Assembly (NCBI RefSeq): GCF_004010195.1
Contig: NC_057726.1
Location: 53,116,036 to 53,179,521 of the forward strand
Direction: 5' to 3'
DNA from: Chiloscyllium plagiosum
Lineage: Eukaryota
Length of the DNA stretch: 63,486 bases
Shown: positions 1-63,486 of the stretch, piece by piece
How the letters are laid out: each line of letters starts with the position of its first letter
How positions within the stretch are numbered: the first letter of the stretch is position 1
Made by a program: the position numbers and the translations under genes
Notes under the pieces: model-generated
The model's database searches: none
Seen by the model: the letters and a program-made list of their open reading frames with translations, nothing else
Told to the model about the DNA's origin: nothing

Positions 1-846
1 ACTTGTTGGGCCGAAGGGCCTGTTTCCACACTGTAATGTAATGTAATGGCCAAGATATATCAGGAAACTACATTCTAAGAATATCATGAGAGACAAACAA
101 TAGCTATCATTTAAATAAATAATATATCATTTGCAGCAAATATACATACCTTTAAGGTACATAAACCCCACAAAGAAAGTAATTGAACTTTGGCTAATGA
201 GGCATTTAAGATAGGAATAGATCAACAAAGAGGCTGATAATATTGCTAAAAAGAATTGTAAGCCTGATTACGTGGTCTGGTTAGGGAGTGAATCTTCATT
301 GGGAAGAATGACTCATTGTGAGAGACAGTTTTGAAAGTTGAGAAAGAAAAAGAACAGAAGTAGAATATCAGGAACAAAGAATCATTTCAGACTGATTCTG
401 GGCGAACTGAATACTTACTTAAAGGATAGTGTAAAGTATACACTATAGAGAGATGTTCAATTTTGCTAGAAGTTAGAAAGTTCTATTCTGTGATTTAAAG
501 GGTAAGTTGTCCATAAAAATTTTGCTTAGGCAAAACTGATCTTAGTCTTTTGTTACAGTAAAAATCTTGAAGCATGAAATCTTGTATGAAATCAGCTATT
601 AATTGGAAGTTTGTATGTTGTTTTTAAAAATAATTATTGCTATCAATGGGGCTCAGATACTGCAGGGAATTAATTAATAATGTTGATCATTGTTGGAGTG
701 CCCATTACTGAGCCTGTGACCAGAAGCAGGCTGAAACCATCAGGGATGATATATGTTGACAGCCATTTTATGTATGAAATCTGTCATTAAAGATAGTATA
801 TATCTGGCTCATTGGGAGTTGTGATGATATCCAATTGTAAACATAC

Positions 847-1095
847 CTGCATGGAGACCTGCCAGGGCCAAGAGCCTGGGACAGCATTTTCACCGTTTAC
901 AATCCGTGCATAGCCAGTAACGACAGGCGTGATAGCTGGGACCCCACAGCCTGGACAGTTGGTGCACAATTAAGAATTAGATTAAACAACATGTCTCTCA
1001 GTAAAGCTATCATAGTGTCTCCAAAAAAGCAACTTACTCCGTCCATAAGCTGTGCCAAGGAGGGCAAGGCAGGATACAAGCCAGAGGAAAGCCAT
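847..1095 (-). CDS. Chymotrypsinogen (CTRB/CTRL-like) copy 1, 5' part only (exons 1-2; the rest lies beyond the window's left edge)
   Basis: Exon1 1095-1038 (ATG...A|gtaagt) and exon2 950-847 (ccag|GC...CAG|gtatgt, 104 bp) splice to [54 protein letters not shown]. This gives a signal peptide, a 15-aa Cys1 propeptide and the R|IVNG activation site. Confidence 0.93.
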
Positions 1096-1145
1096 CACTG
1101 TTATTTTGTTTGTCAGTTTGAGTCTCAGAATTATATTTTAAGTCA

Positions 1146-1232
1146 TTATATAACCTCAATGTAATGCAAGCTATCGAATAGATAAAAGTCTGAGCTTTAT
1201 AAGCATGTGGACCTGACAGCATTTCTTTCCCA
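1146..1232 (-). promoter_or_regulatory. Proximal promoter of chymotrypsinogen copy 1 (TATA, GATA, possible PTF1 E-box/TC-box)
   Basis: TATATAA on the minus strand at 1152-1146. AGATAAAAGTCTGAG at 1180-1194 is identical to the copy 2 promoter. CATGTG (1204-1209) and TTTCCCA (1226-1232) are spaced by 16 nt. Confidence 0.55.
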
Positions 1233-1552
1233 AGTGAATTGATGATGTGAAAAGGGCACCCATTGTTGAAACAGGGAATGTAAATGACTGCCTCCTGATA
1301 AATTTAATTTCTGTGTATGGAAATACTGAACACAGGTGAAGCTTTCTGCACATCGATGATGTTGCCAATCAGGGACATGCCCACTAATGACTCGATTTAA
1401 TTTGAAAACTGTGACAAAATGAGGAAATGTCTATTAAACCATCTCACCCTGAGAAATACCAGCCGCTGCTAGAGATTTTAAAATTGTTCAAACTGACCTC
1501 AGAATAAAGGGTTTAATTGATGTTGTTTAATAACGACATCTGTTGAGATAAA

Positions 1553-1574
1553 TATATATATATATATATATATA
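1553..1574. repeat. (TA)11 microsatellite
   Basis: Direct reading. Confidence 0.9.
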
Positions 1575-1926
1575 CAGTAGCGCCTCGACTTACGAACTTA
1601 ATCCATTCCGGGACCCGGTTTGCGAACCGAAAAGTTTGCGAACTGAATCAATTTTTCCCATTGTTCGGAGAGCGTAAGAATGCTTGGACCGCTGTTCACA
1701 GCGCACGCGCCAAAGACAAACTGAATGAGATCACGCGGGGCCCGAGAAATTTTGCGTTCAACAAGCGCGTAGCAAAGCAGAACAATGAAACGACGTGGTC
1801 GCACACGGGCTGTTTGCGTTCGTACCTTGAATTTCGTACGTACGTTGAAGCAAAATTTTACATACAATCCTATTCGTAAATCGATTTGTACGTGAACGGG
1901 GTCGTTCGTATATCGAGGCACTACTG
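1575..1926. mobile_element. Non-autonomous pogo/Tigger-like (Tc1/mariner) MITE
   Basis: 23-bp imperfect TIRs CAGTAGCGCCTCGACTTACGAAC / CAGTAGTGCCTCGATATACGAAC. TA flanks both ends, and the left side abuts a (TA)n tract. CpG-rich, no transposase ORF. Confidence 0.85.
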
Positions 1927-3189
1927 TAAATTCATTTAGTGCTAGACTGGCAGAAGATTGGCCGATATGTTTGCAAAGTCGATTGTGGTGTGGGAGCCTT
2001 TACTTTCATTGGAGGTGGATTTAATCACTTCATGCAATAGCTTGTGATGTGAACAGCTCTCCAACTTATATCTCATTGATTAGATAACATTAAACTTCCT
2101 AAATTTGTGATCAAACCAATCTGTATTGGCCAGAGAGATTAAAAAAGAAGTGGGGATGATAAAATAATGCTTTGGGAATCTGAAATATTGGAAGTGTCCA
2201 GCAAATCTGTCATCTGTTAAGGAGGTCACAGCCTCCTGCCTCTTTACACATGTTGTTAATGTAGGTAGGGTATTGCAATCTTCAGCCTATAAATAAAGTC
2301 ATCATTGGCTTACCAGATCAAAGAGCTGCTCCCTCAGAGAGAGAGAGGGACAACTGTTGGTGGCTTAACCTGAGGATCAACACACCTCAGGCAAAGGGAG
2401 TCCTTCACAATGACCTCAGCTGGTGTGGGAACTGAACATGTGGATATCACTCTGCATTGCAAACCTGCTGTCCAGCCAACTAAGCTAACTCACCCTTTCC
2501 ACCCATGTCTGTATTACTCAAATCACCAATCCTTTATTTTCTCTAGATCAATTGAGATAGATGAGGCCAGTCAAACCCAAGGATTCCTAGCTTTCCATAG
2601 GGATGTGCAGGTTAGGCAGATTAGCCAAGAGAAATATAGGGTAGGGAAGTCTTTCTGTTTGGGATGCTCTTTGGATAGTCGGTGAGGACTTGATGGGTTG
2701 AATGGCCTGATTCCATACTGAAGGGATTCTATGATTCGATTCAATATTACTTTACTCCATCCTCCCAGATGGCCATGTGGATTGACTTCCAAATTCCTCT
2801 GGATTTTCAGGGGTTCCCTTTCCCTGCCGTACCAACACAGGTTTTCCAGTATCCTGTGAAAGCCAAGCTACTCGATCTTCTCAGTGTGTCTGAACTGGTT
2901 CCTGGCAGTAAGGCCCACTTCAGCAACTCTTTGGACCTGACTTTTCCACAAATCCTGTCTGTTTGTAAACAAAACCAGTTCTCACCAGCATTCTGCTTGG
3001 TGACTATAACAAAAAAACCCTCAATTTGTATTTCTTTGCTTCCCACAGCAGGAGCTGTTTCTGTTTCCCTCTCCACATCTCTATCTCTGTGTGTCTCTCT
3101 GTATTCAGGCAGAATTAATATCAACAACTCATCTTCACTTCAGTCCATTCACCTCAAATTAAAGGAGACAGTTTAAAGCAACTGACATA

Positions 3190-3420
3190 ACAGGTCTTGC
3201 ATTCACAAGAATACCCATTGACGAGATGGTTGATGACCTACCTCAGAGACACTCCAGAGGTGCAAAAGGTATTATAACACTACAAGGGTGACAATAGAAC
3301 AAGGCGTTGGTTTGTTTAAAATGAAGTTTCACTGTCTGGTCAGATATAGAGGTGTCCTTCAATATATCCCAGCAAGAGTGGTGGTTGTTCTTTCCTTGTG
3401 CCCTTCACAACATAATATTA
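3190..3420 (+). mobile_element. Degenerate PIF/Harbinger DDE transposase C-terminal remnant
   Basis: Reads YPLTRWLMTYLR ... TIEQGVGLFKMKFHCL...GVLQYIPARV...HN, matching the Harbinger pattern GYPL.PWLMTP / IE..FG.LK.RF.CL / LQY.P / CC.LHN, with frameshifts. Confidence 0.65.
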
Positions 3421-4654
3421 CAGAGAGGAGTAAGGTGGAGAGTGGCCAACCTTCCCCTCAAAAGTGGAGGAAGATGTGGAGATTGAGCAGGAAGATCCTG
3501 AAGTTCTACTGGTCCCTTTGGTACAGGACCTGCCTGCCAGAGAAGCCTGTGATGTCCTTACCCTGACACCCCTTGCTTGAGTAGTGTGTCAGCAGCATTG
3601 AAACCTTCCCATCAAGGTCACTGTGCAAAAGCCCCCAACCAGCCATTGCCAACCCTCCTCTGTACAGTCACCCAGCTACTAATCACCTTGACAGATTATC
3701 TCCTCATATAATTGGCCTCATCCCATTCATTGGCATTTTACAGACCAGGGTCAACAGGAAAGCAAAAAAGATACATACTACAAATATATTTCCCAAAACA
3801 CCCTTCTATCACTCAACAGCATCACTGTAACAATAACAATGAAGGAAGTATCCATGATTCCTTCTGCACAGCCAAGATGTTTCTCCTCATACCCTTTCTG
3901 TTTATTTTTTCATGCCCCTTTCACTTCAGCAGAGTGCTTTCCTATGCTCTGACACATGAGCTGCTTCTGGTAGATATCGTCTTGGTTTTGGAACCTATAA
4001 GGTCCCTGCCAAATACTGCACTATCCTGACCTGTGCAGGGACAGACTCACTATTGGGACAATGTGTGGCTCAGACCATTATAGCACTGCCTGTAAATTGC
4101 TGAGGAGAGTGTTCTTCACCCTTTGACATGGACTCTCCATTCCTGACCATGCCTCCAGCTCTGGATCCTGGCCTCGTATGATATGTTCCCCTCACCATGT
4201 GCTCCTCTATCTTTCTCTGTGCTGCCGACCCACTGAGGTGTGTGTATCTATGCTGGTAGTGGATGCACAGTAGCCATACTGGGCTCATCTCCTCAGTCAG
4301 CACCATTAATGTACCTGAGGGAAGTGAAAGACATGAATTAGGTTTAGATTATTAGATTTAGACTTTATTGTTACGTGTACTCAAGTACAAAAGTACAGGA
4401 ATACAGTGAAAAGTTTTCAATGTCGCCACACATGGTGCCATCTTAGATACAAGTATCTAGGTACAAAAACTTAAGAACAAGGTAGAAAGAAATAAGGAAC
4501 CAAGTTAAATATTACAGTTGCTCTTAGTATAGTGTAAAAAATGTTAAAAGTTTAACATTACAGTCCTTCTTAGTAAAAAATAAAGAAATAAAGATAAAAG
4601 TTCAACTATTACTGTCTTTGTTCAGTGCTTAACTATGCTGGAACCACACTTACA

Positions 4655-5820
4655 GACACAGAGTCCTACAGCAAGGAGACAGGCCCTTCAGCCCAAACTG
4701 GTCCATGCCGACCAAAATGTCGATCCATGCTAACTCCATTTCCCTGCACTTGGCCCTTATCCTTCTAAACCTTTCCTATCCATATATTTGTCCAAGTGCT
4801 ATTTAAATGTTCATGCACCTGCCTCAATGATTTCCACTGGCAGCTCATTCCATATGCGCACCACCCTCTGTGTAAAAATGTTGCCTCTCAGATTCCGTTA
4901 TATTCTTGCTCCTCTAATCTTGAACTGATGCCCTCTAGTCCGCATTTCCCCAACCCAGGGAAAAAGACTGAGTGCATTCACCCTATCCATGCCTCTCATG
5001 ATCTTATACACTTCTATAAGATTCCCCCTTAATGTCTCCTATGCTCTGAAGAAAAAATCTCTACCTTGTCCAACCTCTTCCTTTCACTCAGACTATTGTG
5101 ACCTGCAACACCCTTGTAAATTTCTTCTGCTTTCCAGTTTAATAACATCCTTCCTATAATAAGGTGACTAAAACTGAACACAATGCTCCAAATGCGGGCT
5201 CACCAACGTCGTATACAACTGCAACATAACTTCCGAACTTCTATACTCAATGTTCTGACTGATGAAGACCAGTGTGCCAAAAGCTTTCTTCACTGCCCTG
5301 TATTAGATTAGATTCCCTACAGTATGGAAACAGACCCTTTGGCCCAACAAGTCCACATTGACCCTCCAAAGAGTAACCCATCCAGACCTATTCCCCTGCC
5401 CTATATTTACCCCTGACTAATGCACCTAACACCATGGGCAATTTAGCATGACCAATTCACCTGACCTACATATCTTTGGATTGTGGGAGAAAACCGGAGC
5501 ACCGGAGGAAACCCACGCAGACACGGGGAGAACGTGCAAACTCCACACAGACAGTCGCCTGCGGCAGGAATCAAACCTGGGTCTCTGGTGCTGTGAGGCA
5601 GCAGTATTCCACATGCTCCCCCACTCTTTGGGTGAAGACATTTTTCCTCATCTCAGTCCTAAATGGCCTACCCTGTATCCTTAGACTATGGCCCCCTGGT
5701 TCTGGACTCCCCAGTCATCAGGAACACCCTTCCTGCACTTCATTCTGTCCAGATCTGCTAGAAATTTATAGGATTCTCTAAGATGCCTCTTCATTCTTCT
5801 AAATGTCCATGAAAATCTAA
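4655..5820 (-). mobile_element. CR1 LINE 3' fragments with an embedded HE1-type V-SINE (about 5303-5607)
   Basis: Reverse complement of the CR1 RT C-terminus and 3'UTR. The SINE core TGTGTGGAGTTTGCACGTTCTCCCCGTGTCTGCGTGGGTTTCCTCCGG has a (TAATC)n tail. Confidence 0.85.
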
Positions 5821-6149
5821 CGAGAAAGCATGTCTTTGGCAGAAAGGCTCTATAGAAATGCAGGTGTCGCTCCTTCATTCCAAGCCTTGCCGTGCACAGT
5901 CGTGCCTGCAGCTGCACAGATCCACCAATAGATGGAGCCTCTTAAGGCCCTCCACAAGCCCTTCCTGTACAATCATGATATTGGGCCAGGAGGAGGCCAT
6001 TCACCCCTGTTCCATCACTCGAACAAGACAGGGCTAGTTAGATATTTAAATCCCTTTCGCTGCCTCGGTTTTACACACCATAGTACATTGACCCAACAAA
6101 GATCAATCAGTCTTAATGGGGATGCACTTTCTATTAAGTCTAAGCCTCA

Positions 6150-7780
6150 GCAGTTTGATAAGATCATAAGAGATAGGAGCAGGAGAAGGCTGCTCAGCCC
6201 CTTGAGCTTGCTCCCCCATTCAATAGGATCATGGCTGATCCTACATTCCTCACATTGACTTTCCCCGTAACCCTTGATTCCCCCAACTAATCATGAATCT
6301 CTCTCAGCCTTAAATGTACACATGGATTCTGCCCCCAGTGACAATGAGTTCCAAAGACTAACAACCCCCTGAGAGAAGAAATTCCTCCTCATCTCAGTCT
6401 GAAATTGGTGCCCCTTTATTCTGAGACTGTGCCCTCTGGTCTAAGACCTTCCCATGAGGAGGAGCATCCTCTCAGCATTGACCCTGACAAACCCCTGGAG
6501 AATCCAAAAGGTCTCAATGAGATCAACTCTCATTCTTCTAAACTCCAGAGTCCAAACTGTTTACCCTTTGCTCATATGACCTTCCCTCCATCCCACTAGG
6601 GATCATCCTAGTGAGCCTTCTCTGAACTGTCTCCAATGAAAGGAAACTTGTACTCAGCTTCAGCTGTAGCCTCCCATTTGGAAATCTCCCCGGGATGGCT
6701 TGGCTGTAATATTATGACTATGACCCATTCCTTTGTTCATCCTATCCCTTTCAGGGAGACAATGGTGTAGTGGCAATGTCACTGGGCTAGAAACCCAAGT
6801 ATTTCTTTTTTTGCTATACATTCATTGTTTGTGGACATTGCTGAGAGGGAAAGATTTAAAAGCGACCTAAGGGGCAACGTTTTCACAAAGAGGGTGGTGT
6901 GTGTATGGAATGAGCTACTAGAGGAAGTGGTGGAGGCTGGTACAATTACAGCATTTAAAAGGCATCTGGATGGGTGCATGAATAGGAAGGGTCGAGAGGG
7001 ATATGGGTCAAATGTTGGCAAATGGGACTAGATTAATCTAGGATATCTGGTCGGCATGGATGAATTGGACCAAAGGGTGTGTTTCTGCGCTGTACACCTC
7101 TATGACTCTATGTCTCTGTCAGCATTTATTGCCCATCCTTAATTGCCCCTTGAGAAGGTGGTGAGCTGTCTCCTTGAACCACTGCAGTCCATATGATGTA
7201 GGGATCCCCAATGCTGTTGGGAGGGAATTCCAGGATTTTAATCCAGTGATACTGAAGGGAAGGCGATATATTTCCAAGTTGGGATGGTGAATGACTTGGA
7301 GGGGAACTTGTAGGGGGTGGTGCCCTGGATAAATGCATTCAAATCCCACCACAAGAACTGACAAAATTTCAAATTTAATAAATTAATGCTGGAATTGAAA
7401 ACTAGTTTCAGTATTGATATCTATGAAACTCTTGCTATTAGCTGCCTCCACCCATCTGGGTCATAATGTCCTTTAGGAAAGGAAATCTACTATCCTTACC
7501 TGGTCTGGTTATTATGGGACTCCAAGGCTGACCGCAATATGGTTGACTCTTAACTACCCTCTGAAATGGTCAAAGGAGACACTCCGTTCAATAGGCAATT
7601 AGGGATGAGGCAACAAAGACACTTAGGCAAGTGTATGAATACAAAAGGCTTTGAGGGATATGGGACAAATGCAGGCAGGTGAGACTAGTTTAGTTTAGGG
7701 ACATGGTCAGCGTGGACTGGTTGAACCAAAGGGTCTGTTTCCATGCTGTAATAACTCTAAGACTCTAAATGCTGGCCTTA
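6150..7780. mobile_element. Nested cluster: old CR1 (-, 6150-6640), tRNA-headed SINE (about 6760-7620) interrupted by a CR1 3' end (+, 6840-7117)
   Basis: The ORF 6825-7031 peptide RGNVFTKRVVCVWNEL...FKRHLD is the CR1 C-terminus, with a (TATGACTC)n tail. The SINE head GGTGTAGTGGCAATGTCACTGG resumes at TTCAAATCCCACC. Confidence 0.7.
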
Positions 7781-9912
7781 CTCAATGAAACCTACATCCC
7801 ATTAAAGTATAAAACAATGCCACAATTCCCCAACAGAGGACATAGTTTCTCTCCATCACCCTGTCAAATCTTTTAATCATCTTAATCACCACAATTAGAT
7901 CTTCCCCTAATCTTCGACACAAAGCTTGCCTGTGGATCCTGTCCTCATAATTGAACCCTTTCAAACTCAGTATTGTTGTTACAAATCTGCAGGATACTCC
8001 TGAGGTCTGTCCCTCAACTGAATATTGTTCCTACTGTTGATGTCTAACCAGAACAACTGGAGCAGAGTTTCTACCTGTCCAAAAGTCACAGTTGGCCAAG
8101 GGTGACAAAAACTCTTTGCCTGGCCTTCCCAATGAAATAAAGGTGCACATTTTGTCAGCCTTATAAAAATTATTTGATGTATTCATCCTTTCAATTCCCT
8201 CATGCTCCCTGGGAAATTTCCCCTGAGCCAAGTGCCCATGGGCAGCAGCCAATCAGATGCAACCCTCAGGAAGAAAGAGGTCAATGGAGTTGCAAATTGT
8301 CAAGGTTCTTTCTACTATCGGTTTTATAGACTTCCAGAACCTATTTGATAAATGTAGGAACATAGGAAATATGAGCAGGAGTAGGCCATTTGGCCCCTCG
8401 AACCGACTCCACCATTCAATATGATGATCACTGATCATGCAATTTCAGTAATGTTTTTTGAGAAGTCTCAAGTATAACAATAAGATGATGGAAGTTAAAA
8501 GTTGCTTGTCCATATTTACCACTATGGAAACATATGTCATCCTCCCATCCTTCTCTCATGTGTTGGGGAATATTGAAACAGGCTGCTAATTGCTTCACTA
8601 TGGAAAAAGTACACAAATTAGAGATATATGTTCTCAGTCTGAAAATGATCCCACTATTCTGGTGGGGTCTAAGGTGGTAAAACTTCAAATTATATTTCAA
8701 AAATATGTACTTAGCCACAAATCATTGTGAAATACTGTGAAGTTGTGGAGGATGATGTATAGATACAAGTAATTTTGTGTAACCTAAGAGTTAAAGCACG
8801 ACCTATTTTATATTCCTGACAGAAGCACATAGAACATCAAATCATCAATAATTATTGTTAATGATTTTCATTAAATGTAAATCTTTGTCACTGACAAGTA
8901 ACATGTAAAAATTTCCTATTTGATTGAATGCTTCCTTCTGAGCCGAATTTCCTGAGAAGCTTGATGACATTTTACAGAAATGTCCCCAGAGAAATTTGAC
9001 AGTTTTTGTAGATATTCTGATGTGTTCAGTAAAATACTTTTGGTTGCAGACGTAGCATAGAAGCCCAAATGTTAATGGTGGACTCAGCAAGGGCTATGGG
9101 AGTGTTACATATGTTCCTTGCATCTGAAGGTTGGACAATCCTACATTCCCTGCTGTAACTGGAAAGTCCTTGAGACTGTTGAACTTACACATTGACAGGT
9201 TGTTCAGAGATAGAAGACTGAGAATTTTGATTAGAGACAGCTTTCTGTACAACAAAGGTAAAGGGTGTTATAGGACGCATTGACCTGACAGTCTTTGTGG
9301 AGATGTTTGGTTTAAGTATTAGCAAAAACAGAACGTACAAACATACATATTAGGAGCAGAAATAGCCCATTTCACCCATCAAGCCTGCTCCATTACTCAA
9401 TAAGATTGTACCTGATCTATTTGTGTTTTGAATACCACATGCTCATCTCCGCCTGATTACCTTAGATTCCCATTGTCTCCCAAGAATCTATTCACCCCTG
9501 TCTCAAACATATCCGATGATTCTGCTTCCAGAAAGGCAGAGCGGTCCAAAGTCACTCCAACCACTAAGAGAAAAAAGGATTGCCCCTCTCTCCTAGAAGG
9601 AGAGACCTAATTTTTAAAACAGCCCCTAACTCTGGGTTCATCCACCACAGGAGACATCCTTTCCAAGTCCACCTTTGTTAAGGCCAGTCAGCATTTTAAC
9701 CACTTTACTAAAATTAACCCCACTCTTCCAAACTCCAGAAAAAATGAGCTCAATGTGTCCAATCTAAAACAGTCCTCTCATTTCAGGTAGTAAACTATGT
9801 AATAATTTAGGAAGCCTGTCTGGAAAGGAGCATCATTTATTGTTGAACACAAAATAGTCTGTGGCATACACAGGCTAATCCCAGCCTGGAAGAGACAGTT
9901 CTGTAGACCAAA

Positions 9913-10535
9913 CCCTGAGTCTGCTTTATCCAATTGGGAGATGTTATTCCACTCCTCTGGAGCGATTTCAACTTAAACCCGGGTCTCTAGTCCAGGCCTA
10001 GTGTCACTACCACTGCACCCCAAGAGTCCCCTGAGTCTGCTTTTTAAAAAATGTAATCAATTTATCGAATCAACCTGTTCAGAGATGTTATCAATCTGTG
10101 CTTTTTTATTCACTTATTTTTCTAATCAACCTGTTCAGAGATGTATTACACACCTTTTGAGGTGGGACTGAAATCTGAGTCTCTTGGTCCCGAAGTAGCG
10201 ACGCTACCCATGCACCACAAGAGGGCCCTGATCCACTTTTTTCTATTTTTTTTAATGTAACTTATTTTTTCCTAATCAATCTGTTCGGAGATGTTGCGAC
10301 ACATTTCTGGACCAGGCGGGACTTGAACCCAAGTCTCCCAGTCCAGGGGTAGGGACTCTATCTCTGTGCCTGAAATTAGCCTGAGTCTGCTCTTTCTAAT
10401 TTAACCTATTTTTCTAATCAACCTGCTCAGAGATGTTCTTGCACAATTCGGAACAGGTTCGATTTGAAACCGGGCCTTCCAGTGCAGGATAGGGACACTA
10501 CCACTGTGCCACAAGAGGGCCCCCTGAGTCTGCTT
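9913..10535 (-). repeat. Tandem array of about 4 tRNA-like SINE heads (units about 115-200 bp)
   Basis: The junction CTGAGTCTGC (or a variant) recurs at 9915, 10031, about 10228, 10381 and 10524. On the minus strand each unit has an A-box-like GGTGCAGTGG, a B-box-like GGTTCAAGTCC and ACATCTCTGAACAGGTTGATT. Confidence 0.8.
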
Positions 10536-10814
10536 TGTAAGGGATTCAGGTGGGGCGATCAGTTAATGGCTTGCCATGGGCCTTGTAGGGGTTATCACTA
10601 ACCTTCTCTGAAGTGTAACCAATGCGTTTACGTTCTTCCTTAAATAAGGAGAACAAGACAATGTAAAGTATTTGTGGTATGGTCTCACTAAAGCTGTAAT
10701 TAGCTGAATCATAACATTCTTACCTTTGTATTCAATTCCTCTCACAAAGCATTACAATAGCTTTTTTAATTACTTGCTTGTACCTGTATAACAATCCCTG
10801 TGCACGGTGTAACT

Positions 10815-13800
10815 CCAGTCATTCTCTGCCAGGATCAAGGATGTCTCAGAGAAGGTGCAGAATGTTCTCAAAGGGGAGAGGGACTAACAGGAGGTCATTG
10901 TACTCATTAGAACCAACGACGTAGGAAGGGAAAAGGATAAGATTCTGAAGGGAGAGTATAGAAAGTTAGGCAGGAATTTAAAAAGGAAGTCCTCGAGAGT
11001 AGTAATATCTGGATTACTCCCGGTGCTACGAGCTAGTGAGGGTAGGAATTGAAGGATAAAGCAGATGAATGCATGGCTGAGGAGTTCGTATGTGGGAGAA
11101 GGATTCGCATTTTTGGATCAGTGGAATCGCTTTTGAGTAGAAGTGACCTGTGCAAGAAGGATGGATTGCACCTGAATTGGAAGGAGACTAATATACTGGC
11201 CAGGAGATTTGCAAGAGCTGCTCGGAAATATGGGCGGGGGGGAGTGGTTGGGGGGTGGGGTGGGACACAGGGAGATAGTGAAGAAAGAGATCAATCTGAG
11301 ACTGGTACAGTTGAGAAAAGAAAATAGTCAGGGCAGGCAGAGACAAAGCAGAGAACAAGGTAGCACTGATAAACTAAACTGCATTTATTTCAATGCAAGA
11401 GGACTAATGGGGAAGGCAGATGAACTCGGGGCATGGTTAGGAACATGGGACTGGGAATTAGCAATTACATAGCAATTACAGAAACGTGGCTCAGGGATGG
11501 GCAGGACTGACAACTTAATGTTCTAGGATACAAATGCTACAGGAAGGACAGGAAGGAAGGCAAGAGAGGAGGGGGAGTGGTGTTTTTGATAAGGGATAGC
11601 ATTACAGCTGTACTGAGGGAGGATATTCCCAGAAATACATCCAGGGAAGTTATTTGGATGGAACTGAGAAATAAGAAAGGGATGATCACCTTATTGGCAT
11701 TGTAGTATAGACCCCTAATAGTCAGCGGGAAATTGAGAAACAAATTTGTAAGGAGATTTCAGTTATCTGTAAGAGTAAGAGGGTAGTTATGGTAGGGGAT
11801 TTCAACTTTCCAAACATAGACTGGGACTGCCATAGTATTATGGGATATAAATGAATTAATGTTATTTTTGCAAGTATAAATTCTGATACAGAACAGGAAT
11901 GAGAACATACATATTCAGCAAAAAGAAAGGATTTGTTAGCATGAGACGTGAATACAGAACAATGATGGATATATGGGCAAACAGGAAAACATCTGTTTCT
12001 CCCGCTTACACGGAGACACAGGAACAAACCCTAATCAAAGAGGTCAAAGTGGCCTCTGGATAGAAATAGATGCATACTGTGCATTTTGTCATTGCCTTAC
12101 CTGGCAATTAGACAAAGCACCCACCTGCAGTTGCTGTTCAGAAATTTGGTCTCGGACTGAAATTATTGATGTGAGTGGGCTTTTGTTTCTCACAGTATTA
12201 ATGGTTTAGATGGAGAGGAATTTCTTAAGTGTGTACAAGACAATTTTCTGATTCAGTATGTGGATGTACCTACTAGAGAAGGTGCAAAACTTGACCTACT
12301 CTTGGGAAATAAAGATTGGTGCTGGATCCACTACGTTTCATCCTTTACACAAATTATTTGGGTGTGAACATAGGAGGTGCAGTTAGTAAATTTACAGATG
12401 ACACCAAAATGGACAGCAAAGAAGGTTACCTCAGATTACAATGGGATCCTGATCAGTCGAGGGGCTGAGGAGTGGTAGATGGAGTTTAATTTAGATAGAT
12501 GCAAGGTGCTGCATTTTGAAAAAGCAAATCTTAGCAGGAGTTATACATTTAATGGCAAGGTCCTAGGGAGTGTTGGTGGACAAAGAGACATTGGAGTGCA
12601 GCTCCTTGAAAGTAGTGTCGCAGGTAGATAGGATAGTGATGAAGGCGTTTGGTATGCTTTCCCTTTATTGGTCAGAGCATTGAATATAGGAGTTGGGAGG
12701 GCATGTTGTAGCAGTACAGGACATTGATTAGGCTACTTTTGGAATATTGTGGTCAGTTCTGGTCTCCATGCCGACCAGATATCCCAAACTAATATAGTAC
12801 CATTTGCCAGCACTCGGCTCATATCCCTCTAAACCTTTCCTATTCAAATACCCATCCAGATGCCTATGCGATGTTGTAATTGTACTAGCCTCCACCACTT
12901 CCTTTGGTAGCTCATTCCATACAGACACCATTCTCTGCGTGAAAAGGTAGCCCCTTAGGTCCCTTTTAAACCTTTCCCCTCTCACCCTAAACCTATTTCC
13001 TCTGGTTCTGGACTCCCCCATCCCAGGGAAAAGACTTTGTCTATTTATCCTATCCATGCCCCTCATGATTTTATAAACCTCTATAAGGTCACCCCTCAGC
13101 CTCCGAAGCTCCAGGGAAAAAAGCCCTAGCCTGTTCAACTTCTCCCTACAGCTCAAACCCTGCTGAGGTTTGTAAATCTTTTCTTCATGTGGACGCATTG
13201 TTTACAAAGGCCCAACAACGTCTCTTCTTCCTCAGGCAGCTGAGGAAATTTGACATGACGGTGAATACACTTGTCAACTTTTATAGCTGCGCCATCGAGA
13301 GAATTCTGTCTGGATGTATCACTATCTGGTATGGCAACTGTACCCTTTAATATTGGAGGTGGTTACAGAGAGTGGTGAACTCAGCCGGGACAATCACAAA
13401 GGCCAACCTCCCATCTATAGAATCCATCTACCAGGCTCGCTGTCAAGGAAAGGCCGCCAGCATTCTCAAAGATCCATCCCATCCTGGCAATGTTTTTCTA
13501 CAACCTCTACCATCAGGGAGAAGGTACAGAAGCCAGAACACACGCACCAGCCGGTTTCGTAACAGTTTCTACCCTACTGTTGTTAGAATACTGAATGCAC
13601 TCACAAGCTCTTAACATTCACCTTTACCTGTGTTTTTGTTTTTGCTGCTGTTTACCTATTATTTATTTATCTATGCTATGTAACTCTGTGATCTGCCTGT
13701 ATTGCTCGCAAGACAAAGCTTTTCACTGTGCCTCAGTACACATGACAATAAATTCAATTCAGTTAAAAACTTATTAGCTGTACCTCCTGTGTTAACATCC

Positions 13801-14065
13801 AAATTATTTATATAAATGATGAAAAACAGTGGACCAGCACCGATCCTTGTGGTGCACCACTGGTCACAGGCCTTCAGTCTGGAAAGCAACCTTCCATCAC
13901 CACCCTCTGTCTTCTACCTTCGAGCCAGTTCTGTATCCTGGCTAGTTCTCCCTGTATTCCATGAGATCTAACTTTGCCATCCAGTCTACCATGAGGAACC
14001 TTGTCAAACACCGTACACAAGTCCATATAGATCATGTCCACGGCTCTGCCCTTATCAATCCTCTT
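10815..14065. mobile_element. Fragmented CR1 LINE(s): ORF1 esterase/APE/RT pieces on + (10815-12770) and RT/3'UTR pieces on - (12770-13165, 13770-14065)
   Basis: Peptides DGLHLNWK (SGNH ORF1), CIYFNARGL...ITETW (APE) and [21 protein letters not shown] (CR1 RT C-terminus), with many stops. Confidence 0.85.
13187..13763 (+). mobile_element. Rex1/Babar-clade LINE 3' fragment inserted in CR1
   Basis: KAQQRLFFLRQLRKF...FYSCAIE...CITIWYG...DPSHPG...LPSGRRYRS...RFRNSF is the characteristic Rex1 RT C-terminal domain. It ends in AATAAATTCAATTCA. Confidence 0.85.
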
Positions 14066-14874
14066 CGTTATAGTTATGCTGCAGTTGTATGATGACCTGT
14101 TTAATTTGTATCTGGCTGATTGAACTCAGTCCTGACCATTGGAGGAACTACAGAAAGAACAAGCTGGTATTGCCTCACATGTAGAAGATTAAAGGGTTTC
14201 TCATTCTGGTGCTGTGGATGATTGAAGGACTTTATCAGCACATGGAAGGAAGCTATTTCCTCTGGCAGAAGAACCAATGTGTCTCATAACCAATGTGTCA
14301 TCACATTAAAATCAGAGCCAGAACAATTAAGGGGTGAGGTCAGGAAAACTTCACAAATAGGGGAATAGAAATTGGGAACTCACTTCTACAAATCACTGAG
14401 CGGATAGGCAAAATGCAACTTCCAAAACTAAGATCATCAGATGTGCAAGGGTACTAAGGGATATGGAACCAAAACAGATACAGGGATGGAAAATCTGATT
14501 GACATGATCTCATTGAATGGTGGATATGTCTCATGTAAATGAATAGTCTGCTTTTATCCTTTGTCTGTAATTGATTCTGCCTCTGATTGTTACCCCTGTC
14601 TCTGTGTGGAAGTTCCTCTCTGCAACTCAACTCTTTCCATGGTGAGTGATTGTCAACGAGAACTCAGGCTTGGGGTTCTGATTGTGGATGGAGCATACTA
14701 TCTTCCCTATTCATACTACCAGTGAAGTGACATTGCTATGTAACTACTCCCATTTTAAATCTCTTTCCCTGTTAGGTATTTAAGTTATCTGTTCAGAATG
14801 TTCTTAATCACACTTGCAATTGAAGCACGCTATATGAAAAAGTCAGACAAATTATAAAAAGATGCTGATGAATT

Positions 14875-14880
14875 TTTATT
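14875..14880 (-). terminator. Polyadenylation signal, chymotrypsinogen copy 2
   Basis: AATAAA about 25 nt after the stop codon. Confidence 0.7.
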
Positions 14881-14904
14881 GAATTCTGCGATATAGATAC
14901 TCGT

Positions 14905-17900
14905 TTAATTCATAGCAAGTGTCTGATCGACCCAGTTGCGGAATTCAGATACACGGGCATAAACTCCAGGACTATTTGGGGAGCAATTGCCACTGCCCCA
15001 GGAAACGATACCCACTAGATACCAGGCTCCTCCCTCCTGGCAGACAAGCGGTCCACCTGAGTCACCCTGCAAACAAACAGATCAGGGATGAATAAGCAGC
15101 ACGGAATGAAGTGAAGTGTTGTCTTTCCTGTTGTAGCTGGTTACATACCATGCAGGAGGAAGCACCAGCAGCACCGGCACAGACCATCACATCAGAGACC
15201 ATGTTGCCCCAGTATCTCTGGCAGTCAATGTTGCTCAAGATGGGGAGAGATGTCTGCTGCAGAACGCACGGTGTGAAGAAGGCTGAAAGGGAGAGGAAAG
15301 CATTGTTAGATCTTCCAGCACTAGCTCTCATAAGATGTGGAACCTTTGCTGCAATCTCTGTGCAAAAACAGAATTAGGTTCATTCTTAGGCAGACAAATC
15401 TGCTTTTAAATGCTTTGATGAGTTTTTTCTCGAATTATCGATAAATGGAATGGGTAGAGTGTTTATCATGTTCCATTATTTTGAAGAGGTGGAAACTACT
15501 CCGTGATGGAGAAGGCTATTTAGCTGATCTTAAATGCTCCCCTCTGGAATAACACTGCACTCCTCCTGTGCTGCATCTAGACTGCCCTACAGAAATTATA
15601 GAACTTTCTCCCTTACTACACTGTTTACAGCTCCAATCCAAGTGCTGATCATTCTCTGCAGGCAGAACCATCTTCTATTGTCAACTAGGTCAAGTCACTG
15701 TCTTCTTTTCCTTCTCCCACAGTATGTTTTAAAGTAGTATATTGGATGTTCCTTTTCCAGCCCCTTTACTATCTGATGTATCTTTGTAAGATCGTGATTA
15801 AATGCTTCTTCACCAGATAAATCTTTGTTAGGGCAACAATTGAACTCAGTGAGGTTACATTTTCAAAGAAACAATGGTGACCTGTAACTAGTTACTGGTC
15901 AGATCTCTAGGAGAACATAGGAACACAATAAATGGAGCAGGAATCGGCCATTTGGTCTCTCATGTCTGCTTCCTCACTCAATAAGATCATGGTTGATCTG
16001 ATTGTGGCCTTAATTCTATTTGACAGCCTCCCACTCCTCTTCCCCTTTAACTTCTGATTCCCTTCTGGATGAAGAATCTGTTTAATCCAGCCTTCACTAT
16101 GTTCATTGCGGCTCTTGTGGTGCATTAGTAATGTCCCTACCACTGAGCTTGAACGTCAGGTTCAAGTCCCATCTTGTCACTTTCCTGGACAATTAAACAA
16201 TGCTTGACCATGTTCACTGGCCCAGCTTTCACTGCTCTCTAAGGTGGAGAATTTTAAAGTTCAATAACCCTTCACAGAAGGTATCCCTTCTCTTCCCCAT
16301 CTTATTTGAGAGATTCATTATTTTACAATAGTGCCCCCTAGTCTAGACCATTCACCCTATCACACATTCTCTCAACATCCATCCAGTCAAATCCCTTCAG
16401 AATCCTTTATGTATCAATAGCCTCTCATTCTTTTAAACTCCCACCTACTTAACCTTTCTTCATAAGATTTTTTTTTGTAATAATGTTTTATGCTTTACCA
16501 TGTGGAGCTTTTTAACTGATAGATACAAAAAAAAAGACTTCAGTCTTGATTCTGTTAGTTTGACAAGGCGGTGATGGAGAATCATTGGAGACCCACTTTT
16601 GTTTAAAGGGTGCATGTTAGACAGGCACTTAAGTGGACACCTTCAGGCCTTACCCAGAATCAAGGTCCACAGCAGTGTAGGTCTTGTTTGCTGAGAGCTG
16701 TCAGTCCATCAGAGACCTCACACTGCTAGCAGGTGGGAGCAGTGGTAACTAGCAGCAGTGCAACCAACAGAAGCTCAGGGAGTCTTGGACCAAAGGTGAG
16801 TAAAGGAAAAATGGGGCTTTTGAGAGCGCAGTGGGAGAGGGGGAGGGGGAGGGGGGGGGGAACAAAAGATTTGAGATTAAGGCAAGGGAATTGAATATCA
16901 ATGGTTATCCTGTGTGGCTGTTGAGTCACTCAATAAGGCATGGAGTGACCTATAATGAGTCACACCGCTGGGAGGATGTTTGAAAACCTTTAGAGTTTGC
17001 TGAGTGATCTTCCAACGATGAGGGAAAGGTATATCATGCCCCTTTTAAACCCTAAGCCAGCACTGAACTCAGGCAAAGTCAGAGTCAGCCAGCTCATTAA
17101 TGAGCCTTACTGTCATCCTGATGACACCAGCCAGCAACCGTGTGACAGCCCCTTCCACACTCTGACTGAGGCAGAGTCCACTGGGAGACTGACTAAAGGG
17201 CCATGGCAGCTCTGTCTCCTGTGGCCAGAGAAGCATTACACCCAACCCTCCATATCCAACTATTTCTAATCCCCTCAGACCCAGCTAGAGAGGTCAACAT
17301 AACTTTGTTCAATCCAAAGCAATGGAGATGCCATACCATTTGAGTTAGTCAACCCCCATCCTGTAGTGACGCACAGCTTGCCCGCAGCAAAATTATCATT
17401 TGCACTAGCGAGACACACAGGGGACACAAACTGATTGAATTTGACAGGTGTTGCGAGTTTCACAAGAGTGATGTCGTAGTTAATGGTATTCGGATTCCAG
17501 TCTGGGTGAGTAATGGTCTGTAAGACACAAGACTAAGGTTAGTTCCTGCCAACCATTTCTTGACTTTTCTGCTCTTGGCTATTGCTTTCAATCAGTGATG
17601 GTCTGAATTAGGTCCTTAGATTTTTCTGTGGCAATTTTCTTCATCCTGGCCCTATCCCTGAAAATGCATTATTAGTGTTAGTTGTACCTTGGTGTGCTGC
17701 TCATTGGTCGCACATCCTGGTGATGTTCTATGTTAGGAGTTGAGTCCCTTCTCTGTGTTATACTACATCATAGGCCACAAACCTTCCTAGCTGGTATCTT
17801 ACCATGAATTACAGCTCTTACCACAGCAATGTCCAAGTAGTATGAACATCAGACTTTCCGTGGTGGTATCCTGCATTGTGAGCCTGTGGCCTATGTAGGG

Positions 17901-19735
17901 ATAGGTCTTAAGGACTATACACATGAGCCTTTGGGCTGTGATCTATCAGTGACCAGTAGCCATGTGAGAGAGACTCTGTTTGAAGGCTGTAATAAGAGGA
18001 GCCTCGGACAGAGCAAGACCATTGTGTACTTTGTTAAAATTCACACAACACCAGGTTATAGTCCAACAGGTTTATTTGGAAGCACTAGCTTTCAGCGGTT
18101 CATCAACCACCTGATGAAGGAGCGGCCCTCCAAAAGCTAATGCTTCCAAATAAACCTATTGGACTATAACCTGGTTTTGTGTGATTTTTAACTTTGACAA
18201 CCTCAGTCCAACACCAGCTCCTCCACATCATTGTGTACATTGTGTTAATACACCCACTGTTTAAAGAATCACCTTGACATCTAGCTTGAACTTATCTGAA
18301 CATACAAACTCATACTAAGACAGCCTAGATTTCTTGTTTTCTTAAACATAATTGGATATTTGAGATTGGGAAAATAATCAAAGTAAATTCTATTGAGACA
18401 GGATTCGAAGAGGGACAGTGTAAAACTGGCACAAAGAATAATAACAATATCAAGAATATTCTTTTACTGTTTTAGATTATTTTAAAAACAGTTACTGATT
18501 TCAGTTTCTTACTTTTAAATTGAATCAACACAATCTTGAATGAGTCAACGAATGTAGTGCTGGAGAAGCACAGTTGGTCAGGCAGCATCCAAGAATCAGG
18601 AGATTCAACGTTATGAGCATAAGCTCTTCATCATTCCTGATGAAGAGCTTATGCTCATAACGTCGATTCTCCTGCTCCTTGGATGCTGCCTGACTGGCTG
18701 TGCTTTTCCAGTACCGCACTTTTGGACTCTGATCTCCAGCATCTGCAGTCCTCACCTTCTCCTACAATTTTGAGTCAGAGCATTCCTACCTTAGCAACTG
18801 AAATGGCCTGAGAATTTTGATCAGCTGTGCATTTGTTGTAATCTCCAATAATGACAAGGTGTCTTGTGCTACAAAAGAATGTCAGATTATTCAGTACATG
18901 TTGCTTTATATATTTAATGTAGTCTCTGGAGATGTTGACGTTCTAACCTTACCTCACACTGCAATGGGCAGCAGTGACAACCCAGTTTTCGTTAATCAAG
19001 GAGCCACCACAGAAATGAAAGCCAGTGTTTTGCTAATATAGAAAAGAAAGTTTGAATCACTCAAAGAAAATCTAATATTTGAACCATTATAGTTATGATT
19101 ATCTGCCTTGCAAGCATTAATCTTTGTAGTTTTAACAATGCTCAAAATATGAGTCAGCAGTACAATAGAAGTGTTCTATCATTGGTTCAGAGTTTAGCTT
19201 TCACAGGTATATACCTGTTTTGATCAAGTCATGCACAAGACCTTTGGTTCCTGGCAGCATTTTCCTATTGATGATGCACCATTTGTATTATCAACTTTAT
19301 GCAAAACATTATTTGTTTCCCTAGAATACATTCCTCGATGAAAATATAGGCAGAAATTCAATGCTGAATGAAATGAACACGGTTAAGGTTTGACCTTTTT
19401 ATAGAATGATGGCTTTTTTAATTGTGTACGTAATTTAACAGTTACCTGACTAGGAATTACTTAGACCTTAGCTACTAACCTGCAGGGAGACCTGCCATGG
19501 CCAAGATCCTGGAACAGCATTTTCACCATTCACAATTCTTGAATAGCCCGTGATGACTGGAGTGATGGCTGGGACTCCACAACCTATGTTGGAAGTCAAT
19601 GTACAAATAGAATCAATTTATCCAGCACAATTGCATATAAAATAGAAATAGACAATACTGTGTAGATATTAACTTACTCCGTCCATAAGCTGTGCCGAGG
19701 ATGGCCAGGCAAAAGAAAATCCAAAGGAATGCCAT
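14905..19735 (-). CDS. Chymotrypsinogen (CTRB/CTRL-like) copy 2, complete, 265 aa
   Basis: Seven GT-AG exons: 19735-19678, 19583-19480, 19032-18953, 18868-18790, 17517-17337, 15282-15149, 15066-14905 (58/104/80/79/181/134/162 bp = 798 nt, open frame to TAA). It has TAAHC (His57), YDITL (Asp102) and CMGDSGGP (Ser195), with Ser189/Gly216/Gly226 giving a chymotrypsin-type S1 pocket. CTRB versus CTRL orthology cannot be resolved by eye. Confidence 0.96.
18030..18228. mobile_element. Palindromic non-autonomous PLE-terminus insertion (family B) in intron 4 of copy 2
   Basis: 10-bp perfect TSD CATTGTGTAC (18020-18029 / 18229-18238). Inverted arms of about 60 bp surround a hammerhead-like core CTGATGA at 18111. 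Confidence 0.75.
18552..18760. mobile_element. Palindromic PLE-terminus insertion (family A) in intron 4 of copy 2
   Basis: Inverted arms of about 80 bp centred near 18635, with the same sequence as the PLE terminus linked to the GIY-YIG ORF at 31380-32130. Confidence 0.75.
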
Positions 19736-19770
19736 GGTTCTAGTTAGTATTTGAAGGCTACGGTTATGAC

Positions 19771-19799
19771 TTTATATAGTTGACAGATAAAAGTCTGAG
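19771..19799 (-). promoter_or_regulatory. Proximal promoter of chymotrypsinogen copy 2 (TATA + GATA block)
   Basis: TATATAAA on the minus strand at 19778-19771, about 36 nt upstream of the ATG. AGATAAAAGTCTGAG at 19785-19799. Confidence 0.6.
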
Positions 19800-20924
19800 T
19801 TTTCACCAAATTACGTGCAGTTGAATTTCTTCCAACGTAAACTAATTAATTGCAAGGTTTATAAATAAATAACCAAAAATATCTCTAAATTACAAAGAAC
19901 CTTGGGTACTTTCAGCTGTTCAATGAATAAAATATTGATGATTGATTTAAAGTCAAATGCACAACTGAGATATAATAGATACCCAAACAGATATGCAATC
20001 ACAGAACCTTGAAAAAGTTTCCATTATACTGTCCAGGAAAGAAATTCAAGTAATAGATTTTTTTTACAGGAATATTATGAAAGTAACTGATTAATAACCT
20101 CACATATTTCAAAATGTTCGGTAACATTTCAAGTTGTTACACAAAGTAATAATGATTACCACAAACTCGTTAATTTACTGAATGCAGAAAGAAAGACAAA
20201 AGAACATACAAAAGGGAATTGATTATGAAAAATGCATTAGGAAAGAGAATGACCTAGATTGTTGATATAAATATCTTCAGTCTTTTGAAAAATGTTTGTA
20301 GTAAATGAATTATTAGCCTTCTGAATTATTAGCCTCATCACTTTTGTTATTTAGGCAAAACTAGTTGTACGCAGCAAGATCCCACAAACAATGTTAATGC
20401 TGACCATTTTGTTGTTATGAAAGGCAAAATGTTTGTCTTTAAATGGTGCAGTTTAATCTCTTCCCTTCATCTAAATTTCCAAAATAAAAATGTCTATAGG
20501 CTTAAATCCCCAAGTTTCTAAATCATAGGTCAGTGTTACACAGATTCATACTGGTAACGGATAATAACAATTATAACATTAAAATGGTAAGAATGATACA
20601 TGACTTTTATGCTTTTAAATCTCTGTGATTGTATTGCCCAAGCCCTTTTTTGTCTACACAGCTCTGCAACTGCTCATAAATGTAGATGATGCTGACTTCC
20701 TGCCTTTAATGTGAATGAATGGCTCCTCACTTTTTCAGTTGTTAACTCACAGCCTGGTCAGGATCAGCAAGTGAGCAATCTGTGGATATGAGCTTCACTG
20801 TTATTGCAGGAATGGTTTTGAATGAGATCTTCATGAAATTCAGCAGAAGATTAATCTGATCTTCAGTGATCTGTGCAATGGGGAATTGGAGCAAACTGTT
20901 CAATTTGTACTGTAAATAATAGTC

Positions 20925-22235
20925 ATCTATTAATGATGGTATGGCAGTAGATATGGTGTACATGGATTTTAGCAAGGTGTTTGATAAGGTTCCCCATGGT
21001 AGGATCATTCAGAAAGTAAGGAGGCAGGGGATGCATGGAAATTCTGCTGTCTGGATACAGAATTGGTTGGCCCATAGAAGACAGAGGGTGGTAGTAGATG
21101 GAAAATATTCAGCCTGGAACTCGGTGACCAGTGGTGTTCTGCAAGGATCTGTTCTGGGACCTTTGCTCTTTGTGATTTTTATAAATGACTTGGACGAGGA
21201 AGTGAAAAGATGGCTTAGTAAGTTTGCCAATGACACAAATGTGATGGCGTGGTGGATAGTGTGGACGTCTGTTGTAGGTTGCAATGGGAAATTGACAGGA
21301 TGCAGAGCTGAGCTGATAAGTGGCAGAAGGGGTTCAACCTGGAAAAGTGTGAAGTGAAAGGTATTCTTGATGAAGGACTTTTGCCCGAAACGTTGACTTT
21401 GCTGCTCCTCGGATGCTGCCTGAACTGCTGTGCTTTTCCAGCACCACTCTAATCTAAAGTGTGAAATGATTCAGTTTGGAAAGTTGAATTTGAATGCAGG
21501 ATACAGGGTTAAAGGCAGGATGCTTGGCAGTGTGGAGGAATAGAGGGATATTGGGGTGTATGTCCATAGATTCCTCAAAGTTGCCACCCAAATTGATAGG
21601 GTTGTTAAAAAGGCATATGGTGTGTTGGCTTTCTTTAACATGGGAATTGAGTTTAAGAGCTGGGGGTGTAATGTTGCATCTCTATAAAACCCTGGTTAGA
21701 CCACACTTGAAATCTTGTGTTCAGTTCTGGTTGCCTCATTATAGGAAGGATGTGGAAGATTTAGAGAAGTTGCAGAGGAGATTTACCAGAATGCTGCCTA
21801 GACTGGGGGGTATATCTTATGAAGAAAGGTTGAGGGAGCTAAGGCATTTCTCATTGGAGCAAAGGAGGATGAGAGGCAACTTGTTGGAGGTGTACAAAAT
21901 AAGAAGACGCACAGATAACGTGAATAGTCAGAGACTTTTCCCCAGGGCAGAAATGGCTATCACAAAGGGGCACAATTTTAAGGTGATTGGAGGAAGATTT
22001 GCAGGAGAGGTCAGAGGTCGGCTCTACACATAGTGAGGTGGGTGTCTGGAATGCACTGCCAGTAGTGGTAATAGAGTCAAGTACATTAGGGACATTTAAG
22101 TAACTCTTGGATAAGCACATAGATGATATTGATTTGTCTGATATTGGAGAGGGAAGTGGGGGTGGGGGGTGGGGGTCAGCACAACATCGAGGGCCGGTGG
22201 GGGGGCCTGTGCTGTGCTATACTGTTCTATGTTTT
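20925..22235 (+). mobile_element. 5'-truncated CR1 LINE (RT to 3'UTR) with a 98-bp PLE insert
   Basis: VYMDFSKVFDKVPH, SGVLQGSVLGPLLFVIFINDL and KFANDT RT motifs. The insert 21358-21455 is flanked by a near-perfect 14-bp TSD AAAGTGTGAA(G/A)TGA. Confidence 0.9.
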
Positions 22236-23179
22236 ATATTCTATCTCTTTTACTTTTGCACATCGTGTTCTTTCTCACTACAACTCGGAGACGGTTCAGA
22301 TTTTTGTCATTGCAGGTTCCTGTGGCTTTTGCCTGGTTACTTGAGCTGTTGTTCTATTGGCTCCACAGTATGTTTATAATTTTGTAGAGAAGTTTCATCA
22401 AGCGTTCATTGTATTGTGTTAACATTTCTGGTCAAGCCCCTGTTAGTTGATGAACCACCTACGTGAACGCTGCAGTCTCTATGCTTAAGGTACTCCCACT
22501 GTAATATAATAACAACAATATAGTTCCAATCAGGATAGTTTGCATCTTAGAGTATGTGGTGTTGCCATAAGCCTGCAAGTCCTGTTTGTCTAGGTGGTAG
22601 AGTTTCACATTTAGAAAGTGCTGGCAAAATGCTTACTGAGGGGTTAGACATAAGGTACACTCAACAACCATGTTATTCTGATGGTGCAGTGAATGAATGT
22701 TTACTGTGGTTGATGGCATGCTGATAAAACAGATTGATTTGTGCTGGGTGACGTTCAGCTTCTCCTGAGTGTTGTTGGAGCTGCATTCATCAAGGCAAGT
22801 AGAAAGTTTTCATTATGTTTCAGACCTGTGCCTTATAGATTATGGCTAGCTACTGGGGTGTTAAGAGGTCATTCATTCATCATAAAGTACCAAGGCTCTA
22901 AACTGGCCTTGTACTCTCACTGTTTATGTGGCGAGGTTCAGTAAAGATTTTAATCAATGGAAATATCAAGATATTGATGATAGGTGATTCATCTTTATTT
23001 CTGATTAACTTGTTTGCATTGTTACCACAAAACCTATTTTACCCTGAAATGATGGTCCATTTTACCAATCTGAAACAAGTTGGCAAAGCTTGTTAAAGGG
23101 ATGCAGTTTTCCCTTGCTGCGAGGCTTCATGCAACACGGGTAATGTAGCGATATGACAATCCATGTGGGTGTGGCAAGA

Positions 23180-25290
23180 GGTTCCCCATGGGAGACTGGT
23201 TAGCAAGATTTAGATCTCACAGGGAGAACTAGCCATTTGGATACAGAACTAGCTCAAAAGTAGAAGACAGAGGGTGGTGGTGGAGAGCTGTTTTTCACAC
23301 TGGAGGCCTGTGACCAGTGGAGTGCCATAAGGATTGGTGCTGGGTCCTCTACTTTTTGTCATTTATATAAATGATTTGGATGTGAGCATAAGAGGTATAG
23401 TTAGTAAGTTTGCAGATGACACCAAATTTGGAGGTGTAATGGACAGCGAAGACGGTTACCTCAGATTACAACAGAATCTTGATCAGATGGGCCAATGGGC
23501 CAAGAAGTGGCAGATGGAGTTTAATTCAGATAAATGCGAGGTGCTGCATTTTGGGAAAGCAAATCTTAGCAGGACTTATACACTTAATGGTAAGGTCCTA
23601 GTGAGTAATGCTGAACAAAGACACTTGAAGTACAGGTTCATAGCTTCTTGAAAGTGAAGTCGCAGGTAGCTAGGATAGTGAAGAAGGCGTTTGGTATGCT
23701 TTCTTTTATCAGTCAGAGTATTGAGTACAGGGGTTGGGAGGTCATGTTGCAGCTGTACAGGACATTGGTTGGGCCACTGTTGGAATGTTGCGTGCAATTC
23801 TGATCTCCTTTCTGTCAGAAAGATGTTGTGAAACTTGAAAGGGTTCAGAAAAGATTTACAAGGATTTCGCCAGGTGGACGATTTGAGCTATAGGGAGAGG
23901 CTGAGCAGGCTGGGGCTGTTTTCCCTGGAGCATCGGAGTCTGGGGGCCGACCTTATAGAGGTTTACAGAATTATGAGGGGCATGGATAGGATAAATAGAC
24001 AAAGTCTTTTCCCTGGGATTGGGGAGTCCAGAATTAGAGGGCATAGGTTTAGGGTGAGAGGGGAAAGATATAAAAGAGACCCATGGGGAAACTTTTTCAC
24101 ACAGAGGGTAGTACATGTATGGAATGAGCTGCCAGAGGAAGTGGTGGAGGCTGGTACAATTGCAACAGTTAAAAGGCATTTGAATGGATATATGAATAGG
24201 AAGGATTTGGAGGGATCGGGGCAGGGTGCTGGCAGGTGGGACTAGATTGTGTTGGGACATTTGGTCGGCATGGACAGGTTGAAGGGCTTTTGTCCGAAAT
24301 GTCGATTTTCCTGCTCCTCGGATGCTGCCTGCCTTCTGTGCTTTTCCAGCACCACTCTGATCTAAACAAAGGTTGGATTGAAGGGTCTGTTTCCATGCTG
24401 TGCATCTCTATGACTCTATGACAAGCGGATGGTGAGACTAACTATCAGAGACTAAATCTGATCACAATCTGTGTGTTGGAGACAATGGTCCTACACATAT
24501 ATACAGACAGACAGAGACAAATAAGAGAAACTTTGGTCTTATGGGTGGAGGGAAACATATTGTTAACACAGTTCAATAGCACCAGTTTGCACAGTTTGAT
24601 GCTGCACAGGACATTTGTTAGACCACTATTGGAATACTGTATGCAATTCTGGCCTCCCTGTTATAGAAAGGATGTTACTTGAAATATGGGAGGAAACTGG
24701 AGCACCCAGAGGAAACCCATGCAGACACAAGGAGAACGTGCAAACTCCACACAGACAGTCGCCCGAGGTTGGAATCAAACCCAGGTTCCTGGTGCTGTGG
24801 TGCTGAAAGTGTTCAGAAAATATTTACAAGGATGTTGCCAGTGTTGGAGGGGTGGATTTATAGGGAGAGGCTGAATAAGCTGGGGCTGTTTTCCCTGGAG
24901 TATCAGAGGCTCAGGGGTGACTTCATAGAGGTTTATAAAATCATGAGGGGCATGGTTAGGGTAAATAGACAAGGCCTTTGCACTGGGTTGAGGGAATCCA
25001 AAGCTAGAGGGCATAAGTTTAAGGTGAGAAGGGAAAGATTTAAAGGGACCTAAGAGGTAACTTTTTCATGCAGAGCATGGTGCATGTATGGAATGAGCTG
25101 CCAGAGGAAGTGGTGGATGCTGGTATAATTACAACATTTAAAAGGCATCTGGATGGGTATATGCATAGGAAGGGTTTAGAGGGATATGGGCCAAATGATG
25201 GCAAAAGGGACTAGATTAGGTTAGGATATCTGATCAGCATGGACAAGTTGGACTAAAAGGGTCTGTTTCTGTGCTATATATCTCCATGGC
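23180..25290 (+). mobile_element. Two adjacent 5'-truncated CR1 LINEs (23180-24420; 24590-25290)
   Basis: VLGPLLFVIYINDLD...SKFADDTK RT motifs and two CR1 3'UTRs. A PLE piece sits at about 24280-24363 and a V-SINE piece at about 24680-24805. Confidence 0.9.
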
Positions 25291-25404
25291 AAAATGAATC
25301 TAAATTCCTTTTGCTTCCCAAGGTTTCTGTTCTTCAAATCCCTTTCTCCAGATGCTTTCATTTCTTTACTAGAGGCACAAGGTGATTGGAAATGTTCTGT
25401 CAAT

Positions 25405-25750
25405 CAGCACGGTGGCTCAGTGGTTAGCACTGTTGCCTCACAGCACCAGGAACCTGGGTTTGATTCCAACCTTGGGCGACTGTCTGTGTGGAGTTTGCAC
25501 GTTCTCCCTGTGTCTGCATGAGTTTCCTCCAGGTGCTCCGGTTTCCTCCCATAATCCAAAGATGTGCAGGTTGGGTGAACTGGCCATGCTAAATTGCCCA
25601 TAGTGTTAGATGCATTAGTCAGGGATAAATATAGGGGAATGAGTCTGGGTGGGTTACTCTTCGGAGGGTCGGTGTGGACTTATTGGGTCGAAGGGCCTGT
25701 TTCCATACTGTAGGGAATCTAATCTAATTTAATCCAATCTAATCTAATCA
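25405..25750 (+). mobile_element. HE1-type V-SINE, full length
   Basis: tRNA head (TGGCTCAGTGG...GGTTTGATTCC), V-domain core, CR1-like 3' end and (TAATC)n tail. Confidence 0.9.
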
Positions 25751-26182
25751 CGTGTTCAGACCTTGGAGGCCTGCCCAGCCAGAAAGAAACTTAGCAGAAC
25801 ACCAGCATTTGATGTACTAATTACAGTCTTACAACAACCAATGGGAGAAATGCTACATTTCATGCAAATATCTTATTTCACAATATAAAAGATAAAAAAA
25901 GAGCAAATAAAGCCAGTGAGCTGAGGGCACAGATAGCCACAATGGCACAATGATATTATTGCTATAAGAGAAACTTGATTTAAAGAATCATAAAGATGAC
26001 AGATCCATGACCCTGAAAATAAAGCTGTCGAGCAGAATGAGGAAGGGCACATGTTGGCAAATTTCTGAGTGCAAACTCAATAGGGCAGTAATAGTTTGTG
26101 ACTTCAATGATGCAGATATCAACTGATGTGTGAAACTGTGTGAAAGGCACAAAGGGCACAAATTCTTGAACTGCATTCAAGA

Positions 26183-26215
26183 ACATTTTCGGTCCTGTGA
26201 CCCCTCCTCAGAACT
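26183..26215 (-). ncRNA. Hammerhead ribozyme core (PLE family D)
   Basis: AGUU-CUGAGGA-GG-GGUC-ACAG-GACC-GAAA. Sister copies at about 27475 (+), 36545 (+), 29800-29830 (-) and 56617-56655 (-) end in GAAA-NN-UU-AAC(U), restoring stem I AGUU/AACU. Confidence 0.55.
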
Positions 26216-27570
26216 GATGGTAGCTAGGAAAAGGTTTTTTTTGTGTAGAAGATAGGGTGAGGGGGAGTGGTTAAGGAATAAAAGATAAGTGGGTATAGAG
26301 CTTAAAGAGAGAGAAGAACAGTTAGACAGACAAAGGAGTGGATAACGATCTGGGTAGGAGGGTGAATAGCTGTTAATAGAGACTCTTAGTGGCTAACAAT
26401 GGCTTTTATGCAATAGCAAACCAAGGTGGGGGCATAGGACATAGGAGAGTGTTTCTGTTTCTGGGGATGGAACTGGCCACTACTATCTACTATAAACCCA
26501 TCGACTCCCACAGTCGCCTGAACTATAGATCTTTGCAGCCTGCTTCCTGTAAAGACTCTATTCCATTCTCCCAGTTTCTCTGTCTCCACCACATATGTTC
26601 CAATTATGCCAACTTCGACAAGGGAGCCTGCGAAATGTTCACCTTGTTCCTGAACCAAAGATTCCCCAGCACCATTGTTGACAGGGCTCTCATCATGGTC
26701 CAATGAGATGCCACCACCAGACTCATATTCCCCTCCCCATCTTGTCCGCCTTCCAAGGGACCATTCCCTCTGGGACACCCTGGTCCATTCCTCCTTCACT
26801 CCCAACACGGCCGCACCCCCCCCCCCCCCCCCCCCCCCACTCTCTCCACACACAGCCCCACAGCACCTTCTCCTGCAACCATCTTAGGTGTAATACCTGC
26901 CCATTAACCTCCTCCCTTCTCCCTCTTCTGTAACCAAGGGCCCAAACATACCTTGCAGGTGAAGCAGCATGTCATACAGTTGAGTCTACTGCATTTGCTG
27001 CTCACAGTATGGTCTCCTTGACATTGGGGAAATGAAGTGTAGACTGGGTGAGCGCTTTGCAGAACATCTACATTCTGTCTGCAAAAATGACGCTAAGCTT
27101 CTAGTTGACTACCATCCTGTTCCCTGGCCAACATCTCTATCTCAGGCTTGCTGCAGTGTTCCAGTGAAGCTTAGTGTAAGCTGGAAGAACAACACCTCAC
27201 TTTCCACTTGGAGACTGTAGCCTTCTGGACTCAATGTCGAGTTCAATAACTTTAGGGTTTGCGCTCTCCTATATCCTAGCCTCCACCCCCGCATATCAAA
27301 CCTAGTGATCACATAGTCCACGATTACACACAACCCATTGTTAGCCTCTAACAGTCTCCATTAACAGCTATTCACCCTCCTGGGCTGGTTGTTATGCACT
27401 CCTTGTCTGTCTAACAGTTCTTCTCATTCTTTGGGCTTTAGCCCCACCGACCGTTTACTCCTTAACCCCTCCCCCTGAGGAACGGTCACCAGACTGGAAA
27501 AGTTAACTCTGATTTCTCTTCACAGATGCTACCAGACCCTGCTGAGTTTTTCCAGCAATTTCTGTTTTTG
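26187..27570 (+). mobile_element. Penelope-like element (family D), truncated, with inverted 5' terminal repeat
   Basis: RT thumb YYKPIDSHSRLNY...CKDSIPFSQFL and GIY-YIG remnant RLGERFAEH on +. Segment 26187-26400 is an inverted copy of the 3' repeat at about 27330-27510. Confidence 0.8.
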
Positions 27571-28860
27571 TTGGCATAATTGGGAACTTTGCACATGACA
27601 TAAAAATTGGCCATGTAGCTTGTAGTGAAATAACAGCCGTTGATTGCAGGATGAAATCAATGGTTTGGTTGAGTAGACTGAAAAGTGGCAATGAAATAAA
27701 ATCCAGAGAGGTCTGAGGTTATATCTTGGGGATGGCACACAGAACAAGGAAATACACAATAAATGGAGGGTATTGAGAGGGATGTAGGAAGTGGGAGACC
27801 TTGGAGTGTTTGACTACAACAGTAAAAATGTAATGCTGGAACAATGTAAAACACTGGCTAGGCCACAGAACTGTGTACAGTTTTGGTGGTGTTACAGGAA
27901 GGGCATACTATAGGAAAGATACCGAGGCTTTGGAAGGGTGCAAAGAAGGTTTACCAGGATGCTGCCTGGACTGGGGGGCTTGCCTAATGCAGAAAGGCTG
28001 AATAAGCTTGGACTTTTCTCTCTGGAAAGAAGGAGGAAGAGAGGAGACCTGATCGAATTATACAAGGTAATGAGAGGAATAGATAGAGTCAATAGCCAGC
28101 GACTTTTCCCCAGGACAGGATTGACTGGTACAAGGGGTCGTGGTTTTAAGATATTGGGAGAAAGGTATAGAGGAGACATCAGAGGTATGTTCTTTACGCA
28201 GAGAGTTGTGAATGCATGGAATGAATGCGGTAGTGGTGGAAGCAGAGTCATTAGGGACATTTATGCAACTGCTAGACATGCACATGGATAGCAGTGAGTT
28301 GAGGGGTGCGTAGATTAAGTTATTATATTTTACATTAGGATTAAACCTCGGCACAACATCGTGGGCCTAAAGGCCTGTTCTGTGCTGTACGTTTCTATGT
28401 TCTATGACAGAATTGCTCTTGAGAGAGTGCAGAAGAGATTTGCAAGAATGTTATCAGGTCTTGAAAACTGCAGCAGTGACGAAAGATTGGATACACTAGG
28501 GTTATTTTTCCTTCAAACAGAGGGTGTAAGGAGTGACTTAATTGAGGTGTACAAAATGATGAGACACAGTGGACAGGGATGACTTGTTTCTCCTAGTGGA
28601 AAAGTCATAGATTTAAAAGAGATTTCTGGAAAGATTAGAGGTGACATGAAGAAAATCTTTTCCACCCAGAGGGTGTGAGTCTGGTATTTGCCTCAGAAAC
28701 TCTCAACTCATTTAAAAAGAGCCTGAATCCATACCTGAAGTGCTGGAACCTGCAAGGTTACAGTCGAAGTGCTGGAGAGTAGGATTAGAATGAGCGGCTA
28801 GTTTATTCAATCAGCACAGAAAGGATAGGCTGAATGGACTCTTCCTGTACTGCATCTTTT
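27570..28860 (+). mobile_element. Nested CR1 3' fragments
   Basis: QRRFTRMLPGL...[16 protein letters not shown] (ORF 27938-28291) lies inside an older CR1. Confidence 0.8.
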
Positions 28861-29238
28861 CCACAGTTCTGCATTAGACAACAAACTTCATTGACTTAGC
28901 ACCTCACAAACTCATGATCGCTATCACCGAGAAATACTATGCAGCATGGATGCACCAGCAGCTACAAGTTCCTCTCCAAGTTACACACAATTCTGACTTG
29001 GAACTGCATTGCAGTATCATTGCTAAAGTAAAATCCTAGCACTCCCACCCTAACAAATTGTGAAAGCACCTTCACACACAAACTGCAATGCTTCATCACT
29101 ACAAGGACAACTGCAATAGGTTAAAGGCCTCCTTATCAGCAGCACCAATAGCCAAAACTTAATAATTTAGACATTCCCCACACACTTCAGAATCATTTAA
29201 GAAATAGACAAGGTCAGTTTGCATTTTGAATGAATCCA

Positions 29239-29244
29239 TTTATT
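29239..29244 (-). terminator. Polyadenylation signal, chymotrypsinogen copy 3
   Basis: AATAAA about 32 nt after the stop codon. Confidence 0.7.
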
Positions 29245-29275
29245 TTATCTTTCACCATATGTTTCTGTTACACAA

Positions 29276-32200
29276 TCAGTTAGTGGCAATGGTCTCATCA
29301 ATCCATCCTCTGAGTTCAGTTACACGGGCGTAGACCCCAGGTATGGAGGTGGAGCAGGAGCTACTGCCCCAAGAAACAATACCAACCAGATTCCAGGCAT
29401 TATCCTTCTGACAGACAAGAGGCCCACCAGAGTCACCCTGTAAATGAGATGAAGTTAGCGCTTTTAGTTTTAGTTTTATTTTATAATTGAAGCAAGCTTA
29501 AAATACCTTGCAGGAGGTACATACCATGCAAGACGATGCACCTGAGGCACCAGCACAAATCATGATGTCTGTGATCTTGTTACCCCAGTACTGTTTACAC
29601 TGAGCATTGGTAAGGAGAGGGAGCATTGCTTGCTGTAGTGTATCTGGGCGCTCAGGAGCTGCAAGTAAATAAGGTGATATATGATTCAATCGTTTGTTAT
29701 AATTTGTCTATGCTTTAATCCTTTAATGGTTACAATGGTTGTAAGAAGTACAAAGCACGGAGAATGGTGGAGAAATCTGTGGAGGGAGAAGGAGCGTCAA
29801 CATTTCGAGTTAGCATGGCTTCTTCAGAACTGATAAAAGTTGGGGTGTAAAGCATATTTGTTTTCAGACGATTGAGGCTGAATAGAATGATTTGCAATTT
29901 GTTCCTGGGTTCTCCTAGCAACAGGGTTTGCTTATCTCCATATTTGGCTTCCTGAGCATAACTTACTCATTATAACAAATCACGTTGCAGCTGTACAGGA
30001 CATTGGTTAGGCCACTTTTGGAATATTGCAGGCAATTCTGGTCTCTTTCCTAACGGAAAGATGTTGTGAAACTTGAAAAGGTTCAGAAAAGATTTATAAC
30101 AGTGTTGCCAGGGTTGGAGGATTTGAGCTATAGGGAGAGGTTGAATAGGCTAGGGCTGTTTTCCCTGGAGCGTTGGAGGCTGAGGGGTTTATAAAATTAT
30201 GAGGGGCATGGATAGGATAAATGGACAAAGTCTTTTCCCTGGGGTGGGGAAGTCCAGAACTAGAGGGCATAACTTTAGGGTGAGAAGGGAAAGATGGGCG
30301 GCACGGTGGCACAGTGGTTAGCACTGCTGCCTCGCAACGCCAGAGACCCGGGTTCAATTCCCGACTCAGGCGACTGACTGTGTGGAGTTTGCACGTTCTC
30401 CCCGTGTCTGCGTGGGTTTCCTCCGGGGGCACCGGTTTCCTCCCACAGTCCAAAGATGTGCAAGTCAGGTGAATTGGCCATGCTAAATTGCCCGTAGTGT
30501 TAGGTAAAGGGGTAAATGTAGCGGTATGGGTGGGTTACACTTTGGCGGGTCGGTGTGGACTTGTTGGGCCGAAGGGCCTGTTTCCACACTGTAAGTAATC
30601 TAATCTAATCTAATTATATAAAAAAGACCTAAGGGGTAGGGAGTGGTATATGTACGGAATGAGCTGACAAAGGAAGTGATGGAAGTTAGTACAATTGCAA
30701 CATTTAAAATGCATCTGGATGGGTATATGAATAGGAAGGGTTTGGAGGGATATGGGCCAGGTACTGGCAATTGGGACTAGATTAGATTGGGATATCTGGT
30801 TGGCATGGATGAGTTGGACTGAAGGGTCTGCTGTACATCTCTATGACTCTATTAGACCAATTTGAATAACAATTTCCTGTGATACCACAATATTATTGTA
30901 ATACTAGAGGGAGATAATGATATGGTAGTAGTGACCCCGAACTAATAATATATTGGCCCAGACTAGTGCACTGAGAATATGAGGCGAAAATGAGGACTGC
31001 AGATGCTGGAGATCAAAGTCAAGATTAGAGTGGTGCTGGAAAAGCACAGCAGGTCAGGCAGCATCTGAGGAGCAGGAAAATCGATGTTTCGGGCAAAAGC
31101 CCTTCATCAGGAATTCCTGAAGAAGGACTTTTGCCTGAAATGTCGATCTTCCTGCTACTTGGCATATGAGTTTAATTCCCACCGCAGTAGCTAGTGGAAT
31201 TAAATTTCACTAATTTTGACTATGAAGCTACCATTGATTGTTATAAAAATCTATTTTGTTAATTAACCTTCTTCTGGGAACTCTTTTGTTTTACATTACA
31301 GTACAGTACAGGCTCTTTGGCCCCTTAATGTTGGGCCGACCTGTGAAACCAATCTGAAGCCCATCTAACCTACACTATTCTGGATCAGTGGTGCTGGAAG
31401 AGCACAGCAATTCAGGCAGCATCCGACGAGCAGCAAAATCGACGTTTCGGGCAAAAGCACTTCATCAGGAATAAAGGCAGAGAGCCTGAAGCGTGGAGAG
31501 ATAAGCTAGAGGAGGGTGGGGGTGGGGAGAAAGTAGCATAGAGTACAATAGGTGAATGGGGGAGGAGATGAAGGTGATAGGTCAGGGAGGAGAGGGTGGA
31601 GTGGATAGGTGGAAAAGGAGCTAGGCAGGTCGGACAAGTCCGGACAGGTCAAGGGGACAGTGTGGAGCTGGAAGTTTGAAACTAGGATGATGTGGGGGAA
31701 GGGGAAATGAGGAAGCTGTTGAAGTCCACATTGATGCCCTGGGGTTGAAGTGTTCCGAGGCAGAAGATGAGGCATTCTTCCTCCAGGTGTCTGGTGGTGA
31801 GGGAGCGGCGGTGAAGGAGGCCCAGGACCTCCATGTCCTCGGCAGAGTGGGAGGGGGAGTTGAAATGTTGGGCCACGGGGCGGTGTGGTTGATTGGTGCG
31901 CGTGTTTCGGAGATGTTCCCTAAAGCACTCTGCTAGGAGGCGCCCAGTCTCCCCAATGTAGAGGAGACCGCATCGGGAGCAACGGATACAATAAATGATA
32001 TTAGTGGATGTGCAGGTAAAACTTTGATGGATGCGGAAGGCTGCAGGTAAAACTTTGATGGATGTGGAAGGCTGCAGGTAAAACTTTGATGAGCAGAGCG
32101 CTTTAGGGGTATCCGTTGCTCCCGATGCGGTCTCCTCTACAGGGTTGGAGGAACAACCTCTCCAACAACCAGTAGGAACTAAGCCCTCACCTGTCAATAC

Positions 32201-35200
32201 CTTGTTTATTTCTGCAAATCCTGTTTGGAAAATTCAATATGAGCAAATTAAAAGAGACATTTAGTTATTGTAATCATTGGCTTTCTGGTTAATAAATCAC
32301 ACTAATGAGTTAGAAGATCCAAGGTTCAAATCCTACTCCAGCAAGTGGAGGCCACTTGTGTCTGGTGAGTGTGGGCTGTCCATTCACATGAGTCTGAATT
32401 GTGAGAGCCCATGAATCTTTCCATTGTTTAGGAATGACCATCCTATCAGCTGCTCCAGCAATGATTCCAGACAGATCTGTCAGACTGTCAGACAGCCTAT
32501 CAATCACTGTCTTATTTAAGCCATTTGAAAGGAATCAGAGTGAAGGTACAAAACCGATAACGAATACAGAGGAAGACTCAACTGTATTGTGTGAGAGCAC
32601 TTGCTAAAGTTTGGATGTGACGTACGGTATGCCTGGGTCCTTCCCCATCCGGTTGTGACACACTTCATGCCAGCTGGGAAGTTATCTGCTGCAGCGGCGA
32701 GACAGACTGGGGATACCTGTCGATTGAACTGAGCAGGGGATGCAAGCTTCACCACAGCAACGTCATAGTTAATGTTAAAGGAATTCCACTTGGGATGAGT
32801 AACGACCTGCGAGGGAAGGAGCAGGATTAGTGCTGGCCTCATTACTCTTGTATGACTGTACAGGTATGCAATTAATTCAGCTGCAGATTTCAGAGGAGAA
32901 GTTGTTTCCCGAACAAAAGCTCATGTGCACATTCCTATGGAAGGTGCAATGTTCATTGATAATGCTAGTTAAAATACAAACACTGGACAAAAGCGAGTGG
33001 GCAGCAAGTTAACAGAAAGCAACCTTTGGGTCCGAATCCTATCAGATGGAATGGATTGGTTGGAGCAACAGTTAGAGCCAATGAGGAATTTACAAGAGCT
33101 AGAGGGTGTGGTGGATGGCAGTTATAGGAAGGGAGAAAAGCCACAGATACAGATACGTAGATGGATTACCTTCAGGAAATGTAAGAGAGGTAGGCAAGTA
33201 GTGCATGAGTTTTCTGTAACTATCCACATTTCAAACAAGTATGCTGTTTTGGAAAATGTAGGGGGTGATGGATTCTCAGGGAAATATAGCACAGACAGCC
33301 AAGTTTCTGGTACTGAGACTGGCTCTAATGTAATGAGATGTATTTCGGGTTCCAAGCAATCGATTGTGTTCGGGGACTCTCTAGTCAGGGGCACAGACAG
33401 ACATTTCTGCAACCAGCAGCGAAAACTCAGAATGGTGTGTTGCCTTCCTGGTGTCAGGATCAAGGATGTCTCAGAGAGGGTGCAGAATGTTCTTAAAAGG
33501 GAGAGAGACCAGCAGGAAGCCATTGTACATTGGAACCAACGACACAGGAAGGGAACAGAATGAGATTCTGAAGGGAGAATATAGAAAGTTAGGCAGAAAT
33601 TTAAAAAGTAGGTCCTCAAGATTAGTAATATCTGGATTACTCCCACTGCTATGAGCTAGTGAGAGTAGGAATAGGAGGATAGAGCAGATGAATGTGAGGC
33701 TGAGGAGCTGGTGTATGGGAGAAGGATTCACATTTTTGGATCATTGCAATCTCTTCAGGGGTAGAAGTGACCTGAACACGTAGGATGGATTGCACCTGAA
33801 TTGGAAGAGGACTAATACAGTGGCAGGAAGATTTGCTAGAGCTTCTTGGGAGGAATTAAACAATAAGGTGGCGGGGGGGGGGTGGGTGAGACCCAGGGAG
33901 ATAGTGAGGAAAGAAATCTATCTGAGACTGGTACAGTTGAGAAAAGAAGTGAATCAAACAGTCAGGGCAGGCAGGGACAAAGCAGAGAACAAGGTAGGAC
34001 TGATAAATTAAACTGCATTTATTTCAATGCCAGAGGCCTAACAGGGATGGTAGATGAACTCAGGGATGGTTAGGAACATGGGACTGGGATATCATAGCAA
34101 TTACAGAAACGTGGCTCAGGAATGGACAGGACTGGCAGCTTAATGTTCCAGGATACAAATGCTACAGGAAGGAAAGAAAGGGAGGCAAATGAGGAGGGGG
34201 AGTGGTGTTTTTGATAAAATTATTTAGGTGGAACTGAGAAATAAGAAAGGGATGATCACCTTATTGGGATTGTATTATAGACCCCCTAATAGTCAGCAGG
34301 AAATTGAGAAACAAATTTGTAAGAATATTTCAATTATCTATAAGAATAATAGGGTGGTTATGGTAGGGGGCTTTTAACTTTCCAAACATAGAGTGGGACT
34401 GTCATTGCATTAAGGGTTTAGATTTGTTAAGTGTGTACAAGAACATTTTCTGGTTCAGATGTAGATGTTCCGACTAGAGAAAGTGCAAAACTTGACCTAC
34501 TCTTGGGAAATAAGGCAGTGTAGGTGACTGAAGTATCAGTGGGAGAGCACTTTGGGCCAGCCACCATAATTCTCTTAGTTTTAAAGTAGTGATGGAAAAG
34601 GATAGACTGGATGAAAAGTTGAAGTTCTAACTTGGAGAAAGGCCAATTTTGATGGTATTAGGCAAGAACTGACATCAGACTCACTGGTCTGTAGTTCCCT
34701 GACTTGTTCTTACCATCTTTCTTAAATAGTGGTACCATGTTAGCCAACCTCCAGTCTTCCGGCACCTCACCTGTTACTATCGATGATACAAATATCTCAG
34801 CAAGGAGCCCAGCAATCACTTCCCTAACTTCTCACAGAGTTCTAGGATACAGCTAATCAGGTCCTGGGGATTTATCCACTTTTATGCATTTCAAGACATC
34901 CAGTTATTTCTCCCCTGTAATATGGACATTTTTCAAGATGTCACCATCTATTTCCCTACATTCTATATCTTCCATGTCCTCTTCCACAGTAAACACTGAT
35001 GCAAAATACTCGTTTAATATCTCCCCCATCTCCTGCAGCTCCACACAACGGCCACCTTGCTGATCTTTGAGGTGCCCTATTCTCTCCCTAGTTACCCTTT
35101 TATCCTTAATATATTTGTAAAAGCCCTTTGGATTCGCCTTAACCCTATTTGTCGTAGCTATCTCATGTCCCATTTTTGCCCTCCTGATTTCCCTCTCTAT

Positions 35201-38200
35201 GACTATATGACTCTAAATAGATGTGCAAAATTAAAAGTAATAGACTGATCCTCCTGATGTCTCACTATTATCTGAAATATATCTTAAATTTCATATTACG
35301 TTAAAATAATTTTATTTCTTAATAGAATATTCAGGTCATTAATAGAATTCATTATATTCTTGGTAAATTATACCTATTGAAACCAATTTTAACTACTTAG
35401 AGTTTCAACTTCTTTGACCTGTCAATTCTCTTTCAGGCATGTATGTATGTATGCTAGAGTTTGTCTTCTCAATCACAATAATGTCAATAATTTTGTTAAC
35501 AGTTCATCAGATCATCAATACTGCTGGTCACAGACTTAGAGTCCTGGAATATTGGAAAGGTGGATTGAAACAAGGGTCCAAAGTTTAGGGGCATGTGGAA
35601 TTATTACAATAATTATAACAATAAATATAACAATTAAGTGTCTGCTATTGTTTCTTTCTTACATCAGTGAGCAGTAAAGAGTAACTTTTGCTTCCAATGA
35701 GTTTCAATGTGGATAATGATGCAATTGTCAGAATTATGACATTTAATGACCAAATATGTGAGGAACATCAACACTGGAATGGAAAACTTGTACTTTGGAG
35801 ACGCCTCCAAGTGTGGTTATCCTCTGAGGCAGCAATACCCAACCCCCAAAATTGTTTTGGATTTTAACAGTGATTTCAGTCAAATGTGAGCTGATTTAAA
35901 TAAAATCCTTGGCTTACAGAAGGACTCATACGTACCTTAGCAATGGACATGGATTTTTGGCTCATTTCTGTTGTTAAACTTTTGTCAAAGGCACCAACAA
36001 TGACAAAATCTGCAGTACTGTTCCAGACAAAAGAGAAGGTTACAGTGAGTACATTCACTGCAAAATGTCAGCAACTCTCGGCTTCATAGCATCAGTATTT
36101 CAAATTGAAAACTACTTTCTTGTCATAGTCACTTGCCAGTAACCCTCTGACTTCCCTAACTCTCTTCTGGAAAGGATCTTGATATTGTTCAGATCAAGGT
36201 TTCCCCTGATCCACAGTTTACGATTTGCAATCGGCTTTTTTGATCAAAAATATTAACAATTCCATCTCTTTTTTTTGACAGCTCTCAGTATGACTTACCT
36301 TACACCACAATGTGCAGCAGTGACAACCCAGTTTTCATTGATCAAAGAGCCACCACAGAAATGCCAGCCAGAGTCAGACTGTAATGTGAAGAAATAAGAT
36401 ATGTAGTAACACCATGCTATCATCTACCTTCTCATTCTAAATTTCAATTCAAAGGTTTATTTAAAAATCAAAATTGTCTCATCCAGAAGGCCAAATTGAG
36501 GCAAGCTTTATAATCAATCATTCCAACCAACATACGAAATAAAGGAAGGGTCACTGGACCCGAAACATTAACTCCGATTTCTCTCCACAGATACTGCCAG
36601 ACCTGCTGAGCTTTTCCAGCAATTTCTGTTTTGGTATAGAGAACAGAGTAATGTGTTGATCATCAGATTACAGTACATGATCAAGATTCAAAGTCTAACA
36701 ATCTTCGGAGTTAGCTCATCGTGTCGATGAGATGTGGCACATGAGAATCCTTAAATCTCGTCTTTTTATGTTTTAATTCAGTTAATTGTTTGGGTTCTGT
36801 AGCTACTGTGAGATTTGTTTGTAAGTAACAAGTAACCAAATTTGGAGATCAGCAGCAATCTCATGAAAGTAAAGCAGAGTTGATTGCCTTTTAAATGTCT
36901 TCAAACCTCAGTGGAGTAAGGCATTTGGGGAACTACATTAATTAGGGCAAAGAATGACTTTGCAAATCCTTTTCTGGACACTCTCAATAGCTTTTCATTG
37001 CTCTGTTTATGATTCTACTTGACTACATATCTGTTCCATATTCCAATACAGGATGGATGAATAGTTATAACATCATCAGGTGAGATAAAATGGCATTTCA
37101 GCTTCTCAAGGGTGTATAGAAGACTGTTAATTTACTTAACAATAGGGACTGGGCCCAATTTTACTAGAATGTGTATGATGAAGGTCTGTATTGCAAACTA
37201 TTTCTCTGTAAGAAGGGACTTGGTTCTCATTAACTAAACAAGGATGCTAGCAAGTATGTCAACAGCTCAGCGATGGGAAATTTGAACATATCTGACAAAA
37301 AAGGAATATATTGCAGGGGAGAGCTCCAAGGATATACAGAGAAAGAAAAAGCATCTTTAAAACTTTACAAGGAAATCATTTAACATTAGGATGGACTAAA
37401 GAAAATTAAGAGGAATACAGAAAAGGTGATGGGGAGTTAATCCAAAAAAACTAACAGGAAATGTGAAAAACAGTATGAAATAATATAAAAAGAAATGATA
37501 ATGGCTTTTAGAGACATATGAACTTCTATTTGTATTTAAAAGTAGGCTAGGACCCCTCATGAATGAAGGACAGAGATAAACTGTGAGGATAAAGGTGTGG
37601 CAGGAAATTAATTGAATACTTGATTATCTATTTATATGATGGCAGAAATGTGACTACAGAGTAGTATATTCACCAACTTTAAGGACATTTAATGGTCATT
37701 GGATAGATATATGGACGAAAATACAATAGTGTAGGTTAGATGGGCTTCAGATTGGTTCCACAGGTCAGTGCAACATCGAGGGCCGAAGGCCTGCACTGTG
37801 CTTTACTGTTCTATATTCTATGCAGAGGAATGGTCTTTTACTCGAACAATGGAAATGAAAATCCTGTAATTATTTTATAAAATCAATTGAATAATTGAAT
37901 GTGCAGCAGCCCCTTTTATCTGGATGAACCAGAATGTCATGCGGCCCTTCATCTATATCTCTCTCGTGTGAAAAAAAAGGTGAGTGGTCCTTTAATATTT
38001 CTCCTTACCATTCCTAGTCTACTTTTTTTATTCTTTGACAAACTTCACTCAAAGTATAGAGGACATGTTGGACACATGCAAGTTAAAATGGTGATAATTG
38101 CTTCAATTTCAATAGAACAATAATAAATCATTTCTGTTATGTATCTTTTAACAGCTTTAACTCACCTGTAAGGACACCTGCCAAGGCCAGGATCCTGGAA

Positions 38201-38435
38201 CAGCTTCTTCACCATTGACAATTCGAGCATAGCCTGTGACAACAGGGGAGATAGCAGGAGTGCCACAGCCTAAAATCCAGGTAGAAACAAGCAGTTATTA
38301 CAATTTTGCATTATCGACTGTATCCAAACCAATATCTTTAATGCCAATGACCATTTCGAGAAATTGGTTTAAAACAGGATTACCATAACTGGCTCCTATG
38401 AAAGCAAAGCAGGAGAGAAACCAGAAGAACGCCAT
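29276..38435 (-). CDS. Chymotrypsinogen (CTRB/CTRL-like) copy 3, complete, 264 aa
   Basis: Seven GT-AG exons: 38435-38384, 38269-38166, 36378-36299, 36017-35936, 32806-32626, 29658-29525, 29437-29276 (52/104/80/82/181/134/162 bp = 795 nt, open frame to TGA). Protein runs [48 protein letters not shown]...TAAHC...YDVAV...GASSCMGDSGGP...TIATN, with intact triad and Ser189. Confidence 0.96.
29983..30850 (+). mobile_element. CR1 3' fragment containing a full-length HE1-type V-SINE (30296-30613)
   Basis: CR1 RT C-terminus and 3'UTR, interrupted by GGGCGGCACGGTGGCACAGTGG...GGTTCAATTCC...(TAATC)n. Confidence 0.9.
30984..31163. mobile_element. Palindromic PLE-terminus insertion (family A) in intron 5 of copy 3
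   Basis: 7-bp TSD ATATGAG (30977-30983 / 31164-31170). The inverted repeat is centred on GAATTC 31111-31116, with a hammerhead core on each strand. Confidence 0.8.
31380..32140 (-). mobile_element. Penelope-like element (family A, Neptune-like) 3' part: GIY-YIG endonuclease plus terminal repeat
   Basis: ORF 31682-32197 contains [36 protein letters not shown]...VAQHFN...H...[14 protein letters not shown], a GIY-YIG endonuclease with a CxxC...H...H zinc motif. Confidence 0.9.
31437..31472 (-). ncRNA. Hammerhead ribozyme core (PLE family A) downstream of the GIY-YIG ORF
   Basis: CUGAUGA-A-GUGC-UUUU-GCCC-GAAA-CG-UC on the same strand as the endonuclease ORF, with one stem II mismatch. Confidence 0.6.
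33010..35210. mobile_element. CR1 LINE: ORF1 (SGNH/GDSL esterase) and APE on +, inverted ORF2 piece on - (about 34670-35195)
   Basis: [10 protein letters not shown]...[11 protein letters not shown]...IGTND...LHLNWK (CR1 ORF1 esterase), CIYFNARGL (APE), and [12 protein letters not shown]...[12 protein letters not shown] on the minus strand. Confidence 0.88.
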
Positions 38436-38473
38436 TGTGTGTCTTACTGGGAGATTCAAGAAAACAATATGAC

Positions 38474-38480
38474 TTTTATA
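38474..38480 (-). promoter_or_regulatory. TATA box of chymotrypsinogen copy 3
   Basis: TATAAAA on the minus strand about 39 nt upstream of the ATG. The flanking GTCATA context is shared with copy 2. Confidence 0.6.
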
Positions 38481-39429
38481 TCCCAATGAACCTTAGGTAG
38501 CATACAGTAGGAATGTCAAAATGAATAACAAATAGTATCTAAAAAGATTAAAAAGCACCATTAAATTCATTAATGAGTGCACATGCTTCTGATTTCTTTC
38601 CAGGTAAACAAATGCATTAGGAAGATTACAAGGTGAGTGAACATTTGAAAAGATATGTTGCCAAGCATCTAGAATATTTGTATTTTCCCAGATAAAGACT
38701 ACCATTGATTTTGTACATGCAGCTCTCTGAGCTCCTGTATAAAATTGTCAAGTATTTATTGGAAGAGGTGAGTTATCACTGATTGGGGTGGGTTTTGCCA
38801 AGGCTGTGGGAGCCTAGTCAATGGACTGGAGAGTTGGACTGTTGGTCGGTTTGGAGCACCCACTCCTGCGTGTTTATGCGCATTTGGTTGTCAGTTAGCA
38901 GTTATCAGTGTTTCCATTCCTTTAAAAGACAGGATCCCCCCATCTCCACCTCAGAGGGACAGCAGCAGTTTTGTCACTGTACTTCCAATGGGTTCAGTAG
39001 TGACTGATAGGACGACACCTCCCGGATGAGCACAGTGCTCGTGTCACCCTCAGAACAAGGTGAACTGGAGCTAGTGTCATTGGGCCAGTCAAACAGAGTT
39101 AGGCTATAGACACCGATAATGAGAGGATTTCTCTCTTCCTAGTCCACATGGAGAAGACCATGATTCACCAGGCAGTCTCCCAACAGGAACAGGACCCACC
39201 CACTGCTGGTAAAAAATCAGCAGCAACAGGAACCAGCCTTACTCTGGCTATGTAAGTAGCACAATTAGCTTCTCATCAAGAAGGCCCACCTCTGTCTTGA
39301 TTGCCGCAGCAATGGGAAGGTGTTAGGCAATCCTTATCTTGCCATTTATAACCACCCTCTGCTATTAGCTCAGTCCCAACGTGCTGGTAAAATCCATTTC
39401 TAACAATGCATTGCTAGTCTGTGAACATC

Positions 39430-40530
39430 CACAAAGCATGATACAGGTCAATGGCTATTCCTTGGACAATAGTTAAACAACAGGAAGTAGAGAGTAGTCA
39501 TAAATAAGTCATTTTCAGTTTTGCATAAGTGCCACAGGGATCAATGTACAAGTTTCACAAGCTACAATTATTTACAATTTATATAAATAACTCAAATGAA
39601 GGGACAAAGGATATGGTTACTAAATTTGCTGATGGCACAAAGATAGATAGGAACATGAATTATGAAGAGGTCATAAAGTGTCTGCAAAGGGCTACAGTTA
39701 AGTTAAATAAGTGAGCAAAAATTTGGTTGTTGGAATGTAATGTAAGAAAATGTAACTGTCCACTTTGGCAAAGAAGAATAGCAAGGGGGGCATATTTCTT
39801 AAACAGTGAGATTGCAGAGCATTGTGGTCCAGAGGGATTAGGCATCCTATTGAATGAATCACAAAATGTTCATATGAAAGTGCAACAAGTGATTAGAAGG
39901 GCAAATGGAATCTTGTCATTTATTAAAAGGGAGGTTGAATATTAAAGTAGGGATGTTTTGCTACAGTTATGCAGGGCATTGGTGAGATATCTGCATTTCT
40001 GTAAACAGGTTTTGTCTTTTTTTAAGAAACTATATAAATATATTAGAAGAAATTTCTCTCAACTGATACAGAATCATAGAATTATAGAATCACGACAGTG
40101 TAGAAACAGGCCCTTCAGCCTGTTTCACACCGATACTCCAAAGAGTAACTCACCTAGACCTATTCACGTACCCTATTACTCTACATTTACCATGACTAAT
40201 GCATCTAACATCCCTGATGGGCAGTTTAGCACGGCCAATTCACCTAACCTGCATATCTTTGGATTGTGGGAGGAAAGCGCTGGATGAGAACATAATGATT
40301 GGACAGACAGAGCTTGTTTCCACTGGAGCTTTGAAGGAAAAGGTGACCTTGCTGAGACCTACAAGATCCTAGGGGACCTGACAGAGTGGGCACGAAGGGA
40401 TGTTACCCTTATGGGAGAGACTAGAACTAAGGAGTTTAATACAGCTTAAAAATAAGCGGTCTTCCATGTGAGATGAAGATGAGGAATTTTATTTCTCTCA
40501 GAGGATTGTGTGTTTCTGGAACTCTTTCCC
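39430..40530 (+). mobile_element. Old CR1 RT fragment with a partial V-SINE (-, about 40075-40275)
   Basis: VPQGS...LFTIYIN...KFADGTK and RRANGILSFIKR. Confidence 0.75.
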
Positions 40531-40544
40531 AAATTCAATGCATA

Positions 40545-40875
40545 CCAAGTCAGTGCTGAACTATCTAATGTGACATCTTCTGGGTGAGATGCCAAACTGA
40601 TGATCCACCTGTTCCCTCACGTGTAGCTTAAGTTCCCACAATACTATTAATTGAAGAGGAGCGGTATTTGTCCAGTACCATGTGCATCTTCAACTAAAAC
40701 TAAAAAAGTGATAGAGTCATTTATTTCATTGTTGATTGCAGGATTTAGTTGTGTACAAATAACTGCCACATTTCCTACATTATAACAGTGCAACATTTCA
40801 GAAGTACTCCATTGGTTGTAAAGTGCTTTGGGGCATCCTTAAGTTGTGAAAGGTACTGCACAAGTCATTCTCTTT
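40545..40875 (+). mobile_element. Deu-domain-type SINE (SacSINE1/AmnSINE1-like), degenerate
   Basis: Recognised from memory of the family: CATCTT...GAGATG..AAAC, ACTATT..GAAGAGGAGC, TTTCCTACATT..AACAGT, TTGG.TGTAAAG.GCTTTGGG...GTTGTGAAAGG. Related pieces occur at about 48700-48900, 56690-56800 and 58480-58680. Confidence 0.5.
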
Positions 40876-41225
40876 ATAAGTTTTAATTATTGTAGCAGGT
40901 CCTGTCGCATCCTAATGTACCACACTCTGTGTACTCTAGGAAATAATTGGTTGTGTCAAGTAGGCCAATGGACAACACATGGCTTTGGAGGAGACAGCTC
41001 GGAATAAGAGTTCCAGTCAATTTAAGTTAATTTTCATTGATTCCAGTTCTCGCCAGGATGAGTGAGGACCTCAGGCAAGAAGAAGATACCAAGGGTTGAC
41101 AATATAGAGAATAGAAATACCATACACTTTGTATATTTGACATTCTCTCCTGAGTAGTTATTGGATTCTAGCCAGAATTTTTAAACAGAAACCAAGAAAT
41201 ATAGACTTTCTTTTTGCAGAGTATA

Positions 41226-43530
41226 TTGACAAAAGCAGCTCTCTCACACATTCTTGTACCCCCTTTTTTGTATCTGATGTCACCTCTTTCCATTCTAACT
41301 TTAGTTACTTATTATTAACAGAGTCTGCAGTTTCAATCATCTTTCATTAATTAATCATCATATTGGTAATATTATTCTACAGAACAAGAAATGCTCCAAC
41401 TGTCACAGGATGTACAGCAAGAAACTATCTTTGTATGTGCCAACAAATCATTCATATTTGATTGCAACCCACATCACAATTTAAGAGAGTCCATCTTGTG
41501 GTTCAATCTCACTTGGTCCAGAGTTTAGAATCTGAACAAAATCCCAGTTGGAGACCTCTATGAAAATAAAACAGTAAAGTATGTATATTACCTCAAAATT
41601 GCCTTAATCTGAATAACTTCATCTGCATTTCTGTCATGCATATTAAAGACCATGAGATGTTTGGTCTTTCTTCAACAAAATCAAATGTGTAATGGCTTAT
41701 GTAAGAGGAACTGTACATTGCTGTGAATGATACCACAGTCAGATGGTTTGGTAATGCAATAATATTCATATCACACCATAATGTGATACATAAATACATG
41801 TCTACAAGAGCCAATCAGAGACTAAAATTCTGTGGTGACTAACCCACCTCCTGACTTCTAAAAGCCTGTCCACCAAGTGCAAAGCACAAATCAGGAGAGT
41901 AATAGAATACTCCCCTCTCCCCTCAGCTCACAGGCAGTTCGACCTTAATTGAAGAATTGTGTCAAAGATTAAAGAGAAAGATATTGTGCAGCAATAAAAT
42001 TCCTCAGATTGGAAAGGGGAACTATTACCAATCAGTTTGTAAATATTAAATTGATTGTTGTGGAAACATGCAGACAGATTTTATTCTCCTTATGGTATCT
42101 TATCTAAACAGGAGACAGTTTATAAACTTATAGAATTGCTATTAAAGAGTTAAATAGGAACAGTGTAAATTAGAGTGTTTGGCACAATAAGAATGTAAGT
42201 TAATGTGTTGGATACAAAGTGTATGATTTACAGGAATGAACTAAATTCTTATTATAATAAATGATTACAAGTATATCTTTAAGCCAAGTTTTATGTTCAA
42301 GAGTTATCCAATCAGGCAATAAAAAAAGACAATTGATTGAAGTTATGAGGAGTGATGGCAAGTGTTGGTAATCCAATTTCTTTCAAGAGCCAGTAAATTA
42401 AATTAGAACCACTTTAAGTAAATACTTCAATGAACTGAAATGTTATTACTATCTATAATGTTTCATTTGACTTGTTTTGATCTTTGCTGTACTTTTTGCT
42501 GCAAAATTAGCTTTTCTGGTGTAATAATTCAAAACATCTGTTCTTGCATCAATGAACACAAAACAGATCCAATAAAATAGTTGAAACTACTAAATTTATC
42601 ATCCTGCTTGATTGCACTGGCACCTCATGGAAGGTTTTTTATGTATGATTATGTAAATGATTTTTTGCAGACAGTTGAGCTGACCTAATCTTCATAACGT
42701 CAAACAACAGAATTTCCAAATTACACTTAAATATAAACTCCACCACACTGTCTTTATCTTTTTTGATAGGTGTTCTTTAGGAATAGAACAAGTTGAGCAA
42801 AAAACCTAAAAAGCATAAGGAATAAAAGCATTCTTTGAAACTTCCTTTTAAACTTATGTAGTATGTCAGATGTTCTTCTGAAGACATAGCTGAATGACAT
42901 ATCTCTCGTAAGTATGACTCTTGATGTTTATTGAGAAAGTTGAATGGCATTTAAAATTCCTATGATGTTGCATCTCAATTTTGTTAACTAGTATTTACAA
43001 CAGAAATGTGAGCTTGGAGGAAATTGGTTAAAATACAAAATGCAATGCAGTTGATGGCAGATTTTTTCAGGAGGGGCACAATCTCTCCCAACTTTGCTCA
43101 CGATAAACTATATTTTACAGCTGGCTCATATCATGTTTGAATCTAACATCGTCACCTGCATCCTTTCCAGAAAGAGAGTCACTGGATAGAAACAACAGTT
43201 GACTTTTAAAAACCCCTCCTCAGGGTTTTACAATTTCTCTGACTGACATCCACTGATACAGCACATCATTTTGATCTGACAGTAGTTTGGTTGTGGTCCT
43301 AAAATTCAATAGCCATTGAAGAACTTCTTTCCTGCCATTTCTTCAGTTAGAGACTGCTGGAGCCAGCAAGGAAGTGACTGTTATTACCATATCCAGCCTT
43401 ACCCAGAAATCACAGTAAACATCCTGGAGAACTCTAAACTTCCAATTTTCTATATCTAGTAGAGAGTGCCAGCTTTTATGTAATGGAAATGTCAGAATAA
43501 ACCTTCATTATGTTTTGAAAAATGAAACAA
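41226..43530 (+). pseudogene. Candidate decayed immunoglobulin-superfamily membrane-protein gene
   Basis: Hydrophobic leader-like stretch at 41226-41304. Symmetric phase-1 exon 41383-41700 (318 bp) with Ig-like C...W...LxI...C spacing and 2 stops. Second phase-1 exon 42112-42357 (246 bp) with SV.LEC...W...ILII across frameshifts. Hydrophobic stretch at about 42440-42520 and further acceptor/donor motifs downstream. Confidence 0.35.
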
Positions 43531-43999
43531 ATTAAGAAATCAGTTAGATAAGGTATAAAGTGGATAGAATCTTGCTCTTTTTCAGAAGGAAGAGAAATAA
43601 ATTAATCATTGATTCATTAATGTAGTAGATATTCTGCACATCTGGCTGGTTCCCAAAGAGCTGCAGAAAGAAATTGTTTATCTACAACTTTGTAGACACA
43701 TTGATAAGTGTGACCTTGTCTCTCGTAAATGATAAAGCATTTCTCTTGCACATTTTAATTAAGTAGAACTGGGTACCATATGTTCTTTCTTACACACTTT
43801 GGATTAGCTTAGTTTGGGAGGGCTTACTTTCATTGTTAAATCCCCCACTTTCAACATCCTGGGGTTTACCATTGACCAGAAGCTGAACTGGACCAGCCAT
43901 ATAAATACAATGGCTACAATAGCAGATCAGAGGCTAGAATTCTGGAGTGAGTAATTCACTTCCCAGCTCCTCAAAACCTGTCCACAAAGCTCCACGAGA

Positions 44000-46900
44000 G
44001 AGTGAGGACTGCAGATGCTGGAGATCAGAGGTCAAAAGTGTGGTGCTGGAAAAGCGCAACTGATCAGGCAGCATCCGAGGAGCAGGAGAGTCAACATTTC
44101 AAGCATAAGCTCTTCAATAGGAATGTGGATGAGGCGATGCCCAAGAAGGCTGAGAGATAAATGGAGGGGTAGGTCTGGGGGCAAGGTAGCTAGGAATGCA
44201 ATAGGTAGATGAAGGTGGGGGGTGATGGTGATAAGTCAGAGTGGAGGGTGGAGCAGATAGGTGGGAAGGAAGGTGGACAGGTAGGACAGAATGGGTGGAG
44301 TTAAGGAACCACAAAGGCAAAAACAACCATAATGGAAGTTAGGTACAGACCTCCTAACACTGGTCAGGACCGGGATGCAATATGTACTGGGAAATTGATA
44401 GGGCATGTCAGAAAGGTAGGGTCACAGTGATCATGGGGGACTTCAATATGCAGGTGGACTGGATGAATAATGTTGTGGATGCATCCAAAGAAAGAGAATT
44501 CATGGAATGCTTACAGGATGGCTTTTTGGAACAGTTTGTGAGGGAGCCTTTTTCAGAATGGCAGTTAGTGACAAGTGGTGTCCTGCAGGGTTCAGTATTG
44601 GGGCCGCTGCTGTTCACTTTATATAGTAGTGATCTGGATGAGGAGACCGGGGGCATTCTGGCGAAGTTCGCCGATGATACGAAGTTAAGTGAACAGGCAG
44701 GTAGTACTGAGGAAGTGGGGAGGCTGCAGAAAGATTTAGACGGTTTAGGAGAGTGGTCCAAGAAATAGCTGAAGAAAATCAACGTGAGCAAGTGCGAGGT
44801 CTTGCACTTTGGGGAAAAAAAGAATACAGGCATGGACTATTTTCTAAACGGTGAGAAACTTCATAAAGCCAAAGTACAAAGAAATCTGGGATTCTAGATT
44901 CTAGCTAGTTCAGGATTCTGTAAAGGATGACTTGCAGGTTGAACCTGTGGTTAAGAAAGCAAATGTAATGTCTCAAGAAGGTTGGAATGAAAAAGCAGCG
45001 ATGTGCTACTGAGACTTTATAAAGCTCTAGTTAGGCCTCATTTAGAATATTGTGTCCAATTCTGGGCCTCACACCTCAGGAAGGACATACTGGCACTGGA
45101 GCGTGTCCAGTGGAGATTCACGCGGATGATCCCTGGAATGGTAGGCCTAGCATACAATGAATGGCTGAGGATCCTGGGATTGTATTCATTAGAGTTTAGA
45201 AGGTTGAGGGGAGATCTAGAAACTTACAAGATAATGCATGGCTTAGAAATGGTGGACACTGGGAATTTGTTTCCATTAGGCAGGGATACTAGGACCCGTG
45301 GGGATCAATTTAGAATGGAAATGAGGAGACATTTCTTCAGCCAGAGAATAGTGGACCTGTGGAATTCATTGCCATGGAGTGCAGTGGAGGCCAGCACATT
45401 AAATGTCTTCAAGGCAAAGATTGATAAATTCTTGATCTCACAAGGAATTAAGGACTACGGGGAGAGTACAGGTAAGTGGTACTGAAATGCCCATCAGCCA
45501 TAATTGAATAGTGAAGTGGACTTGATGGGCCAAATGTCCTTACTTCCACTCTTATGTCTTATGGTCTTATGGAGCCCACAAGGGAGCAGGCTATTCTGAA
45601 CTTAGTTCTATGTGATGATCCAGACTTTATAAAAGATCTTAAAGTAAGGGAACACTTCAGAGGCAGCGATCATAATGTGGTAGAGTTCAGTCTGCAGTTT
45701 GAAAGAGAGAAGGCAAAATCAGATGCAATGTTGTTATTGTTCAATAAAGGTAATTACAGGGACATAACAGAGGAACTGACGAAAATCGGCTTGAAGCAGA
45801 GCCTGCGGGGAAGACAGTAGAGCAAAAATGGCAGGAGTTTTTGGCTGTAATTGAGGACACAGTACAGAGGTTCATCCCAAAGAAAAGAAAGAATATCCGA
45901 GGGTGGGGGGCGGGGGGGATTAGACAGCCATGGCTGACAACGGAAGTCAGGAAATGTATCATAGAAAAAGAGAGAGCCTATAAAGTGGCCGAGAGCACAG
46001 GGAAATCAGAAGATTGGGAAGACTACAAAAACAAATAGAGGATACCAAAGAGAGAAATAAGGAAGGAGAGGATCAAATATGAAGGTAGGCTGGCCAGTAA
46101 TTTTGAACAGATAGTAAAAGTTTCTTTCAATACATAAGAAACAAACGAGAGGCAAAGTAGATATTAGGCCACTCCAAATTGATGCAGAAAGACTAGTGCT
46201 GGGAGATAAGGAAATAGCTGAAGAACTCACATTTGGTTACATTGAATTTCATCAGCCATTTCCTGGACCACTCTCCTAAACTGTCTGAATCTTTCTGCAG
46301 CACCCCCCATCTCCACAGTACTACCTGCCTGTCCACCTAACTTTGTATCATTGGCAAACTTTACTTGAATGCCCTCAGTCCCTTCATCCAGATCATTAAT
46401 GTAGAGAGTGAATAGCTGCGGCCCTAACACTGAACCCTGCGGGACACCACTTGTGACCGGCTGCCATTCTGAAAAAGAACCTTTTATCCCAACTCTCTGC
46501 CTGCTGTCAGACAGCCAATCCTCAATCCATGCCAGTAGCTCAACTTGAACATCATGGGCCCTCACCTTACTCAGCAGCCTCCTATGAGGCATCTTATCAA
46601 AAGCCTTTTTGAAGTCTAGATAGACAACATCCACTGGGTTTCCCTGGTCTAACTTACATGTTACCTCTTCAAAGAATTCTAAAAAGTTTGTCAGGCATGA
46701 CCTTCCCTTATTAAATCCAAGCTGACTTGTTCTAATCTGACTCTGCACTTCCAAGAATTTAGAAATCTCATCTTTAACGAAGGATTCTAGAATTTTACCA
46801 ACAACCGAGGTTAGGCTAATCGATCTATAATTTTATATCTTTTGTCTTGATCCTTTGTGACTTTCCAATCATCTGGGACTTTCCCTGACTCCAGTGATTT

Positions 46901-48485
46901 TTGAAAGATCACAACTAACTCCTCCGCTATTTCATCAGTGATCTCCCTCAGAACTCTAGGATGCAGCCCATTGGGGCCAGGAGATTTATCAATTTTTAGA
47001 CCTTCTAGCTTTCTAGCACTTTCTCTTTTGTAATGAACTTTGGAAAAAAGAATACAGGCATGGACTCTTTTCTAAATGTTGAGAAAATTCATAAAGCCAA
47101 AGTACAAAGGAATCTGGAAGGGCTACTCCAAGATTCTCTAAAGGTTAACTTGCAGATTGAGTTTATGATTAAGAATGTTGTCATTTATCTCAAGATGGTT
47201 AGAATATAAAAGCAGTGATTTAGATTTAGATTAGATTACAGTGTGGAAACAGGCCCTTCGGCCCAACAAGTCCACACCGACCCGCCGAAGCGAAACCCAC
47301 CCATACCCCTACATTTACCCCTTACCTAACACTACGGGCAATTTAGTATGGCCAATTCACCTGACCCTGCACATCTTTGGATGGTGGGAGGAAACCGGAG
47401 CACCCGGAGGAAACCCACGCAGACACGGGGAGAACGTGCAAACTCCACACAGTCAGTCGCCTGAGGCGGGAATTGAACCCGGGTCTCTGGCGCTGTGAGG
47501 CAGCAGTGCTAACCACTGTGCCACCGTGCCGCCCACAGTGATGTGCTTGTGAGACTTTAGAAAGCTCTAATTAGGCCCCATTTAGAATACTGTGTCCAGT
47601 TTTGGGCTTCACACTTCAGGAAGGACATACTGGCACTGGAGCGTGTCCAGTGGAGATTCACACAGATGATCCCTGGAATAGTAGGCCTAACATATGATGA
47701 ACGGCTGAGGATCCTGAGATTGTATTCATTAGAGTTTAGAAGGGTGAGGGGCGATCTAATTGAAGTTTACAAGATAATGTATGGCTTAGAAAGGGTGGAC
47801 GCTGGGAAGTTGTTTCCATTAGCCAGGGATACTAGGACCTGTGGGCACAACCTTAGAATTAGAGGGGGTCAATTTAGAATGGAAATGAGGAGACATTTCT
47901 TCAGCCAGAGAGTGGTGGGCCGGTGGAATTCATTGCCACAGAGCACAGTGGAGGCTGGGACGTTAAATATCTTCAAGGCAGAGATTGATAAATTCTTCAT
48001 CTCGCAAGGAATTAAGGGCTATGGAGAGAGTGCAGTTAAGTGAAATTGAAATGCCCATCAGCCATGATTAAATGGCAGAGCGGACTCGATGGCCGAATGG
48101 CCTTACTTCCACTCCTATGTCTTATTGTCTTATGGTCTTATGGACAGTTCAAGAAGGCAGTGCTGAGTTGAAGGGTTGGATCTGGGATAAGATGGAGGGA
48201 GGGGAGATGTGGAAAACTAGTGAAATCAACATTGATGCTGTGTGGTTGGAGACTGCCAAGGTGGAAGGTGAGGTATTCTTCCTCCAGTCGTCGGATGGCT
48301 AGGATTTGACGATGTGGAGGCCCAGGATTTGCTTGTCCTTGGCGGAGTGGGAGGGGGAGTTGAAGTGTTTGGTCACAAGGTGGTGGGGTTGTTTAATGCG
48401 TGTGTCCCAGAGATGTTCTCCAAAACATTCTGCAAGTGTGTGCCCTGTCTCCCCAATGAAGAGGTGACCATCAGGAGCAACAGAC
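44000..48485. mobile_element. Nested complex: PLE (-) split by a CR1 (44290-48141) that contains a second CR1 (44549-45570), an internal inversion (about 46228-47033) and a V-SINE (47220-47535)
   Basis: TSDs are GGACAG (44284-9 / 48142-7), GGAGCC (44543-8 / 45571-6) and CAGTGAT (47213-9 / 47536-42). The APE motif VIMGDFN...LEQFV resumes as EPTREQAILNL after the inner insert. Confidence 0.85.
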
Positions 48486-49009
48486 GCAGTCCTTGCTTTC
48501 TCCTCAAGGATGACCTGAACAACTTATGTTAAATTGTTTTAAGGCGCCATCTGGTGGCAGCTGTGGTTAAATACCATGTATTTGGGCAACTTGCACAAAT
48601 TCATAGTAAAATAAACTCATATTGTATCTTTTACTGCCTGATGAGGCATATTATAATTAATAAACTACATCATCAAACTAGAAACATAGGAAACACAGCA
48701 GCCAGCTGTGCACAGAAGCTCCTGAAGACAGCAGTGTGATCATGATCTAATGATCTGTTTTTGTGGTGTGCTTGAGAGATGAATTCTGATCAGGAGATCA
48801 TTTATATCCACTGTGGACTGAATCGCAGATTAGCAAAAGACGGCATCTGTTAAAATGCAGTAGTCCATCAGAACATGAGCCTGGAATTTTGAATCAGAGA
48901 TTCCAGTCCGCTCCATGTGACATCAAAAAATGGCTGAAGGCACTAAATGCAGGAAATATTAGGAACACTGACAAGGTCTTGATGGTACTGCTGAAGACTT
49001 GTGCTTCAG

Positions 49010-50925
49010 CCCTAGGACGTTGTGAGATGCTACCGAGGAAATTGTGAGGCCCCTTGCAGAAATATTTGTGTCATATATAACTACAGGTGAGGTGCTGGAT
49101 GACTGTAGAGTGGCTGCTGTTGTGCCTTTATTCAAGAAAGGATGTAAGGAGAAGCCTGGGAACTGTAGATCTGTGAGTAAGTTGTTAGAAGTGATTCTGA
49201 AAGATAGAATTTACGTACATTTGAAGAGGCAAGGATTGATTAGATATAGTCAGCACGGCTGTGTGTGAGGGAACTCATGTCACACAAACTTGATTGAGTT
49301 TTTTGAGGAAGTAACCAAGAAGATTAATGAGGGCAGAGCAATGGACATTTTTTAACTTGGACTTTAGTAAAGCCTTTGACAAGGTTCTGCATGTTAGTCT
49401 AATTAGTAAAGTTTGATCAGATTGGATTCTGGGTGAGCTTGCCAATTGGATACAATATTGGCTTAATGGCAGGAGACAGAGAGTGGTGATGGAAGCTTAT
49501 TTTTTGGATTGGTGGCCTGTTACCAGCAGTGTTCCACAGGGATCAGTACAGTCCACTTTTGTTTGTCATTTATATATGAATATAGAAGGCATGGTTAGTA
49601 AGTTTAAGTATGACACCAAAATTGGTGGTATAGTGGACAATGAAGAAGGATAGGAATTGGGACATCATGTTGAGGTTGTACAGGACATTGGTGAGGCCTC
49701 TCCTGCAGTATTGTCTCCAGTTCTGGTTGCCCAGTTATAGAAAGGATATTATTAAGCTGAAGAAGGCTCTGAAAAGATTTACCAGCATGTTTCCAGGAAT
49801 GGATGGTTTGAGTTATAAGCAGAGACTTGATAGGCTGGGACTTATTTCATTGGAGCATAAGAGGTTGAGGAGCAACCTTATAGCGGTTTATAAAATGATT
49901 AGAGGTATGGATAAGGTGGCACGTCACGGTGGCTCAGTGGTTAGCACTGCTGCCTCACAAGACCAGGGTCCCAGCTTTGATTCCAGCCTCAGGTGACTGT
50001 CTGTGTGGAGTTTGCGCATTCTTCCTGGGCTTCCTCTGGGTGCTCCAGTTTCCTCCCACAGTCCAAAGATGTGCAGGTCAGGTGAATTGGCCATGCTAAA
50101 TTGCCCATAGTGTTAGGTGTATTAGTCAAAGGGAAATGGGTCTGGGTGGGTTGCTCTTTGGAGGGTCGGTGTGGACTGGTTGGGCCGAAGGGCCTGTTTC
50201 CATACTTTAGGGAATCTAATATAAGGTGATTGGCATGTGTCTTTTCCCCAGGTTTGTGGATTTCAAGATGAAAGAATATATTTTTAAGCTGAGAGGGAAA
50301 GATTGAAAAAATACGTGAGGGGTAACATATTTACACAGAGAGTGGTTTGTATGTGGAATGAACTTCCAAAGGAATTGGTCAATGTGGGTACAGTTACAAC
50401 ATTTAAAAAACGTTTTGGGAAGTACATGAATAAGAAATTATCTGGAGGGATATGGGCCAGGAGCAGGCAAGTAGGACTAGTTTAGTTTGAGATTATGGTG
50501 GCATTGGACTGTTTAGACCTAAGGTAAAAAGGTAAAAACAAGGTAACAATGATTCCTGATGAAGGGCTTTTGCCCGAAACGTCGATTTTGCCTGTCCTCG
50601 GATGCTGCCTGAATTGCTGTGCTCTTCCAGCACCACTGATCCAGAATCTGGTTTCCAGCATCTGCAGTCATTGTTTTTACCTTGTTGATTTTAACCCTAC
50701 TGCGAATCCTCTTGCAAGGATGCCTGCCTTGAAGAAGTTTTCCTCCTCTCTCTACAAGAATCTCAGGGAGTCTCTCTCCCACTGCAACTCCCAGGTCATT
50801 TCCTCTGCCCTGAAGCTCTTCAACCATGTCCTGAAACAAACCCGCTACTACAGCCACATTTGCTTCCTCAGTGTTTAGACCGAAGGGTCTGTTTCCATGC
50901 TGTATGACTCTATGACGCTATGAGT
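49010..50925 (+). mobile_element. CR1 LINE fragment with a V-SINE (49919-50220) and a PLE insert (50520-50871)
   Basis: VPLFKKG...DFSKAFDK RT motifs. SINE TSD ATAAGGTG (49911-8 / 50221-8). PLE TSD TGTTTAGACC (50510-9 / 50872-81). Confidence 0.88.
50551..50588 (+). ncRNA. Minimal type-I hammerhead ribozyme (PLE family A), intact core
   Basis: CUGAUGA-A-GGGC-UUUU-GCCC-GAAA-CG-UC at 50556-50583. Palindromic ACGU stem III, and a short stem I GAUUC/GAUUU with one U-U. Confidence 0.7.
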
Positions 50926-52774
50926 GACTTATAAATATTGGGCATTTGCACTCTGTCTCTCTGCCCTTTTTTCAATTTCTGATCCTCAACCATTTTTGAG
51001 CCATAGACATTTTGGGCTGGATTTTCCCAGGCTAGTTATCACATTGCGAGCAGGACTGGCCATCCTGACAATACTAGCAGTTATGGAGGAGGAGGAAGTC
51101 CTTTACTTTGGCAGGGAGACCACTGCACAGGCTGTTGGAGATGATGAGTGCCAGGTTATTGAATGCTTCATGAATATTCCTTGAAGCAGTTCCAACCTTT
51201 TAACATTGTTTTCAGTAGATGCCACTTGGTATGCTGACAAACATCTGATGAAGGGAGCACCTAATGTTTTCTCTCTTACCCAGGGCTGAGGCTAGAGGAT
51301 TAGCATCAGCTGAGTGTAGAGGCTCTGGCTACCTCACAGAGAAATCATGCTGACGGGATTCATCTGCCCATTCCAACAGCACAAAAACCCATGGGGCTTC
51401 AGGTAATGTTTGTACAGGTGACACAAGGTGAAGAGCATGGCACACATGAAGGAACAGGTAATGGAGTAATGCTATGTGGCACCTCCATAGGAGGTTTTAA
51501 CGCAGCTCCAGCTGTAGTGATTTAGCTGGAGAGACAGAACCTCAGGGACCCTCTGCATTGTGGAGGCTTGTGCAGCAGCAACTGATTTCTATCAGAGACA
51601 GTGACATCCCCTGTGCAAAAATCAGAGGGGTCCATCCGTGGTATGAGCATTACAATGTGCCAGATACACTCATGAATAAGCTCCAGATTTTAAGAGCGAT
51701 CACTCTAATGGCAATTCGCCAAGGGGATGCACAGATTATAGATCAGAATCTTGTTTGTTATAGTGCTGGCATATGGATGGGTGGATTCTTCAAGCGGGTG
51801 TTCTCACCTGCCAGGGATGTGCACTTGAGCAGGCAGAATGTGAAAGTGCTGCCATGGGAAGGGATGATGTTGATGTTGCCAATACTCAAGATAGTCTTCT
51901 GAAGCTGACCCCTTCGCCTCTCTGAGGCACACAATAAGCCTTACACACCATGCTTGAACCTGCTGTGCACAAATGCAGCTGGCACAAAAACACAGCAACC
52001 CTAGGAAATGGCACCCCAGACATCTCAACTGCTGGGATACCTTCTCAAGCTGCTTGCCTCCCCATCTGTTCCAGTTCCAGGAGAAGCCCCACTGACTGCA
52101 TAGTCCACTGTATGCACTTTAATGCAGATAAAAAGACTGCCGTTGAAAATGAGCTTTTCGTACATCTGGGAAACTGTGACCTCACTGCTACATTCTCGCT
52201 GAATAAAAACATAATGAATGTTCGTGGTGCAGAATCAAGACATTGCTTTCAATTAAGTTTAAGACAACCTTTAGAAATTCATGTCAAAACCTGATGGCAT
52301 TTATTAAGATATAAGCTTGAAGGGGATTACATAACAAATGCTTTGTCTGGAATTGCAGTTGTGCAAAAAGGAACCACATTTAGGTTTTCAAATCAATCAT
52401 TTACAAGTGGAGGATGTCTGATGTTTACGAGTAGTTCCTTATTGCAGATTAACAGAGAGAGGATCGGTTTGAGACATAAAGCTATCTATGTCACTACATC
52501 TTACTCCATCTAGCTAAAGTTACATGGTTTGAGGAAATCCTGTTCCTCATTGAACATAATTAAATTTCATCCTCTTGTGTTATTTTTCAGTGTTTGGTAG
52601 GTTTCAGTATTGTAGTAGAAACTGTGTTTTTCTTTCTCCTCTACTAGAATTAGTAGAGAGAAATATATTTATATTTATTTACGGTTAGAATGGTTATTAG
52701 TTTTGAGGTCTTCATGAAACACGAAAACAAGGGAAGATTTACAGAAAGGTTTAAAAGCAAAGATATGGGTTACA

Positions 52775-55370
52775 GAGTCATAGAATCCTACAGCATGGAG
52801 ACAGGGCCTTGCTGACCAAAATGCCCATCAATATTAACCCCAATTCCTTGTACTTGGCCCATATCCTTCTAAACCTTTCCTATCCATGTTTTTGTTCAAA
52901 TGCCTTTTAAATGTTGTTAACATATCCGCTTCAACCACTTTCACTGGCAGTTCATTCCATATGCATACTATCCTCTGTGTAAAAAAGTTGCCCTCAGGTT
53001 CCCTTTTATTTTTCCCCTCTCACCTTAAACTGATGCCCTCTGGTCCTCGATTCCCCAACCCTGGGAAAGAAAATTGAGTGCATTCACCTTATCCATGCCT
53101 CTAATGATCTTATACACTCTACACAATGCCCCCTTAGACTCCTAACCTCTTAAAAAGCAAGTTCTAGCTTGTCCAACCTCTCCCTATAACTCGGACTGTT
53201 GAGATCTGGCAACATCCTTGTAAATTTCTTCTGCACTCTTTCCAGTTTAATAACATTATTCCTATAACAAGGTGACCAAAACTGAAGATAATACTCCAAG
53301 TGCAGCCTCACCAACGTCCTGTACAACTTCAACATAACTTCCCAACTTCTATCCTCAATGCCCTGGCTGATGAAGGCCAATGTTTCAAAAGCCTTCTTCA
53401 CTGCCCTGTCTACTTGTGACTCCACTTTCAGGGAACCGTACATCTGAACTCCAAGGTCCCTCTCTTCCACTACACTCCTTAAGGCCCTACCATTCACCAT
53501 GAAACTCCTACCTTGATTTGACTTTCCAAAATGAAAGACCTCATACTTAACTATATTAAACTCCATTTGCCATTTCTTGGCCCACTTCCCCAGCTGATCA
53601 AGGTCCTGCTGCAATTTATGATAACCTTCCCCACTATCCATGACACCACCTATTTTAGTGTCATCTGCAAACTTACTAATTATGCCTTGTATATTCTCAT
53701 CCAAATCATTGATATAGATAGCAAACAGCAATGGGCCCAGCACCGACCCTGAGGCACTCCACTAGTCCGACAAGCATCCTTCCACTATTACCCTCTGCTT
53801 CCTACCATCAAGCCAATTGTATATCCAATTTGCCAGCTCGCCCTGGATTCCATGCTATCTAACCTTCCAGAGCAGCCTACCATGTAGAACCTTATCAAAG
53901 GCCTTACTGAAATACATACAGAGTACATCTACCACCCTGCCCTCACCCCACCCACCCCGTCAACCTTCCTGGTCACATCATCAAAGAATTCTAACAAATT
54001 TGTGAGGTATGATCTCCCATGCACAAAGCTGACTATTCCTAATCAAACCCTGTCTTTCCAAATGCATGTATATCTTATCCCTCAGAATCTTCTCAAGTAA
54101 CTTACCCACCACAAATGTTGGGCTTACTGGTCTGTAGTGAGTCCCAAGTTTATCTTTGCAGCCCTTCTTGAATGAGGGCAAAACATTCACAACATATCGA
54201 CCTTGAACTCTAGCTATCTCACTTTAAAAGGCCTCCCACTTGCCAGAGGTCCCTTTACCTGCAAACAAACTACTCCAATCAACCCTTAAAGCTCCTGCCT
54301 AATTCCATCAAATTTCGCCTTGCCTCAATTTAGAACTTGAACCCATGGGTTAGTTTTGTCCCTCTCCATAACTATTTTAAAATGAATATAACTATGGTCA
54401 CTGGTCCCAAAATGCTCTCCCACTGTCACCTCCATCACGTGTCCTGCCCTATTTCCCAAGAGTAAGTCGAGGTTTGCCCCTTCCCCCGAGTTAGACCCTC
54501 TATGTACTGTTTGAGGAAACTTTCCTGAACGCACTGAGAAAATTCCACCTTAACGACGGCAGTCCCAGTCTATGTTGGAACTTTGAAATCCCCCACTATG
54601 ACAACCCTATTGTTCCTGCAAGTGTCCCCAATCTCCCTGTATATTTGATTTGGTGTTGGATTGGGGTGTACAAAGTTTAAAATCTGCGTCTTACAATCTA
54701 ATACTCCATAACGACCTGATGAAGAAGCAGGGTCCAAAAGCTGGTGCGCCCAAATAAACCTGTTGGACTATAACTTGGTGTTGTGTGATTTTTAACCTTG
54801 TATATTTGTTCCACTAATTCCCCTCGATATTTGGGGGCCTATAATACAACCCCAATAATGTCACCATCCCCTTCTTATTTTTTAGCTCCACCTACAAAGC
54901 CTCACTGGAATATTCTTCAGTTATTTCATCTCTGATTACTGCTGTGATATTTGCCTTAATTAAAACGCAACTCCCCCCTCCCTTCTTTCCACCACCTCTG
55001 TCCCACCTAAAGCACCTGTACCCTAGTACATTAAGTTGCCTGTCCTCTCCCTCCATTAGCCATGTTTCTGTAATGGCTATAATATCCCAGTCCCACATAT
55101 CTATCCATGCCAAGAGTTCATCAGCCTCACCTGTCAGCCATCTTGCATTGAAATATAAGTAGTTTAATCCAACAGGCATTCCTTGCTCCCTGTCGTGTTC
55201 TAGCCTGACCTGTCTCTTCGCTTCATTATTTCTGATTACTGTGTCTCCTTCCAGTCTCACATTTGCCTCCCTGCTGTTGAGGATCCCACCACCACCACCA
55301 ATCCAGTTTAAACCCTTCCTTGTAGCACTAGCACAGCTGGCTGCCAAGATATTGGTTCTCCCTCCAGTTC
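52775..55370 (-). mobile_element. CR1 LINE ORF2 (APE + RT + 3'UTR), disrupted, with a family-B PLE insert at 54648-54798
   Basis: ORF 53150-53743 LGPLLFAIYINDLD...SKFADDTK and ORF 54892-55347 YFNAR...IIAITETW. Insert TSD TGTATATTTG (54638-47 / 54799-808). Confidence 0.9.
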
Positions 55371-56162
55371 AGAGATTAATGAGGCATTGCCTGTGTTTGG
55401 ATATGTGCATACTGAACCCATAATTACATCTATGGAATATACATGATTGGAGTAATTTGGATGCACTTTGATTTGGGGACTAACTGTGAAAACTTGGACC
55501 ACTCTCAGTGGGGAGGTCCAGATCAGGTGCCTGATCAGGGACTGTCTGACCTGTTTGACATTTATTTTAAAAGAGTAGAGGTTCAGAGGATGGAAAGTGC
55601 CTGCCATAATGTCCCAACCCTAACCAAGGACCAGTAGGATAACATAACAGCAACTGTTCCTTGCAAACTGCTGCTGAAGTACTGTATGTATTGCACCTTG
55701 CTTGTGCTTTCTGCTTAAATAAAAATCATAACTGTTATCAATATGGGAACAGCTTCAAAGAGGCTGTAAGAAAATTAAATAAGTTAGAAAAATGTAAGAA
55801 ATTAACACCTTGATGTTATGATCCTACCATGGAAATACTAAAAGCCTTCATGTGAAATTCCTCCATTTGCTGATTTGCATAAAAAATTCCATTAAAATAG
55901 AAGAGGAAAGAATTTGATTCTATGTCTTAAAGATTTTTGCACAGTATCCTGAAGTGTAATAAATCCTGAGATTAATACCTACTTGTAATAAACTCTATGA
56001 GGAGTGACTTTTCTTAGTCAGATTTAAAGGTGGAATTTTAAATCTCCCCAAAGGGTTACACGTCCTACAGTATCTATTCAAATCGGTGACATCTATTGGT
56101 CCCAAATAAAATTCTAGGTGATACTCGAGAAACAAGGTCCTCTCTGAAATATATCCAGTAAG

Positions 56163-56168
56163 TTTATT
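56163..56168 (-). terminator. Candidate polyadenylation signal, agrp
   Basis: First AATAAA about 100 nt after the agrp stop codon. Confidence 0.5.
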
Positions 56169-56269
56169 TTAACTGTACAACAAGTTACACTCTAAAGAGA
56201 ATACAACATAAATTTGTGCATATACACTTTACAGAAACATATTCTAGCAAACGGCACTAGTGCACAGAA

Positions 56270-58006
56270 CTAAATCTTGCCCTGGTGACAGCTGTTACCA
56301 ATTGTTCTGCAGTAACAAATTGCGTTGAAAAACCTGCAGTAGCAAATAGCACATGGATCACAGCAAGGTAGTGCATGACCAAAACAGGACTCCAATTGCC
56401 GGACACATCTCCTGGGTGAACGTTCTGCTCTGTCCTTCTCCACAGCACTGGATATTGCCTGCAAGATTAAATACAAAGATTAGGAAAGCCCAGCTGCATA
56501 CCAATTTTTTACATTGCAATACTGAAGCAACTGATTACATTTAACAGTTCAACACATACAATATACAGCCCATAGAACGCAACAGGTCTGGTAGCATCTG
56601 TGGAGACAGGAACAGGGTTAACATTTCTAGTCCAGTTTGACTCTTCTTCAGAATTGGGACAGGATCTACGAAGACAGGCAGAAAAATCCTCAGTTTAAGA
56701 AAGCACCTCCAACAATGCAGCACTCCCTCATTCCTGCACTGGAGTGTTAAGCCTTGATTTTAGGCTCAATCCTGAAATGGGATTGAACCAATATCATTAT
56801 GATTCGTTGGTTAGCATAACAGAAGAATTTCTTGACACCTCCCTCTTACTCTCTTGGAATTATGAAATGTCTAAACTTATCTGTAATAATTTTTGAACTA
56901 CCATACTGTACAGTAGTAAGTCATATATTCTGCTTGATACATGAAAATTACAGTTACCTCAGGATCCAGCATGATTTTGTTTGATATATCATCCTCCTTA
57001 ACCATGTCCATTGCTTTGTTGAGTGCAGGTCTGACCAGTGAACCTGGTGATAGAATCATTTGTAAAACTGTTAACACAAGGCGAGGTATTGAAACATTCA
57101 ACTTTGATTTGCTAAATTAGAAAGACTCTTACTAACAATGATGACTCTTACAAATCTTTTTTTTTCTTTAGCTGAACAGGTATAAATAAAATAACAAGAG
57201 CTAGATCACAGAAGAGTCTTTGGATCATCATCTTCCCAACAGAATATTGGGAGGAGCGATTAAGAAGAATAATTGGGAAAGCATAAACCCAAACTGAGAG
57301 AGAGCCAGAGAAAAATCATAGAATCAAAAATACTTTACAAAATCAGAAAAAAAGAGAGAGGGGAAGAGACAAATATCCAACTGAGAGTAAAAACCTAGAT
57401 GATTCACCAACTGTTAAATTATGGGCTGGTTATCAGTTCATATTATGAAGTTAATACTGTTCAAAGTAATACAGATTTAATGTTGAAAACAGATTGTAAA
57501 GTTAGAGATCCAAGCATATTGTATATTGCAACTGTCTCCCCACCTGCAAGCCATGAGGAGGTCTGTGAAATTACAAACACATAGGGCTTTATGTTCATTT
57601 TCTTCTGTTTAAAAACCATGCTTCATATCACCAAAAGTCAATACTTGGGCCACCTTCCAGTCCCCCACTGGAGCCAGGAATACAATCACTATTCTGGGTT
57701 CCTTATATTACAGGTAATTCCACTATGACAGCTCAGTTGTGGTCTAACTGCCAGATATTTACTCACTTGAACAATCTACCTCAAAGTCAACCCGAGTCAG
57801 TGGAGCATTAAGACATATTATTAAAACACACCTGAGGCAGACAGTAGGGTCTTGATCCTGCTCAAAACAGCGAGGTCAGTGTGGGAGACCACATCCTGCA
57901 CTGAGCTGGAATCCTGTGCATGCTCTACTATTCTGCTGGGAACAGAGGCGAGAACGATCGGAACCATCTGAAGAATCCAGTAGCACAGTAACAGTGTTTT
58001 AAACAT
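56270..58006 (-). CDS. agrp: Agouti-related protein (AgRP1 type), 149 aa
   Basis: Coding exons 58006-57832 (175 bp, phase 1), 57043-56958 (86 bp) and 56458-56270 (189 bp), all GT-AG, in frame. Signal peptide MFKTLLLCYWILQMVPIVLA, then RAER|SPRR convertase site, then the 10-Cys knot CVRQLESCFGHALPCCDPCAICYCRFFNAICYCRTIGNSC with the RFF triplet. An acceptor AG at 58012-58011 implies an upstream non-coding exon, which was not located. Confidence 0.95.
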
Positions 58007-60335
58007 GATCCTAAGAGGTAAACACATAACAGTTAACTGGAAGAAGCATTCAATTTCTGGCCATACGTCTGCTTGCATTTATTAACAATGCACTCTTCAT
58101 AAAGATGATTGGTCTTTTCATAAGTATATAAGCACTTACTAAGATTTGATCTAAGGGAGTAACTCACATTAACAATGTTTAGTTAGCAAAAAACCCTGTC
58201 AGAAATGAAAACAAACTTTTGGTCCAACCTCTAGTTGATGTACAGTGCTTCTGGCTTGGAAAACAGTGCAGAAAGCCTAGGTTTTATATCCTTTGATGTA
58301 CTTTAGCGTCACAAATGACGCTTGCAGTAATGAAGGCGGAGAAGTATTTATAACCACCTCACTTAAGGTTTCTTTAACAATCAATAATAGACTATTCATG
58401 GCAGCCTTGACTCAGTGCTGGTCTTGGAGGCAAAATGCTGCACATTCAAGCACCACTTCAGAGACGAGAGCACAACATCCGGATTGACAGTCAGTCCACT
58501 TCTGAGGGAATGCTATACAATAGGAAGCATCATCTTTCCCATAAGACATTAAAACAAATCTCCAGCTGTGGCCTGATGAGCTGTAAGAGCAGCATTATTT
58601 AACAAGCATGACACTATTTGAAAAGCATCCTCTGTCATTCGGTGTAATATTTATCCTTCTACCAACTAAAACAGCTTATACCGTAATTCATTTTAATCTC
58701 AAAAAGACTGAGATTGTGCATTTTGGGAGGAAAAATAGATCATTTATTGTTGAAATATATAGTTTGACAATTTGTTTGCCTTGTTAATCTTTACTAAACA
58801 ACCAAAAGGTCTATCAGCGCTTCTGAAGAAAGATTTGTCACACTACGAGCATGTACCTTTGGGCCAGAAACCCCAGGTTGAAATTCCATAGAGACTTGTT
58901 GGCCAGAGTTTATGGCCTGTTTCAAGGGGTTGATAATCAGCCAGAATATCCTATCACCACTTCCCCAAAAGGACAAAAATGTATCTGATCAGATACAATA
59001 CATATGGATCTTTTTCAACTTCATCCTAAGGTATTTTGAAACTATTCGGGGATAACTTGTGACATCCATTTGGCTTATTATTCCAACTCAATTCAGTGAC
59101 TGTTGTTTCATATTAATTGTATCTTATCTTTGATGCCATAACAGTAAGTTAATTGATAGATCTATCACAATGGTTTGGGGACTTTTTGCTGAGAAATACA
59201 TATTGTTTTGAAGAAATTATAATTTTGGCATAAAATAATGAACACTGGATTTGGAATTGACCTTTTTCTACTTTAATTAATGTGCATCCATTTGTAAAAG
59301 AGGCTTTTTGACTTAAAAATGTGGATTTAGGAACAAGCAGCTGGTTAAAAAGCTTGGAATTGACAAGCATCAGCAAATAGCAGCAATGCACCAATGTCAA
59401 CTCCAATACATTAAGTGTGTTTGGGTGCATACAAGTAACTCCTCTGAGTGAGATGGGTTGCCAAATAAATGTGTTAGAATGTAATTAGCAGCCATTTTAA
59501 CTGGATTTTTGGAATTTGACTCCGTGTAGACAGGTTAGCCAGGTTTCCTGGAAATCGTCAGTAAAAATAAGGCAAGAGGAGATTGAGGCATCTCAGCATA
59601 TAATAGGTAGAGAATTTTCTCAGTACTATTATCAGTTGATTTGCTTAACTGAAAGGCTTTGGCTTCCCATAATCCTCCATTCCGAGAAACTGAGTCCATT
59701 CTTCTCCATGACAACTATCTGAGGTTGAACCAATTGTTTGCAGCTTGGTGTCACTTGACTCTTGAAGTGAATTCCCAACCACATAATGCATAATTACTAA
59801 TTGCCATCTCTGTAAAATAATTATACTTTACCCCCCACCTCAACTCATCTCTTGCTGAAACCATCACGCATACCTTTGCTAATCTTAACAATACCAACAC
59901 TGGCCTCCCACATTCTACTCTCTGTAAACATGAGTCAAATATCTGTTGATCTGTTCCTAATTGTGCCAAGTTCATTTACTCACCATCTCTATACCAACTG
60001 ACTTACACTGGCTCACAGTCTAGCAATACTTAAAATTTAAAATTCTCATGCTTGATTTCAAGACCTTCCATGGCCTTGGCCTTCCCTATTTGTGATACCC
60101 TTTACCCTTTGATGCAGCTAAAGGTGTCCTCTTTTGATTCTGGCCTCTTGCACATCCCTAACTCTAATGGCTTCACTAGTAGTAGCCATGCCTTCAGTTG
60201 CCAAGGCCCAAAGCTTTGGCTTTTTTTTTGCATAAAATCCACCTCTTTGATGAATCTTTTAGCCAGCTACACTAAATGGGTAGTTGGAATATGGCTTGCT
60301 GTTCACTTTTGTTTTGTAACACTTTATGAAGTGTT

Positions 60336-61255
60336 GTTGTGGTTCTGTTCGCCAAGCTGGAAGTTTTTGTTGCAAACGTTTCACCCCCTGGCTAGGCGAC
60401 ATCATTAGTGCTTGGGAGCCTCCTGCGAAGCGCTTCTTTGATGTTTCCTCCGGTGTTTATAGTGGTCTGTCCCTGCCGCTTCCGGTTGTCAGTTTCAGCT
60501 GTCCACTGTAGTGGTTGGTATATTGGGTCCAGGTCGATGTGTTTGTTGATGGAGTTTGTGGATGAATGCCATGCCATGTGAATGGCATTCATCCACAAAC
60601 TCCATCAACAAACACATCGACCTGGACCCAATATACCAACCACTACAGCGGACAGCTGAAACTGACAACCGGAAGCGGCAGGGAAAGAGATGTATAGTAG
60701 TGTGGCTAGTCCTTTTGGTTGTGGTATGTCCTCGTTCCGTGGTCTTTCTCTTAAGCATCTATTGATGAAGTTGCGCGGGTATCCGTTTTTGGCGAATACC
60801 TTGTATAGGTGTTCCTCTTCTTCCTTTTGCAGTTCTGGTGTACTGCAGTGTGTTGTGGCCCTTTTGAATAGTGTCCGATTCACGAGAGAAGAAGAAAAGG
60901 ATAGCCAACTCCCATTCCTAGATGTGATGGTACAGAGAACACCGAACGGAGAATTCACTACAAGGGTATACAGGAAAGCCACACACACAGACCAAGTCCT
61001 AAACTATGAAAGTAACCACCCCAACACACACAAACGAAGCTGCATCAGGACACTATTCAAAAGGGCCACAACCGGAAGTGGCAGGGACAGACCACTATAA
61101 ACACCGGAGGAAACATCAAAGAAGCGCTTTGCAGGAGGCTCCCAAGCACTGATGATGTCGCCTAGCCAGGGGACGAAACGTTTGCAACAAAAACTTCCAG
61201 CTCGGTGATCAGAACCATACCAATGAGCACCCGAGCTACAAATCTTCGCACAAAC
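60336..61255. mobile_element. Rearranged Penelope-like element (family C, Penelope/Poseidon-like)
   Basis: 12-bp perfect TSD TTATGAAGTGTT (60324-35 / 61256-67). RT fragment FTREEEKDSQLPFLDV...VYRKATHTDQVLNYESNHP...KRSCIRTLFKRA, inverted terminal copies and an internal 103-bp hairpin. Confidence 0.88.
61146..61185 (+). ncRNA. Minimal type-I hammerhead ribozyme (PLE family C), intact core
   Basis: GCA-CUGAUGA-U-GUCGCCU-AGCC-AGGGGAC-GAAA-CG-UU-UGC: stem I GCA/UGC, 7-bp stem II with one mismatch, palindromic stem III. Confidence 0.7.
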
Positions 61256-63299
61256 TTATGAAGTGTTACAAGATATTACATTATATAAAATGTGCTATAT
61301 AAATACAATTTGTTGTTGTTTTGTGCAGAGATTTAAATTGAATCCCTCTGGTCAGATAATGAGAGTTCTACATGCCCACTGCAAGATTGCTGTTTAAACA
61401 AAATCCCCTTTTGCTCCATATTACTCTCATGGATACGGGTAATGCTTCTTCACTACTGCTACACAGTTGACATTGCAAAAAAACAGCAATTACCTGTACT
61501 GCTTTACCAGAGAGAACTAATGGCAGTATAAGTGTACCTTATTGAAGTCAAAGACTAATAGGTTTTTGAAAAGTCGGTAAATGAAAAGTTCACTGTTTTC
61601 TGAACAAAATAGCTTGACCAAACCATCTAAATTGAAAATGATCAAAAATCCATTTAGAACAGAAAAAGGAATTTGTTTTCTCCAGCATGCGACTGAAGTA
61701 GTTATTACAAATCAACATGGATATTTAAATGGTTGTTTATCACAAATATTCCTGTAAGGTACTTTGTTGCTTTTAGAAAAAGTCATTTTGAAAGCCATTA
61801 AGCAAAATGTTGAGGGTCTGATCCTATGATAACGTATATCTTGCCTGTTTCTATTTATTTCTCTATCACACACCATATACACATTGTGCTTTGTGTCAGG
61901 AATAATGGCAGCATCCTTGCAATAACATTTATTTTCCAGACCATTTCAGTCAGTTACAACGTACAATTTTTGGTTACTACTGTCATATGGTTGATTTAGA
62001 ATTCAAAATGGGCAAATATTAAACAGGATTTTAAAACATTTACATGGCTAGCATTGCCATTAGTGAGGGATTTTGTGGTATCTTATTAAACTCGCCTCGT
62101 TAACCTCTTGCCACATCCAACATCCACCCGATCTTACATGCACAGTTCCTGGAACACATCTCCAATCTAGTATATATCCCAGAATTCACTGGCAGCCCTT
62201 GCACCGGCACCATCTTTAAAAGCCCATTGTGCACCCAGACAAGCAACTTCACTCTAAGTTGGTCAGCACGGCTCCTTACACTCGGCCCAGATGTGACAAA
62301 GTTGGTGCCCAACTTTGCGGCAGGGTCTGGAGATCTGGACACCAAATTGGAATTCCTCTTTCCTGAGGACCAAGAGTTGAAGCCAAAACACTAGACTATG
62401 GCAGCCAAGTGTGACGTTGCTGCCCAAGTTAAAGCAGACTCAGCCACCTGACCTTCTCCATTCCAGCAGCATAAGATCCACCATCCTCTTTCCATTACCT
62501 CATCCTCTATGTTTACTACTGCACACACCTCCCACCAAGGCTAATATTCTACCATTCTCACCCACCCCAATCCCTGACATTACTGCATGCACTCTGCGCT
62601 CTCTACTTACTCACTCGGGACACATCCCCACCTGCACCAACAGTAATAGCTGTGCCATCCACTTTCATCTCCTGTAATATGAGCCTCTCCCTCATCCTAT
62701 GAGGAAAACAGCTCTAGTAGGGCAGAAAGAGTCAAGACAAATGGTGGGCTCACAATCTTTCAGTTTGTGATCCCTTATGAGGACTCTGACCTGCCTGAGT
62801 AGCACTTTGTCTGGAAGCCACCCTTGACTTACTGAGCCAGGACATCCAGAGCAAAGGCTAACCATTTACTTGATTGAGGACTGCTGATAACTATGACAAT
62901 CTTCCTGGCTCCATGCATAAAACAGCAAGGCACGACAGCAGTAACTTGAGCCTGGTACATCTGGCTAAGGGACCAAAGGCCAAAGGGCAAGGCAATGCTT
63001 TAGTAGGAATGCTGTGAGACTCCAGACAGGCTCAGAGTGAGTTAGCACTATGTCAGTGAGTTAAAGAGCATAGAGATTTATAGCTGTGTGCTTTCCTGAC
63101 GGATGAGTGATATTTAGTTGACCATTTTCCTGATTATGAAAGAATTCAACAGTGTGGCAATCAGCATTAAACACATTGGTTTTGCTGGTTGAAAATCCTC
63201 CACATCTTCCACTTTGGAGAACTTTCTCTAGTCCTGTTGGGACAACAAGATCACAATAGATATTAAGGCAGTACAAGTGAAGACATATTTACAAAAAGT

Positions 63300-63486
63300 A
63301 AAAAAGGTAAAAACAATGACTGCAGATGCTGGAAACCAGAGTCTAGATTAGAGTGGTGCTGGAAAAGCACAGCAGTTCAGGCAGCATCCGAGGAACAGTA
63401 AAATCAATGTTTCGGGAAAAAGCCCTTCATCAGGAATACAGGCAGAGATCCTGAAGGGTGGAGAGATAAATGAGAGGAGGGGTGGA
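63300..63486 (-). mobile_element. PLE family-A terminal repeat (runs off the window)
   Basis: Homologous to 31380-31530 and 50550-50685. Confidence 0.8.

Follow-up and report, generated by a model that had tools for sequence, protein, structure and literature searches.

Hammerhead-bearing insertions in the window

The window analysed here is a stretch of 63,486 nt from Chiloscyllium plagiosum (GCF_004010195.1, NC_057726.1:53,116,036-53,179,521, forward strand), in which chymotrypsinogen-like genes and an agouti-related protein gene lie among insertions carrying hammerhead motifs of four families (A-D) of Penelope-like elements (PLEs). These features are given below, with TSD denoting target-site duplication and pLTR the end repeat of a PLE.

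14905..19735 (-): gene 2, chymotrypsinogen-like, 7 coding exons
18030..18228 (no strand assigned): family B head-to-head pair 18111+ (G12A)/18103- (truncated), 10-bp TSD, gene 2 intron 4
18548..18770 (no strand assigned): family A head-to-head pair 18637+/18634-, GAGC/GCUC subfamily, 7-bp TSD, both cores broken, gene 2 intron 4
21354..21455 (+): family A solo pLTR, C3U, 10-bp TSD, intergenic
24280..24356 (+): family A stub, truncation inside core, intergenic
26180..27575 (no strand assigned): old family D PLE with an inverted piece bearing 26211-, RT-thumb and GIY-YIG remnants, and degenerate hammerhead 27475+
29276..38435 (-): gene 3, chymotrypsinogen-like, 7 coding exons
29770..29832 (-): relic 29827-, degenerate and D-like, gene 3 intron 5
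30984..31163 (no strand assigned): family A head-to-head pair 31110-/31117+, single insertion, 7-bp TSD, folds as one hairpin
31380..32095 (-): 5'-truncated family A PLE with GIY-YIG remnant (31682-32095), 3' UTR and hammerhead 31468-
36543..36640 (+): family D stub without CUGA, antisense in gene 3 intron 2
44007..44124 (-): family A copy of the GAGC subfamily, old and with a broken core
50520..50871 (+): young Neptune-type PLE insertion with inverted tail, pLTR and ORF start, 10-bp TSDs (50510, 50872)
50552..50587 (+): intact family A minimal hammerhead, C3 at 50556, predicted cut 50583/50584 (GUC)
54711..54798 (+): family B copy, G12A, H17 changed to G
56576..56655 (-): family D copy, degenerate, in sense orientation within the final intron of the agouti-related protein gene
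60336..61255 (no strand assigned): rearranged Poseidon-type PLE, single insertion, 12-bp TSD, RT/EN remnants, containing 60408- (G5A, broken) and 61149+
61146..61185 (+): minimal hammerhead of family C with its core intact, cut predicted at 61182/61183 (GUU)
63295..63437 (-): solo pLTR of family A, with stem III now ACAU by decay

A recognisable relic was found at all 18 hammerhead sites named in the initial annotation, although several minus-strand sites had been quoted by their low end: 31083-, 31441- and 63406- are H17 positions, and the matching cores begin at 31110, 31468 and 63433. The relic at 29827- was not recovered by a profile search at E 1e-3. As the full CUGANGA...GAAA pattern is kept at only ten of the 18 (26211, 27475, 29827, 31110, 31117, 31468, 50556, 56651, 61149 and 63433), the original figure of more than 12 full copies was an overstatement. 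A strict descriptor, demanding the core, a stem II of at least three contiguous pairs, Watson-Crick pairing at 15.2-16.2 and a stem I of at least two pairs, was passed by two sites, 50556+ and 61149+, and by nothing in 100 dinucleotide shuffles of the window. Stem I of 50556+ has just two Watson-Crick pairs, followed by U.U and A-U, and a 28-mer of this hammerhead occurs in 18,175 exact copies across the genome; stem I of 61149+ is GCA/UGC. The stem II sequences read as first quoted, but that of family C, GUCGCCU/AGGGGAC, contains a G.G mismatch, which 61149+ carries. Core and stem III are intact in 31468-, with a U.C mismatch in stem II. Elsewhere the core is broken by G12A (18111 and 54716), ATAA in place of GAAA (18637), C3U (21367) or G5A (60408), or was lost through 5' truncation (24280 and 36545), and the ACGU of stem III has undergone CpG decay at 31110, 31117, 63433, 29827 and 56651.

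The named pairs 31083/31117 and 60372/61149 each represent one insertion, with a single target-site duplication around each, and 26211/27475 was judged from its layout to be one insertion as well, no duplication being found there. The 18 sites stem from about 15 insertions, and TSDs of 7-12 bp flank six of the nine insertions tested. Two inverted partners, 18634- and 18103-, were additional to the sites listed earlier.

Seven of the named sites do lie within introns of the two chymotrypsinogen-like genes, as had been proposed; the description of these genes as highly expressed and pancreatic is drawn from their gene family, and a search of sequencing runs with the gene 3 exons listed no RNA run. 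A part for the copies in their host genes was not borne out: both fully intact copies (50556+ and 61149+) lie outside the chymotrypsinogen genes, and 31468-, in gene 3 intron 5, is the only copy in their introns that is both sense and core-intact. No sign emerged that the copies do anything for the digestive-enzyme genes in which some of them lie.

Family identity, abundance and decay

Every family follows a PLE reading frame, in keeping with the proposal that the sites are minimal hammerheads of PLE pLTRs. The family A motif adjoins the EN frame in all 13 element copies listed, and for EN matches in the genome sample and window the matching hammerhead family comes next in most cases; the family B pLTR was placed at two loci, one of which has several hundred nucleotides of (CA)-rich spacer. 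A full-length parent PLE was not recovered, the long-frame regions being assembly gaps in the 13 listed of 15.

The four families had been regarded as unrelated lineages, a view at odds with the 76 % identity of A and D over 50 nt of pLTR and their ∼49 % protein identity. On sequence, A and D appear to be sisters, B a distant Neptune-type family and C a Poseidon-type family. A CX4CXXC linker is present in A (CHRRNCKTC), B (CYGRHCKTC) and D (CNCSRCKTC) and absent from C, a CX2-5CXXC linker being a Neptune/Nematis marker (PMC8557442); the YIDD RT motif was seen in family A only. Judged by RT, linker and C-terminal GIY-YIG, families A, B and D would thus be of Neptune/Nematis type, these two clades not being separated, whilst a GIY-YIG domain without the zinc-finger linker suggests a Penelope/Poseidon type for family C.

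The core CUGANGA, GAAA and UH, with an extra nucleotide after A9, is found in the family founders and in 44 sampled copies, and G10.1-C11.1 is the commonest or founder pair closing stem II in all four families. Stem III is palindromic and loop-less (ACGU in A, C and D; AGCU in B). The length of stem I is 4 bp for family D and for subfamily A-GAAU and 3 bp for families B and C; in the commonest A subfamilies it consists of 2 bp + U.U + 1. Sequences of stems I, II and III differ between families, yet pair in each.

An evenly spaced genome sample of 771 kb yielded 193 motif-spanning copies, of which 44 were intact by the descriptor, compared with no descriptor matches in five shuffles of the same sample. 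Extrapolated to the genome, these counts, obtained with search profiles seeded in part from the same sample, correspond to ∼860,000 motif-spanning and ∼200,000 intact copies, and the window shows no enrichment of motifs over the sample. The number of copies is very large, as anticipated, but their description as a ribozyme population is not supported: ∼77 % of those sampled do not pass the descriptor, and decay of the core is neutral. Copies are mostly short, with shared 3' ends and clustered 5' ends, and some are very young and identical.

In family A, core positions had changed in 33 of 887 cases (3.7 %) against 80 of 2230 (3.6 %) at control positions, i.e. 33 changes observed and 30.1 expected, and in family B in 18 of 407 against 69 of 1262. 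CpG sites decay far more (18 % in family A; further values of 34 % and 43 %). The family D core changed faster than its own control (40 changes vs 26 expected), an excess that neutrality alone does not predict and that we read as subfamily mixing. The comparison covers A, B and D, family C having six full sampled copies. The catalytic core thus decays neutrally after insertion, and for the bulk of copies it is not conserved beyond neutral, the conservation by which RECK-type domestication is recognised. Nor did the covariation claimed among copies hold up: almost every change inside a family is decay on one side only, and two-sided compensatory changes are confined to a few subfamily or family founders. 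With so few independent founders, R-scape would have little power. A MAFFT cross-family alignment was not structure-faithful and was left out of the results.

Copy 5' ends and the fate of the hammerhead

Copies began 0-13 nt before C3 in 61 of 132 family A and 30 of 51 family B matches. The family A figure is an overcount, because the sample lacks the upstream sequence of subfamilies to which some of the copies scored as truncated belong. In both families the ends are most frequent 4 nt and 0 nt ahead of C3. Across the genome, 8439 copies have a foreign junction directly before ATTC. A junction pattern at the cut site (+1) was present in 1421 of 127,132 anchor copies (∼1 %), with 17 of 30 checked loci true, compared with 693 copies at +2 (24 of 30 checked loci true), 891 at the +5 control by pattern count alone, and 163 at -4, where the pattern requires two intact CpGs. 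Genomic DNA thus gave no clear junction spike at +1 in the subfamilies covered, the youngest and the GAAU subfamilies falling outside this coverage. The cut-site junction is nonetheless ∼1.5 times as frequent as that at +2 and several times as frequent as that at -4, which leaves room for a small cleaved fraction. In all seven cases folded, the best fold was more stable than the double-hammerhead dimer, by 11-28 kcal/mol.

What was observed thus comprises a GIY-YIG frame upstream, short and often head-to-head copies with TSDs, a neutral core and 5' ends just before the core.

We consider it very probable that these motifs represent minimal type-I hammerheads of the end repeats of four PLE families, three of Neptune type and one of Poseidon type, the scattered copies being likely inert passengers and selection acting only in active parents. 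Reverse transcription would begin downstream of the motif, at a distance of ∼100-130 nt, and continue to an RNA 5' end where stem I begins, likely the point at which transcription of the pLTR starts. The template would be RNA that had not cleaved itself, and is likely uncut because copies start 0-13 nt before the core and not at the cut site. To judge from other published PLEs, the parent ribozyme may cut weakly, as a dimer via its palindromic ACGU/AGCU stem III, and PLE protein probably helps cleavage, with cutting acting at another step of the cycle. Lunse, Weinberg and Breaker reportedly described small PLE hammerheads cleaving as dimers.

The pile-up of 5' ends might instead mark a stall of reverse transcriptase, or a microhomology-guided template switch, at CCUGA/UCAGG plus stem I and not a transcription start, an account we take seriously without favouring it. 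It would suit the scatter of the ends over 14 nt and the inverted partner joined, often via short microhomology, to 22 of the 61 ends of this kind in A and 14 of the 30 in B, but it sits less well with peaks that coincide in A and B despite unlike flanks. G also shows some excess at the junction (35 G vs 26 A among 100 listed, p 0.008), one that plain flanks do not share (5 G vs 4 A); a look for cap-derived G at the 5' junctions counted 13 of 39 in A (p 0.23) and 8 of 16 in B (p 0.04). More tentatively, the hammerhead may mark where the template RNA has its 5' end and not a cut end, reverse transcription on uncut RNA ending at the first bases of stem I in two distant families and yielding hundreds of thousands of ∼130-nt mini-elements headed by a ribozyme, and the fold would then be a start-site or protein-binding signal more than a cutter; a role as signal is suggested because the most successful subfamilies have weakened stem I to two pairs plus U.U.

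It is rather doubtful that the ∼130-nt solo pLTRs are SINE-like, self-propagating non-autonomous elements, with their own start site and a protein-binding tail, that are re-copied by PLE protein. In favour, the copies are for the most part short, with 5' ends that cluster and 3' ends in common, and identical, very young ones exist; against, young solo copies agree with the pLTR found in ORF-bearing elements, no parentless subfamily was shown, and intact D copies are few.

Very improbable in our view is that dispersed intact copies, 31468- for example, are working ribozymes that cut host pre-mRNA or read-through RNA and so tune expression. The number of descriptor-passing copies would favour this, as would the 19 of 193 sampled copies with a same-strand, same-family neighbour within 1 kb and the presence of the family A element in polyA RNA (841 reads on both strands, from ∼2 % of one single-cell run). 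The core, however, decays neutrally, and 76 of the 193 have an opposite-strand partner; each of the three window pairs that were folded gives a hairpin (-67 to -128 kcal/mol) in which the core is buried, and 31468- has its stem II mismatch and a neighbour with a broken stem III. The reads on the family A element also show no pile of starts or ends, a weak test given that they come from many copies and that fragmented libraries show cut ends poorly.

An Rfam scan of the window sites gave no hammerhead family at E ≤ 1, but an origin of the motifs by chance, or from something other than ribozymes, is effectively ruled out by the shuffle controls (0 vs 2 in the window and 0 vs 44 in the sample) and by unlike stems that pair in each family. 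In the same scan the inverted pairs gave weak miRNA-type matches, and there was one lncRNA match (E = 0.87).

Comparison with known PLE hammerheads

The shark motifs are real members of an already known kind of PLE hammerhead, mostly as broken leftovers. The minimal hammerheads described by Cervera and De la Pena (2014; PMC4209133) have the same core, extra nucleotide after A9 and G10.1-C11.1 pair, a palindromic 15.2-16.2 without loop 3, and a home in Neptune and Poseidon PLEs of fishes; as here, they are mostly solo with some inverted pairs, and show compensatory changes between families. Stems I and II measure 2-4 and 4-5 bp in families A, B and D; those of the Schistosoma families in that paper measure 4-5 and 7-8 bp. 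Two of its supplementary files contain no shark terms, and a literature search found no shark PLE hammerheads, though further supplements of PMC4209133 or bioRxiv may list shark cases. Cleavage of PLE hammerheads as dimers through a very short stem III is covered in a review (PMC6765202).

PAc, a Poseidon element from Anolis (Frangieh et al., 2024; PMC11167929), carries a pLTR hammerhead as here, and family C is likewise of Poseidon type. As described there, PAc resembles the shark families as interpreted here in an internal start of reverse transcription that gives a tail, in a main template of uncut RNA and in the absence of RNA-seq ends at the cut site; it differs in that its ORF starts at stem II, whereas the first ATG of family A lies ∼165 nt after C3. 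Cleavage of the anole hammerhead was assayed in vitro, where protein was needed and uncut RNA was the main template.

Animal non-LTR retrozymes also have type I hammerheads linked to PLE pLTRs, as described in a study that sampled one chondrichthyan (bioRxiv 10.64898/2026.07.22.740005). Retrozymes are head-to-tail tandems, whereas shark copies are solo or head-to-head (same-strand neighbours in 19, opposite-strand partners in 76, of 193), and a retrozyme identity was rejected for the window copies, which are solo or inverted and lack the head-to-tail unit.

For the host genes of the window these findings matter little, because the copies behave as neutral relics. The ∼200,000 intact copies estimated here lie far above the published counts compared, namely ∼4000 in coelacanth and ∼9000 in Xenopus, which were obtained with a different descriptor (PMC4209133). 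As these copies come in stem I variants of four, three and two pairs, they offer good material for the question of cutting in transposition.

Hammerhead motifs in the window and their host genes

The initial annotation listed more than 12 copies of the complete hammerhead pattern. A hammerhead-like relic was present at all 18 of the places named, but CUGANGA...GAAA was kept in only 10 of them, and the strict descriptor (core, stem II of ≥ 3 contiguous pairs, Watson–Crick 15.2–16.2 and stem I of ≥ 2 pairs) was passed by two sites, 50556+ and 61149+, with no match in 100 shuffles. As some of the named sites pair up as the arms of a single insertion, the window contains ∼15 insertions; scaling from our genome sample predicts 15.9 copies, and the window is therefore not enriched (P 0.33). 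Target-site duplications of 7–12 bp were found at six of nine insertions tested, the remaining three having 5–6-base matches only. The annotation rightly recognised a feature that is already known, but overstated its intactness and independence.

Host genes in the window
starts 1095, minus strand: chymotrypsinogen-like gene, in a tandem cluster of three
19735–14905, minus strand: chymotrypsinogen-like gene 2, same cluster
38435–29276, minus strand: chymotrypsinogen-like gene 3, same cluster
56273–58078, minus strand: agouti-related protein gene, three coding exons, ∼18 kb upstream of that cluster

The cluster spans positions 1–38435 on the minus strand; intron 5 of gene 3 (∼3 kb) is mostly repeats. 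One exon of the agouti-related gene shares 100 % identity across 45 residues with a Chiloscyllium plagiosum agouti-related protein, which makes a bamboo shark the likely source, and site 56651 lies in an intron of this gene. Chymotrypsinogen genes are generally highly expressed in the pancreas. The proposed intronic location of copies was borne out at seven named sites in the chymotrypsinogen-like genes (18111, 18637, 36545, 31441, 31117, 31083 and 29826). Of these seven, three run in the sense direction of the host gene, and among the three the core and stem III are intact only at 31468− (the core start of site 31441), where stem II contains a U.C mismatch. The two fully intact copies (50556+ and 61149+) are outside the chymotrypsinogen genes.

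Among other repeats, a frame at 3237–3566 without a Pfam match presumably resembles a piece of a Harbinger-type transposase nuclease. Non-LTR reverse-transcriptase remnants (Pfam RVT_1) are many (20923–21357, 46227–46832 and 53150–53761), and some hammerhead insertions are located within such repeats.

Parent elements and stem pairing

The family A motif lies ∼200 nt downstream of a GIY-YIG frame, with the element ending ≤ ∼130 nt past the core, and one locus encodes 441 residues covering reverse transcriptase, linker and endonuclease. The frame upstream of the family D motif is 49 % identical to A across 134 residues, and the two pLTRs (the element end repeats) share 76 % over 50 nt; the frames of B and C are 27 % (248 residues) and 31 % (72 residues) identical to A. 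A CX4CXXC linker, assigned to Neptune and Nematis in PMC8557442, is present in A, B and D, whilst C is without it. Given the A/D identity, the distance of B and C and the distribution of the linker, the four unrelated lineages originally proposed become three, one with two sister branches (A and D); clade names were assigned by the linker marker, not by a tree.

At 50528–50878 a frame of 116 codons is open from before the ribozyme, across the pLTR and into the element's ORF start. The family C endonuclease frame enters the ribozyme and ends within stem II (61149–61165; locus L084), and in family B elements (L150, L153 and L167) a long (CA)-rich spacer separates ORF and ribozyme. Variants headed by CUGACGA or UUGACAAAGGGUCAG recur (loci L141, L164, L185, L207, L210 and L167) and point to additional old subfamilies, of which one may have a changed core.

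Covariation of the stems held between families, in stem II (GGGC/GCCC, GGAGC/GCUCC, GGGUC/GACCC and GUC.CCU/AGG.GAC), stem I (AUUC/GAAU, CAC/GUG, GCA/UGC and AGUU/AACU) and stem III (ACGU or AGCU). Within families, two-sided changes were few and marked subfamilies: 3 of 88 family A copies carry A-U in place of G-C at pair 10.2 (Fisher p 0.01), and family D had 12 A-U versus 9 G-C. Most other changes gave a broken pair or G-U. In the commonest A subfamilies stem I contains a U.U (52 copies, against 10 with U-A). Stem covariation is selection on founders, as already described in PMC4209133.

Copy number, decay and mode of copying

A family A 28-mer had 18,175 exact copies in the 3.56 Gb genome (control, 0), and a degenerate 29-mer built from three A subfamilies had 127,132. 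A sample of 80 stretches of 10 kb, spaced evenly over the genome (771,222 non-N bases in all), yielded 44 strict-descriptor matches, against none in five shuffles. It also contained 193 copies spanning the motif (A 104, B 42, D 38 and C 9). Extrapolation gives ∼196,000 strict matches (142,000–263,000) and 858,000 motif-spanning copies, in agreement with the very large number anticipated; as a check on scaling, the sample predicted 120,000 for the 29-mer (true count 127,132) and 31,000 for the 28-mer (18,175).

Decay was assessed on copies spanning the profile (A 91/132, B 41/51 and D 34/55). Non-CpG core differences were 3.7, 4.4 and 11.8 % in A, B and D, compared with 3.6, 5.5 and 7.9 % at control positions picked by us as invariant among subfamilies; this comparison gave no sign of core conservation following insertion in the three families. 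At CpG positions, among them G12 and (in A and D) the two central bases of stem III, the differences were 18, 34 and 43 %.

A 5′ end 0–13 nt before C3, the reference base near the start of the core, was seen in 61 of the 132 family A matches and in 30 of the 51 in family B, with peaks at 4 and 0, although these are overcounts because some old subfamilies have no upstream template in the sample. Per base, the rate of ends before C3 was six (A) and ten (B) times that inside and after the core. Two foreign purines directly before ATTC occurred in 8,439 copies genome-wide, ∼10 % (uncorrected) of the core-exact copies, whose number was estimated at 80,000 (18 in the sample). The junction pattern at the predicted cut site was found in 1,421 of the 127,132 copies (true junctions at 17 of 30 checked loci), compared with 693 at +2 (24/30) and 163 at −4 (28/30), placing the cut site at ∼1.5 times its neighbour; most cut-site junctions were microhomology joins with an inverted partner. 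We read these junction data as copying of uncut RNA, with which PMC11167929 agrees.

Folding and comparison with known motifs

In all seven cases examined, the predicted energy of the double-hammerhead dimer was 11–28 kcal/mol higher than that of the best dimer fold; these energies ignore tertiary contacts of the hammerhead core. Family A was represented in RNA reads from both strands, which showed no end pile, a weak test. Head-to-head intronic pLTR pairs (18545–18725, 18030–18200 and 31025–31165) are predicted to form long, nearly perfect hairpins, and such pairs could supply much dsRNA to editing or small-RNA pathways. An opposite-strand partner lay within 1 kb of 76 of the 193 sampled copies.

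For a Schistosoma motif, PMC4209133 describes no activity as a monomer and low activity as a dimer. What the present analysis adds is the scale of copy number, the test for neutral decay and the placing of the 5′ boundary at stem I.
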